Source: Candidatus Bathyarchaeota archaeon | Lineage (GTDB): Archaea; Thermoproteota; Bathyarchaeia; Bathyarchaeales; Bathycorpusculaceae | Direction of reading: 5' to 3' | Length of the DNA: 64,000 bases | Assembly: GCA_963811105.1 (NCBI GenBank) | Contig: CAWEPZ010000002.1 | Location: 96,001 to 160,000 of the forward strand | Shown: positions 1 through 64,000 of the stretch, in pieces | How positions within the stretch are numbered: position 1 is the stretch's first letter | How the letters are laid out: each line of letters opens with the position of its first letter | The notes under the pieces: generated by a model | Told to the model about the DNA's origin: nothing | The model's database searches: none | Seen by the model: the letters and a program-made list of their open reading frames with translations, nothing else | Translations under genes and position numbers: made by a program

Positions 1-57
1 TTGAGCGAAAAGGTGAAAAGGCACAAGTACTGTCTAATTTGCAAAGGAGACTTAGAA

Positions 58-261
58 ATGAGCGACGTAGATATGGCGACAATCCAACTTAAAGGTGTAA
101 AACAATCATTCATGTTGAGTGGAGAGAAGAATTTTAAGACTGGAAGCAAAGGTTTTCACGCCCAAGGAAAAATGCAGGTCGGCGATAAAAACTATCAAAT
201 AAACATTTTAGCTGTTGAAATTGGTTCGAAGCAAAAAGCGATGGAAGAGAAGAAAAAATAG
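58..261 (+). CDS. small hypothetical protein (67 aa, KxFxTGSxG..GK motif)
   Basis: ATG at 58 preceded by AAGGAGA; ORF closes at 261 and is followed by a T-rich tract. Confidence 0.7.
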   Translation: MSDVDMATIQLKGVKQSFMLSGEKNFKTGSKGFHAQGKMQVGDKNYQINILAVEIGSKQKAMEEKKK

Positions 262-302
262 CTTCTCCAAGTTTTTTCTTTTAAGACAATAAATAAAGAA
301 AA

Positions 303-1037
303 TTAGGATATTATTTTTGCGCTAATTATGGTTACTGGATTCACTGGTTGGCTGTTTTCGCCTGTATATGAATTTGTGGTCACTTGAGCAATAGAAATAG
401 CATATACAACGTTTTGTCCTGCGATAACTTGACCGAAAACTGTGTAGACGGAATCAAATTTTGTACCTTGAGCATCTATCGCATTGTTACCGTTGTCTGC
501 CACGTTTATGAAGAATTGGCTGGTTGCAGAGTTAGGGGCGCTAGTTTTTGCCATGGCTATTGTGTAGGCCACATTGCGGTTGTCCTTTCCTATCTCATCT
601 GATATAGATGGAACGGTCTGGGTAATTCCTCCGCCTTGAATCATGAAGCCAGCTATTACACGGTGGAAAATCGTGTTGTCATAATACCCTTTCTTAACTA
701 TGTTAATGAAGTTAGCAGTTGTAATCGGCTTATCATTTCTTAATTGTATTGTTATGTCGCCTGCACTGGTGTGCAAGAGAACTTTGGTTGAAGTGGCAGA
801 ATATTCACTATTACTGGTTGGAGTTGTTGTCGGTGTTGTAGTTGCAGATGAAGTTGGCGTTGGGGTTGGTGTAGCTGTTGGCGTGTTTGGCGGTTGACTA
901 CCTATTTGTCCTAACACTACATATCCACTGATAGCAACTATAACTATTATTGCTATTATGCCTATTGCAAGCCACAGATTTTTTTTAGATTTAGGCTTTG
1001 ACACTCTACTATTCTTATTAGGAGTCATGCCCTTCAA
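303..1037 (-). CDS. membrane-anchored cyclophilin-type peptidyl-prolyl isomerase
   Basis: FHRVIAGFMIQGGG, SATSQFFINV and YTVFGQV motifs; N-terminal TM helix and PT-rich linker; start may be ATG at 1028. Confidence 0.93.
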   Translation of the reverse strand: MKGMTPNKNSRVSKPKSKKNLWLAIGIIAIIVIVAISGYVVLGQIGSQPPNTPTATPTPTPTSSATTTPTTTPTSNSEYSATSTKVLLHTSAGDITIQLRNDKPITTANFINIVKKGYYDNTIFHRVIAGFMIQGGGITQTVPSISDEIGKDNRNVAYTIAMAKTSAPNSATSQFFINVADNGNNAIDAQGTKFDSVYTVFGQVIAGQNVVYAISIAQVTTNSYTGENSQPVNPVTIISAKIIS

Positions 1038-1107
1038 ACTAACATCTATTCATATAAAATTTTCTAAATTACACAGTTAATAACGCAATTGCGGATGGCA
1101 CCAGAAT

Positions 1108-1560
1108 TCAGCTAACTTGCGATGATTTCCGCCTGTTCTGAAGAAAACCTTCAACGGTGAAAACACCCAGCGCCAACCCAGTTATAGCCGTAAATAGAAG
1201 AAAGAAAACTTTGAATTCAAAAGTCTCATATGGAAAGTGAACAATTAAAACAAAGAGCTCAAGAATTAAAATTCCCAAGAAAACAAATGAGTAGCTCCAC
1301 ATCTTCGGTATCAAGTGGCGACCAACCCAAACATAGCCGCTTATGTGAGCCTTGTTTTTTGCAGTGTACTCGCCATACTCGTTTTTTTGCAGGTAGCCAA
1401 GGTCTTCAAGTTTCTGCAGGTGCCTATAAGCTACACTTGGACTGCTAAGGTTCGCAGCTTTCATAACGTCCCTGGGGCCGACCGGTTTGCCTTTCTTGAT
1501 AACCTGTAAGTACACGCTTAATGTGATTCCTTCCAGTTCCTCCATGTTGCCCCTTGTCAC
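1108..1560 (-). CDS. winged-HTH transcription regulator with two C-terminal TM helices
   Basis: VGPRDVMKAANLSSPSVAYRHLQKLEDLG HTH followed by two hydrophobic helices; divergent from the rnfD-like gene. Confidence 0.8.
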   Translation of the reverse strand: MTRGNMEELEGITLSVYLQVIKKGKPVGPRDVMKAANLSSPSVAYRHLQKLEDLGYLQKNEYGEYTAKNKAHISGYVWVGRHLIPKMWSYSFVFLGILILELFVLIVHFPYETFEFKVFFLLFTAITGLALGVFTVEGFLQNRRKSSQVS

Positions 1561-1820
1561 AGATTAAGCCTCACTGTAAAACGTTAATGTGCAATGTATG
1601 CGTATTAGTCTTACTCAAATTTTCATAGTTCTTAATTGAAATAAGTGTTCTGCAAATGACAAAATAAAAACATCATCGTTCTACCGTTAAGGTTGCAAAC
1701 AGGTTGTCCATTAGATAATTTCTCATTTTAAAATATATATCCTATAAGAGACTTTAGGAAAGTCTTATAAAAGTAATGCAGCTAAAATGAAAGCAAGAAA
1801 TATAGGAGATTAATGAAAGG

Positions 1821-3209
1821 ATGTCTAAACCAAAAGATTATTCATGGATGACTAAAGATAAACTAATGACTTACACCTTTATTGCACTTGTAATTCTTGC
1901 AGTCGTGACTGCTATTTTGTGGTCACCAGTAACTCCATTTGACCCAGTCTCCACCGCCACTACAAATTACATGAACTTAGGATTAACAGTTGCCATAAAC
2001 TGCATCATCGCCGTTGGAATTGCTGTAGGAATTGATGCGCTACTCTTCAAAGTAACATCAGACAGTCCATTGAACACAATGTCCGCTGCCGTCTTCGGCT
2101 TAATCGTAGCACTCTCGTACTCACTGGGTATTCCAGCAATGGCGTCAATTGAAGAATCAATGTTACCGCTGGTTGCCCCTCAATGCTTTCTTTACGTCGC
2201 ATTGATTGCACTCTTAGGCATGGTTGTATTCAAGAAAATTCAGGGCCTAGCTGGCAGAAAATTCCTTAACCCTGCTGCCGCAGCTAAACTACTTGTACTC
2301 ATACCATTCCTGTACGTTCTCTTTCTACCGAAAGACCATGCTGGTGATATTCCAACTCTTGCAACAAAACTTGACTATTCCGGCGCATCTTCGTTCGGAG
2401 CTTGGATGAGATTCTGCTTTAGCAATCCAAACGAAATACACACAATAACATCCGTCAACCTGAAAACTCCAAGTTTTACCGCAACTGATGTTTTCCAAGT
2501 CCTTTTCCTTGATAAGTTCCACGGCTGGACAGGCGGCGCTTCAGCTCTTGCAGTCATTATAGTGGGTGTTGCACTCTTTGTTATTGCCCGCAGATACATT
2601 AAATGGAGAATAACTGCAGCTTACATCGGTACAACCATAATAATGTCATTGATATTCTTCGCAATTTACGGTGGAGATCCGCTACTTCGACTCATGTTTG
2701 AACTCTTCATAGGCAGCTCAATATTCTTGGCGTTCTTCATGGCAACGGATCCAGCGTCAACGCCTCTAACATACATGGGACAAATAATATTTGGAGTTGG
2801 ACTAGCAATAATAACTGTACTGTTGCAAACTTATGCTAACTTCTTTGGAGGTTCACTCGTAGCATTGTTAATAATGAACCTAACCTCGCCGGCACTTGAC
2901 AGGGTTGGCAGAACAAAACCAACAACCGAAAGCAAAGAGCCCAAACTGCCCAAAGCCAAAGCATTTGCTCCTGAAAAAGTCAAAACCTACGAATGCATGA
3001 GATGCGGTGCATGCATGAGAGTCTGCTGCCACAAACTAAGCCCCATATTCATTAAGCAGGCATTTGATAAAATGGACGTCAACAGCATGGTTAATCTTAA
3101 CGCTGACTATTGCACAGGATGCGGACACTGCAGCTACGTTTGCCCCTCAAGAATCGACCTTAAAGGTGCGGTACTAAGATCAAAAGCGATGCTTCGCCAA
3201 CAAGAATAG
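1821..3209 (+). CDS. RnfD/NqrB-family membrane protein fused to a C-terminal 2x[4Fe-4S] (RnfC-like) domain
   Basis: FLNPAA and FFMATDPASTP motifs, many TM helices; C-terminal CMRCGACMRVCC and CTGCGHCSYVCPSRIDL. Confidence 0.85.
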   Translation: MSKPKDYSWMTKDKLMTYTFIALVILAVVTAILWSPVTPFDPVSTATTNYMNLGLTVAINCIIAVGIAVGIDALLFKVTSDSPLNTMSAAVFGLIVALSYSLGIPAMASIEESMLPLVAPQCFLYVALIALLGMVVFKKIQGLAGRKFLNPAAAAKLLVLIPFLYVLFLPKDHAGDIPTLATKLDYSGASSFGAWMRFCFSNPNEIHTITSVNLKTPSFTATDVFQVLFLDKFHGWTGGASALAVIIVGVALFVIARRYIKWRITAAYIGTTIIMSLIFFAIYGGDPLLRLMFELFIGSSIFLAFFMATDPASTPLTYMGQIIFGVGLAIITVLLQTYANFFGGSLVALLIMNLTSPALDRVGRTKPTTESKEPKLPKAKAFAPEKVKTYECMRCGACMRVCCHKLSPIFIKQAFDKMDVNSMVNLNADYCTGCGHCSYVCPSRIDLKGAVLRSKAMLRQQE

Positions 3210-3299
3210 AAGCATCAATTTTCCCCTAACTTTTCTTTCTTTTTTGAAAAAATAGAGTCAGAAGTATTACTTTTAGACCTAAATGAAAAAGAAAATTAC

Positions 3300-4610
3300 T
3301 TATCGATTTCTGAGATCATCGCTTTTTGAAGCGAATTCCCAAACGATGTTGCCTTTCCAAATATCGCCGAGTTTTGTAACTGTGATTTCTTTATCGGTAA
3401 TTTCGATGAGGCCTTTGTCTTTTAGTCTTTGAAGCTTTTCTGGAAAGACATCTTCTGGCAATTTTCCGAATTTCTGTTTAAATTCTACTTTGTCTACTGG
3501 CAATCTCAGGTAGAGCCTTGTCATTACTTTTCTCATCATATCTTCAATAGGTGATTCAGCAAGCCTAGCGATGGGTAATCTGCCTGCGTTAACAGCTGCC
3601 ATGTACTCGTTTATGTCCTCTATGTTTGAGTAGGAAAACCTTTCAAAGTAACCCATAAAGCATCCTGCGCCAGTGGTGAGCTGAGCTGCAAAAGGCCAAC
3701 CCATGAGGCATGATTCCTTAAAATGCCATGGTTCCCTTGAAAAACGATCGTGACCAACTGCTTTGTAACCTGCGTCTGTTAAAAGTCTGTAAGCGTTAAG
3801 ATACATTTGGGTCTCAAATTCTGAGTTTCCCGGTGCAGGCATTTTTCCTTCTTTTATTTGCCTCGCCAGCTGTGTCTCAGGATAAACCTCTAATGCATAG
3901 CAGTCAATTTCTACGTCTAATTCAATGGCTTTTTTGAGAGTGCTCATCCAACTCTCCATTGTTTGCCCTGGAAGATTATACATTAAATCGACGCATACAC
4001 AAACCCCAAGTTTTCGCGCTTTTTTAATCGCTGCAGCCAAATGCTCAGCTGAATCTGGCAAGCAAAGCTTTTTCCTAAGTTCATCGTCGAAGGTTTGTGC
4101 GCCCATGTCCATTTGAAAAACGCCGTAAGCTGCTAATTTATCAATTTTATTTGAGTCAAAGCTCTTGGATGACGCTGTTACTTTGATGAAGTACTCATCA
4201 CTTGTCATAAACCGCTTTTTACAAAAATCTACTAAATCAATTATTTGCTCAGCGCTAAGGATGCTGGGGGTTCCTCCGCCCAGAACTATTTCGTCAAATA
4301 CGCTGGTTTTAATGTATTTTGTTTTAGCGTACATTTCTAATTCTTTTTTAAGAGTTATTAAATACGGCTCTATGTGCGCTTTGCTTGTCGGTGTTGTGGG
4401 GAAATAACAAAAAGAACATTTTGAGTCGCATATGGATACCCACGGCTGCAATTCCATCAATTTGTTAGATGTGTTCTCTGTTGATAAAAACTCAATAAAT
4501 GCCTTGTACATTTCAGGCTTAATATCTGGATAGTCCCTGTAAGTGTAAGGTGGCCAGTTTGACCTTAAATCATAAACAGCTGGTTTCTTTTCAGGAGCCT
4601 GGTTTTTCAT
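3300..4610 (-). CDS. HemN-like (class C type) radical SAM protein
   Basis: CDSKCSFC, GGGTPS, DLMYNLPGQT motifs and a HemN_C-like C-terminal domain. Confidence 0.88.
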   Translation of the reverse strand: MKNQAPEKKPAVYDLRSNWPPYTYRDYPDIKPEMYKAFIEFLSTENTSNKLMELQPWVSICDSKCSFCYFPTTPTSKAHIEPYLITLKKELEMYAKTKYIKTSVFDEIVLGGGTPSILSAEQIIDLVDFCKKRFMTSDEYFIKVTASSKSFDSNKIDKLAAYGVFQMDMGAQTFDDELRKKLCLPDSAEHLAAAIKKARKLGVCVCVDLMYNLPGQTMESWMSTLKKAIELDVEIDCYALEVYPETQLARQIKEGKMPAPGNSEFETQMYLNAYRLLTDAGYKAVGHDRFSREPWHFKESCLMGWPFAAQLTTGAGCFMGYFERFSYSNIEDINEYMAAVNAGRLPIARLAESPIEDMMRKVMTRLYLRLPVDKVEFKQKFGKLPEDVFPEKLQRLKDKGLIEITDKEITVTKLGDIWKGNIVWEFASKSDDLRNR

Positions 4611-4709
4611 CGTTCGCTTTCCTCAAGGTTTACTTTTTAAAAGGTTGATAGCATAATAAAGTTTCTGTTAAAAATGCGTGAATTAAAGAAAAGCGTTTTT
4701 GACCTACAA

Positions 4710-6969
4710 TTAATGGGTAAACAACTTTATGCCCCGTTTTTTGATTCGAATTATCACTAATATAACTACTGCTAAAGCAACAAAACCCAACAACGTAGAT
4801 AGCAAAACTAAAATCGGTTGTGGAGTTAGATTTGGAACCTCATAATTTTGAACTGCTCCGACAGCGTAAATCATTCGGTCATATGAACCAACGTAGACAA
4901 CGCCATTCACAACCGCTGGAGAAGAAACAACTTTGTCACCAGTCAAATAACTCCAAACTAGGTTGCCGCTTGCTTGATTTACCGCGTAGAGGTTGCCGTC
5001 GTATGAACCTACAAAAACCATGCCGCCTGCAACCGCTGGGGAAGAAGCAACATCGCCCTTTGTTTGGTAACTCCACATGTAATTGCCAGTCAAAGCGTCG
5101 ATCGGCGTAAAGTTTCCCGTCATCGGACCCTACGTAGACAACGCCTTCAGCTATTGCTGGAGAAGAAGCCACAGCGCCACCAGTTTTATAATTCCATAAA
5201 CGTTTGCCATTAGTCTCGTTTAAGGCGTAAAGGTTGCCGTCATAGGACCCAAAATATACCTTGCCATCAGCAACGGCAGGCGAAGAACTCACCATGTCAA
5301 GCGTCGTAAAATTCCAAAGTATAGCCCCAGTTGATGCGTTTAAAGCATAGATGTTGCGATCTAAGGAGTCGATGAAAACTCTTCCATCTGCAACCGCAGG
5401 AGAAGAAGTAACAATCATATTGTCCGCAATAAAACTCCAAATTAGCTTGCCTGTTGAAGCATCTAAGGCGTAGGTTTGGTTGTCTTCTGAGCCAACATAG
5501 ATGATGCCGTCAGCCACGGTTGGCGAAGAAACCACTGCGTAGCCTGTTTGATAGCTCCATTTGAAGGCGCCGGTAACCGCATTCAAAGCGTAGATTTTTC
5601 CATCGTATGAGCCCACGTAGGCGGTGTCATTTGTTACAGCAGGTGAAGACAACATAATCATGTTGCCAGCCGTAAAACTCCAAATGACATTGTTGTGTAG
5701 CTCCCAATCGTAGCCAACCATGCCTGTAGAAGCGTTTAAGGCGTAAAGTTTGCCATCATGTGAACCCACATAAACCATCCCATAGGCAACGGTCGGGGAA
5801 GAATCAACTTTACCGCCACTTTCAAACTTCCATTCCAAATTGCCGTTAATGCGGTTTAGAGCGTAAAGTTGGCCATCCCAAGACCCTACATAGACCACGC
5901 CGTCAGCTACGGCTGGACGAGTTATTACCATATCGCCAGTCGCAAAACTCCATTGCAAGTCGCCTGTTTGAGTATTTAAAGCATAAATTTTGTTGCTGTA
6001 CGAACCCACATAAACCATGCCGTTGAAAATGGTTGGGGAGGAAGCGACGCCGTTGCCTGTATTGAACTGCCACTTGAGGCTACCCTCAGCTGAGCTTAGG
6101 GCGTAAACTTTTCCGTCGATGGACCCAACATAAACTACGCCGTCAATTACTGCCGGGGAAGAAAAAATTTCGTTACCAGTTGTGAAATTCCAAATTTCCC
6201 TGCCATTATTGGCGTTTAAAGCGTAAACTTTGTTGTCTAATGACCCAATGTAAACTATGCCGTTAGCGACTGTTGGAGTAGAAACAATATTGTCTCCCGT
6301 TGTGTAATTCCATATTTTATTGCCATTTAAAGCGTCTAAAGCGTAGATTGAATGGTCTAACGAGCCGCAATACAAGATGCCATCTGCTATGGCGGGTGAC
6401 GAAAGCATAATTTGTCCCCCTAGCGCGTAACTCCAGATGAGTTCGCCTGTCAAAGCATTTATTGCGTAGACATTCTTGTCTACAGAGCAAACGTATACTA
6501 TGCCATTTGAGACAATTGGGTCAGAATCTACATAGTAACCAGTCTTATAACTCCAAATTAGGCTGCCAGTTTCCGCGTTTAAAGCATATAATTTGTCATC
6601 TTCTGAACCCACATAAACCACACCGTCCGCAACAGCAGGACAAGAAACCACTCTGCCCCCAGTTGTGTATTTCCAGATTACAGCGCCATTTTTAGCGTTG
6701 AAAGCGTAGATTTTATTGTCATATGAACCCACGTAAACAACGCCGCCATTAACAGTGGGCGAACCCATTTGACCTCCAGTGCTGAATTTCCATAAAGTTT
6801 GGTTAGTGATTGGGGCGGAAGTGTCAGATGCGCCTGTATGTGTTAGGTCATGATGAAACATGGGCCAAGCCTCTTCAGTTGACTGTGCTGAGGAAATACT
6901 GTTCATTAAAAATAGAGGGGTCAAAAATAGCGTCATCAGCGCTAAAGTGAAAATTATTTTGTTTTTCAT
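4710..6969 (-). pseudogene. secreted, membrane-anchored PQQ-type beta-propeller protein (16 repeats) with a +1 frameshift at ~5103
   Basis: signal peptide, WPMFHHD, 16 repeats of SSPxVxxGxVYVGSxDxxxYALN across ORFs 4936..6969 and 4710..5123; removing base 5103 restores ...KLYAIDALTGNYMW and the C-terminal TM. Confidence 0.85.
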
Positions 6970-7109
6970 CTATTTTGCCCCTCTTGAATTAAGATAACAA
7001 CCAACATGTATGCCTATGGTCAATTGTGGGCTTAGCATAATAAAAATTTCTACTAACAGATGTTGATTTGATGTTTTTAATGAAAAGCTGAAAAATTTTG
7101 GAAAGGGAC

Positions 7110-8183
7110 TTATTTCTTGCGTAAGCTTTCAGGAATGTAAGCGCATGCTGGATCTTCACCGTAAATGTCGTTTGTGTATGCGTAAGCTCTGTTTCTGCAA
7201 CCGCCACATATTTCTCTGTATTCGCAGACCCCGCATTTTCCTTTCAGGACACTTCGGTCTCTGAAGCTCGTGAAGTAAGGTGATTTTTGCATTTCTTCCC
7301 ATGTTTGTTTGAGGCTCTTGTCTCTTATGTTTCCCAGCATCATTGCTTCCATAGGACGAAGGTCAGTGTAGAAGCATGGAATTAAGTTGCCGTTTTCCGT
7401 TACGCTGATATATCCACCAAAAGCGAAGTAGGTGCATTTGCCGTGATATTTGCGGTCGTACCATTCTTGGAAGTTAGGAATGTTCCTTTGTTTTACTACC
7501 CGTGCGTAATGTGGGCAATGCACGTGAATGTCAAAAACGCCTTCATACTTAACTGATAAATCCCATATGTGGTTTAATGCTTCCTCGTATTGTTCTGGGG
7601 TTGGAGTTAACTCCATTGTTTCCTTTGCTCTTCCGCTCGGAACCAAATGATTGAACCATACAAAATTGGCATGGTATTTTGCAGCTAACTCGCAAACATG
7701 ATCAAGATGATTATAATTAACAGACGTTATTGCAGCCGCTAAACCGTTAAGGATTTTTCCCGCTGATAATTTTTCGATGGCTGCTAACGCCTTTTGGTAT
7801 GAGCCTTTGCCTCTCAAAATATCGTTAACTTCTTCGGGCCCATCGATGCTAACCGATGTCCATACTTGATTTTTTACTAGATTATCGTAGATTGCCCCGT
7901 CAACAAAGCAGCCGTTTGTCAAAAGACACACGTTGAGACCTTTATTTTTTGCGTATGTGACTATTTCAAATATGTCTTTTCTAAGAAGCGGCTCTCCGCC
8001 TTTTAAGCCAAACCATCTTACCCCAAAATCATAGACCTGATCAACCAGACGTAGGGCTTCTTGTGTGGTCAATTCTTTTGGGGCATGCGCGTCTGTGGCG
8101 TTTACGTTACAGTATTTGCAGCGTGCGTTGCAGGCTCCAGTAGCCCTCCATGAAGTCATAAGTAATGGCCCTTTTTGTGCCAA
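7110..8183 (-). CDS. radical SAM/SPASM protein (AhbC/AhbD/NirJ-like)
   Basis: CNARCKYC, GGEPL; SPASM cysteines C...IPC...CGVCEYREICGGC...DPAC. Confidence 0.9.
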   Translation of the reverse strand: MAQKGPLLMTSWRATGACNARCKYCNVNATDAHAPKELTTQEALRLVDQVYDFGVRWFGLKGGEPLLRKDIFEIVTYAKNKGLNVCLLTNGCFVDGAIYDNLVKNQVWTSVSIDGPEEVNDILRGKGSYQKALAAIEKLSAGKILNGLAAAITSVNYNHLDHVCELAAKYHANFVWFNHLVPSGRAKETMELTPTPEQYEEALNHIWDLSVKYEGVFDIHVHCPHYARVVKQRNIPNFQEWYDRKYHGKCTYFAFGGYISVTENGNLIPCFYTDLRPMEAMMLGNIRDKSLKQTWEEMQKSPYFTSFRDRSVLKGKCGVCEYREICGGCRNRAYAYTNDIYGEDPACAYIPESLRKK

Positions 8184-8471
8184 CTAAAATGCACCTTTAC
8201 GCTCAAACATTTTGTCATACCTAGGATTTCGTAGTAAAAAAAGATTGTGCGCTAAGGACTTTAATTGCTCTTTTGGTTGTCCTTGGAAGAAAAGCAAGCG
8301 CCTCTTCTTGAAATTAAGCCAACAAAGATAGCTTTTAGTTATTCAACACAGCACCTTTTCCGTAAGGTTTATAGTGGATACAAAAACATACCAATAAGTT
8401 AGTCACGGGCTTAGCTAGCTCTAATTAGCAAAAATCGACGTGAAATTAGACGTGATCCGCTAAAGGAATGA

Positions 8472-10034
8472 GTGAATATCGTGTCAGCCGATTTAGTGTT
8501 GCTTGAGGGGAAAGTTTTAACAATGAATCCACTTGCGCCTCTTGCCGAAGCTGTAGCTGTGAAAGGTGACAGAATTATTCAAGTTGGTTCAATTGAAGCT
8601 GTGAGCAAAAAAATTGGAAAAAGAACAAAAATTATTCGTCTAAATGGCAAAACGGTTATTCCAGGCATAATTGATACACACATTCATCTCGCTGATTTTG
8701 GCAGAATCCTAACTTGGCTAAACCTTGAACAAGTATCATCCATCAAAACACTGCAGTATTCCCTAAGACAACGCATAAAACAGACTTCAAAAGGCAAATG
8801 GATTATTGGACGAGGCTTGGATCAAAAACATTTTGCAGAAAAACGTTTGCCGACTCGGTTTGATCTCGACATTGTTTCTTCTGCTAACCCTGTAGTTTTG
8901 TATCATAAATCCGGGCAAGTTTGCGTTATTAACAGCCGTGCATCCGAAATAGTTGACGTTGCTAAACAGTCAGCCTCTACTATTGAAAAAAACCAAAAGG
9001 GTGAATTTACGGGTATTCTGCGAAATGAAGCCACTAACTTAGTGTGGAACGCAATTCCAGCCCCTGATGTAGAGGAATTGACTGCTGGAGCACGAATAGC
9101 CTGCAAAAAAATAGTTGAAGCAGGAATAACCAGCATACACTGGATAATTCTATCTCCAGTTGAGCTTTCCATTATCCAGAAATTGAATCAACAAAACAAG
9201 TTACCACTTAGGATTAACGTTATATCGCCTGTAACTCTTCTTGATGAAATCTCAGCTTTGAAGGAAAACTTCAAGCAGGACTGGTTAAGGTTTGGCGGCT
9301 TTGTTATTTTTGCGGACGGCTACCTATCTGCCCGAACTGCAGCGTTATTTGAGCCTTACAATGATTACCCCACAGAACAAGGACGGCTGCTTTTTTCAAC
9401 AGAAGAAATGGTCAAGTTAGCATTGAAGATAAGCAAAGCAGGTTTTCAACTAATCATTCATGCAGTTGGCGACAAGGCGGTGGATGCCGCTTTAAGTGTT
9501 ATCGAACAAACCCAACGCTTAGAAGCGGGCAAGGCTTTGCGTCCTCGCATTGAGCAGGCTGCCCTGCTAAACCAAAAATTGCTGGAGCGAATAAAAAAGG
9601 AGCAAGTAGTCGTTTCCGTCCAGCCCCGCGTCGTAGCCTCAGAGTTTTCAGTTTGGTCAGCCCTAAGCCATTTAGGAACTGAGAGGGGAAGTTGGCTTTT
9701 TCCATTGAAAACTTTGGTTGAAGCTGGCATCCGGGTTATCGGGGGTTCTGATTGCCCCATGGAACCTCTAAATCCGATGCTTGGAATTCAAGATGCTGTT
9801 AACAGACAATTTTTTGCTAAGGAGCAGGTAAGCATTGAAGAAGCTTTACGAATGTATACGATTGATGCTGCTTATTCTAGCTTTGAAGAAGACGTTAAAG
9901 GCTCAATTGAAGTGGGCAAGTTAGCGGACATAACTGTTCTTACAGGCAACCCGAAAACTTCCCATCCTAACAAAATAGGCGATATTGCTGTTGAAATAAC
10001 CATTGTAGGCGGGCGAGTGATTCATTCAAAATAA
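8472..10034 (+). CDS. amidohydrolase family 3 (YtcJ-like)
   Basis: PGIIDTHIH, HAVGD, GSDCP and GSIEVGKLAD motifs. Confidence 0.9.
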   Translation: MNIVSADLVLLEGKVLTMNPLAPLAEAVAVKGDRIIQVGSIEAVSKKIGKRTKIIRLNGKTVIPGIIDTHIHLADFGRILTWLNLEQVSSIKTLQYSLRQRIKQTSKGKWIIGRGLDQKHFAEKRLPTRFDLDIVSSANPVVLYHKSGQVCVINSRASEIVDVAKQSASTIEKNQKGEFTGILRNEATNLVWNAIPAPDVEELTAGARIACKKIVEAGITSIHWIILSPVELSIIQKLNQQNKLPLRINVISPVTLLDEISALKENFKQDWLRFGGFVIFADGYLSARTAALFEPYNDYPTEQGRLLFSTEEMVKLALKISKAGFQLIIHAVGDKAVDAALSVIEQTQRLEAGKALRPRIEQAALLNQKLLERIKKEQVVVSVQPRVVASEFSVWSALSHLGTERGSWLFPLKTLVEAGIRVIGGSDCPMEPLNPMLGIQDAVNRQFFAKEQVSIEEALRMYTIDAAYSSFEEDVKGSIEVGKLADITVLTGNPKTSHPNKIGDIAVEITIVGGRVIHSK

Positions 10035-10159
10035 ATATAAGCTGGATGACTTGAAATTTTTATATGCCACTGCCAAAGTGGTTCAGAGCTGAGGCATTAA
10101 ATTTATAAACTCGCCCAAACGATAATACTCTTATAATATAAAATTAAAAGGGATAAAAA

Positions 10160-10930
10160 TTGGAAACACAAAAATTTAGACTCATTGACATACTCTACGG
10201 CGTAATCATTCCACTCGTTCTAGTTCTACTTATCTTCCTTCTAGCAGTTTACGTAAACCCTGGCGGATCATACCACGTTCTCGGACTTACTGGTTTAACA
10301 GGTACCATCGGTGTCATTCTAACTCAGGGCTTTGCTCAAATGATCGTTCTCGGTGTTCCACTAGTACTAGGATTGCTCTGGAATAAATGGGCAGGCGGCG
10401 CAGCAGGCTTCATCATGGGAGGCGCTTATTATATGGCCAGCGCAGGGCTTTATAATGGATACTACGCTTATCTTGGCGTTGCTTATGCTAGTGATCCTAT
10501 ATACCACAACTTCTACGGCGACTTAAGCATGCTCTTCTACCTAGTAAATGCTGTCATCATCGGCTACATGGCAGGAGCATTAACAAACGGATCAACGAAT
10601 TTCAAACGAATGCTAGGCGCAGGCCTAACAGCTGCATCACTAACTGCAATAATACAAGTCTTCATGAACTACAACTACTCGCTTACATTTGCAGGTGCAT
10701 CTTCCACATCGGTATTGGACTATTCACCACGGAACATGGCTCATGGACTTTGGGCGGTTACAAATACAGGAATACACGTAAGTGGAGCATTCGTACCCTT
10801 CCAATATGACGTTGGGTCAATCTTGTACGGATTCACGTTAGCCTTCATACCAAGCATTGCCCTAGGCATAATCATACCAATCATTGCAAAAGTAATGATG
10901 TGGTATGGCATGCAGCCAATGAGGCATTAA
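10160..10930 (+). CDS. polytopic membrane protein, possible ECF S-component
   Basis: about six TM helices; GLLWNKWAGGAAGFIMG resembles the S-component G-rich helix pattern. Confidence 0.55.
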   Translation: METQKFRLIDILYGVIIPLVLVLLIFLLAVYVNPGGSYHVLGLTGLTGTIGVILTQGFAQMIVLGVPLVLGLLWNKWAGGAAGFIMGGAYYMASAGLYNGYYAYLGVAYASDPIYHNFYGDLSMLFYLVNAVIIGYMAGALTNGSTNFKRMLGAGLTAASLTAIIQVFMNYNYSLTFAGASSTSVLDYSPRNMAHGLWAVTNTGIHVSGAFVPFQYDVGSILYGFTLAFIPSIALGIIIPIIAKVMMWYGMQPMRH

Positions 10931-11018
10931 TAAAATCCCCTTCTTCTTTCTTTTTTAGTTTCAGCTACCGAAAACTCTTGCGGTTGGCTCCATCAAAGAT
11001 TTTAGGCAAGAATAGTTT

Positions 11019-12407
11019 TTACTTGAACTTTGATTTAGCCGCTTTGGACAGATAGAAAAAATATTTTTTTGTCGCTGCGTAACCCGACGCGACACCTTTA
11101 TGCCACATACGAAGTACATAGCTTGGTCGCATATAGAAGCTTGCAAAAGCTTTCTGATAGAGCTCTTCTAAATCTTTAAGGCTCAACGTCGGCGTCTCAA
11201 AAATCGGAGTAGTTGCATCATAATCGTCAAAGTTAGTTACCCTTAACCAACCGTTTTTGATAACCATGTCATACATAGGTGTACCAGGATAAGGTGTTGC
11301 AATGTTGTAGTATGCGATTTCGTCTGGGCTAATTTTCTCCGCAAACTTTATGGTTTTCATAGCCGACTCTTTCGTTTCGCCTGGAAAACCAAGAAGCACG
11401 TTAGGCGTCGGTCTTAAACCAAGTTCCCTAACCCAACCAACAGTTCGCTCTGTCATTTCTGGCGAAATTCCCTTATGCATATTATCTAAAACTTTCTGTG
11501 TTCCTGACTCAACACCAAACCATACAGAAACACAGCCCGTATCCTTCATTTTCTGCAGAAGCTCCTTTGTAACCATGTCAACGCGGGTACCGCAATTCCA
11601 TTGAATCTTGAGCCCACGTTTTTTAATTTCATCGCATAAAGCGACAGTCCTCACTTGGTCAACGGTAAAGGCGTCATCACAGAAAGTGTAATATTTTGCA
11701 CCAAATGTCTTGTAAAGATACTCAAGCTCATCTGCAACGTTTTGAACGCTTCGCATGCGGTATCTTCTTCCAAACATGCGCACGGCAGCGCAGAATTCAC
11801 ACCAGTAAACGCAGCCTCGAGTCGTTGTTAAATAAAACATGTCTTCTGCTTTTCGGATTGCTTCAAGATCCCAAAGATGCCTCGCTGGAAACGGCAGCTC
11901 ATCAAGGTTCTCAATGTATGGTCTGTCCGGGTTTACTTTGAACCCATCGCCATTTCGGACGGTAGTGCCAATAACGTCTTCATAACTTTTACCAGTAGCT
12001 ATTCTCTGCACTATTTCCAGTAATGTATATTCCCCTTCTTTCCTAACAACAATATCCAGCTCGGGACATTCTTGCAGAGTTTTCTCATTCCAAAAAGTAA
12101 CGTGGGGACCCCCAAGAGCAGTTACACAGTTCGGATGCACTTCTTTGGCAATCTTAATAATTTCTTTAGCCGAATTATATAGACGTGTAGCCGCAGTAAC
12201 TCCGACAAGGTCGGGATTACGTTTGGCAATTTCCCGTCTAAAATCATCATATCTGTAATCTGAGGCTTGACAATCAATGACTTCAACGTCAAAACCGTTT
12301 TTTTCCAAAACCGCTGCAAGATAACCTACACCTAGCGGTGGAAAAGGTGGATGTTGATGCGGTTTAGTACGATACGGTGGAACAACAAGAGTTACATTGA
12401 GCCCCAT
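11019..12407 (-). CDS. cobalamin-binding radical SAM protein
   Basis: PPLGVGYLAAVL, GGPH, TRGCVYWCEFC, FGVESG, ATPYPGT. Confidence 0.93.
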   Translation of the reverse strand: MGLNVTLVVPPYRTKPHQHPPFPPLGVGYLAAVLEKNGFDVEVIDCQASDYRYDDFRREIAKRNPDLVGVTAATRLYNSAKEIIKIAKEVHPNCVTALGGPHVTFWNEKTLQECPELDIVVRKEGEYTLLEIVQRIATGKSYEDVIGTTVRNGDGFKVNPDRPYIENLDELPFPARHLWDLEAIRKAEDMFYLTTTRGCVYWCEFCAAVRMFGRRYRMRSVQNVADELEYLYKTFGAKYYTFCDDAFTVDQVRTVALCDEIKKRGLKIQWNCGTRVDMVTKELLQKMKDTGCVSVWFGVESGTQKVLDNMHKGISPEMTERTVGWVRELGLRPTPNVLLGFPGETKESAMKTIKFAEKISPDEIAYYNIATPYPGTPMYDMVIKNGWLRVTNFDDYDATTPIFETPTLSLKDLEELYQKAFASFYMRPSYVLRMWHKGVASGYAATKKYFFYLSKAAKSKFK

Positions 12408-12514
12408 TATTCTCTTTCCTAAAGCTTTTTATCTTCCGCAAATACAGAGCGCCAAATCTTTAAAGCTTTCGAAAATGCACCAACCCAACGCTCAAAGAGC
12501 AGAATTTGTGGAAA

Positions 12515-13516
12515 TTAAAGTGGCAATCCCCAAAAGAATGGCCAGTAAAGCCCAACTACCACAATTATGGGCAAAACCAAGAGAATACAAAGTATTATAG
12601 ATAAGTCACGAATTTTTAAGGAGCGCAAAATCTTGTCTGCCGAAATTACTTCAATGGTGTCTCCGACAGTGTATCTTCCAGGCTTTTCCAACTGCACGTG
12701 CAAGGCACCTGCGATAGCTGCCATTTGCCATCCATGGTTTCTGCTTTGCACTCGTTTGTGGTCTCGGCGTGCGATTTTCCAAGCGTTTTTGTAATCGTCG
12801 CCTAAAATTGCCGCAGAAATAATCATTAGTGCCGTTGTAAATCGTGATGGAACGTAATTGATTATTGTGTCCAAGTTAGCAGAGAACCAACCCGTATTCA
12901 GATGCTCTTTATCTTTGAAACCAACCATACCATCCAATGTATTAACCGCGCGAAAAGCCACAGCGCCCGGCAAACCAAAAAAAGCAAAATAGATAAATGG
13001 CGATAGTTTAAAGTCAGTCAGGTTTTCAACCATTGATTCTATGACGGCTGAACCGATTTGTGGACCTGTTAGTAGGCTGGGGTCTCTGCGTGAGAAGTGA
13101 GCGTATTTTCTTGCCTCTGCTAAGTCGTTGTTTTGGATTGCTTTGGCAACTGCGACGGCACCGGCGGTTTCCAGCTTTATGCAGATTGTAAACTTGAAAA
13201 TTATTGTTGCAACAATTACATATGCGATTGCACCGAGAAATATGAATAGATATTTTAGCCCCAAATAGACTGGCACACTGATTGCTGCCATAACTATTAG
13301 AGCTAAGAAGACGCCTCCAATTTTTTCTATTTTTGCGTTGGCATTCTTGAAGTGGGGTTCTAAGGCTTCAGTTAATTTGCCAAGCCAAACGGTTGGATGT
13401 AGGTTGTAGATACGTTTCCAAGGCTTCCAGGGTGAAATGTCGCCGACAAATAAATCTAGAATTATGGCTGAAAGCAGTATGCTTATTCCTATTATCACAG
13501 GTGAGACTGTAATCAT
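12515..13516 (-). CDS. cbiB: adenosylcobinamide-phosphate synthase CbiB family
   Basis: HPTVWLG, ESMVENLTD, RAVNTLDGMVG, NYVPSR and SRNHGW motifs; alternative start ATG at 13621. Confidence 0.85.
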   Translation of the reverse strand: MITVSPVIIGISILLSAIILDLFVGDISPWKPWKRIYNLHPTVWLGKLTEALEPHFKNANAKIEKIGGVFLALIVMAAISVPVYLGLKYLFIFLGAIAYVIVATIIFKFTICIKLETAGAVAVAKAIQNNDLAEARKYAHFSRRDPSLLTGPQIGSAVIESMVENLTDFKLSPFIYFAFFGLPGAVAFRAVNTLDGMVGFKDKEHLNTGWFSANLDTIINYVPSRFTTALMIISAAILGDDYKNAWKIARRDHKRVQSRNHGWQMAAIAGALHVQLEKPGRYTVGDTIEVISADKILRSLKIRDLSIILCILLVLPIIVVVGLYWPFFWGLPL

Positions 13517-13728
13517 TGTAAACGTAAACTTCTTTTGGAAATTTATCCCTATCGATAACTTTCCAATAACTGGAGTCTTAGCAGCGTTGGCAGTGTCAAG
13601 CAATATGTCAATCTTTGTCATCAGTGGGCACTTTCCACTCACTGTTATAAGCTAATCCCGTGAAATCAATGTAATAGAGAAAAAGCAATTCTACAACAGC
13701 TTCTCTAAAAATTAAGGAGAAAAACAAG

Positions 13729-16269
13729 ATGAATAAAAGAAAGACTACAATAGCTACAGCAATAGTTTTAGCGTTACTAATGACGTCGCTAATACCATTG
13801 TCAAGCACAATACAACCAGTCAAAGCTCAACTATCCAAAACACAACCAAATTCTGGACCAATTCCAGCCGGAGTAACTCCCAATGCAACGGTGACAAGCG
13901 GAGCTTATCTCAGCTTTAGACCAAATCCTGTAGGTTTAGGTCAGTCAGTCTTGGTTAACATGTGGATCACGCCAGCCCCTGAAGCCATGAGAATGTTCCT
14001 AGATTTCAAAGTCACAATCACAAAACCTGATGCCACCGTAGAGACCCGAACACTTAATTCATATACTGACGACGGAACAGCCTGGTTTGAGTATACACCC
14101 GACCAAACTGGAACATGGAAATTCAAGTTTGATTTTCCTGGAACATTCTTCCCAGCAGGTAACTACTTGAGCGGATATATCGTAGCTAATTCCTCAGGCA
14201 CCGCTTACACAGGCACAAACTATTACACACCCGCATCAACTCCAGAACAAACGCTGACAGTACAGAAAGATTTGGTGGCTTCCTGGCCTCAAGCAGCATT
14301 ACCAACTGACTACTGGAATAGACCAATAAACACTGAAAACAGAGAATGGTGGGTCATAGGTGGAGACTTTCCATGGCGAGGTCCGGGAGGCGGCCCAACA
14401 TGGGATCAACTCTATCCGAACACAACTCCCTACTGGAGCACTAGTTATGCTTTTATACCATGGGTTCAGGGACCTAACAGTGCACACATTGTTTGGAAAC
14501 GCCAAGGAGCATTCGGAGGATTAATAGGCGGAGACAACGGCTACACATCCTATACTTCAGGCGGCGGTAACCCGAATATTGTTTTTCAAGGAAGATGCTA
14601 TCAATCAATCACGAAGGTAATGCCTACTACAGTTAACGGCTCTGTTCTAACTATGCCTGTAAGCGTTTGGCAATGCTATGATTTGCGGACTGGAGAAATT
14701 TTCTGGGAGCAAACAGGCGTTAGCGCGCCAACAGTAATAGAGTACTCCAAAGGCTCAGCAGGACCGGTAGCTGGCTCTGAATTCGGGATCAGTGCAAGTG
14801 CAAGCCTGGTATTCATTGGCAGCAGCAGGCTCATAAAATACAACCCCTTCACCGGAGCTGTCACCCTGAACATTTCAATCCCAGTATCATCAGCAACCTA
14901 CTACATGAACGGATACGCCTTCAGTGTGCAAACCATCAATGCCACGGCAAGTCAATACCGTTTAGTAAACTGGACAACTCAAGGAACGGACACTAACTTT
15001 GCAAATAGGATTGCAGGCAACGTTTCATGCTCCTACAGCCTTTCTGCTGACACGACGTGGGATTGGAATAGCGGCGTAGCAATTTGGACACGCACTTCAC
15101 GTGTAGCGCAAGCGCGAGTTGGAACAGCATTAACAGCGGTTAACCTCGAAACTGGTCAAATGCTATGGGACAAAATTATTCCCGAATACATGTACAACCC
15201 TATTTGCAACCTTATCGACCATGGTAAGCTCGCAGTTCTAACTGCATTGGGATATTACAACTTCTATGACGAGTTTTCAGGTCAATTACTAGGCAAAAGT
15301 GACTTATTCCCGTATCCATGGGACAAACCTGGCTTCGGAGCTTACGATTCAACTTCAGCCTACGGCATGTTCTTCCGAAACGCGTATTCAGCGATATATG
15401 CAGTCGATTGGCAAACCGGCAAAATAGTCTGGAAATACGAATCACCAAACAATCCTTATGAAACTCCATATACTGACGCGAATGGTACAGGTGTAAGTTC
15501 TTGGAACGGTGCCATTATGGTTGCTGACGGAAAAGTTTACGCTTCAAACACTGAACACACACCGAGCCAGCCAATCACCAGAGGCTGGAGACTCCACTGC
15601 ATCAATGCAACAACTGGCCAAGGAATATGGAATATAAGCGGCTCAATGGGAGTCGGCGCTGTTTCTGACGGCTATTTCACCGCATCTAACTCTTATGATG
15701 GGTACATGTACGTTTTCGGCAAAGGCAAGACCACCACAACCGTAACTGCACCTAATATTGTAGTGCAAAAGGGAACAGGCATCGTAATTCAAGGCACAAT
15801 TCTCGATATTTCACCCGCTCAACCAGGCACCCCAGCAGTCTCAAAAGACTCAATGAGTACAGAGATGCAATACCTCCATATGCAATACCCTATCGACGGA
15901 ATCTGGCATAACGAATCAATAACTGGAGTTCCAGTGACCTTAACCGCACTTGATTCTAACGGCAACTCTGAAAACATTGGAACAGTTACAACAGACGGAT
16001 ATTACGGCACTTTCAGCAAGACCTGGACTCCACCAATCGAAGGAGACTACAAGATTATCGCTTCTTTCGCAGGAGACGATTCCTATGGCAGCTCGTCTGC
16101 AGCAACCACTATTTCAGTCGGCACAGCAGCGGCAACACCAACCGCAACATCAGCTCCAGTTCAAGCAGCACAAGACACCACACCTCTTATGGCTGCAACA
16201 TTTGGAATAATAATAGCAATCGCAGTAGCCACTGCATTGATACTTCTGACGTTAAGAAGACGATCATAG
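13729..16269 (+). CDS. large secreted PQQ-like beta-propeller surface protein with C-terminal TM anchor
   Basis: signal peptide, PNPVGLGQ, LPTDYWNRPI, VADGKVY repeats, Ig-like C-terminal part, T/A-rich linker, TM plus RRRS. Confidence 0.8.
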   Translation: MNKRKTTIATAIVLALLMTSLIPLSSTIQPVKAQLSKTQPNSGPIPAGVTPNATVTSGAYLSFRPNPVGLGQSVLVNMWITPAPEAMRMFLDFKVTITKPDATVETRTLNSYTDDGTAWFEYTPDQTGTWKFKFDFPGTFFPAGNYLSGYIVANSSGTAYTGTNYYTPASTPEQTLTVQKDLVASWPQAALPTDYWNRPINTENREWWVIGGDFPWRGPGGGPTWDQLYPNTTPYWSTSYAFIPWVQGPNSAHIVWKRQGAFGGLIGGDNGYTSYTSGGGNPNIVFQGRCYQSITKVMPTTVNGSVLTMPVSVWQCYDLRTGEIFWEQTGVSAPTVIEYSKGSAGPVAGSEFGISASASLVFIGSSRLIKYNPFTGAVTLNISIPVSSATYYMNGYAFSVQTINATASQYRLVNWTTQGTDTNFANRIAGNVSCSYSLSADTTWDWNSGVAIWTRTSRVAQARVGTALTAVNLETGQMLWDKIIPEYMYNPICNLIDHGKLAVLTALGYYNFYDEFSGQLLGKSDLFPYPWDKPGFGAYDSTSAYGMFFRNAYSAIYAVDWQTGKIVWKYESPNNPYETPYTDANGTGVSSWNGAIMVADGKVYASNTEHTPSQPITRGWRLHCINATTGQGIWNISGSMGVGAVSDGYFTASNSYDGYMYVFGKGKTTTTVTAPNIVVQKGTGIVIQGTILDISPAQPGTPAVSKDSMSTEMQYLHMQYPIDGIWHNESITGVPVTLTALDSNGNSENIGTVTTDGYYGTFSKTWTPPIEGDYKIIASFAGDDSYGSSSAATTISVGTAAATPTATSAPVQAAQDTTPLMAATFGIIIAIAVATALILLTLRRRS

Positions 16270-16439
16270 ACTTTCCAACAAGAATCTCACTATCCCTTTT
16301 TATTTTTTTCAGCTTCAAATTCTATTTCTATCTCCATTTGTTTGTTGCTATTAGCTTTCAATCTAGCCGTACATTCTTATATGCACCAGAAACAAATACA
16401 AAGACAAACCAAAAACCCAAACCACGGTGACAGCCAAAA

Positions 16440-17090
16440 ATGTCTAACGTAGTTGTCTCATTATCAGGCGGAAAAGACTCAGTTTATGCTTTATACACTG
16501 CATTAAGAGAAGGATTAAACGTAACTCACCTGATGTTCATAATGACTGGCGGCAAGGGGCACTTAGAAAACAAATCGATGCTTAAGCTGGTTTCGGAAGC
16601 CATTGGCATACCCTCAATCGTAGTTGGCAGAAAACCAGATGACATAAGAAAAGCCCTTAAAAAAATCAACGCCGACATGTTGGTTTCTGGTGTCATGACT
16701 ACTCCCGAGCACCTGGAATACTACAAAGAAATTCTTGACCCTATCAACGTTAAGCAGTACGCGCCTCTTTTTGGCAAAAACCCATTGGTTTCACTAGCTG
16801 AGATGCAGCAATTAGGATTCCATAATCTTATCATCGAAATTGACGCCGCGTTGGGGTCAAACAAGAACTGGCTTGGACGGGAAATTGACCAAGGAGTAAT
16901 AGATGAAATCACCGAGTTGGTGAATAATAAGAAGATGAACCCAATAGGTGAATGGGGCGAATACCACACAATCGTCGTTGACAGCCCAATCTACAAGAAA
17001 AAAATCCAAGTTGAAAAATCCAAAACTGCCTGGAAAGGCACCAAAGGGTACTTTATAATCAAAAAAGCATCTCTGCAACCAAAGAATTAA
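16440..17090 (+). CDS. diphthine-ammonia ligase-like PP-loop ATPase (DUF71), divergent paralog
   Basis: SLSGGKDS, WLGREID and GEWGEYHT motifs. Confidence 0.85.
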   Translation: MSNVVVSLSGGKDSVYALYTALREGLNVTHLMFIMTGGKGHLENKSMLKLVSEAIGIPSIVVGRKPDDIRKALKKINADMLVSGVMTTPEHLEYYKEILDPINVKQYAPLFGKNPLVSLAEMQQLGFHNLIIEIDAALGSNKNWLGREIDQGVIDEITELVNNKKMNPIGEWGEYHTIVVDSPIYKKKIQVEKSKTAWKGTKGYFIIKKASLQPKN

Positions 17091-17179
17091 AGACAAATTC
17101 TATTCTCTTTTCTTACCTCACTCTAATCTGCACAAAGTTTTTTAGAATGTATTCGTCTTAAAAAACGAAGGCTTCTATT

Positions 17180-17818
17180 ATGAATAAAAAACTGATTGTG
17201 GTAGTGTTTTCGATCTTTCTGATGTTAAGCTTAATTGGCATTGCATCCGCCCAATTGACCGTTGGCGTGAAAGCAGGTGATTGGATTCAATATCAAGTTT
17301 CCTTCACCGGCACGCCTCCCGATCCCAGTCACTCTGTAGTTAGCGCAAACATGACCGTCTTGGGCGTTCAAGGAACAGCAATAAATGTCAACATTATTTC
17401 AACATTGTCAAACGGCACCCAACTCTCAACCGACTCTACACTTAACTTGCAAACTGGACAGTTAATCGATAATTTCATCATTCCAGCTAACTTAGCAAAA
17501 GGTGACCAATTCTACGATTCAAACGTGGGTAACATAACAATTGCAAACGTTTATGAGGGGACGTACGCAGGCGCAACAAGAACAGTTGTTAACGCCACAA
17601 GCGGCAGTAACACCTACGTGTGGGATCAAACAACAGGCATCGATGTTGAAGGCTTCTCAAGCGGCACAAATTACACAATGCATACTTTAGTTGTTGCAAC
17701 TAATATTTGGCAATCACAAGTTCCAGAATTCAACACAACAATCATTGGCTCAATTACCATCATTGGAGCAATTGCTGTCGTAACAGTGGCAGTCGTCTTA
17801 ACACGCAAAAGAAAATAA
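17180..17818 (+). CDS. secreted hypothetical protein with PEF-CTERM-like C-terminus
   Basis: signal peptide, VGVKAGDWIQY, several NxT/S sequons, VPEF then TM then RKRK. Confidence 0.75.
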   Translation: MNKKLIVVVFSIFLMLSLIGIASAQLTVGVKAGDWIQYQVSFTGTPPDPSHSVVSANMTVLGVQGTAINVNIISTLSNGTQLSTDSTLNLQTGQLIDNFIIPANLAKGDQFYDSNVGNITIANVYEGTYAGATRTVVNATSGSNTYVWDQTTGIDVEGFSSGTNYTMHTLVVATNIWQSQVPEFNTTIIGSITIIGAIAVVTVAVVLTRKRK

Positions 17819-17902
17819 TCAAAAAAATCATTCCACCCTTTTATTTCAAGCAGTTAAAGTTTGAAAATTGCAGCAAATTTTACTTACAAAACAGGTTTAG
17901 CA

Positions 17903-19378
17903 TTACTTTAACTGTTTAGCTTTCGCCCTTTGTCTTTTGAAGAGAATTCCTACCGCATTCTTAGGATTACGCATAGCCCTCAAAACTCGGTCACGAGTCA
18001 CCGTTGGGTTAACCAAATTCGCTTCTGCAGCTAAACACCGCAAGTCATCAACTGTGAACTCTGGGGTTTCGATTAGCGGCTGCACTTCAGAAAGCGCATC
18101 ATCGCTGAAGTCAGAAACTAAAAAGCCACCTTCTTTGGCTTGCCTATAAAGTTCAGTGCCGTAGAGTGGCGTAGCATAGCTGAAATAGAAGTATTCAGCC
18201 CCCAACCCCCGAAGTTTATGAGCGAACTTGATTGTCTCGGTCATATCCTTTTTTGTTTCACCAATCATGCCCAAAATAAAAAAGCAACCGACTTTAATGC
18301 CCAACTTATGCGCTGCGCGCACAACTTCTTCTACTTGTTGTAGGCTCTGTTTCTTCTTGATAACATCGTCAACAATGTGTTGGACACCGGATTCAGGAGC
18401 GACCAAAATCTTCTGGCAGCCAGCAGCCCGCATTTTCGCCAAAAGCTCAGCATCAAGCGAATCCGCCCTGACACCGTTTGGCGTACACCATTCAATATGA
18501 AGGAGTTTCTGCACCAGCAGGTCACAGATGGTTTCTAGACGTTTCCTATCAAATGCTATGTTATCATCCAAAAAATCAATCTGCTTAATACCATAAGTTC
18601 TGACAATTTGCTCAATCTCAGCAACCACGTTTTCGGCGCTTCTTGCACGCCACTTCCTGCCCATCACGATATTGTTTGAGCAGAAAATACACCCATAAGG
18701 GCAACCACGACTTGTAAGCATTCGTATAGACGGTTTCTTTAGGTTGCCGCTGATTGGAATTTTTTTTGCCGCTTCAAAAAACTGCTTCATAGGCAATAGA
18801 TGCCTAGCCGGGAAAGGTAAGACGTCTAAGTCCTCAATAAATGGTCTTGGTGCTGTAATAGTAATTTTTCCATTTTGGATAAACCCGATTCCCTTCACTT
18901 GCGCCAAATCAGCAGCGTTGATCTTCTCAAGTGCGTTTGCTAACTCAGCCACTGTCAACTCAGGCTCGCCGATTACGACATAATCAACATTTTCTTGTTT
19001 AAGGCATTCGTTAGGTCTAGCAGAAGCGTGTAATCCGAAAAGTGCAACCTTAATTTCGCGGTCAACGCTTTTCACCGTAGCTGCAACTTCGAAAGCTGCA
19101 GTTGCCCAACCTGAAAATGGGACTGAAATCAAAACGAGCCTAGGGCCAAAGTTCTTGATCCGCTCAACTATAATCTCGCTCTTAAGCCCTTGACGATATT
19201 TTGACCCGCTAATTTCCTCCAGCAGATTCCACCCTTCATTTGGTACGTCAATAACTAGTACTTCCTGTTGCTTCTCAAGAACGGCAGCTACATATGCCAA
19301 GTCCATGGGTTGGTAAACGCTTGGTTTCCCCCAAGCTTTGGGTTGAATTCTTGGCGGATTAATGAGGCAAACACGCAT
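17903..19378 (-). CDS. cobalamin-binding radical SAM protein
   Basis: PMDLAYVAAVL, GLHAS, SRGCPYGCIFC, APESG, ATPLYGT. Confidence 0.92.
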   Translation of the reverse strand: MRVCLINPPRIQPKAWGKPSVYQPMDLAYVAAVLEKQQEVLVIDVPNEGWNLLEEISGSKYRQGLKSEIIVERIKNFGPRLVLISVPFSGWATAAFEVAATVKSVDREIKVALFGLHASARPNECLKQENVDYVVIGEPELTVAELANALEKINAADLAQVKGIGFIQNGKITITAPRPFIEDLDVLPFPARHLLPMKQFFEAAKKIPISGNLKKPSIRMLTSRGCPYGCIFCSNNIVMGRKWRARSAENVVAEIEQIVRTYGIKQIDFLDDNIAFDRKRLETICDLLVQKLLHIEWCTPNGVRADSLDAELLAKMRAAGCQKILVAPESGVQHIVDDVIKKKQSLQQVEEVVRAAHKLGIKVGCFFILGMIGETKKDMTETIKFAHKLRGLGAEYFYFSYATPLYGTELYRQAKEGGFLVSDFSDDALSEVQPLIETPEFTVDDLRCLAAEANLVNPTVTRDRVLRAMRNPKNAVGILFKRQRAKAKQLK

Positions 19379-19489
19379 GTTAATTACCGAAATACTCTTT
19401 GGCTTTCAACTAGGGTTGAGTCTTTCTGAAATACCTTTAGTAAATAAAGTCACGGTTGTTTTTAGGGATAAAAAAGCAGTTCAAAAAGC

Positions 19490-20884
19490 TTAGAAATGTG
19501 CTTTGATTCGCCAAACAAGATGATTCAAAGCAACCCTAGCCATGGTCCGACTGTAAAAGTTCTGTTTAAACATGTTCCTAAATACGTATTTGGGGGTATA
19601 GAAACTATCGTAAAATTCTCTTCTCAGCTTGCAAGCTTCTTCATCTGACAAAAGTGGGTTCTCAAAAACAGGCGTAGTTGTGTCGTAGCGTTCCCAGTCG
19701 GTGGACATTTTCAAACCCATCTTCTCAACAAGCAACCGCAGGTCAGTGCCTGGGTAAGGTGTAGCAATGCAAAGGTAAACGTCATCAGGTTCTGCTCGTC
19801 TGAGGAAATCTAACGTTTCCTTGCGCATCTCAGCTGTTTCGCCTGGGTAACCAATAATGATGGATATAGCTACAAACAAACCAGCTTTCTTAGCCATTTT
19901 GATAGCTGCCTCATTCTGCTCAACAGTGGTACGCTTTTTAACCCAATCCAAAACGTCCTGGCAACCAGATTCAGCTCCAAAAAACACTTGTTGGCAGTTT
20001 GTTTCTTTCATTTTAGCTAAGACTTCTTCGGAAATCTGGTCAACGCGAGTCTGGCAATCCCAGGGAATATCAATCTTGCGAGTTTTTATTTCATTGCAAA
20101 TTTCAAAAATCCGTTTTTTATCAAGCGTCAAAGTATCATCGTAGAAGGTGAAAGAATCGGCATGGTATTCGTTTTTGAGTAGTTCAAGTTCGTCACCGAT
20201 GTTTTTGGCGGTTCTGGCCCTGTACTGTTTGCCTAAGATGCGTGAGGTCGTGCAAAATGAACATTGAAAAGGGCACCCTCTGCTGGTAATTACCGGGAAA
20301 AACAACTTTCCAAAAAGCCTATAACTGTCCAATGGAAACTGCTTGTAGGCTGGAAAAGGCAATTCATCAAGGTTTTGAATGTATGCTCGCGTTGGGTTTT
20401 GAAGAATTTGTCCTTCTTTCCTAAATGTTATGCCCTCAACATCGTTGAGGCTTTCTTGGTTTGTGATTTTCCCTGTTAATTCTAAGAGAGTTTGCTCTCC
20501 TTCGCCTCTAACTACGATATCAACCGATGTTTCTTGGCTAAGGATTTCTTTGTCCATGAAGGTAGCGTGTGGCCCGCCTAGAACTATTGTTGCGTTTGGG
20601 CATGCTTCTTTAGCTCCTTTCGCGGCAAGCATGGTTGAAGGTACCATAGGAGTCATGGAACTGATACCGATTACATTTGGGTTAAATGCGGAAAGTTTTT
20701 GCTTTAATTTTTCTTGGTCAATGTCCGATGCCAAACAGTCAAAAACCAAAACTTCATTGCCTTTCTGCTCTAAAACAGCCGCCAAATAAGCTAAGCCAAT
20801 AGGTAAGTATGGGTGATGATGGAAAACTCCCTTCACGGGTGGCGGATTAACTAATGCTACTTTAGCTGTTTTGCTCATTTTCAA
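19490..20884 (-). CDS. cobalamin-binding radical SAM protein
   Basis: PIGLAYLAAVL, GGPHAT, SRGCPFQCSFC, GAESG, ATPYPGT. Confidence 0.93.
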   Translation of the reverse strand: MKMSKTAKVALVNPPPVKGVFHHHPYLPIGLAYLAAVLEQKGNEVLVFDCLASDIDQEKLKQKLSAFNPNVIGISSMTPMVPSTMLAAKGAKEACPNATIVLGGPHATFMDKEILSQETSVDIVVRGEGEQTLLELTGKITNQESLNDVEGITFRKEGQILQNPTRAYIQNLDELPFPAYKQFPLDSYRLFGKLFFPVITSRGCPFQCSFCTTSRILGKQYRARTAKNIGDELELLKNEYHADSFTFYDDTLTLDKKRIFEICNEIKTRKIDIPWDCQTRVDQISEEVLAKMKETNCQQVFFGAESGCQDVLDWVKKRTTVEQNEAAIKMAKKAGLFVAISIIIGYPGETAEMRKETLDFLRRAEPDDVYLCIATPYPGTDLRLLVEKMGLKMSTDWERYDTTTPVFENPLLSDEEACKLRREFYDSFYTPKYVFRNMFKQNFYSRTMARVALNHLVWRIKAHF

Positions 20885-20922
20885 TCCTGCACCAGATAAT
20901 TAGGAAAAGGAAGGAAATCAAC

Positions 20923-22308
20923 CTAGAACGCTGCTTTTATTTTTCTTCTCATATGTGCCAATGCTGTTCTTGTGGCTGATTTGCCGTAGACTCCGCCTTT
21001 TCTCCACATCTTGTATATATAGCTTGGTCGTATGTAGAAGCTTTGGAACGCTTTTTCCCTCATTTCCTTAAGTTCCTTTGAGCTTATCAGAGGAGTTTCA
21101 AAAATTGGTGTGGCAGTGTCATAGCGATTGAAATCTGTAATTTTTAGCCAGCCTTTCTGTGTAACGAGTTCATGCATTGGAGTACCTGGATAAGGCGTAG
21201 CAATGTAGTAGCCAACGTCGTCAGGATTAAGTTCTTCAATAAACTTGGTTGTTTCCCTAAGTGTTTCAGGTGTCTCTTCAGGGAAGCCCAGGACAACGCT
21301 TGCAACGGTCATCAAGCCAATTTCTTGCGCCATTTTGAATGCTTTCTTGATCTTCTCTAAAGTATAGCCTTTACCCATGGCGTCAATAACCATCTGTGAA
21401 CCAGCTTCAACACCAAACCAGACAGCAATACAGCCTGAATCCTTCATGGTTTGAAGCAACTCGCGTGTAACCATGTCAACTCGGGTTTCGCAGTCCCACT
21501 TAATTTTCAAGTTGCGATTCTTGATTTCTTGGCAGATTTCTTTGACCCGGTTTTGGTCGACGGAGAATGCGTCATCGTAGAAGGTGAATTGTTGTGCGCC
21601 AAAGTCCTTGACAAGATGTTCAAGTTCGTCAACTACGCTTTTCGGGCTTCGAATTCGATATCCTCTGCCGAACATTCGTACTGCCGAGCAGAAGTTGCAC
21701 CAGAAAGTGCATCCTCGGCTTGTGTATACAGGGAAAATGACGATACCATACTTGTTTAAGTGTTCAAGTGGGAAAAGGTGGTGAGCTGGAAAAGGTAAAG
21801 CGTCGAGGTCTTGAATGTATGGTCTATCTGGATTTTTAACGATTTCGCTGCCTTTTCGGCAAGTAGTGCCCACAACATCATAGTAAAGTTTTCCTGCTTC
21901 AATTCTTTGCATAAGCTCAATTATGGTGTTTTCGCCTTCTTTTCTTACAATAATGTCAAACTGTGGATATTCTCTTAAGGCGTTTTCATCCCAAAATGAA
22001 ACGTGAGGACCACCAATCATGGTAATGCATTTTGGATTGAGTTCTTTTGCTATCTTGGCCATTTCAGCCGCAGACTTATAGGTTAGAGTGGTTGAAGTCA
22101 TTCCCACTACGTCTGGATTGCGCTTACTAAGTTCAATCCTAAATTGATCAGGTGTAAGTTTGAGCGCCTGACAATCAATAACATCTACTGGGTAACCAGC
22201 TTTTTCTAAAACAGCAGCCAAATATCCGATTCCCAACGGAATAAACGGTGGATGTTGGTGTGCACCTTCTGGATAAGGTGGGTTAACAAGTGTTACATGC
22301 GGCTTCAT
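20923..22308 (-). CDS. cobalamin-binding radical SAM protein
   Basis: PLGIGYLAAVL, GGPHVS, SRGCTFWCNFC, GVEAG, ATPYPGT. Confidence 0.93.
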   Translation of the reverse strand: MKPHVTLVNPPYPEGAHQHPPFIPLGIGYLAAVLEKAGYPVDVIDCQALKLTPDQFRIELSKRNPDVVGMTSTTLTYKSAAEMAKIAKELNPKCITMIGGPHVSFWDENALREYPQFDIIVRKEGENTIIELMQRIEAGKLYYDVVGTTCRKGSEIVKNPDRPYIQDLDALPFPAHHLFPLEHLNKYGIVIFPVYTSRGCTFWCNFCSAVRMFGRGYRIRSPKSVVDELEHLVKDFGAQQFTFYDDAFSVDQNRVKEICQEIKNRNLKIKWDCETRVDMVTRELLQTMKDSGCIAVWFGVEAGSQMVIDAMGKGYTLEKIKKAFKMAQEIGLMTVASVVLGFPEETPETLRETTKFIEELNPDDVGYYIATPYPGTPMHELVTQKGWLKITDFNRYDTATPIFETPLISSKELKEMREKAFQSFYIRPSYIYKMWRKGGVYGKSATRTALAHMRRKIKAAF

Positions 22309-22608
22309 TGCTATCCCTGAATCTATGGATGGATTGATAGATGGGCTACTTTAATTAATATATGTTTTCGATTCGAGCGATTTATACACAAATGAGATTT
22401 TAGAGCTATCTTTTCTCCCTACAGCCTTATAGGAGCTTTACTTCACCCTACTCAGAAAACGATAACTCCGCTAGAAATAAAAAACAATTCCCTTTCCTTT
22501 TTTCGTTTAAGTCTGTTAGACTAATTAATTTGAAGTTAAGGGTTCTTTTTGCTTTAAGTCAATTGTTATATAATCCTTAAATTGTAGTGAACCTTGATTT
22601 AGAAACCG

Positions 22609-23316
22609 ATGCTATCCTCCCTTAAAAGACATTTACATGGGCTTACTTATCTACTAACGAATCCAGCTCAAGTAAGGCACCTGATCATTAGAGAAACCTT
22701 GTATCGTCAAAGAAACCATAACAGAAGAGGTTGGGTAGAATGGCAAAAATACGACACTTACACTGCAGCGTCAATGCATAGCACGGCAGTTGCTTATGCT
22801 AGGCCCTTAAATTTGGCAAGAATCAACACATTTACCACAATGATTAACCAAATCGGCAAAGGGCTGACGGTGCTGGACGTGGGTTGCGGTGATGGCTTAC
22901 TTAGTGAGCCTATAGCAAAAATTGGCAACACGGTTGCATCCGTAGATTTGCCAACGATTACTCCAGTAGCTCAAAAACGTCACATTTCATTTGTCGTATC
23001 AGGAGACGCGGAGAAACTCGCTTTTGCAAACAATAGTTTTGATTTGGTTTTAGCTTCTGAAGTAGTTGAGCACCTGTGGAATCCTGATAATTTCTTGGCT
23101 GAAGCCTACAGGGTTCTTAAACCCAAAGGTTTCCTAATAGTTGAAGCTCCAGAAGGCAAAGAAGGCTTGCGATATGATGCACATAAGCACTGGTTCACAG
23201 TTGAGATTCTGCAGCATATGGTGGGTTCAAAATTCAGCCTGATTAGGTCAGAACGGTTTTCGCCTGAGTGGGGCGCACCGACTCCAACCTTCATTGCGCT
23301 TTTTCATAAAAACTAG
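22609..23316 (+). CDS. class I SAM-dependent methyltransferase
   Basis: VLDVGCGDG, SFDLVLASEVVEH and RVLKPKG motifs. Confidence 0.9.
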   Translation: MLSSLKRHLHGLTYLLTNPAQVRHLIIRETLYRQRNHNRRGWVEWQKYDTYTAASMHSTAVAYARPLNLARINTFTTMINQIGKGLTVLDVGCGDGLLSEPIAKIGNTVASVDLPTITPVAQKRHISFVVSGDAEKLAFANNSFDLVLASEVVEHLWNPDNFLAEAYRVLKPKGFLIVEAPEGKEGLRYDAHKHWFTVEILQHMVGSKFSLIRSERFSPEWGAPTPTFIALFHKN

Positions 23317-23324
23317 AAATTAAG

Positions 23325-24389
23325 TTAAGTCACTTTTCTAAGCATGTCTATAATGGATAAGTTATAGGGACATTTAGGTTCACGCTGACCGCATCCATTG
23401 CATTCGTCAGCCTCAACTTCTAATCCGCCATAGAGCTTTGTGCCCAATTTTCTAATTCATAGGTCATGTAAATCATGTGGAATCTCAGAATTGCCGGTAT
23501 GTTTAGGTTCTCAGAGTAACGCATGCAAAGACCGCTGTCTCGACTGTAACTTCCATCAGGCACAAAGTTGAATCGGTTTTTTTCGTCTCTTGTTAAGCCG
23601 TTAAATTCATTTCCAGCCTTGCTGGCAACTCTACTTCTTCAGTTGACCTAAACCCTGGAATTGTTATGGCCTTATTTTGGCTCAAAACATACCCCGGCGG
23701 GCTGGAAACCATTGCATTCTGGGTCTGTGTCCCAACCACTCTAAGTTCCGTTTCATCTGAAACAAGCGATAGCGAAGGCTTATACAAACGGTTATTAGTT
23801 TTGAGGTTTTGGCTGACAGCGGCTTCATAATGGCAACTCCGACATTATTTTTTTTGCATCTGGTAATAACTCTTCAAGTGCCTGCAGAGTCACGAAGTTA
23901 AGCAGAACAAGATCTATGTCAATCTTCCCCGTTTCAATGGCTCTTAATAGAACTCGGGGTCTGTGGCAAGTGATACCAATAAAATCAATTAAGCCTCTAG
24001 AACGTGTTTGCTTGCAAGTTTGCAGGGAGCCATGCTACCCCATTGCCTTGGATAGAGTTTTTTCGTCATCAATTCCATGCAGTTGAATTATCTATCTTGT
24101 AAGTTTGAAGTCTTCTTAGGCTATTTTCAACGTGTTCTACTAATTTTTTTGTTCTTGATCCAGTTCTTGTATCTATAACACAGTTGTTTCGGACATTTTT
24201 CAGGGCGGAGACGATTTTTTCTTCGTTGTCGCTATCAAGCTTTGCGGCGTCAAAATATTTAATGCCTCAATCGAAGGCTTTTCTGACAACTTGTAAGGTG
24301 GAATTCATGCTTAATTCTGAAATCCATGTTCCGTCAAATCCGATTACGCTTACTTGAAGGTCTATTCTTCCAAGCCTTCTTTTTTGCAA
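23325..24389 (-). pseudogene. decayed aldo/keto reductase with C-terminal Fe-S dicluster
   Basis: manual translation gives MQKRRLGRIDLQVSVIGFDG, an in-frame TGA at 24267-24269, IQLHGIDD, GLIDFIGITCH and CNGCGQREPKCPYNL; multiple stops and frameshifts. Confidence 0.85.
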
Positions 24390-24399
24390 TCAAAGCCAT

Positions 24400-25776
24400 C
24401 TACGCCATGCCTGAACTATGAACAGCATCGGGGTTTAATCTTCGCTTGGCAAAGTTCAAAATGCCTTCACGTTTTACCCTTTTCATTATTTGTTTTGGGG
24501 ACCTATGGAACTCCCGGAAAAACTTTTTTTGAATTTGCACAAGGGTATCATAGTTGTACTCATCGGTTTTTACGCTGATCAAAAACTCGTCAAGACGCGT
24601 GTACCGTTTGCTTTCGAGCATTTCCTGATAGAGTTTGCTGTCTGGATAGGCAATGAAAATGTTGAATTGACACCAATCAGGATCCAACTTCTTTGCGAAT
24701 TTCAGCGAAGCTTCCATGTCTTGAAGAGTTTCGTCAGGTAAACCAAGCATGAATGAGCAAGCGACTTTTATACCGTTTTTGCGGCAAAGGCTAAACGCGT
24801 ACTCTATTTGCCTTAGTGTTGTGTTTCTGCCAATGCGCTGCAGTATCCTGGGTGAACCTGATTCAACTCCGAACCAGATAGTTTTGCATCCAGCTTTACT
24901 CATTGCTGCTAGCATTTCCTGATTGACCAAGTCTACCCGTGTGTCGCAAACCCACTCCAAATCAAGCTTATTCTCAATCATCTGGCTGCAAAGTTCAAGA
25001 GTTTCCTTTTTTCTAAGGGTAAAATTATCGTTAATGAAGTAAATTCCTTTTGTGCCGTACCTGCTTTGTAGGTCTTGTATTTCGCCGATTACTCTTTTCG
25101 GGCTGAAGCTGCGGCATATATTACCCCAAAGCTTTCTTGTCTCGCAGAAACCACAGTTGAAGACGCATCCGCGCGAGATGCTCATGACATCAGCTGGCTT
25201 AGCCTTTAAAAACTCAATTGTCCTGTCATAGAGTTCAAGTGGTAACAAATGCCTTGCGGGATATGGGATTTCATCGGGATTTTCAATGAATTTGGGCTGG
25301 TTTAGAATGTTTTTGCCTTGGCGAGTGCATGAAACACCCGGTATGGTTGCCGCGATAGGCTCATTGCCGTTTGTAAGTGCTGTGACTAGGTCTACTATGG
25401 CTCTTTCGCCTTCACCCATAACTACATAGTCAATCTCTGAGTTAGCCAGCAAAGTCTCAGGCATGTAGGAAGCATGCCATCCACCGACTACTACTTTGCA
25501 GTTTGGCAGAGCTTCTTTAATGAATTTTGCTGTTTCTATACAGCGTCTGAAGGTTGCTGAGCCGCAGGTTATTCCCACAATTTGCGGGTTAACCTTTGTA
25601 ATATACTCTTTGAGTTCACTGCTTGATTTGTTCATAAGGTAATTATCAAGCATTTGGACTGGGAAGCCTGCTTTTTCCAGTGCAGCGGCCACATACATTA
25701 ATCCAATTGGAGGCAACCGTTTGCCATGAAACCACGCGCTGTTTTCAGGCGGAGCTGTAGTCATAAGCAGAATCAA
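24400..25776 (-). CDS. cobalamin-binding radical SAM protein
   Basis: PPIGLMYVAAAL, GGWHAS, SRGCVFNCGFC, FGVESG. Confidence 0.92.
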   Translation of the reverse strand: MILLMTTAPPENSAWFHGKRLPPIGLMYVAAALEKAGFPVQMLDNYLMNKSSSELKEYITKVNPQIVGITCGSATFRRCIETAKFIKEALPNCKVVVGGWHASYMPETLLANSEIDYVVMGEGERAIVDLVTALTNGNEPIAATIPGVSCTRQGKNILNQPKFIENPDEIPYPARHLLPLELYDRTIEFLKAKPADVMSISRGCVFNCGFCETRKLWGNICRSFSPKRVIGEIQDLQSRYGTKGIYFINDNFTLRKKETLELCSQMIENKLDLEWVCDTRVDLVNQEMLAAMSKAGCKTIWFGVESGSPRILQRIGRNTTLRQIEYAFSLCRKNGIKVACSFMLGLPDETLQDMEASLKFAKKLDPDWCQFNIFIAYPDSKLYQEMLESKRYTRLDEFLISVKTDEYNYDTLVQIQKKFFREFHRSPKQIMKRVKREGILNFAKRRLNPDAVHSSGMA

Positions 25777-26027
25777 GCAGTTTTCTCCCCTTCGTATGGC
25801 AAGTCAGCTGGCACCCTTGAAATGTTTGCATAAAGCGATTATTTGCAAGTTAATAGCTTTAACGGAACATTACGCTATGATGTTGGCTTAGGCTTTTTTG
25901 CTGTTCCCTTTTTTCTTTCAGGAAGAGTCAACTATTTGTTGTTGAAATCGATTTACAAAAAGATATGGAAAGAGGTCTATCAATTTCAGAAATTGATTTT
26001 TGTGGAAAATTGAAAAGCGGTTCACTC

Positions 26028-27140
26028 TTATTTTGCTAATATTTTTGATATGGCTGTTATGAGTTTTTGGTTGTCTTCAGCTGATCTGATTGTGACTCTG
26101 AAATAGCTGTCGTCTAAGCCCATGAATGTGCAGCAGTCGCGGATTAGTATGCGTTGATTTGTAAGAACTTCTTTGAGTTTAGTGGATGTGATTTTCCCGT
26201 TTGTTATTTTTACAAGCAGAAAGTTTGTTACGGACGGGTAAACATGTAAACCAACTATTTCCTCCAAGCCTTTGGCAAGCATTGCTCTCTCTTTAGCGAT
26301 GATGACTTTAGTATTTTGTATGAATTCTGTGTCCTTGAACGCTGCAAGCGTCGCAAAACTTGCAAGGCCATTAATGCTCCAGGGCAGGCGAATTGCATCT
26401 AGCTTGTTCACCAAGTTTTTTGCGGCGATGCCGTAGCCAAAGCGTATTCCAGCCATGCCGTAGAATTTCGTGACTGATCGGATAACAAACAGGTTCTCAT
26501 ACTCATTTATCATGCCTGCTAACGTGGTGAATTCGCCTTTTTCTGCAAACTCAATGTAATTCTCGTCGATGCTGAAGATAATGTCTTTCTTATGGCAGAA
26601 ATCCAAAAGCTCCAACACCGACTCTTTACTGTACAATGTGCCCGATGGGCTGTGCGGGTTGCAGATGCAAATTATTTTTGTGTCATCGGTAACTGCTTTC
26701 TTTATTCGCTCATTATCTAAGGAAAAATCTTCGGGCAACTGAACAAAAACCGCTTTGCCTCCGACACGTATAGTAGCTTTTTCATATTCGGAAAATGAGG
26801 GTATAGGAATTACCGCGTTAAAATTGGCAGACAAAATTTCGGTTATGGCGTAAATGAGTTCGATTGAGCCGTTTCCTAAAACGATGTTTTCTTCTTCAAC
26901 GCCTTGCCCAACGTACTTGGCGATTTCTTCTTTGAATTCCACTGGATTTGGGTCAGGATAAAACTTTATGAACTTAGCATATTGCTTCACTGCTTCTACG
27001 GCTTTAGGTGAAGGCCCAAGGAAATTAATGGGTCCACTGAATTCAAGCACTTCTTCAAGTGGGACATCGTATTTTCTGCTGAAACCCCAGATGTCTCCGC
27101 CGTGGCTAACAAACCTGCGTTCCTTACATGTGCTTGCCAG
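26028..27140 (-). CDS. cobD: threonine-phosphate decarboxylase CobD-like PLP enzyme (probable CTG start)
   Basis: HGGDIW upstream of the annotated GTG, GNGSIELI, CNPHSPSG, RSVTKFYGMAGIRFGY, ILIRDC; cob gene context. Confidence 0.8.
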   Translation of the reverse strand: MASTCKERRFVSHGGDIWGFSRKYDVPLEEVLEFSGPINFLGPSPKAVEAVKQYAKFIKFYPDPNPVEFKEEIAKYVGQGVEEENIVLGNGSIELIYAITEILSANFNAVIPIPSFSEYEKATIRVGGKAVFVQLPEDFSLDNERIKKAVTDDTKIICICNPHSPSGTLYSKESVLELLDFCHKKDIIFSIDENYIEFAEKGEFTTLAGMINEYENLFVIRSVTKFYGMAGIRFGYGIAAKNLVNKLDAIRLPWSINGLASFATLAAFKDTEFIQNTKVIIAKERAMLAKGLEEIVGLHVYPSVTNFLLVKITNGKITSTKLKEVLTNQRILIRDCCTFMGLDDSYFRVTIRSAEDNQKLITAISKILAK

Positions 27141-27678
27141 CTTTCCCTTCCTCCATTATCCTACCTATTTCTTTCTCAACTACTGATTGAGCTTTGAAGT
27201 GAGCGTTATACAAGTTAATTACCTTGTATAGCCAGTAAACTCCTCCAACGCCCAACGTAAATATGGTGACGAAAACATAAGTTTTTATCGGTATCGTCTG
27301 AGGCATAAACATCCGCTCTGGAAAAGCAGCCGCCAAAAACGCATCTTGATTTCGCTCATGCACCAGTAAATCCATAGACAATAAATATACGATTACAAAT
27401 GCTGGTATAACCAAAATTATGCTGGCAGCCCACGCCTTGGCGTTCCGCTCGGCCAAATTCTCGCTTGCTACAGGTGGCCGCTTTCCGCGGCTTATTAGAT
27501 AATCAGCAACCTGCTTCTCCACCTTAGCATCATGCTGAAAATGCTTGTTTCTGCCTTTAACAAGACGGTGAAACATAGGGAAAAAAGCTACGCCAAAAGT
27601 AATAACTGCTCCAAGAAACCACATGGAAAACCACATTTTCTTATCAGAGTAATTATTACTGCACATAGCGGTTTCCAT
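27124..27678 (-). CDS. membrane protein with internal duplication (DUF4234-like)
   Basis: two similar units (ITFGVAFF..RNKHF and FTLGVGGVYWLY..NAHF); overlaps the cobD start. Confidence 0.7.
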   Translation of the reverse strand: METAMCSNNYSDKKMWFSMWFLGAVITFGVAFFPMFHRLVKGRNKHFQHDAKVEKQVADYLISRGKRPPVASENLAERNAKAWAASIILVIPAFVIVYLLSMDLLVHERNQDAFLAAAFPERMFMPQTIPIKTYVFVTIFTLGVGGVYWLYKVINLYNAHFKAQSVVEKEIGRIMEEGKAGKHM

Positions 27679-27761
27679 CTAAGCGTCAATTGTCCATTAA
27701 ACTGCTTATAAGGTTGGAGTAGCCAAACTTTATAAGTTCTTCCATTGGCATCTAAGATAAA

Positions 27762-28460
27762 ATGAACCACGAGGAAATGCTGCTTTCGATAATTATCCCC
27801 GTCTACAACGAAGAATTAACGATAGGCAACATCATCGACCGAACCAAAATTGTTGTGCAGCAAACAGGATTAAGAAATGAAATAATTGTTGTGGACGACC
27901 GCTCGCATGATAAATCTCTTGAAATTGCCAAACGCTACAGTGTTAGATTATTCACTTTGAAACAGCACTTGGGCAAGGGCTATGCGTTGCGGGCTGGTTT
28001 CTTCAAAGCCAAAGGTGAAATAATAATCACCATCGACTCAGATGGTTCACATAAACCGGAAGAACTGCCCGAAGTTTTGGAGCCCATTCTCCAAGATAAA
28101 GCAGACCTTGTTATAGGCTCCAGATACCTTAACCACAAAAAAGTAGCGGCAAGAAAACTAAACGCCTTCGGAGTTGGGCTTTTCAACTCACTGATTGCAC
28201 TCCTAACGGGCGTAGTCATTACGGACTCACAATCAGGCTACCGTGCCATGAAACGTCAAATCCTCAAAGATCAAAAACTAGAATCAGGTGGATACGAAAT
28301 AGAATCTGAAATGCTGGTTAAAACTGCGAAAAAAAATTTCAGAATCACCGAGGTTCCGATAAGTTTCCAGCAGCGAACGTATGGCAGGTCAGGAGTTGAC
28401 CCGGTAATAGACGGCTTCAAGATTTTGCTATCAATAGTTTCAGCTGACTTGAAGGGTTAA
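27762..28460 (+). CDS. GT2 glycosyltransferase (polyprenol-phosphate mannose synthase-like)
   Basis: IIIPVYNEE, VVDDRS, GKGYAL, IDSDGSH, DSQSGYR. Confidence 0.92.
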   Translation: MNHEEMLLSIIIPVYNEELTIGNIIDRTKIVVQQTGLRNEIIVVDDRSHDKSLEIAKRYSVRLFTLKQHLGKGYALRAGFFKAKGEIIITIDSDGSHKPEELPEVLEPILQDKADLVIGSRYLNHKKVAARKLNAFGVGLFNSLIALLTGVVITDSQSGYRAMKRQILKDQKLESGGYEIESEMLVKTAKKNFRITEVPISFQQRTYGRSGVDPVIDGFKILLSIVSADLKG

Positions 28461-28465
28461 GCAAG

Positions 28466-29470
28466 TTGGCTGGAAATGAATATCCCAAAGTTTCAATCAT
28501 AGTTGCAGCTTACAACAGCGAACATACGATTGAAGAATGCCTCAAATCTATTTTAGCGCTGGATTACTCAGCGGACTCGGTAGAAATTATTGTTATGGAT
28601 GGCGGATCAAAAGATGATACTGTTCAAAAAGCACAAAAATATCCCGTAAAAGTCATTTCCATCCGCTTAAACGCACCTGCAGCCTACAACTACGCCATGA
28701 AAATCGCCAGACATCCCGTTTTAGGCTTCATTGATGCAGACGCCAAAGTCCAAGCAAACTGGCTGCACCTTCTTGCGCCTGACTTGAAAGAAACCCAGGT
28801 AGCCGGAGTAAGCGGCAGCATAGAAACATGGAACAATAATAATCCGTGGGCAAGAAGCATCGGCTACGAACTCAAAAACCGCTATCAACGTGTAGGAAAA
28901 TACACGAGCCGTATAGCCACTATGAATCTTCTGATGAAAAAAGCGGTCATTGAAGAGGTTGGCGGATGGGATGAGACTCTGCCAAGTCAGTACGACACTG
29001 ATTTAGGTTTTAGAATAAGTGCTAAAGGCTACAGATTCGCTTATGATCCAAGAGCCGTTTGCTACCATTTTAATAGGCCTACTTTGAAAGCTTATTATCG
29101 GCAGCAGTTGCAGTATGGCAAAAACACGTTGAGACTTTATTTCAAGCATGGTTCCTTGGCGAAGGGCGATGAAATTACAGATTTTGGCATGAACATCCAA
29201 CCTGTTCTTCTTTTAGTTGTTAGTGTATCTTTCCTGATCGGTCTGTTTCCGTTTATGAGATCTTTATGGTATGTTACGGGTTTAATTTTGGGTATTATGC
29301 TTGTTTACTTTGTTTACTCAGCCGCCAAACTTGCTTCAAAGTTTCACGACCATGTTGCTTATCGGTTAGTGGTGCTTTGTTTTGTGCGAGCGTTCGCGTG
29401 GTTCGTCGGGGCAGTAATAACCACAGCCAACTACCTGCTGGGCAGGGGGAGGAAAAAACACAATGCGTAG
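28466..29470 (+). CDS. GT2 glycosyltransferase with C-terminal TM helices
   Basis: VSIIVAAYN, DGGSKD, FIDAD, YYRQQLQYG followed by TM segments. Confidence 0.9.
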   Translation: MAGNEYPKVSIIVAAYNSEHTIEECLKSILALDYSADSVEIIVMDGGSKDDTVQKAQKYPVKVISIRLNAPAAYNYAMKIARHPVLGFIDADAKVQANWLHLLAPDLKETQVAGVSGSIETWNNNNPWARSIGYELKNRYQRVGKYTSRIATMNLLMKKAVIEEVGGWDETLPSQYDTDLGFRISAKGYRFAYDPRAVCYHFNRPTLKAYYRQQLQYGKNTLRLYFKHGSLAKGDEITDFGMNIQPVLLLVVSVSFLIGLFPFMRSLWYVTGLILGIMLVYFVYSAAKLASKFHDHVAYRLVVLCFVRAFAWFVGAVITTANYLLGRGRKKHNA

Positions 29471-30656
29471 TGTATGTTTTGTTTCTCCTGAATACTGGCC
29501 TCTATCTGGCGGAACAGGCGCTTATGTTTACTATCTTTCCAATGAACTTATTAAAAACAACTACAAGATCTGGGTGGTAACTGGCTCAAACCAGACCATA
29601 GACGTCAAAGTAAACGAGCAGTTGTACGTTTTCTTTCTTAAAATCCCAAGGACGCCAATAATAAAATCTTTTTTGCTTGCAGCCTCAAGCTACCGTAAAC
29701 TCAACAGCGTTCGTCATAGCGTCGATTTGGATATTACGCATGCTAACTTGCCTTTGACTCCGAATTTTGCTGTGCCCCCAAACTTTGGAAAAACCTTGAT
29801 TTGCACTGTACATTCAACATGGAAAGGCGAAGCAGAAGCAATAAAGGACGAGCCTTATAGTAGGCTGAACGCCAACGAGAAGTTCATGGTCAGCTTTAAC
29901 TGGTTTTTAAGGATTTTTGAAGAAAGAATGCTTGAGAAGGCACAGAAAATCATTGCTGTAAGTCATTTCACAAAACGCGAGTTAGTTGAGTACTACAAAA
30001 TTCCTGAGGACAAAATTCGGGTTATTCATAACGGCGTTGACGTGAAAAAATTCAAGCCCGCTCAGGATAAGCACAAAATCAAGCAAGAACTTGGGTTTGA
30101 CCCAGATGATTTACTTATTCTCTCCGTTGGGCGGCTTTATGCGCGCAAAGGCTTATTCACTCTTATTGAAAGCATGCCAGCCGTGATTCAGCGGTTCAAA
30201 AACGTGAAATTCGTGATTTCAGGCAAAGGGCAAAGCAACGAAATGAGAAAGCTGGTAGTTCACGCCGAAAAACTAGGGGTAGAAGATAACATAGTCTTCA
30301 CAGGTTATTACCCAGATAAGAAATTACCCAAACTCTATCAAGCCGCAGACGTGTTCGCCTTCTCCACTTTCTATGAGCATCATCCTTTTGCTGTTTTAGA
30401 GGCGCTTGCAACGGGCTTGCCTGTGGTGACAACTTGGGTTGGTGGAATTCCTGAAACTATTGAAAGTGGCAAAAACGGCTTTTTAGTTGAACCGTTCAAT
30501 TCTAAACAATTCGCAGAACGCATACTGTACCTACTTGAGCATCCCTCTGAGGCAGCCCAGATGGGTGCGTTTGCCAGAAAAACAATCCTTGAACATTTTG
30601 ACTGGAGAATAGTTGTTAAAGAAGCAATAAAAGTCTACGATGAAGTGCTCCGTTAA
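29463..30656 (+). CDS. GT4 glycosyltransferase
   Basis: VIHNGVD, VGRLYARKG, LEALATGLPVV, GGIPE. Confidence 0.92.
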   Translation: MRSVCFVSPEYWPLSGGTGAYVYYLSNELIKNNYKIWVVTGSNQTIDVKVNEQLYVFFLKIPRTPIIKSFLLAASSYRKLNSVRHSVDLDITHANLPLTPNFAVPPNFGKTLICTVHSTWKGEAEAIKDEPYSRLNANEKFMVSFNWFLRIFEERMLEKAQKIIAVSHFTKRELVEYYKIPEDKIRVIHNGVDVKKFKPAQDKHKIKQELGFDPDDLLILSVGRLYARKGLFTLIESMPAVIQRFKNVKFVISGKGQSNEMRKLVVHAEKLGVEDNIVFTGYYPDKKLPKLYQAADVFAFSTFYEHHPFAVLEALATGLPVVTTWVGGIPETIESGKNGFLVEPFNSKQFAERILYLLEHPSEAAQMGAFARKTILEHFDWRIVVKEAIKVYDEVLR

Positions 30657-31615
30657 GCGATTTCTATTGGCTCTTGTCTATATGCCTTGGTTATTTTCTG
30701 GAAAAGTTTCACAATATCCAAAGAGCAAAACAGAAACTTTGTTGCGTACTCATGCTGGTAAATCATCATCTGAGCTTTCACTGGCAAATCGATTCTTGGG
30801 GGCTCAAACCTATGTGCCACTTCGGACACCTGTAAACCTTCAACCGATATGGTTTGCTCTTGTAAGCCTGTTTTTTTGGCTATGTAGTTGAGATAGGTCT
30901 GTTTCCAATCTAACTCCATGATTTCTGTAGCGGTTATGTCTACAGCTAAAGCGTCGTTGCCAGTTATCATTAACCCCATTTTAACTGGTTTGCCTTTTGT
31001 TGGGCCGTTGCCTTCGATGCCTGTCCGTGCATCCATAATCGTTAATTGTGGCTTGAACAGGGTGTAAAGGCGATAGAACACTTCGGGCAAGTATGGATGC
31101 AAATAGATACGTTTGTTGCTGGGCACGCAGCCAAAGAGGTTTTTGACGGCGCCGCTATAAGCCATAAACTCATGAGTTTTCATCAAAGGCAAATCCACAA
31201 CAGCATCAGCCTCAAGAACGGTTTTGGGCAGAAACAGTCGGCTCAATGGAGTGTTGCCTTGAAATTTTACTTCAACAACTTTATCTTCTGACAAGTTGAT
31301 GACGCTGCCTCCTGCCGCTTTCACTGCAGCTTCGACGCCCGTTTTATCGAAGGCATTCCAGCAGGGGTAGTTGAACCCATTTGATTCGCCCACGATGACT
31401 TCACTGTTCCAATCCCGCAACAAGCCGACGAGTTGTTGTATCAATTTGGGACTCGTAACGACACCAGGCAGGTATTCGGGGTGACTTAGGTTTGGCTTAA
31501 TGAAAATTTTGTGTTTGCCTTGTAGCCCTGAATTGGTGACGGCTTCCTTTACAATATCACTTATATCGTCTTTTACACGAAAAATTTTGACGGTTTTTTG
31601 ATGTGCGCCGGGCAA
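30653..31615 (-). CDS. DUF362 domain protein
   Basis: IKPN, LPLMKTH, AVKNLFG and EGNGP motifs. Confidence 0.88.
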   Translation of the reverse strand: MPGAHQKTVKIFRVKDDISDIVKEAVTNSGLQGKHKIFIKPNLSHPEYLPGVVTSPKLIQQLVGLLRDWNSEVIVGESNGFNYPCWNAFDKTGVEAAVKAAGGSVINLSEDKVVEVKFQGNTPLSRLFLPKTVLEADAVVDLPLMKTHEFMAYSGAVKNLFGCVPSNKRIYLHPYLPEVFYRLYTLFKPQLTIMDARTGIEGNGPTKGKPVKMGLMITGNDALAVDITATEIMELDWKQTYLNYIAKKTGLQEQTISVEGLQVSEVAHRFEPPRIDLPVKAQMMIYQHEYATKFLFCSLDIVKLFQKITKAYRQEPIEIA

Positions 31616-31617
31616 TA

Positions 31618-33042
31618 TTATGCTCCTCTTGTTTGTTTTCCCATTATACAGCCCGGGTCAGAATCCAGCATGTCACCGTTATGGTATGCTGCTGAACGTG
31701 CTCTGCATCCCCCACAGATGTATTTGTAAGTACATTTTCCGCAGGCGCCTTTGAGGTTTGCTCGGTTTCTGAAGGAGATGAAGAGTGGTGCGTTTAACCA
31801 TATGTCTTGGAACTTTTTGGTTTTCAAGTTGCCAACATTTACTGGCAAGAAGACACATGGGTGAACATCTCCCTGTGGCGACAACGAACAATACAGCCTT
31901 CCTGCCCCACATCCGCCTATGAAGTCTGCCAGTGGCACAGCTTTCTTGGTTACTTTAACTGTTTGTAAGTGCGCCATAGACATTGTTACTTCGCCGGTAC
32001 CTTTGGGTCCTTGACACTGTAACCCCACCCGGGCCAATTGTGGTGCAGTTGTAAGTATGGTTGTTTTACAGCCCTTCGACATTCGTGCTAGTAGGTACCG
32101 CATGAGCTTTTCCCGCTCTTCCGGTGATAGGTCCTCTTCGTAATGTGATTTGCCTCTGCCTGCTGGAACAAAATTGAAATTGGTGAATCTTTCTGCGCCT
32201 ATCTCCTCAGCTAAATCTATTATTGCTGGCATTTCTTCAAGGTTACTTTTCGTAGCTGTGGTAGCTATGCAGACACATAAATCAGCTTCTACACAATTCT
32301 TCAAGCCAGCCACTGCTTGATCAAACGCGCCCCGTACACCACGGAATTCATCGTGCGTTTTGGCGGATGCCCCATCGATGCTAATGTCTAAGTAGTTTAC
32401 TCCAGCTTGCTTGAGCTTCTCAACGTTTTCCTTGGTCAGCAGGGTACCGTTTGTAGCAACTGAAATGTAGAGTCCACGGTCTGCTGCGTGTCGTGCAACT
32501 TGGAAGAAGTCTTCCCTGGTGAGGGGTTCGCCGCCCGAGAATGCAAGCGCCGTTAATCCAGCATCTGCAAGCTGGTCCACTACTGCCAGCGCTTCCTGGG
32601 TTGTAAGTTCCTTTTCTTTGACGGCGCCGCTGTTTGAGTAGCAATGTTTGCAGTTCAAATTGCATTTATGCGTAAAATCCCAAACAATCAAAAACGGAGC
32701 ATAAAGAGAAATGGGTTTCTTGATTCCCATGTAAGCAAAACTTTTGGTTAAATTCATTACTGCTCGCCGAGCGTAGGGGTCAGCTAAGAGTTTCTCAACT
32801 TTTTCCCGTTTAAGGTTTAAACTGCGCCTTAAGAATTCAAGCCAGAACCCAATGATCTGAGAGTAAAGAGGACTACATTTCTCGCAGTTCAGCTTGGTTT
32901 TCCCTGTGTAATTGTCTAATGCTGCTTCAAGAACAGTTCTGCCGCAGGCGGGGCATTTTTTGAGTGATAGCAGAAGCATTTTCTTTGTCATAGGCAACTT
33001 TATAACTGCATTCCAGAAGCTATCGTAACTAAGCATGCTCAA
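31618..33042 (-). CDS. radical SAM/SPASM protein with N-terminal extension, GMGT-synthase (Gms)-like
   Basis: N-terminal CPAC/CEKC domain, DPYARRA, APFLIVWDFTHKCNLNCKHC, ILTTAPQLARV, GGCGAGR, CGKCTYKYICGGC; the Gms assignment is from recalled similarity only. Confidence 0.7.
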   Translation of the reverse strand: MSMLSYDSFWNAVIKLPMTKKMLLLSLKKCPACGRTVLEAALDNYTGKTKLNCEKCSPLYSQIIGFWLEFLRRSLNLKREKVEKLLADPYARRAVMNLTKSFAYMGIKKPISLYAPFLIVWDFTHKCNLNCKHCYSNSGAVKEKELTTQEALAVVDQLADAGLTALAFSGGEPLTREDFFQVARHAADRGLYISVATNGTLLTKENVEKLKQAGVNYLDISIDGASAKTHDEFRGVRGAFDQAVAGLKNCVEADLCVCIATTATKSNLEEMPAIIDLAEEIGAERFTNFNFVPAGRGKSHYEEDLSPEEREKLMRYLLARMSKGCKTTILTTAPQLARVGLQCQGPKGTGEVTMSMAHLQTVKVTKKAVPLADFIGGCGAGRLYCSLSPQGDVHPCVFLPVNVGNLKTKKFQDIWLNAPLFISFRNRANLKGACGKCTYKYICGGCRARSAAYHNGDMLDSDPGCIMGKQTRGA

Positions 33043-33124
33043 CCAAATTGCCCTCCTGACATAGTAACAGGTGTAGAGTAGGTTGTCTGATAATGTTAAG
33101 TATTTCTCTTAAACGCCTTAATGA

Positions 33125-33757
33125 CTAATCGATGTTCATTTTGAGGCGTTGTTTCATTGTCTCGTCTGCAATCTCTAAATCCTTAATAGTGTTAATGTTG
33201 AGGAGCACTTCAACTTCTTTTGTAATAATGGCGCATGTTTCAATTTTGCCTTCTTCTTGGATTCTGGCTCCGTTAATTATGTTGACCCCTGAAACAGCAT
33301 ACCACACGCCCCTGTACTCATCAGTAGAGTCAACGGACAATCCTAAGCCCTCCCGCGTTTCGATGGGCACAAAAACCGCAAAGAAATCTTTACCGCAAAC
33401 TTCAAACTGGCTGATGATTCTATCGAGGAATTTGCCTGTAACAGCTGGGGAATCAGCTGGAATCGTCAATACGGGACCCATCAAATTGGCTTGGCGAACC
33501 GCCTGTTTCAAGTCATCATGATAGCCTTTTGCGTCAGTGTGTAGCACTTTCCATCCTTTGTTTTGGCAATGCTTCTCTGTTTCAGGCGTGTTGCCACTGG
33601 TTACAACATAAAAGTCTGAAATCTTTTGTGCGCAGACAACTGCTTCCGTGACCCAATCAATCAGTGGTTTACTTTGAAGAGGCAAAAGCGGTTTCTCAAC
33701 TGGCAAACCAATACGTTTTCCTTTTCCGCCAGCCATAATCAAAGCGGGAACATTCAT
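33125..33757 (-). CDS. cobY: CobY-like nucleotidyltransferase (second copy)
   Basis: ALIMAGGKGKR, EKPL, GYHDDL, PADSP, NINT. Confidence 0.85.
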   Translation of the reverse strand: MNVPALIMAGGKGKRIGLPVEKPLLPLQSKPLIDWVTEAVVCAQKISDFYVVTSGNTPETEKHCQNKGWKVLHTDAKGYHDDLKQAVRQANLMGPVLTIPADSPAVTGKFLDRIISQFEVCGKDFFAVFVPIETREGLGLSVDSTDEYRGVWYAVSGVNIINGARIQEEGKIETCAIITKEVEVLLNINTIKDLEIADETMKQRLKMNID

Positions 33758-34584
33758 AGTAACATCAACACGCCTGCAAGCAAAATAAGCGTAGTTGCCC
33801 TGGCCACTTCATTTGTTGCTCCAATCGTGTCGCCTGAAACTCCTCCAAAAGCATTGTTCGAAACTTTTAACATAAGAAATGCCACTGGAATACTGACCAA
33901 TGTTAACGCCACACCGATTAAGCCTAAGAATGGATTAAGCGTTAATGCAAAAAATGGGTAAGCAATTAAGATCGAAAGCAGATAGGCGACTATGTTTAGT
34001 TTCTTTTTGGCTTTCGCCAGGAAAATTGAGCCTAACCCTTTATGTGTAGGTTTCCCAACCCAGACAATTGTGACCATAGCTAATTTTGCTGAAACTTCAG
34101 CGGCTATAATTGCTCCGAAGGCAAAAAGCGGGTTAATCAAAAACAAGCCTGCGAAAGCGGTAAACTCCACAATCATCGCAAGGAGCGCCCCCCAGTAAGT
34201 GACCGTCCAAGCGTGCGCAACGGTTTTTCGGTCATGCAGATTTCTCAAGCCAAATGTGTTGCCTAAATCGATTAAGCCGTCGAAGTGTTGAAGCCCAGTT
34301 AAAACCAGCAGGAATGCCACCGTCATCGCAGAAACCGCGAGCTTAGATAGGAAATCTGTTGGCAGGGTAATGAATTGATTAGCTAGACCAAGCAATAAAT
34401 GAAGGATGTAGTTTGCGCCTAAAAAGTAGCCTGCCGCAAGTACGCCTATGAAGCCGCCGATAAGCGGAAACAGGTACATATGCTCGGCGGTGTTGAAAAT
34501 ATAATCTTCCCCTCCGCAAACAGGAATGATGGTTAGGAAAGATAGCAAATCCCTAAAAGTTTTTATAGTTTTCACAGGCGACAT
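33754..34584 (-). CDS. cobS: divergent CobS-like (cobamide synthase family) membrane protein
   Basis: LSFLTIIP, FPLIG, HFDGLID and GGVSGDTIGATNE motifs; lacks the MxDxxxGxxG motif. Confidence 0.8.
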   Translation of the reverse strand: MSPVKTIKTFRDLLSFLTIIPVCGGEDYIFNTAEHMYLFPLIGGFIGVLAAGYFLGANYILHLLLGLANQFITLPTDFLSKLAVSAMTVAFLLVLTGLQHFDGLIDLGNTFGLRNLHDRKTVAHAWTVTYWGALLAMIVEFTAFAGLFLINPLFAFGAIIAAEVSAKLAMVTIVWVGKPTHKGLGSIFLAKAKKKLNIVAYLLSILIAYPFFALTLNPFLGLIGVALTLVSIPVAFLMLKVSNNAFGGVSGDTIGATNEVARATTLILLAGVLMLL

Positions 34585-34631
34585 ATACCCTAAACTACCT
34601 GAAACAGAATATAGGCTTTGTCGTGGATTAT

Positions 34632-35567
34632 ATGGGGGAATTACAGGGAAAAAAAATAGTAGTTACTGGTGGCGCAGGTTTCATCGGCTATCATCTGTGC
34701 AAAAGGCTGTCGGATTTAGTATCTGACTTGATAATATACGATAACTTATCAAGCGGCACCATGCAAAACGTGAAAGATGTTCCCAAAGTAAAATTGGTAA
34801 AGGGAGACATTTTAGACCTCAAAAAAATGCTTTCACTAGATAAGGCTGATTTAATTTATCATTTAGCTGCTCAGGTTGTTGTGCCCTATTCGATGGAAAA
34901 TCCTCTTATTGATTTTGAAACAAACGCTAAGGGGACCGTGCAGGTTCTTGAGAAAGCGCGCAAAGATGATGCTAAACTGGTTTTCGCCTCCAGCGCTGCC
35001 GTTTACGGTAACCCAACCGTTTTTCCAACTCCTGAGAGTTATGGTTTTCACCCCTTCTCATGCTACGGTTTATCCAAAGTTGTGGGTGAAGAATATTGTG
35101 ACATGTACAAGAGCCAGTATGGTTTAGACGTCACAATAATGCGGTTTGCGAATGTTTACGGGTTAAGATGCCACGGAGTCATCCACGACTTCTTAGACAA
35201 ACTTGCTGCGAACCCAGGTAAACTGGAAATAATCGGCACAGGTTTGCAGTCTAGAGATTTCGTCAATGTGTCTGATGTGGTTGATGCGCTTGTTACTGTC
35301 GGCGCTGAGGATTCTGCTAATGGTAAGGTTTACAATTTAGGGTTTGGAACAACAACAACTATAATTGACCTTGCCAAAATGATGCTGAAAATTCTGGGTT
35401 TAGAAAAGAAGACTTTCATTACAACAACCGGTGTCTCTTGGCAGGGTGATGTCACTAAGATATGGTTTGATAACTCCAAAGCAAAGAAAGAATTGAATTG
35501 GAACCCAAAAATAACTCTTGAAGAAAGTATCAAGGAAGTTATTGCTGCGAGGAAATTCTCGAAATGA
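34632..35567 (+). CDS. NAD-dependent NDP-sugar epimerase/dehydratase
   Basis: VTGGAGFIG, ASSAAVYG, YGLSK, RFANVYG. Confidence 0.93.
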   Translation: MGELQGKKIVVTGGAGFIGYHLCKRLSDLVSDLIIYDNLSSGTMQNVKDVPKVKLVKGDILDLKKMLSLDKADLIYHLAAQVVVPYSMENPLIDFETNAKGTVQVLEKARKDDAKLVFASSAAVYGNPTVFPTPESYGFHPFSCYGLSKVVGEEYCDMYKSQYGLDVTIMRFANVYGLRCHGVIHDFLDKLAANPGKLEIIGTGLQSRDFVNVSDVVDALVTVGAEDSANGKVYNLGFGTTTTIIDLAKMMLKILGLEKKTFITTTGVSWQGDVTKIWFDNSKAKKELNWNPKITLEESIKEVIAARKFSK

Positions 35568-36451
35568 CCCGTCCAGCGCCAGCAAGAGGATTGATCGCTC
35601 TGTTGCGTCTTCCCTACTGGCTGATGACTGGCGGTTTATCGCTTCTAACAGCTTTTGCCATCTCAAAAAATCCCCTCAACCTCAGCATACCTACTCTTGT
35701 GTTGATTTTCTTCTCCATGGCACTTATCACTTCAGCAGGCTTCGCAATCAACGACTACTTTGATAGAGAAAGCGACGCGGTAATCAAACCAAAACGTCCT
35801 ATCCCTTCAGGTGCCCTTTCACTTAAGCAAGTGATCACTATTTCTGGCGTGCTTTTCTCTGTAGGCTTGGTTATGGCTGCTTACATTAATTGGCTAAGCT
35901 TTGCAATTATCGCTGTGGATTCTGTATTGCTTTTGATCTATTCAATTCTTGTTAAGCGCAAATCTGGTTTTGTCGCTAACGTTTTGATTGGCATTTTAAC
36001 TGGAACTGCTTTTCTGTTTGGAGAAGCAACCATCTCCGTCCCTCCAACAATAAGCTTGATTTCCCTAAGTCTATACCCAATAGCTTTCGGAACAATCGGC
36101 GGCAACATCCTGCGCGATGTTCTTAGCCTTGAAGGCGATCAAAAAGTTAGTTATCCAACACTTCCCCAAAAAATCGGCATCACTGGTTCAACCAAAGCAG
36201 CTGCGGTTTTCTTCACATTAACCGGTGTGCTTGCGCCTCTTCCCATCTTCATAGGCAACTTTGGTATTTACTACTTGCCCTTCATTCTCTTGTGGAGTGT
36301 TCTACTAGTTTACTGTTCAATACGCCTTGTAACTGCTTCTTCAACGATAGCCAATATTCGGAAATATGAGCGGCTTGTTACTATGTCGATGATTTTGCTT
36401 CCATTAGCATTAATAATTCAGGCGATATCTCGCATACTTGGAGGGGCTTAA
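35564..36451 (+). CDS. UbiA-family prenyltransferase, DGGGP-synthase-like
   Basis: NDYFDRESDAVIKPKRPIPSG, second motif RDVLSLEGD..TLP, many TM helices. Confidence 0.85.
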   Translation: MTRPAPARGLIALLRLPYWLMTGGLSLLTAFAISKNPLNLSIPTLVLIFFSMALITSAGFAINDYFDRESDAVIKPKRPIPSGALSLKQVITISGVLFSVGLVMAAYINWLSFAIIAVDSVLLLIYSILVKRKSGFVANVLIGILTGTAFLFGEATISVPPTISLISLSLYPIAFGTIGGNILRDVLSLEGDQKVSYPTLPQKIGITGSTKAAAVFFTLTGVLAPLPIFIGNFGIYYLPFILLWSVLLVYCSIRLVTASSTIANIRKYERLVTMSMILLPLALIIQAISRILGGA

Positions 36452-37919
36452 CGTAAGCAAAACAAAGAGTGTCTGTCCTGAATGCCAGAAAAAAATCGAT
36501 GCCCAATTAACGCAGGCTAACGGAAAAATCAAAATTACCAAGCAATGCCTCGAACACGGCGATTTTGAAGCTACGCATTGGCAAAGCCTAAGCGTATACA
36601 ATCACATGCAAACCTACGACACCTTCCAGTATCTTGGTGACTTGAATGCACCAAAAGACCCCGAAGGCTGCCCCTACGTCTGCGAAACCTGCAACAATCA
36701 TGCTTCAGGCACGGTCATAGGCGTTATTGACGTAACTAAACGTTGCAACTTCAAATGTGCAGTTTGCTTCTCGACTTTTCCTCAGCAAGAAGTCGATTAT
36801 GAACCCACCAAAGAAGCGCTCATTGACATGCTTGTGTTCGTAAGCAAAGCTAACCCCAAGCCACCAGCAATCTTGTTTTCAGGAGGAGAACCGTTAGAAC
36901 GAGAAGATATGCCTGAAATAATTGGTGCAGCGCACAGACTAAAGTTTATGACTATTTTGGCGACCAATGGAACTCATTTGGTTGACACTCCGGGGCTAGC
37001 GAAGAAGCTTAAAGATAACGGTTTGAACATCGTTTATTTATCGTTTGATAGTTTCCATGAAGAATTCAACAAGAAAGTTAGAGGACGAGAGCTCTTAGAT
37101 ATTAAACTTAACGCTATTGAGGTTTGCCGTAAATACGACATGGAAATCATCTTAGTTAACACGTTGATGAAGAGTTTAAACGATAAAGAAGTCGGCGACA
37201 TGATAAGGTTCGCCGCCAAAAACACCGAGATTGTTCGAGGACTAATTTTCCAGCCCATAGCCTTCACTGGCCGAGCCACCGAAAACCCATTCCGTGAAAA
37301 CTTCCGTGAATGGTCCTTTGCGGAAGACGTTGAAAAACAAACCTTCGGGGAAATAAAAACCAAAGACCTGTTTCCCATGTCAGTTATGACTTCGCCAATT
37401 AAAATAATGCGAAAATTCATGCAAAAACCTTGGCCTCTCTTCTCTTGCAGTCCTCAATGCGGAATTGTAAACTGGGTTTACGTTTCTGAAGACGGCAAAA
37501 TGTTCCCAATCAACCGCTTTGTCAACTTTGACAGGTTCTTTAACTACATTCGAAAAACCGCTGAAAATGCTGAATCAAAAGGAAAATTTTCATTGCTGTC
37601 ATCACTATTCATGGCATCAATGCTTTCAATGAATATGTTCCTAGTCACCAAAGAAGTAGGTATGCTAACCTTGATGAAATCGATTATGCGCATGCATCTT
37701 GCACCATCTTACCAATCGCTGGGAAAAATCCGCAGACGCATCTTCCTCCTTGGCTGCATGGCATTTATGGACTCCTACAACTTCGACGTAAACCGAGTAA
37801 GACGATGCGTTGTGCACTATATCACGCCGAATAAGAAAATCATACCATTCTGCGCCTACAACAACATACACCGAGTCGCAATCGAGAAGCAATTCGGTGA
37901 AAGACAAAAGAAAGCTTAG
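36438..37919 (+). CDS. tes: tetraether lipid synthase (Tes/GDGT-MAS, MJ0619 family)-like radical SAM protein
   Basis: SVCPEC...CLEHG metal site, GCPYVCETCNNH, CNFKCAVC, CSPQCG, CMAFMDSYNFDVNRVRRCVVHY, IIPFCAYN. Confidence 0.8.
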   Translation: MEGLNVSKTKSVCPECQKKIDAQLTQANGKIKITKQCLEHGDFEATHWQSLSVYNHMQTYDTFQYLGDLNAPKDPEGCPYVCETCNNHASGTVIGVIDVTKRCNFKCAVCFSTFPQQEVDYEPTKEALIDMLVFVSKANPKPPAILFSGGEPLEREDMPEIIGAAHRLKFMTILATNGTHLVDTPGLAKKLKDNGLNIVYLSFDSFHEEFNKKVRGRELLDIKLNAIEVCRKYDMEIILVNTLMKSLNDKEVGDMIRFAAKNTEIVRGLIFQPIAFTGRATENPFRENFREWSFAEDVEKQTFGEIKTKDLFPMSVMTSPIKIMRKFMQKPWPLFSCSPQCGIVNWVYVSEDGKMFPINRFVNFDRFFNYIRKTAENAESKGKFSLLSSLFMASMLSMNMFLVTKEVGMLTLMKSIMRMHLAPSYQSLGKIRRRIFLLGCMAFMDSYNFDVNRVRRCVVHYITPNKKIIPFCAYNNIHRVAIEKQFGERQKKA

Positions 37920-38005
37920 TTAAGAAGCCTTAAACTTGACAACCTTTTTGCTTAGTCTGGTTAGAAAACAGACGCTAACAAGTTGAATTGAAGTATTCTA
38001 TTTTA

Positions 38006-38527
38006 TTAACTGGAAACTTGTATGTTTAAGACGCAGTAGTTATTGGTAAACTCGTAGGTCGATGTGTCAGGGTTTAAGCGCCAGAGTTCAAAAATAACCG
38101 AGTAACTTCCCACCTGATTTTCAGTAATTGTTTGTAAGCTTTGCCAAGATTTCCCGTTCTCCAACGTTATTGTTGTGGTGTTGATAGCTGGGGTATTAAC
38201 TGGTATGGTGGACAGGTTTGGAGTGATTTTAGTTAAGACTTGAAATTGTGTAGTGGCTCCCCTGTGGTTTTCAACGGCTAGCCACACACTAAATGTGCTG
38301 TTGTAGTTAGCCACTAGCGTGGCAGGGTAATTATCAGCGGTTTTCTGGGTGTCGAGGAGGTAAATTGTGCTGTAGCCTTCTGGTTTAGCTGGGAACGCTA
38401 TAAAGTAGACTGCAGCTACTACAGAAACAATAATTAAAACAACAAAGATGGCGATTACGATGCCTTTATCATCGTTTATGCCGATTTTCCTTCCAATGCT
38501 GTTGACACGTTCTAATCGTATTTGCAT
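38006..38527 (-). CDS. DUF1616-like membrane-anchored protein
   Basis: one TM helix then EGYSTIYLL, ADNYP, VENH and VIFELW. Confidence 0.7.
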   Translation of the reverse strand: MQIRLERVNSIGRKIGINDDKGIVIAIFVVLIIVSVVAAVYFIAFPAKPEGYSTIYLLDTQKTADNYPATLVANYNSTFSVWLAVENHRGATTQFQVLTKITPNLSTIPVNTPAINTTTITLENGKSWQSLQTITENQVGSYSVIFELWRLNPDTSTYEFTNNYCVLNIQVSS

Positions 38528-39206
38528 CTAGAAGCCCCTTAAATATAGTGCTAAATATCTCAATCCCTGACTTAAATGGTTTAAGCTTAGTTTTCCCATA
38601 TTTTCTGGCTTTGTAAGTGGTGGGGATTTCAACCATGTTGTAGCCTTCTTTAGCGAATCCGATAAGCATCTCCGTAGCGTAAGCCATGTCATTCTCTTTT
38701 AACTCTACTCTATCAATGGCATCATGAGATATCGCTCGAAACCCCGATTGGCTGTCACTTAAGAATTGGCTATAGAAGAAGTCAAAAGTAAACGTGATTA
38801 TTTTGTTGCCTATGAAATTTAAAAGGCCCATGGCTTTGTTTGGGTCATACATGCGTGTGGCTAAAACCATGTCGGCGTCTTTCTCAACCATCCGCTCAAT
38901 CATGCGGTTGATGTGCTTTACTTCGTAGGTTCCATCGCCGTCAACCATTACAATGATGTTGCCTTTGGCGTTTTTCATCCCTGTTTTTAGTGCTAAGCCA
39001 TAACCGCGTCTTGGTTCAATTATAAGTCTACAGAAATTTGTATCTTTAACGATTTCTATGGTTCCATCTGTTGAGTTGCTGTCAACAACAATAATTTCTT
39101 TGGGGTAGGCTAACTCTTTCTGGATGGTGGTGACAGCTTCAAGAATGTTTCCTGCTTCATTAAGTGTTGGAATGACTACCGAGACCAAATCCACTTTTGA
39201 CGTCAT
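38469..39206 (-). CDS. GT2 glycosyltransferase (DPM-synthase-like)
   Basis: VVIPTLNE, STDGT, GYGLAL, VDGDGTY, DSQSGFR. Confidence 0.92.
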   Translation of the reverse strand: MTSKVDLVSVVIPTLNEAGNILEAVTTIQKELAYPKEIIVVDSNSTDGTIEIVKDTNFCRLIIEPRRGYGLALKTGMKNAKGNIIVMVDGDGTYEVKHINRMIERMVEKDADMVLATRMYDPNKAMGLLNFIGNKIITFTFDFFYSQFLSDSQSGFRAISHDAIDRVELKENDMAYATEMLIGFAKEGYNMVEIPTTYKARKYGKTKLKPFKSGIEIFSTIFKGLLDANTIRTCQQHWKENRHKR

Positions 39207-39255
39207 ATGCATACCCCCAATATTTTGCAAAGGCTATATTGTTTCCGCAACATGG

Positions 39256-40440
39256 TTAAATAAGCTCTTCGTATATCTCGATGAGTGTTTCAACGTTCTT
39301 ATCCCAACTATATTTCTCTTCCATCATCGCTCTAAGCTCTGATTTGCGTGAGCCCCAATCAGCCTCTGAAAACTCCAAAATCGACTCTGCCATCGCCTCA
39401 GGCTTGTTAGGTGCCACAAGTTTCCCAAACCTTTGATTCAAGATTTCGCTTATTCCTCCCACATTTGTTGCTATAACAGGTAATCCGCAAGACATGGCTT
39501 CAAGTGCAACCAAAGGCAAGCCTTCACCAGATTTAGATGGTAACACAAAGAAGTCTGCGGCGTTATAGTAGAACGGTAAATCTTCATCGGTCACAAACCC
39601 AGTGAGCTTAAAGTTGTTTTCTATTCCTAGTTGCTTAGTTTTGATTTGTACGCTGCTTTGGTCTGGTCCTTTTCCAACTACAAGAAAGAAAATGTTTGGT
39701 CTCTTCTTGACTGCGATATTGGCGCCTTCAATTAATGTGTCAATGCCATTTTTGTAAACCAGCCGCCTAACAGTCAGCACCACAGTTGCGTTTTGTGGAA
39801 TTCCAAGTTTTCTGCGCATTTCCTCACGTTTTCCCGCTAGAGGTCTGAAACGAGCCAAATCGACACCGTTACGTAGCACTGTAATCTTGCTTGGTTTTGC
39901 TCCTAAACTTAAAACATAATCTCTGGAAGCGTTACTTACTGCGATTATTTTGTCTGCTTGTTTAAGTGTTTCCTTTCCAACCGCAAGGTCGTTTAACCGT
40001 TCGACTGTATCAAACAAATTGTCGTATTCAATGAAAGTGTTATGCTGTGTTAAAACAAACGGCTTAGAGTACCTTCTCGCAAGTTTGCCGGCAATAAGTG
40101 AGGTTAAGTAAGGGTGACCATGAGCGTGAACTATTTTGCTTGATTTTACCGCCCTAAGAAAAGTCTTAAAGCTGCTTACTGTCGGAATGGGGTAGGGGAT
40201 TCCAAGACTGAATCCAGTGTTAAGCGAAGGATAGCATTCAACGTTGATTCCATCAAGAACATAACGTTTGGGCGTCCCAATCCTGCTGGTTACAACCATG
40301 GGTATAAAATTTCTCTGCAGAAGCCGTGTACTTTGTTCATAAACAACCTTCTCTATTCCGCCAACATGCGGCAGAAAAGTGTGTGTAACAATGCACAGTC
40401 GTGTTTGAACCATGGAAGCCCAACTGCGTAAACTCCTCAA
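39256..40440 (-). CDS. GT4 glycosyltransferase
   Basis: PHVGGIE, HAHGH, RNGVD, EGLPLVALEAMSCGLPV. Confidence 0.92.
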   Translation of the reverse strand: MRSLRSWASMVQTRLCIVTHTFLPHVGGIEKVVYEQSTRLLQRNFIPMVVTSRIGTPKRYVLDGINVECYPSLNTGFSLGIPYPIPTVSSFKTFLRAVKSSKIVHAHGHPYLTSLIAGKLARRYSKPFVLTQHNTFIEYDNLFDTVERLNDLAVGKETLKQADKIIAVSNASRDYVLSLGAKPSKITVLRNGVDLARFRPLAGKREEMRRKLGIPQNATVVLTVRRLVYKNGIDTLIEGANIAVKKRPNIFFLVVGKGPDQSSVQIKTKQLGIENNFKLTGFVTDEDLPFYYNAADFFVLPSKSGEGLPLVALEAMSCGLPVIATNVGGISEILNQRFGKLVAPNKPEAMAESILEFSEADWGSRKSELRAMMEEKYSWDKNVETLIEIYEELI

Positions 40441-40618
40441 TCAACATAGTATTATAATCTTATGGAAAAACAAATTTGAACCCAAAAAAGACTAAAAGGT
40501 CTACTTTTAGTTGCCTAAAACATAAAACAAGTAGTTTAGTTCTCCACTACCGTCAATTTAGTGGTAAAGTCATCTACAAATTGATGCTCCTACCCCCATA
40601 ATTGCAGAGGCGGAAGCG

Positions 40619-41110
40619 TTACGGTTTTATTCCTGCCTTTTTTATAGCTTGCGTATATACATTTGAAGATACGCCAGCAACCAAAGCCCCGATAGCATCA
40701 TTTGTCAAAGGAGGCAGCTTCTTTAAAATGCCTGGTTTAGCTTGGTCAAACCGCACAAACTCAAACATGCCTCTTGACCCGCCGATGTAAGTGGCAATCG
40801 CTATCCCGATCAATTCATCAGCCACAAGTCCCGGTCTGCCTAGAAACCGTTCCTTCGTCAATCCGGGAATCAAACCTTTCTCTGCATCCTCTTGAGCACG
40901 GAACGCAGCCACGATAAGTGTGGAAACGTTGACGTCTGTTAAAACATCAAGGAACTCTTCCCTGAGCATTCCCGAGGCTTTTTCCTCGTTTTCTACTCCT
41001 GGGTGAGGCACGTACATTTCAAGAGCCGCATGAATTAGGCTTTTTAGGGAAATATCGCGTTTTTCCAAGTACTCTAGCAACGGGGGCGCTTCTCTACTCA
41101 TGTTGTCCAT
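40619..41110 (-). CDS. cobZ: archaeal alpha-ribazole-phosphate phosphatase CobZ (PgpA-like fold)
   Basis: DVNV, LVADELIG, FEFVRFDQAKPGIL, DAIGALVAG. Confidence 0.8.
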   Translation of the reverse strand: MDNMSREAPPLLEYLEKRDISLKSLIHAALEMYVPHPGVENEEKASGMLREEFLDVLTDVNVSTLIVAAFRAQEDAEKGLIPGLTKERFLGRPGLVADELIGIAIATYIGGSRGMFEFVRFDQAKPGILKKLPPLTNDAIGALVAGVSSNVYTQAIKKAGIKP

Positions 41111-41443
41111 CCTCGTTTTTTAAAGGCGAAGTGTGTTTTAAGCGTTGCGTGTTCCTGAATAGTAGCATATTTATGTTGGCTGAAAGAGCACAACTTGCCC
41201 AATTGGTCAGTAATCGTTCGCAGAGAATAATCATTTTTTGTTTTTGCACCAAGCTCAACATGGATGACAACCACTTCTGAGGACAAAAGTCACCTTCTTT
41301 GCGATCCGGAATTCTCGACACTCGAACTTCTTTCTATATCAATCAAATAACAAGCCACCATCAACAGGCTGTCTGTGCTATAGTCACTTAATCGGATGCT
41401 TTTAGCACTATATTAAATATTACTATACACGATACATTTAAAT

Positions 41444-41462
41444 TTTAGAACTCGGTTCTAAA
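41444..41462. promoter_or_regulatory. perfect inverted repeat, candidate operator
   Basis: TTTAGAAC-tcg-GTTCTAAA next to AT-rich TATA-like sequence in a long intergenic region. Confidence 0.35.
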
Positions 41463-42092
41463 TATATATAAAATCGTAATATTTAATAGAGGCGAAATGT
41501 TTCACGAAATTATTCAGGAAAATTGAGCGGGGTCTTGCTGATCTTGCGATGGCTCCATTGGTGGGGCTTGAGAAGAAAGAGCGCGATAGAAGGCTTGAAG
41601 AGAGATTGAAGCGTTTAGAACAAAAGCACGGATGCAACTGAACAGTGGATTCTCTTGTTTCTATAAGAGCGTCACATTTCTAAGTTCGATTCCCATCAGA
41701 CACGATCGTCCAGAAGAGAGTTTATACTGCAAAAGTCTCCAACAGCGGTCTGGATGACTCGGGTATTCCGGGAAGTTATTGAGTTAGGAAAAAGCACTAA
41801 GCAGGAAAGGAATATCGCGTTCGATCTGTGGGTGGGTTTCTGTAAATGGAATATGTCAGGCAAGGGCGTACTTAGGAGTACTTAAGCTGGGAAAAACTAC
41901 AATGGCGCAGGTAGTGTGCCGTTTAGTTAAAAAAGAAATTATGATAAATCCAGAAAATTCGATGCCTTTACGATCGCAAATTTCGTTTATTATTTACATT
42001 TTATTGTAGAATCGCGGCTTTGGGGCATTTGTTGGTTGACATATTTTGCGTCGATAGGCAAATAAGTTAAAAGTAGAGTGGAGGTTTAGTGT

Positions 42093-42461
42093 TTGTTCTT
42101 CTTTAAGGGATCTGGTTGTATGAAGCCGCGTCTGTATTTTCTTAAGAGAGAAGTTGGAAGAAGTGTTGAAAACCCGAAAACAGAGGTCCTTTTTGTAGTT
42201 GTTGATTCGGATATATCAAAGACATATCCGTTGAATTTCGTTTGCGTGTTTCCATTGTCTCAAGGATTATGTAGTGGCCATTCTGCATTTAGGAAATTAT
42301 TCGGTGAAGATACCATTCCTTTAGCTAAGAAACTTCTGAACAAAGCCTTGGCTAGAGAACATGATTCAGAAATTAAAACAGAAATTAGAAAGCGCTTGAA
42401 ACAGCTTAACCTCAAGGCAGTTGTTCAGTCTAAGCTGCCGATTTTGCTAAAATCTTTTTGA
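42093..42461 (+). CDS. hypothetical protein
   Basis: 122-aa ORF with GGAGG upstream; same strand as the downstream receiver gene. Confidence 0.65.
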   Translation: MFFFKGSGCMKPRLYFLKREVGRSVENPKTEVLFVVVDSDISKTYPLNFVCVFPLSQGLCSGHSAFRKLFGEDTIPLAKKLLNKALAREHDSEIKTEIRKRLKQLNLKAVVQSKLPILLKSF

Positions 42462-42533
42462 ACCGAATTATGGGAAGCTTAAGCCAACAGAGAACTTTTT
42501 TTGAACTTACTAACAGTTGATTGGAGGAATTAG

Positions 42534-42914
42534 ATGAACTGGAAAAAAAAGCGAATTCTTGTAGTAGATGATGATACCAATATCTTGAGAGTTTTTAAAA
42601 GTATTTTAGAAAAAGAAGGATATACAGTTGAGACTGCTGAGACAGGCAAAGATGCTCTCAAAAAAATAAAAAAAGTAAAGTTCAGCGTGTGCTTAGTTGA
42701 CGTCAAGCTCCCCGACATGGACGGAACAGAACTTCTCCTTAAGATACCAAATGACCCTAAAACGATCAAAATTATTGTCACAGGCTTCTCCACTGACGAG
42801 GTCGGAAAAAAAGCTGCCGATTATGGAGCAGACGATTTTCTAGTTAAACCAGTTAAAACTGAAGAACTCATCGTTGCAGTGCGACAAAGGTTAGATACAA
42901 TACAAGAACGCTAA
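42534..42914 (+). CDS. single-domain response regulator (receiver)
   Basis: ILVVDDD, DVKLPDMDG, VTGF, FLVKP; GGAGG RBS. Confidence 0.92.
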   Translation: MNWKKKRILVVDDDTNILRVFKSILEKEGYTVETAETGKDALKKIKKVKFSVCLVDVKLPDMDGTELLLKIPNDPKTIKIIVTGFSTDEVGKKAADYGADDFLVKPVKTEELIVAVRQRLDTIQER

Positions 42915-43204
42915 ATCTAAGTTCATTGTTGTAATCGTCAACTAGTAAAGCACATTTAGATTCAACAACTCTTCCCGGGAAACATGTTTTCAAAAGGTTA
43001 TGAATGCTCATAAGATGAGTGATTATGAAAATAGCGTTATTCATTAGGTTTGAGTATATTGACTCAGCCATAGTTCGGGGGTAAGCCCTGTCCGCCTCAC
43101 TTTGCCGAAGAGAGAAAATGATTCAAAGATGAAAACCTGAAAACGTGTATCAAACGTTGAAAACTAACCACTTATTTTGCAATACCCCTTTCTTACCATA
43201 CTAA

Positions 43205-43456
43205 CTAAGTTATTTGTTGAGCAATTCTTCGATTTTGTCTGAGGTGACCAAAATTATTTGAAGAAACTATTTTTTTTCCATACCCTATTCCTTTCTTTAA
43301 CAAAGCCAAAGCTTCGACGTCAGTAATTCCAAAAGGAAGAAAATCCTTATGGAAGAGTTCAAAATGTGATTTTACCTCCACTATGGCATCTTTTACGTCA
43401 TCTAAAGTGTCAAAAATATAACCGCAAGGGCATTGCCCACTTACTTTCTTTTTCAA
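43205..43456 (-). CDS. small putative metal-binding protein
   Basis: CPCGY...HFELFH (C2H2-type spacing). Confidence 0.55.
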   Translation of the reverse strand: MKKKVSGQCPCGYIFDTLDDVKDAIVEVKSHFELFHKDFLPFGITDVEALALLKKGIGYGKKIVSSNNFGHLRQNRRIAQQIT

Positions 43457-43877
43457 ACAAGTTCACTTTACCAGGATTGTTAATTATATACACTTCACGT
43501 TAGAATATTAACTTTCAGTGACCGGAACACCACAGTCACAACTCGATTTCTTAATGAGGTAGTTAGAGCTTTCACATGTTTTGCAAATCTTCTCTCGGTT
43601 CTTATTCTCGAAATTACGATAGATGTAAAACCCTGATCGCTAAACTAAACGTGTATTTGACGTTCTTTCATCATAAAAATGTTCTGTGAGTAGACGCAAC
43701 AATCATTAAGGTCGGAAAGGTAAGTATTGACAGAGGCAAAGCAACAATTCAAAGCCTCAACTCGAAATGCCCTCAATTCATCTCGAACTGAAACTCAAAA
43801 TCGGTTGGTCTTTAGAGATCTTTAACTCTGCTGAATTGTAAAACAGGGAATTTTTGGGTGATTTAACATAAGAAAAA

Positions 43878-45068
43878 GTGAGCTTATTTAACATGGTTCA
43901 GAAACTCGTTTTGGATAGTAGCGCAAAGCGTGTAGGGTACTTTAGCACTTACCCCCCAAGAGAATGCGGAATTGCAAACTTCACAAAAGACTTAATCGAT
44001 GCTATAAGCGACTTAGGTGGACTTAAGCCTTCTATAATTGCCATAAACGAAAAAGGCGCACTTTATGATTACGACAGACGAGTCAAATGGAATATTGATC
44101 GAGACGATGCAGAAGACTACATTAAGGCAGCTGAATACGTAAACTCTTCAAATATCCAGCTATTAATTGTTCAACATGAGTTCGGTCTCTATGGAGGCGA
44201 CTATGGTGAACACATTAAACTCTTCCTAGATAATGTCAATAAACCAATTATCACGACCCTTCATACTGTGCAACCTAATTTTGACAAAAAAGCGATTGAA
44301 GTCCTAAAATACATAGTTGAAAGAAGCGAGTCAATTATAGTAATCGCACACCCCGCAATCGATATGCTAAAACGCCAAGGAATATTATATAAGAAATGCG
44401 TTGTCATTCCACATGGCTGCCCAAGCATAGACTGCACAGACAACAAATCAATCAAGGAATCACTTGGTCTAGAGGGTCGTTTGGTTGCTTCCACTTTCGG
44501 CCTAATAAGCAGCGGCAAAGGTATTGAATATGCTATTCAAGCTCTCCCTGAGGTTATTAAAAAAGAACCGCGAATAATTTATCTCATTATCGGAGAAACT
44601 CACCCTGAAGTGAGAAAACATGAAGGCGAAAAATACCGAAATGAACTAACGAGGCTTGTTAGTGAACTCGGATTGGAAGAACACGTCAGATTCACAAACA
44701 GATTCATTAGTAAACGTGAACTAATCAAGTTTCTTCAAGCAACTGACATTTACTTAACTCCTTATATTTCTCCCAACCAAATTAGTAGTGGCACCCTTGT
44801 CTATGCTCTGGGTGCTGGAAAAGCTGTAGTGTCTACTCCATATTACCACGCCCAAGAGGTCCTAGCCAACGATAGAGGGATATTGTGCAGATTTGAGGAT
44901 TCGGCCTCAATTGCTGAAGCCATAAACAGACTTTTAGACGAAAGATTCCGTACTGAGATTCAAAAAAGAGCTTACAAATATAGTCGACGCTTCCTCTGGA
45001 AAAACGTGGCGAGAAAATACCTAAACCTCATTAAAGCAGTAACTGAAAAACAAGTGAGCCCAAGTTGA
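43878..45068 (+). CDS. GT4 glycosyltransferase
   Basis: STYPPRECGIA, QHEFGLYGG, IPHG, KGIEY, SSGTL. Confidence 0.9.
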   Translation: MSLFNMVQKLVLDSSAKRVGYFSTYPPRECGIANFTKDLIDAISDLGGLKPSIIAINEKGALYDYDRRVKWNIDRDDAEDYIKAAEYVNSSNIQLLIVQHEFGLYGGDYGEHIKLFLDNVNKPIITTLHTVQPNFDKKAIEVLKYIVERSESIIVIAHPAIDMLKRQGILYKKCVVIPHGCPSIDCTDNKSIKESLGLEGRLVASTFGLISSGKGIEYAIQALPEVIKKEPRIIYLIIGETHPEVRKHEGEKYRNELTRLVSELGLEEHVRFTNRFISKRELIKFLQATDIYLTPYISPNQISSGTLVYALGAGKAVVSTPYYHAQEVLANDRGILCRFEDSASIAEAINRLLDERFRTEIQKRAYKYSRRFLWKNVARKYLNLIKAVTEKQVSPS

Positions 45069-46120
45069 AAACTTTTCCTATAAACTTAGATTTTGTCAGA
45101 ACACTGACGGACGATGTAGGAATGCTTCAGCACTCGAAATATGCAACGCCAAATAGAAAAGAAGGATACACAACAGATGACAACGCAAGAGCTCTAATTG
45201 CCTGCATAAATTACTTCATGTTGTTTAATGATGTAAACGTTAAGAAACTGATTGACACTTACCTGAGCCTATTATTCTACATGCAGAGATCTGACGGCAA
45301 AATGCATAACTACCTCAGCTATGATCGCCAGCTTTTAGACGAAATAGGTTCTGAGGATTGTTTGGGCCGAACACTCTGGGCATGTGGATACTGCCTAGAC
45401 TCAAAATTGAGCGAAGAAACGAAACTTCTTTCCAAAGAAGTTTTTGACAGAGTCTTTAGATGGGTTTCAGGCTTTACTTCACCAAGAGCAAAAGCATACT
45501 CAATTATGGGGTTGTTTCATTACCAGAAAGCCCATCCGGAGGACCAAAATGTCAAACAAAATATCATATCAATCGCTGATCAATTGAATAATCAATTTGA
45601 ACTGGAATCATCTGTTGGGTGGGAGTGGTTTGAATCCTCTCTTACATACTCCAATGCCCGATTACCTCATTCGCTTTTTCTGGCTTACGAAGCCACTAGA
45701 GAAAAAAAGTACCTACAAGTAGCCTCAAAATCCATGAAATTTCTAATAAATATCCAAACTATAAACAAAGTATTCGTTCCAATAGGAAATCGTGGTTGGT
45801 ATAAGAAAGGATCTTACAGAGCAATCTACGACCAACAATCGGTTGAAGCATCGTGCACAACAGAAGCAGCAATTGCCGCTTTTAGAAACACTGGTGAAGA
45901 AGGTTACTTCCAAGCTGCGAACGAAGCCTTTGCATGGTTTTTGGGTGGGAATTTGAAAGGTCTAACGTTGTATAATCCAGAAAACGGGAGCTGCTGCGAT
46001 GGTATAACACCTCAAGGATTAAATCTAAACAAAGGCGCCGAGTCAACCCTAGCTTATCTCCAAGCTCGCTTAAACTTCGAAGAGTTAAAACAACAGGATA
46101 ATCTATTAAGGGCACCATAA
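45065..46120 (+). CDS. six-hairpin glycosidase-like protein (usual partner of this GT4 type)
   Basis: TDDVGMLQH, GYTTDDNARAL, WFESSLTYSNARL, DQQSVE, NKGAEST. Confidence 0.8.
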   Translation: MKTFPINLDFVRTLTDDVGMLQHSKYATPNRKEGYTTDDNARALIACINYFMLFNDVNVKKLIDTYLSLLFYMQRSDGKMHNYLSYDRQLLDEIGSEDCLGRTLWACGYCLDSKLSEETKLLSKEVFDRVFRWVSGFTSPRAKAYSIMGLFHYQKAHPEDQNVKQNIISIADQLNNQFELESSVGWEWFESSLTYSNARLPHSLFLAYEATREKKYLQVASKSMKFLINIQTINKVFVPIGNRGWYKKGSYRAIYDQQSVEASCTTEAAIAAFRNTGEEGYFQAANEAFAWFLGGNLKGLTLYNPENGSCCDGITPQGLNLNKGAESTLAYLQARLNFEELKQQDNLLRAP

Positions 46121-46225
46121 AACCCCTATTCCAAAAGTTTTGGTCGACAATTCTTCGAGTCAACACACAATTCTCATTTCATTTATTAATTCGGAAACCC
46201 AGATTAGAGCAGGAGAATAGCTGAC

Positions 46226-46600
46226 ATGATGACCCGAGACTTAATGCTAAAAGATGTAGTTACTACCTACGGAAACGTTCCCGCTAAGGAGGCAATTGAG
46301 CTCCTTTACAAAAGACATGTGGGGTGCATAGTTGTTATCGACGAAGCGGGGCATTGCATTGGTATTTTCACGGAACGGGACGCTATAAGGGTCGTGGCAC
46401 AAAATGTGCCCTTGGATGCACCAGTAGAAAAAATCATGACTAAAAACCCTTTTACTATTAACGAAGATTCCATTTTTGAAGAAGCAAAGAGTATCATCAA
46501 ATCCGCTAAGGTTCGGCATCTTCCCGTGATAGACACAAATGGAAAACTTGTTGGGTTGATATCCGTTAGACACATATTAGATGAGCTAAGTGGGCTATAA
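46226..46600 (+). CDS. CBS-domain pair protein
   Basis: GIFTERD, VRHLPV, GLISVRHI. Confidence 0.9.
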   Translation: MMTRDLMLKDVVTTYGNVPAKEAIELLYKRHVGCIVVIDEAGHCIGIFTERDAIRVVAQNVPLDAPVEKIMTKNPFTINEDSIFEEAKSIIKSAKVRHLPVIDTNGKLVGLISVRHILDELSGL

Positions 46601-46633
46601 CTTCAAACCAGGGGCAGAGGGGAGAGAAAACAA

Positions 46634-47527
46634 ATGAAGAGGTACCTGCATAATCCTATACTTGAGCCTGTAGGTGCACATGCTTGGGAATCGAGTTTGG
46701 TCTTCAATGCCGCAGTTTTTGCCGCTAACAATCGTGTCCACCTTCTTTATAGAGCAATGGGCACCGATAATGTTTCACGCATTGGATTAGCATCCTCTTC
46801 GGATGGCTACACTATAGATGAACGTTTACCCCTGCCAGTTTTCAGTCCGTCGAATGACACAGAAAGTCAAGGTTGCGAGGATCCAAGGCTAAGTCTATTT
46901 GGTAATTCACTAGTTTTGGCGTACACCGCATTTGGTAACCATTTTCAACATCAAGTCTACCAAATTGCCTTGACATCTATAAACTCGGAAGATTTTCTGG
47001 CAAGGAGGTGGCAATGGGGCGAAAGGATTTTGGCTTTCCCGGGAATCCACAATAAAGATGCAGTTCTATTTCCACAGAAGTTTGACGGCGACTATGTGAT
47101 GTTTCATAGATTAGAACCTGATCTTTGCATTGCGCGCTCTAACGACCTTCGCCGCTGGTACGGTTTGAAATATGTCTTAGGTCCTCGAGAGAAAGGTTGG
47201 GATTCCTGGAAAGTGGGCGCTGCTGGACCGCCTATTTTAACAAATGAAGGCTGGCTTCTTATTTATCATGGAGTGAGTGTGGACAGAGTTTACTCTTTAG
47301 GCGTTGCACTATTGGATAAGAATAATCCTGAGCAGGTTCTTTATCGATCTGAAGAAGCAATCTTGACACCGACAGAAGACTATGAACGCTATGGGAAAGT
47401 TCCCAACGTAGTTTTCAGTTGCGGGCAAGTTATGATGGACGACCAACTTCTAATCTACTATGGGGGTGCGGACAGTGTATTATGCGTAGCAACCGTTGAA
47501 CTTGCTGAACTCTTGCCAAAAAAATAG
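46634..47527 (+). CDS. GH130-family mannosidase/mannoside phosphorylase
   Basis: VFNAA, LLYRA, GCEDPR, NKDAVLFP, PNVVFSCG, YYGGAD. Confidence 0.9.
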   Translation: MKRYLHNPILEPVGAHAWESSLVFNAAVFAANNRVHLLYRAMGTDNVSRIGLASSSDGYTIDERLPLPVFSPSNDTESQGCEDPRLSLFGNSLVLAYTAFGNHFQHQVYQIALTSINSEDFLARRWQWGERILAFPGIHNKDAVLFPQKFDGDYVMFHRLEPDLCIARSNDLRRWYGLKYVLGPREKGWDSWKVGAAGPPILTNEGWLLIYHGVSVDRVYSLGVALLDKNNPEQVLYRSEEAILTPTEDYERYGKVPNVVFSCGQVMMDDQLLIYYGGADSVLCVATVELAELLPKK

Positions 47528-47944
47528 TAGATAGCCAACAGTAACAAAACAACTAAAGAGTGTTCAAATCCATTGGGCCCGTCATAACTGAAAAAATAAT
47601 CTTTTTTGAAATATCGCTGTGCTCCGGTCAATAGCACACTCTACAATATTGTATCTTATGTTACGCTATAACAACACATTAATATGAAAAGGTTGGATAA
47701 ACCAACCAAACACGGGCGTAATAATTTGCTGAACTTCCAGAAAACAAGTAATATTCCGCTCAAAAATGTATGTGCAAGCACATTAGCTGAATATTTGAAG
47801 AGTAAAACGATGTTTTCTTGGTTACATGTTTTCGGAGCCAAACAGCAAACCTTTTTTAGTAATCAAAAATTTTACATTCACCTAAAAACCAACAAAAACG
47901 AAAAAAGGTTGAGGGTGAAGTAACTTAGGGAGGATGAAACCGAT

Positions 47945-48622
47945 ATGAGAGTTATTACTTCATGGAGTGGCGGCAAAGACAGCTGCTACGCATACTATTT
48001 AGCGAGCCAGCAAGGCCATCAGGTAATGAACCTTTTAACCATGATGATGAATAAAACCAAATCAAACTTCCATATGATACCTTCCGGTATACTTGATGCA
48101 CAAGCAGACGCTATAGGAATCCCCCTGATTAGACAGCAGGCTACACCCCAAACCTACGAGAGCGACTTCAAAGAGGCATTGTTAAAGCTGAAAGCTAGAG
48201 GAGCCGAAGGATTAGTCACTGGAGACATCTACGAAGTGGCAGGACACGAGGAAGGTTGGCTAGCTCGAGTCTGCAAAGAAGTCGGTTTAATACCAGTAAA
48301 ACCTCTATGGATGGGTGACACAAAACAAATTTACCTTGACTACCTAAAAACTGGTTTCAAAGCAACGGTAGTGCGAACTAACTTGGAAAAGTTGGGCATG
48401 GAGTGGCTTGGAAGAGTGCTGGACAGGAAATTCTATGATGATATCATTAAGCTGGGCAATGTCGATGCTTGTGGGGAAGGTGGCGAATACCACACGGTAA
48501 TAACGGATGGGCCGACAATGAAGAAAAAGATTGAAATTCTAGAAACGCAAAAGCACAAGCTAGAAGGTGGCTTCGGATATTTAGAAATCGAAAAATTCGA
48601 AGTGACGCCTAAGGCAAGGTAA
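47945..48622 (+). CDS. diphthine-ammonia ligase-like PP-loop ATPase (DUF71)
   Basis: SWSGGKDS, TGDI, PLW, CGEGGEYHT. Confidence 0.9.
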   Translation: MRVITSWSGGKDSCYAYYLASQQGHQVMNLLTMMMNKTKSNFHMIPSGILDAQADAIGIPLIRQQATPQTYESDFKEALLKLKARGAEGLVTGDIYEVAGHEEGWLARVCKEVGLIPVKPLWMGDTKQIYLDYLKTGFKATVVRTNLEKLGMEWLGRVLDRKFYDDIIKLGNVDACGEGGEYHTVITDGPTMKKKIEILETQKHKLEGGFGYLEIEKFEVTPKAR

Positions 48623-48631
48623 AACAAAGTA

Positions 48632-49720
48632 ATGGATGTAATAATTGCACATAACGAGTTAAAAGCCAAAGATTTCTTGAAAGAAATTGAGGGCAAGAAA
48701 CCCCTTTTCATCTGCACTATAGCCACTACGGAAACCGGCAAAATTCCAGGATTATCCGCGGCTGGCGCAAACCCAGACTTCACAGATTTCACTCCTCCGG
48801 CAGATGCAGAACTCTTGCTATTGGGTAAATGCAAATCTATTCAAGGAGTTCCTATTACTCCAGACGGCATTCCGACACCTGGCTTGATTACGATGTCCGC
48901 TCTGCATCTTGCTGATATTCCATTGCTGGTTGTGAACGGCGGCGTGAAGGTTAAACCCCAGATTCCCTATGTTGATGTAGGTGGTAATTCAGGACGCGAT
49001 ATTCGCACAGGTAATTCTGTTGATAACGTGGAAGAAGTAATTGAACGCGCAAAAGTTTTAGGTGAACAACTGGCGAAAGCGTCGGATTATCTTGTTATAG
49101 GCGAGAGTATTCCAGGAGGCACCACAACAGCGCTTGGCGTTTTGTCGGCGTTAGGCGTTAATGCGGAAGGTAAAGTCAGTAGTACTCTACCAGAAAATCC
49201 TCACAGCCTGAAGAGTGCGGTTGTTCGAGCTGGCCTGAGGGCGGCCGGCGAAAAATTTGGAAGTCTTTCGAATAACCCAATTAAAGCTGTCTCCTGTGTA
49301 GGTGATCCAATGATGCCAGCGTTGGCTGGATTAGTTATTGGAGGAGCTAGGCAGGCGCCTGTTTTGATGGCTGGCGGAACCCAAATGACCGCGGTTTTAG
49401 CATTGATTAACACTTTGGAACGCAAGGCTCTATGCAATGTGGCTTTAGGCACGACACGGTGGGTGGTCAAAGACAAGTCATCAGATATTTGTGGGATAGT
49501 CAAGCAGTTCTGCGAAGTACCCGTTTTAGCGGCTGACTTAGATTTTGGTCCTTCCAGATATCCAGGTTTACGTATTTATGAGACTGGTCTTGTGAAGGAG
49601 GGCGTCGGTGCAGGTGGCGCTTCTATTGCAGCGATGGCTAAGCTGGGCGGTGCAGTAACAAAAGACTTATTGCTCAAGGAGATAGAGCGTAATTATGCTC
49701 TATTGATGGGTTTGAAGTAA
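48632..49720 (+). CDS. cobT: archaeal NaMN:base phosphoribosyltransferase (CobT, MJ1598 type)
   Basis: IPGLSAAG, TPPADAE, GESIPGGTTTA, AGGTQM, VKEGVGAGG. Confidence 0.9.
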   Translation: MDVIIAHNELKAKDFLKEIEGKKPLFICTIATTETGKIPGLSAAGANPDFTDFTPPADAELLLLGKCKSIQGVPITPDGIPTPGLITMSALHLADIPLLVVNGGVKVKPQIPYVDVGGNSGRDIRTGNSVDNVEEVIERAKVLGEQLAKASDYLVIGESIPGGTTTALGVLSALGVNAEGKVSSTLPENPHSLKSAVVRAGLRAAGEKFGSLSNNPIKAVSCVGDPMMPALAGLVIGGARQAPVLMAGGTQMTAVLALINTLERKALCNVALGTTRWVVKDKSSDICGIVKQFCEVPVLAADLDFGPSRYPGLRIYETGLVKEGVGAGGASIAAMAKLGGAVTKDLLLKEIERNYALLMGLK

Positions 49721-49722
49721 GC

Positions 49723-50477
49723 ATGGTTATTAAGCAGCTAAAAAACCTCTTGTCTTTCCTAACAATCTTTCCCATTGCTATGGACAAAGACCTGCTCACT
49801 GACTGTGCCAACAACATGTGGATTTTTCCCTTAATTGGCGCATTTATCGGTTTATTGGCTGGCGTGTTCGGTTGGTGGCTTTCCAGTTTTTGCCCGGCAT
49901 AGTTGTAGGCGCCATTGTGTTGGCTTTGCTGTTGTTGATTACTGGGCTTCACCACACCGACGGATTACTGGATTTTGGTGACGGCATCATGGCACACGGT
50001 ACACCTGAACACAAAATTGAAGTCATGCACGATCAATTAACAGGCGCAGGCGGCTTAGTCTTAGGCATGATGACCCTGTTCATTTCAGCTTTAGCTATTG
50101 GCCAACTTCATAGCAGCATAATAATTCAAAGCATAATTGTTGTTGAAGCTTCAGCTAAACTCTCGATGGTGGTGGCCGCTCGGGCTGGCAAATCAGTTCA
50201 TGAAGGCATGAACTCCCCGTTCCTCGAAGCTATGCGCAGTGGCAAAGGAGATTTTCGGTTAATCGTTTCAGTTCTGATTTCTTTTGCTTTAGCTTTGCCT
50301 CTGCTGCATTTGGCAGGTGCCTTCGTAGTTCTAGCCAGTATAGTTATGGGTTTAGTCATGGTTGCAATTGCGCACAGACACTTCAACGGAGTGACAGGTG
50401 ACGTTTTTGGCGCGACTAACGAGTTAACACGGATGATTTGCGTTATTGTGTTGTTGGCGGTGGTTGCATGGGTATAA
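49723..50477 (+). pseudogene. cobS: cobamide synthase CobS with a -1 frameshift near 49875
   Basis: MVIKQLKNLLSFLTIFP...FPLIGAFIG in one frame, TGLHHTDGLLDFGDG, MHDQLTGAGG and GVTGDVFGA in the next; adding one G near 49875 joins them. Confidence 0.85.
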
Positions 50478-51085
50478 CAGCGCTTGTGATGGCTGGAGGA
50501 AAAGGAACCCGTATGCAATTAGCAGAAGAGAAGCCGTTGATTAATGTATGCGGCAAACCAGCAATCGAATACGTTATCGCCGCCCTAAAAAGAGCTAAAA
50601 AAATTGACTCAATCTTTGTCGCCACAACCAGCTGCACGCCTAAAACTGCTAAGCTTATGACACAATTCCCAGTCAAATTAATTCAAACGCCTGGAAATAA
50701 TTACGTTTCTGACATGGGATACGCCGCACAAAACCTCAGACTGGGGGTTTTTCTAGCCATAGCCGCTGATTTGCCGCTGGTCACGTCCAAAGCTTTGGAC
50801 ACAATCGTTGAACGCTACGAGCACTGCGGCAAACCTGCTCTAACTGTAGCCGTTCCGTTGGTAACCAAAACTAAGCTTGGTATGAGCGTTGAGTACAAGT
50901 TCAAAATGGATGACCGTGATGTGGTTCCAACAGGCATCAATGTAATTGACGGGCACAAACGCTACGGTGACGAATGGCTCGACCAAGATATTTTCCTGTT
51001 TGATTTGGAAGAGTTAGCTGTAAACGTTAACACAATAGAAGAATTGCAGCTAGCAGAACGTTTACTAGTTAAGAAACAAAATTAA
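50468..51085 (+). CDS. cobY: adenosylcobinamide-phosphate guanylyltransferase CobY
   Basis: MGITALVMAGGKGTRM, EKPL, YVSDM, ADLP, NVNT. Confidence 0.88.
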   Translation: MGITALVMAGGKGTRMQLAEEKPLINVCGKPAIEYVIAALKRAKKIDSIFVATTSCTPKTAKLMTQFPVKLIQTPGNNYVSDMGYAAQNLRLGVFLAIAADLPLVTSKALDTIVERYEHCGKPALTVAVPLVTKTKLGMSVEYKFKMDDRDVVPTGINVIDGHKRYGDEWLDQDIFLFDLEELAVNVNTIEELQLAERLLVKKQN

Positions 51086-51979
51086 ACCGCAGAACCAAAT
51101 TCTTTCTGCCTAATCTGTAAAACCTCGATCAGAGTTGCCTGCATTTTTCTTGCATCCACGTCATTGATTGGTGATTCGCATATAATTGTTGGATGCATTT
51201 GGAAATCAGTAATTACCTCAGCGAGTTTGCGGAAATCTGGTCCATACCTTTTTTCGTCAAGAGGGTGATGTTGCTTTTCTCCTTGGCTGTTGAACTCGAT
51301 TGCAGAAAAATGGCAATGCATGTTTCTGAGGGTTTCTGTCCCGAGTCTCTCCTCAACTTTTTCAGCCACTGCCCGAAAATCCTCAACAGTTCTTAAAGGC
51401 GCCCAGACTTCTCGCATGCAAATGTCCCCAGTCCAGCACGAGCTGTGTGCCCTCAACTTCTTGACAGATAGTGAGGATTTCGTCTAAGCTGCCTACTTGG
51501 AATTTTCTGCCCATCGTTTCAGGTCCGAGCTTCACCTTCAAGCCAAGACTATTCATTTCGGCATTAACTTCCTTTAAGGCGTCAAGGCAGGTTTTAAAAG
51601 CAAACTCCTTTTCGAACCTACCGTAAAAGCCCATGTGAAAAACCAGCACGTAAGCTCCCATCCAGTCGGCTGCCGTCACGGCTGCAATTAACCGGCGTTT
51701 GCTCGCTTCTACAACCTCCTTTTTTCCTGACAAGTTAATGTAGTATGAACCATGCATGCTGAGCTTTACGTCGTTTTTCCTAGCTTCCTCGCCGAGTTTT
51801 ACTGCATGTTCCTGTTTTATTTGCGGTTTTTGACCCCACTGAACCGCTCCGTACTCAAAGGCGTCAAGCCCTTCCTCACGCAAAAGCCTTGGGACGTCAA
51901 GCGTTGTTGCTCCCATAAGCCTGAACATGGGTGGAACTCCTGCTGGACCAAAACGAGTATGCTCTGCCATTTTATTCAC
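51082..51979 (-). pseudogene. endonuclease IV (AP endonuclease) with a +1 frameshift near 51396
   Basis: FGPAG, HGSYYINL, ETMG, DWGHLHAR, then HCHFS, GEKQH and ICESP in the next frame; extra base in an A3 run. Confidence 0.85.
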
Positions 51980-52041
51980 TCATACAATTAGGCTAGATTT
52001 ATTCAATATTCTTTCTCGTTTAAAAAGCGTAAGGATCTTAT

Positions 52042-52466
52042 TTAGAACATTTCTAACAAAAAAATTAATGCGCCGCTGATGACAGCGGCAACCCAAACAA
52101 TTAGGGTAGGCATCATGTACTTTTTGGCCGTGGCGCATCTCATTACAAACGAATAAAATGTAAGCCAAATAGCAATAAACGCAAATCCGGACAAAAATGC
52201 TGCCGAGCCTAAAATTTACATGAAGCCACGTGTTAAATGAGAATGCTATTGAAAGATCAAATATAGGATCAAAATTGTAAATTAGGTATGGAATCATAAG
52301 CACAAAAATTAGGACAGCCGGCAAAGCAAGCGAAACCGCTGTTGAGGTGCCATGCCTTTGAAGGTTCTTTTTGGCATTTAAGCCTCTTATAAGCGGCAAT
52401 CCGAGGACCAGCAAAAAACACTGCAACGATCGATAAGGCGAGAGTAATGCTTTCCATTGGTTCCAT
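52042..52466 (-). pseudogene. DUF420-like four-TM protein with 2-3 frameshifts
   Basis: MEPMESITLAL.., NLQRHG, VLMIP, WLHV, KKYMMPTLIVW read across several frames. Confidence 0.6.
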
Positions 52467-52574
52467 GAACAAACTTATTGCGCCTAAAAGCAAAGGCAAA
52501 TGCCACAGTCTAAATGTTTTCTCATCACATCTTTATCGATAAGCGCATCGGACAGCGGCTGCAGAAACCGTAAT

Positions 52575-53357
52575 TTACAGTAGCTGAACTATGGTTGGAA
52601 CATGCACAAAAACATAGACATAAACAGCTGTTGCTAAAATGCCGACAATTATTGCTAATAAAGCGTAGTCTCCGCGGTGAAGTTTCAATGCATAAAGATT
52701 AGTACGTTTCTTCGTGGCTCCCCATGCTCGGGACTCCATTGCTTCTGCCAACTCTAAGCTTCGGCGAATAGCACTCACAATCAAAGGAATCAGCACAGGC
52801 ACGTAATTCCTAATTCTCTTGAATATGCCCCCTTTTTCAAGCTCTAATCCTCGTGCTTTTTGTGCATCCATTATTGTCTGGGCTTCTTCCGCCAGTACAG
52901 GGACAAATCGCACGGCGGTGGTGAAGGCGAAGGCGAATTCGTATGGCACACGTGATTCTTCAAGTGCGAGGCCTAAATGGTCGGGTGAAGTGGTCAGGAA
53001 GAAAACGCTGAAAGATTCAACTAGCACCACAAAACGTAGCGTCAGAGCAACGGCGCTCTCTATACTAGCTGCTGTCAAAGTGTATCCTAAAGTGAAGTAG
53101 GTTGTTGCAACGTTAACCACAAAAATGAATGCTGCTAGAAAAGCTGCCCCTCGCAAGGATCGCAGCCACTGCCTTTGAACACGGGCCAACAAAACAAACG
53201 GAATCTGCATGCCGAACAGGATAAGCAAGGGAATAATTTGGATGAAGGTGATGGCGACTACGAATATGGCGATGACATAAGCGAATTTTATTCTAGGGTC
53301 TAGATTATGGATTGGAGAGTATACTTTCCTGAACTTTAAGCCGTCGAAAACACTCAT
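52575..53357 (-). CDS. ecfT: ECF transporter transmembrane component
   Basis: HNLDPR, RFVPVL, AQKARG, AMESRAW. Confidence 0.93.
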   Translation of the reverse strand: MSVFDGLKFRKVYSPIHNLDPRIKFAYVIAIFVVAITFIQIIPLLILFGMQIPFVLLARVQRQWLRSLRGAAFLAAFIFVVNVATTYFTLGYTLTAASIESAVALTLRFVVLVESFSVFFLTTSPDHLGLALEESRVPYEFAFAFTTAVRFVPVLAEEAQTIMDAQKARGLELEKGGIFKRIRNYVPVLIPLIVSAIRRSLELAEAMESRAWGATKKRTNLYALKLHRGDYALLAIIVGILATAVYVYVFVHVPTIVQLL

Positions 53358-54184
53358 ATTCGCATTTTACTCTCCTTAGACTTTAGGATTATTTGTTTGG
53401 CTTCGTAGATATCGATGATGTTTTTTGGAAAGCCAAGCTCTGAGAGTTTGGTAAAAACTTGGGCTATCTGCGGCAACACAATAGAAGATAGCTCCAGAAG
53501 TGCAGGGTTAGTTAGAATATCTTTTCCGATACCGTCGGCTACAAGTTTGCCTTCCTTCATCAAAATAACTCTTGGATTACATTCAGCCACAAACTCAACA
53601 TCGTGTGTGACAATTACAACGGTTTTCTGCTGCGTTTGCATCTGCAAAATGAATTGGCGCAACCTCTCTTTCTGTGCATGGTCTTGCCCGATTGTGGGTT
53701 CATCTAAAATCAAGGTTTTCGGATCCCAAGCTAAAACGGAAGCCAACGCCACACGTTTCCGCTCGCCTCCGCTTAGTAGGAAAGGTGAAGTTTTCCTGTA
53801 TTGAGTCAACGATAAAAGGTTCAAAGCCCAAGTTATCCGCTTCTCTATGACCTCTGCTTCAAATCCGAAATTCTTGAGGGCAAAAGCAATTTCGTCTTCA
53901 ACGGTTTCGCTGAATAGTTGGTGGTCTGGGTTCTGGAAAACAAAGCCGACGTTTCGAGCTAAGGCTGCAACACTAGTTTTAGTTGTTTCAACGCCGTCCA
54001 CACGAACTGTGCCGGTTGTGGGCTTGAGTAAGCCGTTGAAGTGTTTGACGAATGTTGATTTTCCCGCGCCGTTTTGCCCCATGATGGCGATGAATTCGCC
54101 GTCTTTTATGATTAGAGAGACGCCTTTGAGAGCTTCCACTTTGTTGGGATAAGAATAATGAATGTCTCGGGCCTCAATCACCAT
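53354..54184 (-). CDS. ecfA2: ECF transporter ATPase
   Basis: GQNGAGKST, FQNPDHQ, LSGGE, LDEPT. Confidence 0.92.
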   Translation of the reverse strand: MVIEARDIHYSYPNKVEALKGVSLIIKDGEFIAIMGQNGAGKSTFVKHFNGLLKPTTGTVRVDGVETTKTSVAALARNVGFVFQNPDHQLFSETVEDEIAFALKNFGFEAEVIEKRITWALNLLSLTQYRKTSPFLLSGGERKRVALASVLAWDPKTLILDEPTIGQDHAQKERLRQFILQMQTQQKTVVIVTHDVEFVAECNPRVILMKEGKLVADGIGKDILTNPALLELSSIVLPQIAQVFTKLSELGFPKNIIDIYEAKQIILKSKESKMRI

Positions 54185-55029
54185 TATTTGAGCGCCTCTA
54201 AGAGTTGGTCGGCTAACTCTGCTGACGACAATGGTGTCGTGTTCCCAAGGTTTAAGCCCTCTTTCTTTAGCATTTGGTACAGCAATGTTGCTTTGGGAAT
54301 TCCTACACCGACTAAGCGGGTTTCTTCAGAGCTGAGGATTTCCCTTGGGGTTCCTTCAAATCGGACTTTTCCCTCGTCCATAACTATGAGGTGATTAGCA
54401 TATTTTGCTGTCAAATCCAATCTGTGCTCTACAAGAATAACAGTTATTCTTTGCTTTTTGTTTAAATCATAAATTACTTCAAAAATTTTCTCCGCGCTTA
54501 GAGGGTCAAGAAAAGATGTTGGTTCATCTAAAACGATGATTTCTGGCTCCATTGCCAAAACGGACGCTATAGCCACACGTTGCTGTTGTCCGCCTGAGAT
54601 TTCGTGAGGGGAGCGTTCTCGTAAATCGTAAATATCTGTTTGGTTTAATGCCCAATCAACCTTCTTGCGCATTTCGTTTCGAGGAAAACCCATGTTCTCT
54701 AACCCAAAAGCCACGTCCTTCTCAACTGAAAGTGAAAAAAGCTGATTTTCGGGGTTCTGAAATACTAAACCAACATGTTTAGCCATTTCATATGTATGAT
54801 GCTTAAGTGTATCTTCACCTGCAACAGTGATTTCACCTTTCAATTCACCCTGATAGAAATGGGGGACTAGTCCATTGAAGCATCGGCACAAGGTTGTTTT
54901 TCCACAGCCGCTTGGCCCCGTGATTAAAACAAACTCACCCTTCTCAACTTTGATTGAAATGTCTAAAATTGACGGTTTCGCCGCGCCAGGATAAGTGTAG
55001 GTAAGGTTTTTTGTTTCAATGATAGCCAT
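54184..55029 (-). CDS. ecfA1: ECF transporter ATPase
   Basis: GPSGCGKTT, FQNPENQ, ISGGQQQR, LDEPT. Confidence 0.92.
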   Translation of the reverse strand: MAIIETKNLTYTYPGAAKPSILDISIKVEKGEFVLITGPSGCGKTTLCRCFNGLVPHFYQGELKGEITVAGEDTLKHHTYEMAKHVGLVFQNPENQLFSLSVEKDVAFGLENMGFPRNEMRKKVDWALNQTDIYDLRERSPHEISGGQQQRVAIASVLAMEPEIIVLDEPTSFLDPLSAEKIFEVIYDLNKKQRITVILVEHRLDLTAKYANHLIVMDEGKVRFEGTPREILSSEETRLVGVGIPKATLLYQMLKKEGLNLGNTTPLSSAELADQLLEALK

Positions 55030-55080
55030 GTTTCTTGTGCCTGTATCCTTAAGCGTAAGAGTTTGCTCATTTAAGCGTAG

Positions 55081-56079
55081 CTACGCATTTTTGGACAAAT
55101 TTCGCTTCAATAATATTAGACATTGCTTTAATGTTGGCTCAATTTCTCCCATGCCGCTTACTCCTGCCGCCATAGCATGTCCTCCGCCGACTCCTCCCAG
55201 AAATTCGCCCAACGGTGACGCAACATCTTTTCCCAGGTTGACTCCTGTTTCCTCCGTAAATTGCCGTACGCAACGTAGGCTTATCTCAATTTTGCCGTTT
55301 TTCATCCCTGCCACCGCTGACACATGCGCTCCTAAATCAACAAGGGCTTTGGCCGCGGGAGCTTGATAGGCGCTGACGTGCGAGAGCGCGATTATCCAGT
55401 CCTTAATTCTTATGATTTTGGCTCGTTTGCAGGCTTTCAACTTGGCTAAACGCTCCGAAGCATCTATGGGTAAAGCAAACTGAGCTAAAGTTGCCTGAGC
55501 ATCAATGCCCTGCTTAACCAACTTAGACACAATTTGCAAGGTAGCGGAACTTGCTAATGCGAAATGCCTTGTATCAAAAGCTATGCCAACAAACAACGCC
55601 TTAGCCTCGTTAAAATCAGGTTTTGCTTTAGCTTGCCGAAACAGTTTATACACTATTTCGCAGTTAGCTGCTGCCTTGTCATCTAGAATGCACAATTTGC
55701 AGTTTTTCTTTGTTTCAGGATTTGGAAAATGATGGTCTATGATTATTTTCGGCGCCGCAGATTTCTGTATGATGTCTTCCACTAGATCAAGCTGGCCAAC
55801 TGTATTCATGTCAAGGAGAACTATGACGTCTGCGGATTCTATATTAGGCTTCAAGTTAACCGTGATTGGCATAAGCTCCAAAAGCACCTTAGACGGTTTA
55901 TTAATGCCCTGCGGACACCCAATCTCAACCACGACATTTGGCAAAAACCGCTTCAGTAAACTCTGAAGCCCATAAGCAGAACAAATAGCGTCAGCATCAG
56001 CGCTACGATGACAAAGCAAAAGGACAAAACCTGCTTGGCTATCCTTTAAAACTGTTATTAGTTTTTGAAAATCAGTCAT
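55081..56079 (-). CDS. DHH family phosphoesterase
   Basis: HRSADADA, IIDHH, DTRHF, GGGHAMAAG. Confidence 0.9.
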   Translation of the reverse strand: MTDFQKLITVLKDSQAGFVLLLCHRSADADAICSAYGLQSLLKRFLPNVVVEIGCPQGINKPSKVLLELMPITVNLKPNIESADVIVLLDMNTVGQLDLVEDIIQKSAAPKIIIDHHFPNPETKKNCKLCILDDKAAANCEIVYKLFRQAKAKPDFNEAKALFVGIAFDTRHFALASSATLQIVSKLVKQGIDAQATLAQFALPIDASERLAKLKACKRAKIIRIKDWIIALSHVSAYQAPAAKALVDLGAHVSAVAGMKNGKIEISLRCVRQFTEETGVNLGKDVASPLGEFLGGVGGGHAMAAGVSGMGEIEPTLKQCLILLKRNLSKNA

Positions 56080-56363
56080 TTTGTTTTTCTCAAATAGCTT
56101 TCACTGGCCTTATGCGCTTCAATAGTGGCTTCTTGAACCAGAGTCTTAGCATTGATTCCTTTAGCTTCCGGCGTTAGAGCAAGCTCTATTTCCACTGTTA
56201 CATTTACTGGTTTTGACCCTTCAGCTTCCACGCTGATGTTAAGTCTATCAACCATTTTGGAAGAAACTTTGGAGAGAACGTATTTTCGGGCCGCGCTCTC
56301 CGCAGTTGAACATAAAGTTTCAATTTGCTCAGTGGTTAGCTCTGGTATTCCCAGCTCTACCAC
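56076..56363 (-). CDS. DUF3194 family protein
   Basis: IPELTTEQIE..AESAAR; conserved archaeal position between prefoldin beta and DHH. Confidence 0.75.
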   Translation of the reverse strand: MVELGIPELTTEQIETLCSTAESAARKYVLSKVSSKMVDRLNISVEAEGSKPVNVTVEIELALTPEAKGINAKTLVQEATIEAHKASESYLRKTK

Positions 56364-56377
56364 AACAATGCACCTTT

Positions 56378-56752
56378 TTACGATGTTGGGGGCTGTGAAA
56401 CTGGACTTAAGTCTTCTTGGAGTTTGGTTTGCGATTCTTTAATTTGACTTCGCATTCGCTCTTCTTGTCTTGCCAAAACAGTGGTTCTTGTGTCCAAAAG
56501 CTCTTTGCGCTCAACAAGTTCTTCAGTTACCTTAGGCTTTTCTGCTTTAACCAATAATGAGCCGATTGCCTTGTAAATCACAGCCTCATCAGCTGTTTTT
56601 TGCAGTTCAGCAATGGTTTGCTCAACCTCTGTTTTTTCCATGTCAACCTGCTGTTTCTGCTGCAAAATTGTCTGTAAAGTTTGCTGCAGTTGCTGCAGTC
56701 TAAGAAGCCTTTCTTGCACGTTAGGCGGTAACTTTGAAAGTTCATCACTCAA
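56378..56752 (-). CDS. pfdB: prefoldin beta subunit
   Basis: LPPNVQ, coiled coils, VIYKAIGSLLVK. Confidence 0.93.
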   Translation of the reverse strand: MSDELSKLPPNVQERLLRLQQLQQTLQTILQQKQQVDMEKTEVEQTIAELQKTADEAVIYKAIGSLLVKAEKPKVTEELVERKELLDTRTTVLARQEERMRSQIKESQTKLQEDLSPVSQPPTS

Positions 56753-56832
56753 ATTTTATCCTTCCGTGTCTCAGCAATAAGATAAGCTCTTAATTAAGCA
56801 TTTCCAACAAACGCAATGCATAATTAAGCATG

Positions 56833-58125
56833 TTATGTGACTGTTTGGTTCCAATAGTAAACATTCTGGTAGCCACCACTAGCAACTGGATACGCTGGGT
56901 CTTCATATACTATGTCAAGGCTCACCCCATAACGAGCCAAGAGTGTACTAGTTGCTAACCCAATTTGCTGTGACCTGCCGTCGGTTAACCAGAAACCCCA
57001 AATAGTATCATTTGGAGACCGCATGCCCCACCCATAATTTTTCGGAAGCACCAACGCTGCTTCTGGCAAACTGTGGTCAACAAATTTCTTGTTGTTGATG
57101 TCGTTCCAAAATCTTTGAAGAGCAATGAACTGTTGATCCGTCATGACACCGTAATTGTTTCCCTGGACATAGGGGTAATTAAAAACTGCTATGTATTTTG
57201 CGCCTGCTTCATAAGAGGTTAACATTTGATTGTAAATTTCATCTCCACTATCAAGGTAAGGATCCTGGTTATATTTCCAAGTGATTATTGTACCCCACTC
57301 CTTGTTTTGAAGCCTTGCCGCACCTTTAACCAGAGCAATTTGTTCTGCCACACTACTGTTCCAGCCGAGCTCAGCAAACATAACATTGTAACCACCCAAA
57401 TAATTCCACCAATATAGGCAGTAGTCAGAAGTGAAGATGGGGATTCCCGCAGCAGTTAGGTTTTGGATTCCTGGATCTCCCCTAATGACGTCTTCTGTGA
57501 AGAAATGGGCTTCCAAATCATAGTTCTGCGGTTTAGTGCCGTTTTGGGCTGCGTCAAGCATTCGCAAGTAAATTTGGTATTGATCCCTTGCTGCAGGATG
57601 GTCAATTCGGGTTAAATTCTGTCCAATTATGTTAAAAACTTGTGCCCAGTTTGCATCAAGCTGAACCCCTCCAACCTCATCGTTATAGTAAACGCCAAGA
57701 AACTTGTCACCCCATCTTTCTGTCCACCGTTGCTTAATGGTATCAAGCGATTGGGTCTTCCAAAACCAAGTTAGATTTGCGCCACTTCGGTCAGTAATGT
57801 CTTTAATGCCAAGGTTAATGATTATGCTTAAGCTCTTGGAAACGGCGTAATCCCCGATTTCCTCCACTGCGGTTTGGTTTGCGCTGATTGGGTTTCTGCC
57901 AGAATCTAAAATAAACAGGTTCGTGTAGCTTTGAACTCTGTCAATCATCAGCTTGGCTTCTTGGGTGGTGTTTCCGCAGAATGCAACCCCGATGTATGCG
58001 CCTGGGTCAGGTTTGGATGTGTTTAGATTGGAATACACAAAAAATGTTGCCCCAACAGAAACCGTCAGAATGAGTATCAGCAAGGTAGGAATCAGATACT
58101 TCCTTACTTGTCTGAGACTGCTCAT
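56833..58125 (-). CDS. membrane-anchored extracellular hypothetical protein
   Basis: N-terminal TM helix, GVYYNDEVGG, WGTIITW, many NxS/T sequons. Confidence 0.75.
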   Translation of the reverse strand: MSSLRQVRKYLIPTLLILILTVSVGATFFVYSNLNTSKPDPGAYIGVAFCGNTTQEAKLMIDRVQSYTNLFILDSGRNPISANQTAVEEIGDYAVSKSLSIIINLGIKDITDRSGANLTWFWKTQSLDTIKQRWTERWGDKFLGVYYNDEVGGVQLDANWAQVFNIIGQNLTRIDHPAARDQYQIYLRMLDAAQNGTKPQNYDLEAHFFTEDVIRGDPGIQNLTAAGIPIFTSDYCLYWWNYLGGYNVMFAELGWNSSVAEQIALVKGAARLQNKEWGTIITWKYNQDPYLDSGDEIYNQMLTSYEAGAKYIAVFNYPYVQGNNYGVMTDQQFIALQRFWNDINNKKFVDHSLPEAALVLPKNYGWGMRSPNDTIWGFWLTDGRSQQIGLATSTLLARYGVSLDIVYEDPAYPVASGGYQNVYYWNQTVT

Positions 58126-58331
58126 AGGTTAAAACCTTTAACTAAAATGCAGACATCTCTCTTATCTCATTTACGTTAAATCAACCTATTAGCGCTTTAA
58201 CCTGTAAACGATCAGATTTCTGTCATGAGAGATGGTGATAATTTTCCAGGATCTTTTGTTCTAATTGACAATTCTTTTATATCTATTACTAACCCAGGTA
58301 TTGTACTAATTACGTTAAAGGACGCTTTTGA

Positions 58332-59414
58332 GTGGAAAAGGGGAACTTAGGTTCAAAAACCAGAATTATTCTTCCAGACGACATAATTCGCACCTTAGCA
58401 ATTTTTCTCGTTGTCCTCCTCCATGCATCGAACGAAGTCCTGGAAGCATCTTTAGTGCCAAGTGCATATTGGTGGACGGCAGTTGTCTACAAAAGCATAT
58501 CTCTATTCTGTGTTCCACTATTTGTTATTTTAAGCGGTGCTCTCCTGCTTCAACCAGCCAAATTAAGCGAGCCCATACGAGTCTTCCTTAAAAAACGGTT
58601 AAGCCGTCTAGGGTTAGCCTTTGTGTTTTGGAGCGCTATTTATTTGGCATGGGGATTCTTCATATCCCATACGCCTGTAACCCTCGATAATATTGGTAAA
58701 GGTATATTGTATGATTTGTTCAGCGGCGCCTATTACCATTTCTGGTTTATCTACCTTATAGTTGGCCTCTACTTGATTACGCCAATTCTAAGAGTAATAA
58801 TTTCTTGCGGAAGTGAGAAAATTCTGCGGTATCTGATTTTGCTCTGGTTTGTAGGCGTTGCAGTTGTGCCTATTTTAGAATTAGCCAGCGGATTAGCGCT
58901 GAACAGTAATGTCTTTGTATTTGGAGGTTGGATAGGGTACTATGTTTTAGGCACATACCTGCAACGAATAAAGGTGCGCTCTTCCATCCTGTTCGGGTTA
59001 TTAATTGCAGGATTTGCCACAACAATCTTTGGGGTTTGGCTAATGACTTACCCCTTAATTTCGATTGGGCAAAGTGACTTCTTTTTCGATTACCTCACTG
59101 CAAACGTAATCGTAGGCTCAGCCGCACTTTTTATGATTCTGATTAAGTTCCGTTCTGACTGGCCAGGATCCAACCACCCCGTTATCGGCAAAGTCGTCAC
59201 TGCCATCAGCAAAAACACTTTGCCTATCTTCCTCTTTCACGTCATAATTCTGGAGTCATTTCAAAGGGGGTTCTTCTTCGGCTTCAAACTAAGCTATACA
59301 ATATTAAATCCAATAATTGAAATTCCATTGATCGCTGTGTTAACGCTTTTCCTCACCCTTGGCTTGGTGCTATTGATGCGTAGAGTGCCCGTGCTCAAGA
59401 AACTTATAGGCTAA
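58332..59414 (+). CDS. acyltransferase family 3 membrane protein
   Basis: DIIRTLAIFLVVLLH, VPLFVILSGALL, HFWFIY, IFLFH. Confidence 0.9.
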   Translation: MEKGNLGSKTRIILPDDIIRTLAIFLVVLLHASNEVLEASLVPSAYWWTAVVYKSISLFCVPLFVILSGALLLQPAKLSEPIRVFLKKRLSRLGLAFVFWSAIYLAWGFFISHTPVTLDNIGKGILYDLFSGAYYHFWFIYLIVGLYLITPILRVIISCGSEKILRYLILLWFVGVAVVPILELASGLALNSNVFVFGGWIGYYVLGTYLQRIKVRSSILFGLLIAGFATTIFGVWLMTYPLISIGQSDFFFDYLTANVIVGSAALFMILIKFRSDWPGSNHPVIGKVVTAISKNTLPIFLFHVIILESFQRGFFFGFKLSYTILNPIIEIPLIAVLTLFLTLGLVLLMRRVPVLKKLIG

Positions 59415-60098
59415 GCTTAAGATTTTATTGACTTGATATATTGTTTGTGCGATAATTTGATCGCCCTGAGCGTTAGGGTGCACTCCGTCTGAGAAATATT
59501 CCGGATAATTAGCCAGAGGCGTATAAACGTCAATTAGAGGTAAACCTAAGTCATTTGCAACTTGGTGTATACGGGGAATTATTTCTTGCGCGTAAGCGGT
59601 GCTGTTCAAACCAATTGTATTGTTAAAGATTGGCGGCGGGATAACCAGAAAAACCTGGGGTTGACTTATGAATCGTCTGGTTCCATTCATCATATGCTGA
59701 ATCATGTACTCGTAATTAGAGGTGAAATTTCCAATTGCTTCGTTAAGGTTGATTCTTGCATCGTTTGTCCCAAGCATAATAATAACTGTAGTCGGCAGAA
59801 AAGCTCTGGCATTTCTGTATTCATCGCTAAAATAGTACGTTCTGTCTGAATAGAAATTTATGGCTGCCCCATTATCGCCGAAGTTTTCCACAACCGAGTT
59901 TTTGCCAAGTAATGTCTGTAGATCCGATGGATACATTGTCATATTGGTGATGCTGTCTCCAAGGCATGCAACACGCTTTAATTTTCCAGAATCGCTAATA
60001 TTTGATTGTAGGCTTTGAGAAAAAACCGCGATTAAGCTCAAGGCTATGATTAGAATGGTTATAATCGCTGCAGAGATTGTTTTTCTTTTCGTGTTCAT
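59370..60098 (-). CDS. SGNH/GDSL esterase with N-terminal anchor
   Basis: CLGDSIT, MLGTND, DGVHPN. Confidence 0.92.
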   Translation of the reverse strand: MNTKRKTISAAIITILIIALSLIAVFSQSLQSNISDSGKLKRVACLGDSITNMTMYPSDLQTLLGKNSVVENFGDNGAAINFYSDRTYYFSDEYRNARAFLPTTVIIMLGTNDARINLNEAIGNFTSNYEYMIQHMMNGTRRFISQPQVFLVIPPPIFNNTIGLNSTAYAQEIIPRIHQVANDLGLPLIDVYTPLANYPEYFSDGVHPNAQGDQIIAQTIYQVNKILSLAYKFLEHGHSTHQ

Positions 60099-60279
60099 TG
60101 GGATCTTGCCATACGAGCCATTTGTTAACTTGGATGGGTTCGTGTAACTGAAAGGTTGAGGTATAGAGGTTTTTTTGCTTTGTGGTTTCTATAGATAAAA
60201 TGAAGAGAATCCTTGTCCTTGGTGAATGAAGTCTTTTTAAGCAATCCCAGTATTACCAAACATAAAGGGGACACCGCAA

Positions 60280-60651
60280 GTGGAACGTGCCAAGGTCGTA
60301 AAAGAAGAGTTGCTTCAACAAGATATGCGTTTTTTAGCAGTTTATGTTGAAGCTAAAAACTCCATCATGATAATGTTGAGCGAAAAAGAGGATAAGCTCG
60401 GAACTTTAGCAATCGCCGTTCCTAAACCCAAAGACATGATTGGCTCAGTCACTTCATCGGTGCTTTTAGGAGACAAAAATGTCATTTCGGCAAGAATGTT
60501 TGCTGAGTATGTTGCTTCTAAAAAAGGCAAAATCGCCATGGTTTCAGTCTACCTGGAAAAAATCGGCGAAATCCAAGCGCAAGAATTCTTTATGCACTTA
60601 ATTGAAAAGCTCATTAAAAGTGAAAGCCAAAAAGAGGCAACCACAACCTAA
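60280..60651 (+). CDS. hypothetical protein (possibly proteasome assembly chaperone 4-like)
   Basis: KLGTLAIAVP, SSVLLG, AMVSVY pattern. Confidence 0.55.
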   Translation: MERAKVVKEELLQQDMRFLAVYVEAKNSIMIMLSEKEDKLGTLAIAVPKPKDMIGSVTSSVLLGDKNVISARMFAEYVASKKGKIAMVSVYLEKIGEIQAQEFFMHLIEKLIKSESQKEATTT

Positions 60652-60668
60652 CACAAGCTGAACTACTG

Positions 60669-62222
60669 ATGATTCGCAAATTAGCAATCGCCGATTTCCC
60701 GGCAATTCTCAATGTGATAAACGACGCCGCTCAGGCTTACAAAGGAAGAATTCCAAAGGACCGCTGGAAAGAACCCTACATGCCTGCCACTGAACTTGAA
60801 GAAGAAATCGATAGCGGCGTGCAATTCTACGGTTACTTTGAAAAAAGTGCCTTGATAGCTGTAATGGGGATCCAACGCATAAGCAGCGTTACTTTAGTTA
60901 GGCATGCATATGTGTTGAAAAATTACCAGCGGAAAGGGCTGGGGGAAAAACTACTCAGACACTTGCTTAGCTTAGCACAAACATCAACTATTTATGTGGG
61001 AACTTGGGAGGCGGCGTCTTGGGCTATCAAATTTTACGAAAAATACGGGTTTAAACTGCTCTCAACCGAAGAGAAGAATAAACTATTAAGAAAATATTGG
61101 AGCATTCCCAAACGACAGGTTCAAACCTCAGTAGTACTTGAACAAAACAGACAACTCCAATTGAAACAAACCCTCTTCTTAAGAGTTAATCCAAAGAACC
61201 CAGAAATGGCAAAAATACAAACAGCTGCCCAAATCATCCGAAAAGGCGGGTTAGTGGCATTTCCAACAGAAACAGTTTACGGTTTAGGCGCAAATGCACT
61301 TAACTCAGATGCTGTAGCCGCTCTTTTTGAGGCAAAAAAAAGACCGCTAGATAACCCGCCAATCGTTCATGTAGCGAGCCCCAGTGAAGTACACCGGCTA
61401 GCGAGAGAAGTTCCGAAAAAAGCTGAGTTGCTTATGGAAAAGTTTTGGCCTGGACCCTTAACTTTAGTTTTTAAACGTTCAAGAATAGTTCCAAACGTCA
61501 CGGTTGCAGGCTTAGATACGATTGCAATTCGCATGCCAAAACACAGAGTAGCTCTTGCATTAATCAAAGAAAGTGGTTGCCCAATTGCTGCTCCAAGCGC
61601 GAACCTCGCTGGGAAACCTAGCCCAACAATTGCACATCACGTTTGTGAAGATCTTGACGGAAGAATTGACGCTATCATAGACAGTGGACCTACAAACATA
61701 GGTGTTGAGTCAACCGTTGTAGACATAAGTGTTGACTCTCCGATGGTTCTTAGACCAGGCGGAACAACCCTTGAAGCTTTAGAGCAGGTTCTTGGTGAAG
61801 TGAAAGTTCACCCTTTTGTACAGGCTGAGCAGGAATTGCCCCTGGAAAAAATTAGTTCTCCTGGAATGAAACATAGACATTATGCGCCTAAGGCAGAAGT
61901 AATTCTTGTTGAAGGAGCAATTCCAGCCGTCATAAAGAAAATTCAAGAACTAACGGAATCATTCAAGTTAAAGGGCGTAAAAGTTGGAATCTTAGCTACA
62001 GACGAAACGCAAACCTCGTACAAAGCAATGGTAGTAAAATCTCTTGGCAGCCGTTTAAACCTGCCTTTAATCGCTCAAAATCTATTCCGTTTATTAAGAG
62101 AAGTTGACGAAGAAAACGTGGGCGTTATCCTAGCTGAAGGTGTTGGATCAGAAGAAATGGGGTTGGCAATTATGAACAGACTTCGCAAAGCCTCAGGTTA
62201 TCACATAATCAAGGCAGAATAG
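60669..62222 (+). CDS. sua5: GNAT acetyltransferase fused to threonylcarbamoyl-AMP synthase Sua5
   Basis: N-terminal GNAT (YQRKGLG, AIKFYEKYGF); VAFPTETVYGLGA, KKRPLDNP, APSAN, PGMKHRHYAP, MNRLRKA. Confidence 0.88.
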   Translation: MIRKLAIADFPAILNVINDAAQAYKGRIPKDRWKEPYMPATELEEEIDSGVQFYGYFEKSALIAVMGIQRISSVTLVRHAYVLKNYQRKGLGEKLLRHLLSLAQTSTIYVGTWEAASWAIKFYEKYGFKLLSTEEKNKLLRKYWSIPKRQVQTSVVLEQNRQLQLKQTLFLRVNPKNPEMAKIQTAAQIIRKGGLVAFPTETVYGLGANALNSDAVAALFEAKKRPLDNPPIVHVASPSEVHRLAREVPKKAELLMEKFWPGPLTLVFKRSRIVPNVTVAGLDTIAIRMPKHRVALALIKESGCPIAAPSANLAGKPSPTIAHHVCEDLDGRIDAIIDSGPTNIGVESTVVDISVDSPMVLRPGGTTLEALEQVLGEVKVHPFVQAEQELPLEKISSPGMKHRHYAPKAEVILVEGAIPAVIKKIQELTESFKLKGVKVGILATDETQTSYKAMVVKSLGSRLNLPLIAQNLFRLLREVDEENVGVILAEGVGSEEMGLAIMNRLRKASGYHIIKAE

Positions 62223-62397
62223 AAGTTCAATGATGGATGAGCGAGAGAGAGAAAGTTTAGTGTGCTTTTCGGCTCTCAAGTGTCGATAAATGCAGTATCT
62301 TCAATAGTTGTGGCGTTGTTTGGTGGGAAAAATTTATATTTAAATATTCGATTGTTGAATTCCGTTATTACTCAAAAATAGGAAATTGGTGAAAATT

Positions 62398-64000
62398 ATG
62401 TCTCAAGGTGGAGGAAACATTCCAGTTCTAGTATTAAAAGAAGGTACAAACAGAAATACAGGTCGCGAAGCGCTAAAAAACAATATTATGGCGGCAAAAA
62501 TAGTTGCTGAATCAGTAAAAAGCACACTTGGTCCGTGCGGCATGGATAAAATGCTCGTTAACAGCATGGGCGATGTTTCTATTACCAATGACGGCGCAAC
62601 CATAATGAAAGAGCTTGACATTCAACATCCAGCAGGAAAAATGCTCGTGGAAGTTGCAAAAGCTCAAGACAACGAGGTTGGCGACGGAACAACAACAGCA
62701 GTGATTTTAGCAGGCGAATTACTTTCAAAAGCAGAAAGCTTGGTTGACAAAAACGTTCATCCAACAGTCATAATTGAAGGCTTTAAGAAAGCTAGTGAGA
62801 AAGCTTTAGAACTCTTAGAAAAAATGGCCATACCCGTTTCAATCGATGATGAAAAAACCCTTAAGGATATTGCAATCACGTCATTATCTAGCAAAGGCAT
62901 TAACGTTGCAGAAGATCACTTCGCAAAAATCATTGTTGAAGCAGTAAAACAGGTATCCGAAAAAATTGATGGCAAATACGTTGCAGACATTGACCTAATA
63001 AAAGTCATTAAAAAACATGGTAGAAGCTTGGACGAAACAGAACTTGTCAGAGGCATGGTTATCGACAAAGAAATTGCCAGCTCACAAATGCCCAAAATCA
63101 TTGAAGGTGCTAAAATCGCTCTTCTAAATGCTAAGATGGAGATTGAAAAAACAGAGTTTGACGCTAAAATAAACATTGAAAGTCCAAATCAAATGCAGCT
63201 TTTCCTCGATGAAGAAGAACGCATGCTTAAAGAAATGGTTACCTCAGTTACAAAAGCAGGCGCAAACGTTGTCTTCTGCGAAAAAGGCATTGACGACATG
63301 GCATTACACTTTCTTGGCAAAGCTGGAGTCTTAGCTGTTAAGAGCGTAAGTAGCAGTGACATGGAAAAACTATCCAAAGCTACAGGTGCTAAAATAGTTG
63401 CAAGCGTAAAAGACATATCAGCTGATGTTCTTGGCAAAGCTAAACGTGTCGAAGAAGTAAAAATCGGCGACGACAAACTACTATACGTTCGAGAAGCCAA
63501 AAATCCTAAAGCCGTAACCATAGTTATCAGAGGCGCATCTAACCAAGTTATCGATGAAGCAGAACGCTCACTCCATGACGGTTTATCTGTTGTAAGAAAC
63601 GTTATAGAAGACGGCAAAATCGTTGCAGGCGGCGGCGCACCAGAAGCAGAACTAGCTAAAAACCTACGAGCATACGCGGTCAAAGTCGGCGGGCGAGAAC
63701 AACTTGCAGTAGAAGCTTTTGCAGACGCAGTTGAATCAATCCCACTAACATTAGCTGAAAATGCAGGCTTAGACCCCATAGACATCATGGTCGCACTCCG
63801 AGCACAACACGAGAAACCAGACAGCCAATACTTCGGCATAGAAGTCTCAACAGGCAAAATAAAAAACATGCGTGACCTACTAGTAATTGAACCTCTCCGC
63901 GTGAAGCAACAAGTAATAAAATCAGCCACAGAAGCAACAAACATGATATTGAAAATCGACGACTTAATCAGCGTTAAAGGCGGAGGAAAAATGCCCCCAA
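62398..64000 (+). CDS. thermosome (group II chaperonin) subunit, 3'-truncated by the window end
   Basis: manual translation: [46 protein letters not shown]; no stop before the window end, so it is absent from the ORF track. Confidence 0.95.

Follow-up and report, generated by a model that had tools for sequence, protein, structure and literature searches.

We found that positions 11019-41110 of the window (the whole stretch of 64,000 nucleotides of Bathyarchaeota DNA analyzed here) make up most of a lineage-restricted accessory island, which is conserved over 30-55 kb, is contiguous in many relatives and occurs in some Bathyarchaeia of peat and soil. In our best reading, to which we give about an even chance, the island makes and tailors a specialized, so far uncharacterized isoprenoid ether (glyco)lipid.

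Gene content and extent of the island

Open reading frames and family profile searches agree with the genes and positions that an earlier note on this DNA had listed (Table 1). The interval encodes five B12-binding radical SAM enzymes (B12-rSAMs), a Tes homolog with a UbiA protein and an SDR, a radical SAM (rSAM)/SPASM enzyme, three GT2 and two GT4 enzymes (the five sugar transferases expected), DUF362, DUF1616 and Methyltransf_11 proteins, and cobamide-loop genes. The functional neighborhood extends past 41110, to ~51.1 kb. The segment 41110-47945 is an insertion unrelated to the island, and in kin the canonical loop operon comes directly after CobZ. The genes at 13729-17818 are probably also unrelated insertions: the beta-propeller surface protein encoded there has 77 matches in the genome, itself counted, and in kin CbiB1 and the B12b type are direct neighbors, without these genes between them.

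Table 1. Features of the island, in order of position. Bit scores are followed by the family cut-off in parentheses.
Positions	Strand	Feature	Family evidence or remark
11019-12407	-	B12-rSAM a, 462 aa	Pfam B12-binding and Radical_SAM; best NCBIfam HpnJ, 245 bits (577.6)
12515-13642	-	CbiB1 (adenosylcobinamide-phosphate synthase)	NF002281, 277.3 bits (273)
13729-17818	+	PQQ_2/beta-propeller/Big_3_5 protein, 846 aa; Dph6-like PP-loop protein, 216 aa; 2-TM hypothetical protein, 212 aa	Probable insertion
17903-19378	-	B12-rSAM b, 491 aa	Best match Sden_1168 P-methyltransferase family, 203 bits (575)
19490-20884	-	B12-rSAM c, 464 aa	Best match BchE, 249.5 bits (481)
20923-22308	-	B12-rSAM d, 461 aa	Best match BchE, 261.6 bits (481)
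22609-23316	+	Class I SAM methyltransferase	Methyltransf_11 profile match
24400-25776	-	B12-rSAM e, 458 aa	Best NCBIfam BchE
26028-27050	-	CobD/HisC-like PLP enzyme	CobD, 258.4 bits (290.55); HisC, 251.3 bits (276.55)
27124-27678	-	hyp184, 2-TM protein	Precedes CobD/HisC-like gene
27762-28460	+	GT2
28466-29470	+	GT2	Three C-terminal TM helices
29463-30656	+	GT4
30653-31615	-	DUF362
31618-33042	-	rSAM/SPASM	Gms-type architecture
33125-33757	-	CobY1	99.5 bits (250)
33754-34584	-	CobS1	105.4 bits (110)
34623-35567	+	GalE-like SDR/epimerase
35564-36451	+	UbiA2	DGGGPS-like
36438-37919	+	Tes2
38006-38527	-	DUF1616
38469-39230	-	GT2
39256-40440	-	GT4
40619-41110	-	CobZ-like phosphatase	129.2 bits (152.5); precedes GT4-GT2-DUF1616
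47945-51085	+	Dph6-like - CobT - CobS2 - CobY2	Canonical loop operon, outside 11019-41110

All five of the B12-rSAMs that had been predicted are present, on the minus strand, and each has a single CX3CX2C motif. They account for 5 of the 11 B12-rSAM genes of the genome within 14.8 kb, a density matched by 1 of 2,000,000 random placements. This clustering is due in part to tandem duplication; a and d share 56% identity, and c and d 45%. None of the five reaches an NCBIfam cut-off, and the nearest PDB entry to d is AprD4 (114 bits). Their best matches (BchE, HpnJ, ApyD and P-methyltransferases) are not archaeal lipid enzymes, which counts against the lipid reading.

Conservation and co-inheritance in Bathyarchaeia

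Among 200 other sampled Bathyarchaeia genomes, Tes2 occurs in 24. These relatives are not independent of one another and come from perhaps two or three lineages, in family f1 a single clade and in f5 the genus g20. The CobS1 type is found in 23 of these 24 genomes, at most 6 kb from Tes2, the island-type SPASM enzyme in all 24, and the B12e type (at least 52% identity) in 23; all three are absent from the 176 others. The B12 a/c/d type is present in every Tes2 genome (2-5 copies each) and the CbiB1 type in 23. The B12b type, which adjoins CbiB1 in at least 13 genomes, is encoded in 23 Tes2 genomes and in G151, and in 0 of 175 others; G151 belongs to the same genus, is without Tes2, and has the CbiB1 and B12b types and a partial a/c/d type.

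Around Tes2, 48 loci have full 10-kb flanks. CobS1, the SDR and UbiA2 are encoded in all 48 (SDR, UbiA2 and Tes2 also in 10 of 10 compared loci), SPASM in 40, GT2 and GT4 in 38, CobZ in 33, and the GT2-GT2-GT4 operon (27762-30656) in 28-36; the pair of hyp184 and the CobD-like gene is kept beside this operon in 6 of 10 loci. Genus g20 keeps the island set in a rearranged gene order (G090), with identities of 42-56% for Tes2, CobS1 and SPASM, and in some genomes SPASM-DUF362 lies on the opposite side of Tes2, still adjacent. Identity of the Tes1 control drops smoothly with kinship (74% in g5, 70-71% in g19, 68-70% in g20), whereas that of SPASM runs against this trend (41-42% in g5, 41% in g19, 54-56% in Tes2-bearing g20). 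The island set is a real unit; the families, operon structure and paralogy of its parts, and their co-inheritance and linkage, are observed directly. Conservation in relatives had been named beforehand as a test of the lipid proposal; the block is kept and co-inherited, and thus the proposal does not fail on this point.

The Tes2 operon and the SPASM enzyme

The coupling of epimerase, UbiA and Tes-like genes described in the earlier note is seen as overlaps of 4 nt (SDR and UbiA2) and 14 nt (UbiA2 and Tes2). The call of Tes2 as Tes-like is upheld, with the NCBIfam Tes cut-off only just reached (NF045702, 454.8 bits, cut-off 450). Tes2 is a second, divergent paralog, the canonical Tes1 (668 bits) lying 98 kb away. 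It aligns end to end with the solved tetraether synthase 7tol (368 bits, E 5e-109, residues 7-487), including the CxxC, GCPYxCxxCxxH, CX3CX2C and C-terminal Cys motifs; TrsS, a non-lipid relative, scores 307 bits with Tes2, which counts against the lipid reading. UbiA2 is nearest to DGGGPS, as had been proposed (107.5 bits with 6m31 versus 52.7 with chlorophyll synthase), and keeps the NDxxDxxxD motif. Its profile scores are 164 bits for PRK12882, 166 for PRK12884, 86 for ChlG and 74 for BchG, and it lies below both DGGGPS-type equivalog cut-offs, another point against a lipid role; a second, housekeeping DGGGPS-like gene is found on C9. For the SDR, the nearest proteins are UDP-glucose 4-epimerases (3ehe, 184.8 bits).

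On the opposite strand, with its cobS1 start 38 nt from that of the SDR, is the operon cobS1-cobY1-SPASM-DUF362 (30653-34584), in which cobS1 and cobY1 overlap by 4 nt, SPASM follows after 82 nt and DUF362 after another 2 nt. The best NCBIfam match of the SPASM enzyme is AhbD (309.6 bits, cut-off 500), then NirJ2 and NirJ. It has the invariant rSAM Cys, seven SPASM-region Cys and a 117-aa N-terminal extension common to class-wide homologs. In the available text of Garcia et al. (2024), Gms is defined by an AhbD-like core and a roughly 100-aa N-terminal extension absent from AhbD; the description of our protein as Gms-like holds, as a likeness by architecture only. The same text already describes clusters of gms, grs and gmm, and multiple copies of the Gmm2 clade in Bathyarchaeota, contrary to the earlier statement that tailoring genes are usually scattered. 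The idea of a co-located lipid pathway agrees with the conservation and with the Tes, UbiA and SPASM family calls, but not in this respect, nor in that of a simple cobamide supply (see below). Also counting against a lipid role, GT2, GT4 and DUF1616 could instead act in protein or polysaccharide glycosylation, tetrapyrroles are also substrates of AhbD/NirJ-, BchE- and ChlG-like families, and four corrinoid loop paralogs are odd companions for a lipid pathway.

Cobamide-loop paralogs and competing readings

The CbiB, CobD-like, CobY and CobS genes of the island are diverged extra copies, with canonical copies elsewhere in the genome: CbiB2 (C2:322796-323773) adjoined by CobD2, and CobT-CobS2-CobY2 at 48.6-51.1 kb (CobT TIGR00303 406.5 bits, cut-off 240; CobS2 127, cut-off 110). 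CobS2 of this genome has an apparent frameshift, which if real leaves CobS1 as the sole intact CobS. CbiB1, whose true start is probably near residue 45-50, keeps 54 of 73 positions invariant in canonical CbiB. CobS1 and CobY1, encoded in one operon with SPASM, stay beside Tes2, away from the B12 enzymes. The proposal that the block has its own cobamide supply is therefore correct as to the presence of loop genes but too simple, since these are duplicates that have diverged from a canonical set and two of them lie beside B12-independent enzymes.

It is possible, if doubtful, that CobY1 and CobS1 (perhaps also CbiB1 and the CobD-like protein) no longer build a cobamide and serve as head-group enzymes, analogous to CarS and CDP-alcohol transferases. 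A nucleotide-activated phospho-alcohol, joined by a phosphodiester, or an amide-linked aminopropanol phosphate would then be attached to the Tes2/UbiA2 lipid or to its sugar. This would fit a position in which no operon neighbor is B12-dependent, as well as the split islands (G032, G142, G121, G114), where CobS1 remains with Tes2 and SPASM and B12 genes are on other contigs. CobS1 forms a monophyletic clade (100/99) on a stem of 0.99 substitutions/site, retains 28 of 41 positions invariant in 25 canonical CobS, and has DLGN or DVGN in place of the CobS DFGD motif in 11 of 11 sequences. A CobS1 search returned only 16 of 1.84 billion representatives at E<=1e-30; among the best 150 the motif was located in 93, of which 75 end in Asp or Glu and 18 in Asn, the latter including every full-length CobS1-like sequence. 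Recruitment also accords with the presence of the canonical CobT-CobS2-CobY2 operon, although the CobS2 frameshift, if real, would count against recruitment. However, CobS1 keeps the CobS core H-D-G-D, E, K, D, N and R positions, CbiB1 scores above two CbiB equivalog cut-offs and has B12-rSAM genes around it, as fits cobamide supply, and to our knowledge a CobS-family lipid enzyme has no precedent.

We consider it unlikely that the island makes backbone-methylated tetraethers (BDGT/PDGT), cross-linked and glycosylated, with at least one B12-rSAM methylating the glycerol moiety. Published sources of BDGTs are some Bathyarchaeia and Methanomassiliicoccus luminyensis, the literature searched names no backbone-methylating enzyme, and the island has four lineage-specific B12-rSAM types. 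However, the BDGT source named in a review is the genus Baizosediminiarchaeum, whereas the more specific names, available for 13 of 80 Tes2-bearing loci, are Ca. Bathycorpusculum or "Bathy6"; a second Tes and a second DGGGPS-like enzyme would also be superfluous for backbone methylation.

Rather improbable is a role outside lipids, in which the island would build a second cofactor, a corrinoid or another tetrapyrrole, and decorate it: the loop paralogs would act as usual, and the macrocycle would be modified by BchE-like B12-rSAMs and the AhbD/NirJ-like SPASM enzyme and prenylated by a ChlG-like UbiA. The best NCBIfam matches of B12c, d, e and SPASM and the ChlG and BchG scores of UbiA2 are consistent with this, as are the clade-wide substitutions in the four loop paralogs and the f1 genomes without Tes2, among which those listed have no CobS match and, except for G151, no CbiB match. 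Against it stands the N-terminal extension of SPASM, missing from AhbD in the available text of Garcia et al. (2024). In addition, Tes2 attains the Tes equivalog cut-off and its alignment with 7tol runs from end to end, and the score of UbiA2 is twice as large for DGGGPS as for chlorophyll synthase. The B12-rSAMs score 92-151 bits on BzaD (cut-off 450), and a search for a ThiC/BzaF family gene found none, making a Bza-type lower-ligand route unlikely.

Finally, archaeal glycan loci commonly contain GT2/GT4/DUF1616/GalE sets, in genera g3 and g7 parts of the island lie on different contigs, and two insertions interrupt the island here, but it is very improbable that loop genes, S-layer/EPS glycan glycosyltransferases and assorted radical SAM genes are together by descent only, without a common pathway, given the rearranged g20 set at 42-56% identity, the SPASM-DUF362 pair moved across Tes2 yet adjacent, phyletic profiles that coincide in 23-24 of 24 genomes (CobS1, SPASM and B12e 0/176 elsewhere, only G151 extra), and SPASM similarity that contradicts the Tes1 trend.

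If the island is indeed an ether lipid pathway, UbiA2 would form an ether-linked prenyl lipid, and Tes2 would join its tail ends into a macrocyclic or tetraether core that differs from the core which the housekeeping enzymes Tes1 and DGGGPS produce. An additional C-C link may come from the Gms-type rSAM/SPASM enzyme, and the B12-rSAM types (a/c/d, b and e) may act on unactivated carbons of the chains or backbone, by methylation or another modification. The GalE-like SDR would supply an epimerized nucleotide sugar for the GT2 and GT4 enzymes to use in glycosidic head groups. Loop-type chemistry (amide formation, nucleotidyl activation and phosphodiester formation) would be retained by the diverged CbiB1, CobD-like, CobY1 and CobS1 proteins, which may build a cobamide dedicated to the B12-rSAMs or else act on a different substrate.

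Gene content and layout of the island

The genome (3.49 Mb in 15 contigs, 96.65% complete) carries on contig C2 the block (positions 11019-41110 of the window, which is C2:96001-160000) that the earlier note described as a candidate B12-dependent tetraether lipid supercluster. ORF calling with Pfam and NCBIfam scans recovered every gene family named there in its place. The genes for a GalE-like epimerase (SDR), a DGGGPS-like prenyltransferase (UbiA2) and a tetraether-synthase homologue (Tes2) form one operon, and cobS1, a CobS-family gene, begins 38 nt from it on the opposite strand. In a comparison with solved structures, SDR is nearest to UDP-glucose 4-epimerases. All five island B12-binding radical SAM (rSAM) proteins, B12a to B12e, contain both the B12-binding and the rSAM domain (Pfam) and one CX3CX2C motif each. 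These five of the 11 B12-rSAM genes in the genome fall inside 14.8 kb, a density equalled by one in 2,000,000 random placements.

Features of the window from left to right, followed by features elsewhere (window positions unless a contig is named)
Feature	Position	Strand	Remarks
CbiB1 gene with B12a			
Inserted block	13729-17818		
846-aa PQQ_2/beta-propeller/Big_3_5 protein	13729-16269		Splits the CbiB1-B12b pair
Dph6-like paralogue	16440-17090		By the island loop-gene set
B12b, B12c, B12d, methyltransferase gene			
Short fragments, no long ORF	23325-24389	minus	1.1 kb between methyltransferase gene and B12e
B12e			
hyp184 and CobD-like gene		minus	
GT2-GT2-GT4		plus	Leftward of the cobS1 operon
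cobS1, then cobY1, rSAM/SPASM gene, DUF362	34584 to 33754 (cobS1)	minus	4-nt overlap, 82-nt gap, 2-nt gap
SDR	34623-35567	plus	
UbiA2	35564-36451	plus	4-nt overlap with SDR
Tes2	36438-37919	plus	14-nt overlap with UbiA2
CobZ-like gene, then GT4-GT2-DUF1616			Convergent with the Tes2 end
Response regulator, GT1-family gene, GH130 phosphorylase, 351-aa protein	41110-47945		6.8 kb between CobZ-like gene and CobT operon
Dph6-like paralogue	47945-48622		Heads the CobT operon
CobS2 (split)	49724-50477		Stop at 49901; second ORF 49818-50477
CbiQ-like gene and ABC ATPase	52575-55029		Just past the canonical loop operon
Tes1	C2:32648-34069		
CbiB2 and CobD2	C2:322.8-324.9 kb		Adjacent, near CbiC
Rejected Ted-Hgs or Grs anchor	C11:1.00-1.013 Mb		
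CbiB1-B12b pair of genome G151	C21:8446-10929		

Several features interrupt or flank this arrangement. The family of the 846-aa protein has 77 matches in the genome, this one included, and the protein separates two genes that are adjacent in kin. The fragments between the methyltransferase gene and B12e are probably a decayed gene, whose ends presumably correspond to the N-terminus and Cys-rich C-terminus of an aldo/keto reductase. The 6.8-kb stretch after the CobZ-like gene is probably an insertion, since that gene adjoins the CobT operon in most kin; its 351-aa protein has no significant Pfam match. The CbiQ-like gene and ABC ATPase resemble a cobalt or ECF-type transporter. No Rfam family matched within the 64-kb window, and composition gave no sign of horizontal transfer, with GC at 0.41-0.46 over the region and no step.

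Conservation and co-inheritance within the class

We searched 200 other genomes of the class, counting homologues of at least 45% identity as Tes2-type; thresholds such as at least 54% identity were set after the gaps in the identity lists had been viewed, and the kin with the island represent few independent lineages. Tes2-type proteins occur in 24 of the 200 genomes, namely in 10 of 11 of the same genus, in nine from four other genera of family f1 and in all five of genus g20 of family f5. The remaining Tes matches among those listed resemble the canonical copy, Tes1, at 34-42% identity. The other island proteins follow Tes2 closely.

Occurrence of island-type proteins in the 24 genomes with Tes2 and in the other 176
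Protein type	With Tes2	Other 176
CobS1, within 6 kb of Tes2	23/24 (24th assembly fragmented)	0
Island-type SPASM (at least 54% identity)	24/24, 19 on the Tes2 contig within 20 kb	0
B12a/c/d type	24/24, 2-5 copies	Partial, 59% in G151; at most 43% elsewhere
B12e type	23/24	0
B12b type	23/24	G151 only
CbiB1 type	23/24	G151 only

As a control, Tes1 identity to the study genome drops smoothly with kinship, from 83-74% in f1 to 70-71% in genus g19 and 68-70% in g20. The island rSAM/SPASM protein (SPASM) instead shows 41-45% in f1 genera lacking Tes2, 41% in g19 and 54-56% in g20. Measured against the control, the island type thus does not simply track phylogeny. Tes2 itself diverges faster than Tes1, with 45-47% identity to g20.

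The gene groups CobY1-CobS1, SDR-UbiA2-Tes2 and DUF1616-GT2-GT4 were found in 10 of 10 loci examined, and the g20 locus has the same genes in a different order. Another 48 loci had complete 10-kb flanks; they come from close kin (Tes2 71-94% identity) and are non-independent. Each of CobS1, SDR and UbiA2 is present in all 48, SPASM in 40 and GT2 plus GT4 in 38. A single stretch of 35-55 kb holds all parts in at least nine genomes, and the parts lie on two or three contigs in genera g3 and g7. Conservation in relatives, on which the earlier proposal depended, is therefore borne out by both the 200-genome sample and the individual loci.

Genome G151, of the same genus and 90% complete, is without Tes2, CobS and the island SPASM. 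What it does retain is CbiB1 next to B12b, together with a partial B12-rSAM of the a/d type. These genes may be what is left of the island, or the 90% completeness may account for the missing rest. Eight Tes2 loci (L107, L135, L139, L111, L125, L128, L133 and L138; 81-85% identity) are labelled Candidatus Acidoferrum sp., Methanocella sp., Limnocylindrales bacterium or 'Nitrososphaerota archaeon', for which binning or labelling error is more likely than transfer.

Candidate enzymes of ether-lipid synthesis

Two proteins of the genome exceed the Tes cut-off (NF045702, 450 bits): Tes1 with 668.3 bits and Tes2 with approximately 454.4-454.8 bits, a borderline membership about 4.8 bits above the equivalog cut-off. 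Tes2 resembles the known Tes or GDGT-MAS enzymes (M. jannaschii MJ0619, PDB 7tol; M. acetivorans MA_1486) over its full length, including the zinc-ribbon domain (PF23545 at the N-terminus, E 8.5e-15), the rSAM motif, and the auxiliary-cluster and C-terminal Cys motifs. Against the solved M. jannaschii synthase (7tol_A) it scored 368.4 bits (E 5e-109; query residues 7-487 on chain residues 23-505), and the rSAM CX3CX2C, N-terminal CxxC...C and GCPYxCxxCxxH motifs all align. Unlike the known enzymes, it is the second Tes of its genome (38% identity to Tes1), found in only 24 of the 200 other class members sampled, and it is always encoded downstream of the DGGGPS-like UbiA and SDR genes and beside CobS1/CobY1.

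The genome encodes five UbiA proteins, among them UbiA2 and, on contig C9, a better DGGGPS-type match (PRK12884, 232 bits) that is 28% identical to UbiA2. UbiA2 is similar to DGGGPS in its first Asp-rich motif, its nearest NCBIfam models and its closest solved structure (6m31, 107.5 bits vs 52.7 for chlorophyll synthase). It differs in scoring under the DGGGPS-type equivalog cut-offs (164.2 bits vs 296 for PRK12882, 166.1 vs 269 for PRK12884 and 105.4 vs 353 for PRK12883).

SPASM has an AhbD-like rSAM/SPASM core, and AhbD is its best NCBIfam match (309.6 bits over residues 118-467, under AhbD's own cut-off of 500). Invariant Cys residues are C127/C131/C134 and C378, C396, C434, C437, C443, C446 and C465. 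The core is preceded by an N-terminal extension of 117 aa without a Pfam match, and class-wide relatives align from residues 6-39 in 16 of 17 cases, the 17th ORF being without the N-terminal region. At 54% identity or more in Tes2 genomes only and at most 48% elsewhere, the island type forms a distinct subtype. The core agrees with that of Gms, which is described as AhbD-like rSAM/SPASM (Garcia et al. 2024, PMC11214058; Li et al. 2024), and the extension may correspond to the ~100-aa N-terminal extension of Gms, which is absent from AhbD and annotated COG4001 (Garcia et al. 2024, PMC11214058). The same source places gms-gmm-grs clusters in Thermococcus guaymasensis and other archaea and 'Gmm2' homologues in multiple copies in Bathyarchaeota. 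The island is comparable in that an AhbD-like rSAM/SPASM protein with an N-terminal extension is co-located with B12-rSAM genes, and several B12-rSAM copies per Bathyarchaeial genome are found both there and here. It goes beyond those clusters in having another Tes, another DGGGPS-like UbiA, five GTs and four loop paralogues, and it lacks any protein assignable to Grs.

The homologues retrieved by a search all came from close kin (77-90% identity) and carried generic names. Models for Gms, Gmm, Grs, Cgm and Ted were absent among the NCBIfam matches, NCBIfam gave no assignment for the six other B12-rSAMs of the genome, and no lipid B12-rSAM or Gms entry was found in the PDB. Island matches to TIGR04190, which we take to be possibly the Grs family, score low (55-99 bits vs 500). 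No Ted-Hgs-type synteny was found elsewhere in the genome, and a stretch on contig C11 was rejected as a Ted-Hgs or Grs anchor, its neighbours being a class I methyltransferase and a MetE-like gene with no AttH hydratase. A Bza-type reading of the B12-rSAMs and Methyltransf_11 is unlikely because BzaD/BzaE identity is at odds with the low scores (TIGR04385, 92-151 bits vs 450) and with the missing ThiC family (BzaF/BzaAB): PF01964 has no match in the 96.65%-complete genome.

We read the block as a lipid island and infer its products, giving this roughly even odds. The reading is supported by Tes2 reaching the equivalog cut-off, by its DGGGPS-like partner and by an SPASM protein with the Gms-defining core and possibly the defining N-terminal extension (Garcia et al. 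2024, PMC11214058). It is also supported by lineage-specific B12-rSAMs comparable to the 'Gmm2' copies of Bathyarchaeota and by a nucleotide-sugar epimerase with five GTs. Judging from its sequence, Tes2 would couple the tails of archaeol into GDGT or a macrocyclic archaeol. That the products are BDGT/PDGT lipids, as had also been suggested, seems improbable to us: a review assigns BDGTs to Baizosediminiarchaeum, whereas the Tes2-bearing loci with specific labels carry other names (10 of 80 Ca. Bathycorpusculum and three 'Bathy6'). No BDGT enzyme was identified in the literature searched. A non-lipid, tetrapyrrole-modifying island is unlikely in our estimate and keeps its small share because all the rSAM and UbiA families involved also have tetrapyrrole-modifying members.

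Duplicated cobamide loop genes

The genome encodes two copies each of CbiB, CobD, CobY and CobS and one each of CobT and CobZ. The canonical operon, approximately 8 kb right of the block and directly after the CobZ-like gene in kin, encodes a Dph6-like protein, CobT (406.5 bits vs 240), CobS2 (127 vs 110) and CobY2; canonical CbiB2 and CobD2 lie elsewhere on the contig, and a CbiZ gene is present. The island proteins CbiB1, CobD-like, CobY1, CobS1 and CobZ-like share families with archaeal loop assembly (CobD, CbiB, CobY, CobT, CobS, CobZ). They differ from it in being additional copies beside the canonical set, in the divergence of the CobS1 and CbiB1 clades, and in the co-orientation of cobS1/cobY1 with the SPASM gene, whose product is not B12-dependent. 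Where other families have a single CobS or CbiB, that protein is a better match to the canonical set than to the island set.

CbiB1 passes its equivalog cut-offs (277.3 bits vs 273 for NF002281; 233.2 vs 165.9 for TIGR00380), retains 54 of 73 invariant positions and carries 11 clade-wide substitutions. CobS1 passes Pfam CobS (92.9 vs 23.2) and falls short of TIGR00317 (105.4 vs 110). Also under their equivalog cut-offs are CobY1 (99.5 vs 250; CobY2 likewise, 120.1), CobD-like (258.4 vs 290.55) and CobZ-like (129.2 vs 152.5). In the tree, the CobS1 proteins, with six predicted TM segments, form one clade (support 100/99) on a stem of 0.99 substitutions per site. They retain 28 of the 41 positions invariant in 25 canonical CobS, and the fixed changes cluster right after the HxDGxxD motif, where DFGD becomes DLGN. 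In a scan of 1.84 billion cluster representatives, only 16 had E<=1e-30. The motif was found in 93 of the best 150; it ends in Asn in 18 of these, which include every full-length CobS1-like protein, and in Asp or Glu in the other 75.

The paralogues keep different company. CobS1/CobY1 are tied to Tes2, UbiA2, SDR, SPASM and DUF362, none of which requires B12, and remain with Tes2 where islands are split. CbiB1 is tied to B12-rSAM genes, at most 200 nt separating it from the B12b type in at least 13 genomes, and the CobD-like gene to hyp184 and the GT2-GT2-GT4 operon. Among those listed, f1 genomes without Tes2 have no CobS match and, except for G151, no CbiB match, which indicates that the island and cobamide synthesis were gained or lost together.

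Two readings of the paralogues are possible: a dedicated cobamide supply, as the earlier note proposed, with which CbiB1 agrees, and recruitment for a phospho-linked head group, with which CobS1 and CobY1 agree. In its full form, which we consider doubtful, the second of these possibilities has the whole second loop set (CbiB1, CobD-like, CobY1, CobS1) recruited into ether-lipid biosynthesis, with CobY1/CobS1 attaching a nucleotide-activated phospho-group to the lipid made by Tes2. Here, cobY1/cobS1 would be co-transcribed with the gene for the Gms-type enzyme, divergently from SDR-UbiA2-Tes2, and the added group might be of the aminopropanol-phosphate type or even a corrinoid. If true, CobS1 would be the first CobS-family enzyme acting outside cobamide synthesis, possibly yielding a membrane-anchored cobamide that serves peripheral B12-rSAM lipid enzymes.

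The canonical CobS2 is split in this genome: its N-terminal 47-59 residues lie in one frame and the remainder (219 aa) in another, with the frame change near a T5 run, and the kin proteins are intact at 250-263 aa. The frameshift may be genuine or an error of assembly; if it is genuine, CobS1 would be the sole intact CobS of the genome. Paralogues of a Dph6-like PP-loop ATP pyrophosphatase stand by each loop-gene set (135.9 and 141.4 bits vs a cut-off of 197.3), with a third homologue on C11. The copy heading the CobT operon is kept there in 34 of the 48 loci, and the protein may be an undescribed component of the archaeal cobamide pathway.

Bathyarchaeia are among the most abundant archaea of anoxic sediments, peat and soil; they are largely uncultured, and their lipids serve as biomarkers. 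To our knowledge, the genes for their unusual lipids (methylated, bridged, BDGT/PDGT) are mostly unknown. Tes, Gms, Gmm, Grs, Cgm/Pgm and Ted, the gms-gmm-grs clustering and several Gmm2 copies in Bathyarchaeota are already known from the literature. In the literature searched, we found no published account of the SDR-UbiA-Tes2 operon, its strict link to CobS/CobY paralogues or the duplicated loop set, and the terms 'Bathyarchae', 'butanetriol', 'UbiA' and 'paralog' do not occur in the portion covered of a 2026 review (PMC13459092). As a candidate gene set, the island is compact, conserved and lineage-specific, and its modules can be expressed one at a time. It raises the question of why one archaeon keeps an additional Tes along with an additional DGGGPS-like enzyme, and whether four diverged loop-assembly duplicates point to a second cobamide or a new use. 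Either answer on the loop duplicates would extend knowledge of cobamide enzymes and of B12-dependent radical SAM lipid chemistry.

Follow-up and report, generated by a model that had tools for sequence, protein, structure and literature searches.

Why does an archaeal genome with a canonical cobT-cobS-cobY set carry a second cobS-cobY pair, whose CobS is altered in its motifs and stands back to back with lipid genes? The question is raised by the stretch of DNA analyzed here (64,000 nucleotides in all, hereafter the window), from a genome of Ca. Bathycorpusculum (Bathy-6). The answer that we favor, and to which we give an even chance, is that the second CobS (CobS2) would still work on a GDP-activated corrinoid but with an acceptor of another kind; this may be an alternative nucleotide or else a lipid.

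Two cobS genes in one genome

The genes of the pair and of the canonical set are the following.

33754-34584, minus strand: CobS2, 276 aa, CobS-family membrane phosphotransferase of a clade-specific paralogue group
33125-33757, minus strand: CobY2, 210 aa, CobY-type NTP:adenosylcobinamide-phosphate nucleotidyltransferase
48632-49720, plus strand: CobT, archaeal type (TIGR00303, 406.5 bits), single copy
49723-50477, plus strand: CobS1, canonical CobS, split in the assembly
50438-51085, plus strand: CobY1, second CobY, of a long-branch clade

The second pair reported in the first-pass annotation is confirmed by profile matches and by its gene overlap. PF02654 matches CobS2 over the full length (92.9 bits, E 4e-26, gathering cut-off 23.2; residues 14-266 on profile positions 2-206 of 207), and the start of cobY2 overlaps the stop of cobS2 by ATGA. 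The layout is also as described, with a Gms-like radical-SAM/SPASM gene and then a DUF362 gene downstream on the same strand, and an epimerase-UbiA-Tes operon running divergently 47 bp away. CobY2 aligns with the solved CobY chains 2MZB and 3RSB (E 4e-16 and 2e-15; residues 4-202 against 2-192 of 196), while its profile scores are below the cut-offs (118.7 bits on TIGR00454, cut-off 174.7; 99.5 on NF045495, cut-off 250), as are those of CobY1 (136.5 and 120.1 bits). CobS2 and CobS1 are 31% identical, CobY2 and CobY1 34%; judged by these values, both couples are old paralogues.

CobS2 could be an ordinary second cobamide synthase carrying out the same reaction as CobS1, either as a redundant isozyme or as the working copy where cobS1 is broken. 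Public annotation sources label it as ordinary CobS, its score on the TIGR00317 equivalog is just below the cut-off (105.4 versus 110 bits; CobS1 scores 127 with its C-terminal piece alone), and it adjoins cobY within a cob island. Besides, cobS1 is frameshifted in the window's assembly: the set noticed earlier at 48.6-51.1 kb does exist, but its cobS is split in two frames (49723-49902 and 49818-50477). However, the break is a window-specific 1-nt deletion near 49873-49876, and both spanning contigs of close relatives (2/2) have the missing base, so that CobS2 does not simply replace a truly inactivated copy. These contigs also place the missing base outside the stretch of five T (T5) near 49886; run X1 had no coverage of the site, and the contigs of run X5 end before it. 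Moreover, 21 of the 24 other genomes from this genus have both copies intact, and the two persist over two families in spite of their low mutual identity. With what follows on its residues, we regard an isozyme as quite improbable.

Residues changed and residues kept

The motifs quoted earlier for the two proteins are exact (HFDGLIDLGNT in place of HTDGLLDFGDG, and VAHAWTVTYWG in place of MHDQLTGAGG), and the alterations do fall on near-invariant CobS positions. The last Asp of HxDxxxDxxD is Asn in CobS2 (H100-F-D102-G-L-I-D106-L-G-N109); in our alignment this N109 is found in 16/16 members of the CobS2 clade, whereas 124 of the 125 remaining CobS have Asp here. The loop that follows, A123-H-A125-W-T-V-T129 against M104-R-D106-x-x-x-G110 in Escherichia coli, lacks the conserved D and G. 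At position 125 the clade has Ala in 88% of cases (the representative of family f7, P0134, retains Asp) and the other CobS have Asp in 121/125; at 129 the clade has Thr and the others Gly without exception (125/125). In E. coli numbering the three altered sites are D89 (109), D106 (125) and G110 (129). On the other hand, H100, D102, D106, E163, K167, G251-D252, N258-E259 and R262 are kept in 16/16 clade members, and GxxGDxxG of cytoplasmic loop 6 is intact (G248-V-S-G251-D252-T-I-G255), its G251, D252 and G255 being invariant in 110/110 aligned sequences. CobS2 also has an insertion of ~25 residues at about residues 58-82, after the second long helix, and its AlphaFold2 model is confident and all helical (mean pLDDT 94.8, 13 helices, zero strands). 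To judge from the alignment, the altered motifs are clade-specific rather than noise, CobS2 is no decayed spare, and the 42-80% identity span of the clade points to purifying selection.

What the lost Asp means in the model enzyme is described in the part of PMC8092220 available to us. There, each Asp of HxDxxxDxxD is essential in Salmonella CobS, the D89A variant is inactive in vivo (no growth), and the authors link the loop containing D89 to the binding of AdoCbi-GDP. An enzyme without this Asp is hard to reconcile with the isozyme considered above. Loss of an essential Asp from a putative donor-binding loop could mean a different donor, or no catalysis. In the latter case CobS2 would be a catalytically dead membrane scaffold or partner, e.g., for CobS1, CbiB2 or lipid enzymes, which would fit the loss of both the essential Asp and the D...G loop, and also the membrane complex of late cobamide enzymes proposed in the same available part of PMC8092220. 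However, nine other near-invariant CobS residues are retained, the replacement is always Asn and never a random residue, and the translational coupling to cobY has been kept. We find a dead protein very improbable.

Searches for relatives outside the family returned little. A PDB sequence search (E up to 1) gave zero hits, CobS-family chains included, Foldseek with the confident model found no analogue (best E 0.11, TM up to 0.27), and the ESM Atlas search gave CobS clusters only. Among longer proteins we found no fused forms of CobS2, which is weak evidence.

CobS2 forms a clade, and its CobY belongs to the vertical lineage

Phylogenies of CobS and CobY had been suggested along with the first observations. 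In the former, CobS2 belongs to a well-supported separate clade, confined to two families (f1 and f7) of one Bathyarchaeia order. The single-copy CobS of Bathyarchaeia are of canonical type and none of the single-copy CobS examined has the CobS2 changes, so that the altered motifs are not common among these. CobS2 is never found without a canonical CobS, bar three fragmented assemblies. In the accessible part of the literature that we searched, no second CobS is described.

The CobY tree changes the picture of which pair is the original one. In 10/10 compact relatives with two CobS genes, the CobY that follows CobS2 is the sole CobY of the genome, and all ten also keep CobT, CobS1, CbiB and CobD; in genome G040, too, the only CobY is the one that follows CobS2. 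These sole CobYs group with CobY2, while CobY1 forms a separate long-branch clade, met only in the window's genus. (The root of this tree is to be ignored: the outgroup came from the wrong part of a long ORF at locus L018, its final 215 residues, and has a branch length of 10.) The two types can also trade places: in 11 of 78 loci a CobY1-type gene follows CobS2, and genome G008 has the two swapped. The idea that a spare pair was recruited alongside a canonical operon is therefore not borne out; by its phylogeny, it is the CobY next to CobS2 that represents the vertical lineage. As the sole CobY of such genomes, placed within a corrinoid-salvage island, it probably still makes adenosylcobinamide-GDP.

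A corrinoid-salvage island with lipid genes inside

The pair had been described as embedded among lipid genes. From the gene content, we would put it the other way around: lipid genes are embedded within a corrinoid-salvage island, with CbiB2, CobD2, CobZ, DUF71-B12 and CobT-CobS1 (and BtuCD too in genome G347). Further genes of this region of the window are these.

12515-13642, minus strand: CbiB2, adenosylcobinamide-phosphate synthase, of a paralogue clade co-occurring with CobS2
26028-27050, minus strand: CobD2, threonine-phosphate-decarboxylase-like aminotransferase (TIGR01140, 258 bits as ORF, 272 in the genome frame)
27124-30656: TM184 membrane protein (minus strand), then glycosyltransferases GT2a, GT2b and GT4a (plus strand)
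30653-31615, minus strand: DUF362 protein, single copy in the genome
31618-33042, minus strand: radical-SAM/SPASM protein with an N-terminal extension and Gms-resembling architecture
38006-40440, minus strand: DUF1616 membrane protein, GT2c and GT4b, between Tes-B and CobZ
40619-41110, minus strand: CobZ-like alpha-ribazole phosphatase (TIGR03161, 129 bits, cut-off 152.5), single copy
47945-48622, plus strand: DUF71 (Dph6-like) paralogue directly 5' of cobT, placed like the DUF71-B12 group

The block from TM184 to GT4a is conserved across the cluster. The best NCBIfam matches of the radical-SAM/SPASM protein are of AhbD/NirJ type, all below cut-off. CbiZ is present in 5/5 genomes, and in none of 5 genomes does a cobyric acid synthase reach its cut-off; the gene content is that of organisms that salvage corrinoids instead of building the ring. 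CbiB2-type genes accompany CobS2 in 9/9 genomes examined, and CobS2 was never seen outside corrinoid-salvage genomes. A whole second set (CbiB2, CobD2, CobY2, CobS2) dedicated to a different linker was considered but not retained as the main reading, since the compact relatives have one CbiB, one CobD-like protein and one CobY, yet two CobS. Five paralogous B12-binding radical-SAM proteins of Gmm/Ted type also lie in the island; cobamide-dependent enzymes of this sort are known to modify tetraether lipids.

A lasting tie to a second set of lipid genes

Divergently from CobS2 lie the following features.

34585-34631, no strand: divergent intergenic region with the conserved element CACGACAAAGYCTATAT
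34623-35567, plus strand: NAD-dependent epimerase/dehydratase (SDR), start probably the ATG at 34632
35564-36451, plus strand: UbiA-B, accessory DGGGP-synthase-like prenyltransferase
36438-37919, plus strand: Tes-B, accessory tetraether-synthase paralogue (NF045702, 454.8 bits, cut-off 450)

The element CACGACAAAGYCTATAT was found by eye in 79/80 related loci, and its TATAT stands ~24 nt ahead of the CobS2 ATG; we infer that the region is a shared archaeal BRE/TATA region. A scan for bacterial-type promoters and terminators gave counts no higher than in shuffled sequence, such a scan being unsuited to an archaeon. UbiA-B is 28% identical to the other UbiA of the genome (contig C9). It was also considered as an analogue of decaprenyl-phosphate phosphoribosyltransferase, but that model gives 47.6 bits versus 164-166 for models of DGGGP-synthase type. 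The housekeeping paralogue of Tes-B, Tes-A, is encoded elsewhere (G000:C2:32654-34081, 668.6 bits).

The tie of CobS2 to these genes turned out stronger than first noted. Epimerase and CobS2 are divergent neighbors over the conserved 47-bp region in 80/80 related loci; rearranged loci keep the unit in one piece, and its genes are still adjacent in family f7. Of the 79 genomes with CobS2 or Tes-B (401 searched), 75 have both, though relatives are not independent, and within f1 and f7 a single gain of the island followed by its loss as a whole may lie behind the co-occurrence. The relatives without any CobS have Tes-A only (16/16). UbiA-B/Tes-B is the sole linkage of CobS2 that survives every rearrangement, and no other cob gene does so; at loci L085 and L087 zero other cluster genes are found within 20 kb.

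All this would suit the first-pass suggestion that the pair attaches a phosphodiester head group to a lipid: CobY would make the GDP derivative of a non-corrinoid alcohol phosphate, and CobS2 would transfer it to the UbiA-B/Tes-B lipid, in the style of the Kennedy pathway or of CDP-alcohol transferases. CobS2 is also without residues tied to the binding of the corrinoid donor, and the nearby SDR epimerase and five glycosyltransferases would suit head-group chemistry. However, the CobY involved is the sole one in the compact genomes that keep CobT-CobS1, CbiB and CobD, so that it would need two substrates. The exchange of CobY2-type and CobY1-type genes, the finding of CobS2 in corrinoid-salvage genomes only, and the lack of the epimerase from the unit in G347 also speak against it. 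The PDB sequence and Foldseek searches gave neither sequence nor fold relation to known lipid phosphotransferases. A head group unrelated to corrinoids is less economical than a corrinoid substrate, and we see it as a rather unlikely, though serious, rival.

A proposed corrinoid phosphotransferase with another acceptor

We believe that CobS2-CobY could be the lineage's original cobY operon plus a CobS paralogue with a new function. First, adenosylcobinamide phosphate would be guanylylated by CobY, on the basis of homology and gene counts. CobS2 would then act as an active membrane phosphotransferase that, like any CobS, turns the GDP-activated corrinoid into a phosphodiester, with an acceptor different from the alpha-ribazole phosphate that CobT would hand to CobS1. 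It is the loss of the third Asp of HxDxxxDxxD and of the following D...G loop that suggests another acceptor. A second kind of cobamide would result if this were an alternative nucleoside or nucleotide; otherwise it might be the hydroxyl of a lipid made by the UbiA-B/Tes-B operon. An altered CobS2 back to back with spare lipid genes may, in short, attach a B12 precursor to a partner different from the usual base.

Several observations count against this proposal. The lost Asp is essential in Salmonella, in a loop proposed to bind the corrinoid donor; the only lasting linkage is with UbiA-B/Tes-B; and, as the genome has a single CobT, a dedicated route for activating a second lower ligand is not visible. 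The possible single origin of the co-occurrence in f1 and f7 also weighs against it.

In a more specific version, CobS2 would link cobinamide phosphate with a UbiA-B/Tes-B lipid, or with a ribose or alcohol carried on such a lipid, and so yield a base-off corrinoid anchored in the membrane. Cobamide-dependent radical-SAM enzymes that are associated with the membrane and modify tetraether tails might then use it. This version, which we consider unlikely, would by itself account for the sole CobY, the changes in the acceptor/donor loop, the putative promoter region shared with UbiA-B/Tes-B and the restriction of CobS2 to corrinoid salvagers.

Genome surveys treat CobS as a single-function marker of cobamide production. 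The clade newly defined here, carried by abundant soil and peat Bathyarchaeia, has lost a residue that the model enzyme cannot do without, and is firmly tied to a second pair of prenyltransferase and tetraether synthase. With a new nucleotide as acceptor, there would be two cobamides per organism made from salvaged corrinoid. With a lipid, the product would be the first covalent link between corrinoid and membrane, and would bear on why cobamide assembly ends at the membrane, a question that the available part of PMC8092220 presents as open in the CobS literature. With either acceptor, the accessory Tes-B/UbiA-B pair gains a testable partner.

Comparison with known systems

CobS2 resembles the CobS of Salmonella and E. 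coli in its family membership over the full length, its all-helical AlphaFold2 model, the conservation of H80, D82, D86 (E. coli numbering) and GxxGDxxG, and its place beside cobY. It differs in having Asn for D89, Ala for D106 and Thr for G110, in its insertion and in its TIGR00317 score below the cut-off, and also in accompanying a canonical CobS (with the three exceptions already mentioned) and adjoining UbiA-B/Tes-B. CobY2 is homologous over its full length to the GTP:adenosylcobinamide-phosphate guanylyltransferase CobY of Methanocaldococcus jannaschii (2MZB/3RSB); unlike it, CobY2 scores below the NCBIfam cut-offs, as CobY1 does, and the window's genus has CobY1 as a second, long-branch CobY. 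Cobamide genes are found beside client pathways elsewhere: in Sulfurospirillum, the organohalide-respiration region includes norcobamide genes, and in Salmonella cob adjoins pdu. Here too cofactor-finishing genes are near candidate client enzymes, the five radical-SAM paralogues, but the conserved neighbors UbiA-B and Tes-B are not cobamide enzymes, and it is the membrane synthase step that is duplicated. Finally, CDP-alcohol phosphotransferases and archaeal CarS share the formal chemistry (NDP-activated phosphate ester plus hydroxyl to phosphodiester plus NMP), the membrane site and an Asp-rich motif, whereas in the system described here the activating enzyme would be soluble, of CobY type, and the nucleotide would be GTP.

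The second CobS-CobY pair and its surroundings

The source genome (Bathyarchaeia, 3.49 Mb in 15 contigs) has relatives whose loci carry the name Ca. Bathycorpusculum, i.e., Bathy-6. The first-pass annotation had described a canonical cobT-cobS-cobY operon and, among lipid genes, a second cobS-cobY pair with altered motifs. Both are present, and on re-reading the sequences its motif strings for the two CobS copies were exact; the canonical cobS is split between frames. The relevant features are:

11019-12407 and 17903-25776, minus: five B12-binding radical-SAM paralogues (mutual identity 30-56%)
12515-13642: CbiB2 (TIGR00380, 233 bits, above cut-off)
16440-17090 and 47945-48622: two DUF71 (Dph6-like) paralogues, one directly before cobT
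22609-23316: class I methyltransferase, among the B12-binding radical-SAM genes
26028-27050: CobD-like decarboxylase (CobD2)
27124-27678, minus: TM184, a 184-aa membrane protein without family assignment
Downstream of CobY2, same strand: radical-SAM/SPASM protein (474 aa), then DUF362 protein
33125-33757, minus: CobY2 (TIGR00454 and NF045495 matches)
33754-34584, minus: CobS2 (276 aa; PF02654 end to end, 92.9 bits)
Upstream of CobS2, divergent: SDR epimerase, UbiA prenyltransferase, Tes-family radical-SAM enzyme
40619-41110: CobZ
48.6-51.1 kb: cobT-cobS-cobY set (CobS1, CobY1)

CobS2 scores 105.4 bits with TIGR00317, slightly below the cut-off of 110, and its stop overlaps the CobY2 start as ATGA. 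The solved CobY chains 2MZB and 3RSB align with CobY2 along its full length. TM184 always adjoins CobD2 in the relatives, family f7 included. The five B12-binding paralogues probably modify lipid tails, as enzymes of the Gmm2/Ted type do. With CbiB2, CobD2, CobZ, the DUF71 paralogues and these five genes around it, the pair sits in a corrinoid-salvage island.

Outside the window the genome also has CbiZ and CbiB1-CobD1, the latter pair (G000:C2:322874-324871, L020) lying 227 kb from the window start and being absent from the compact 1.4-Mb genome G347. Cobyric acid synthase was below cut-off in 5/5 genomes (best 50.5 bits vs. 309.9). In G347 the cob and lipid genes occupy a single 19-kb stretch, in the order BtuC, BtuD, CobT, CobS1, DUF71, GT4b, GT2c, DUF1616, Tes-B, UbiA-B, CobS2, CobY, rSAM/SPASM, DUF362, GT4a, GT2b, GT2a, TM184, CobD, CbiB2.

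Placement directly before cobT is that described for the DUF71-B12 group in extracts of PMC3541065. There is a third DUF71 copy (G000:C11:397448-398125), and the true diphthine-ammonia ligase is presumably among the three. Just past cobY1 lie ECF-type transporter genes (CbiQ-like T component and two ATPases, 52575-55029, minus) that could import cobalt or some substrate related to corrinoids. Upstream of the island there are a HemN/HutW-like radical-SAM gene and a second AhbD/NirJ-like radical-SAM/SPASM gene (3300-4610 and 7110-8183, minus).

A separate CobS clade tied to accessory lipid genes

All trees used here are quick searches without bootstraps. In that of 143 CobS proteins (IQ-TREE with SH-aLRT only, rooted arbitrarily), CobS2 formed a clade (support 99) with its orthologues from 10 relatives, with that of the f7 genome G040 and with representatives P0121, P0124, P0132 and P0134, as well as the fragmentary P0123 and P0126; CobS1 and its orthologues fell outside. 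Searching 401 genomes sampled across the class with CobS2 gave matches in 147. The CobS2 type was found in 78, which all belong to a single order and, within it, to families f1 and f7, and the remaining 69 had the canonical type alone, a split that rests on score (E <= 5e-38) and was tree-checked for the fetched genomes only.

The association with lipid genes noticed at first reading is real. The window Tes and UbiA (Tes-B, UbiA-B) are accessory copies, since the genome holds a better-scoring Tes-A (NF045702, 668.6 vs. 454.8 bits) and a second UbiA (PRK12884, 232 vs. 166 bits). With a threshold of E <= 1e-112, Tes-B was found in 76 of the same 401 genomes. Both Tes-B and CobS2 occurred in 75 and neither in 322; three had CobS2 without Tes-B (G358, G366 and G336, with hits on small or truncated contigs) and one, G179, Tes-B without CobS2. 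Among 20 family members without any CobS, the window Tes hit in 18, and 16/16 full-length best hits were Tes-A orthologues (50-80% identical to Tes-A, 34-39% to Tes-B). Support for all the readings considered here is comparative and comes from relatives with a common history; a single gain of the island, followed by loss in blocks, may lie behind the pattern and would inflate this co-occurrence.

Neighbourhoods were counted in the best 80 of 209 related loci, which are 63-81% identical and hence not independent. The divergent neighbour of CobS2 was the epimerase in 80/80, with UbiA and Tes next in 78 and CobY after CobS2 in 78 (two contigs end in each case). The unit is intact in L085, L087, L089, L094, L099, L101 and L133, though the surroundings are rearranged or missing. 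In family f7 both operons run in the same direction, ~2 kb apart, with an unrelated dihydrolipoyl-dehydrogenase-like gene between them. Within the 47-bp spacer between CobS2 and the epimerase (34585-34631) a 17-nt element, CACGACAAAGYCTATAT, is nearly invariant in 79 of these 80 loci; its TATAT lies ~24 nt ahead of the CobS2 ATG, a spacing that would fit the geometry of an archaeal BRE/TATA and a leaderless transcript.

Which CobY and CbiB are original

In 10/10 genomes of genera g24, g46, g47 and g16 there are two CobS and one CobY-family gene, which begins 12-30 bases past CobS2; G040 has the same arrangement, with a single CobY after CobS2. These sole copies cluster with CobY2 in the CobY tree, and CobY1 forms its own clade, whose stem is long (2.19 substitutions per site; support 100). 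Judged by gene content, the CobY next to CobS2 very probably works in the ordinary pathway, and its product would most simply be adenosylcobinamide-GDP. If the pair served a lipid head-group pathway without corrinoids, it would be left unexplained that the activating enzyme is the only CobY of a genome and that the module was never found outside corrinoid-salvaging genomes.

In G008 (L012/L025) the CobY types are exchanged between the cobS1 and cobS2 loci, and a CobY1-type gene follows CobS2 in 11 of the 78 loci with sequence there (from the best 80 of 209). This swap is found in one subclade of the genus, including termite-gut Bathycorpusculum and 'Bathy6 ... Mill' MAGs.

The CbiB2 clade (support 99) was found in 9/9 CobS2 genomes examined and supplies the sole CbiB of G347. 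Among four single-CobS genomes with CbiB, G081 and G267 cluster with CbiB1, G035 scores in the CbiB1 range and G100 is the outgroup of the tree.

The broken canonical cobS

The cobS1 frame opens at 49723 and meets a TAG at 49900, a second frame picking up at 49818. It had been considered that CobS2 might stand in for a dead CobS1, an idea that fails: at least two matches to the CobS family model were found in 21/24 other genomes of the genus (the other three are only 56-65% complete), and the canonical copy in those relatives is open over 253-271 aa. Two public metagenome runs, each from a different study, contain contigs of close relatives that cross the site (98-99% identity), each with one extra base (A behind 49875 in X9, G behind 49873 in X10; X5 and X1 do not cover it), so the break is a deletion of 1 nt, near 49873-49876, that is particular to this assembly or strain. 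Either an error of assembly or a frameshift of the strain itself may account for it. An endonuclease-IV-like gene (51082-51979, minus) is likewise split into two overlapping ORFs (198 and 124 aa), which resembles a further frameshift and points to possible indel errors in the assembly.

Altered residues and possible function of CobS2

Across 16 clade members, set against 125 CobS sequences from outside the clade, H100, D102, G103, L104, D106, E163, K167, G251, D252, G255, N258, E259 and R262 are retained. Position 109 is N in 16/16 members vs. D in 124/125 others, position 129 is T in 88% vs. G in 125/125, and position 125 is A in 88% vs. D in 121/125; the aligned residues of E. coli K-12 CobS are D89, G110 and D106, and those of H100, D102 and D106 are H80, D82 and D86. 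The available text of Jeter and Escalante-Semerena (PMC8092220) defines 80-HxDxxxDxxD-89 as a motif shared by every CobS homologue, ties this loop to AdoCbi-GDP binding and reports that growth on cobinamide plus DMB is lost with any one of D82A, D86A and D89A; a portion of PMC8749415 describes the D82A enzyme as inactive. With Asn at the site of D89, CobS2 fails one defining feature of cobamide synthases and keeps the rest. That all members have Asn here speaks for a change of function rather than for decay. In the predicted structure (pLDDT 94.8) the changed residues map to helix 99-112 and the adjacent loop 123-129.

The reading with the fewest extra assumptions, to which we would give an even chance, is that CobS2 would still take the CobY product and that its second substrate would have changed. 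The acceptor could then be an alternative nucleotide or a lipid; a lipid accounts for more of the observations and needs a class of molecule never observed. A plain isozyme of CobS1 would leave unexplained both the lost Asp and the fixed partnership with UbiA-B and Tes-B. The ordinary reading is kept alive by a conventional reason for cob genes to lie among lipid genes, namely cobamide-dependent lipid modifiers. The radical-SAM/SPASM neighbour shares the architecture reported for Gms (N-terminal helical, radical-SAM and SPASM domains), of which many Bathyarchaeota homologues are mentioned in extracts of PMC11186832 and PMC11214058, and bathyarchaeal B12-radical-SAM paralogues are described as modifying tetraether tails in part of a recent preprint (bioRxiv 10.1101/2025.10.20.683597).
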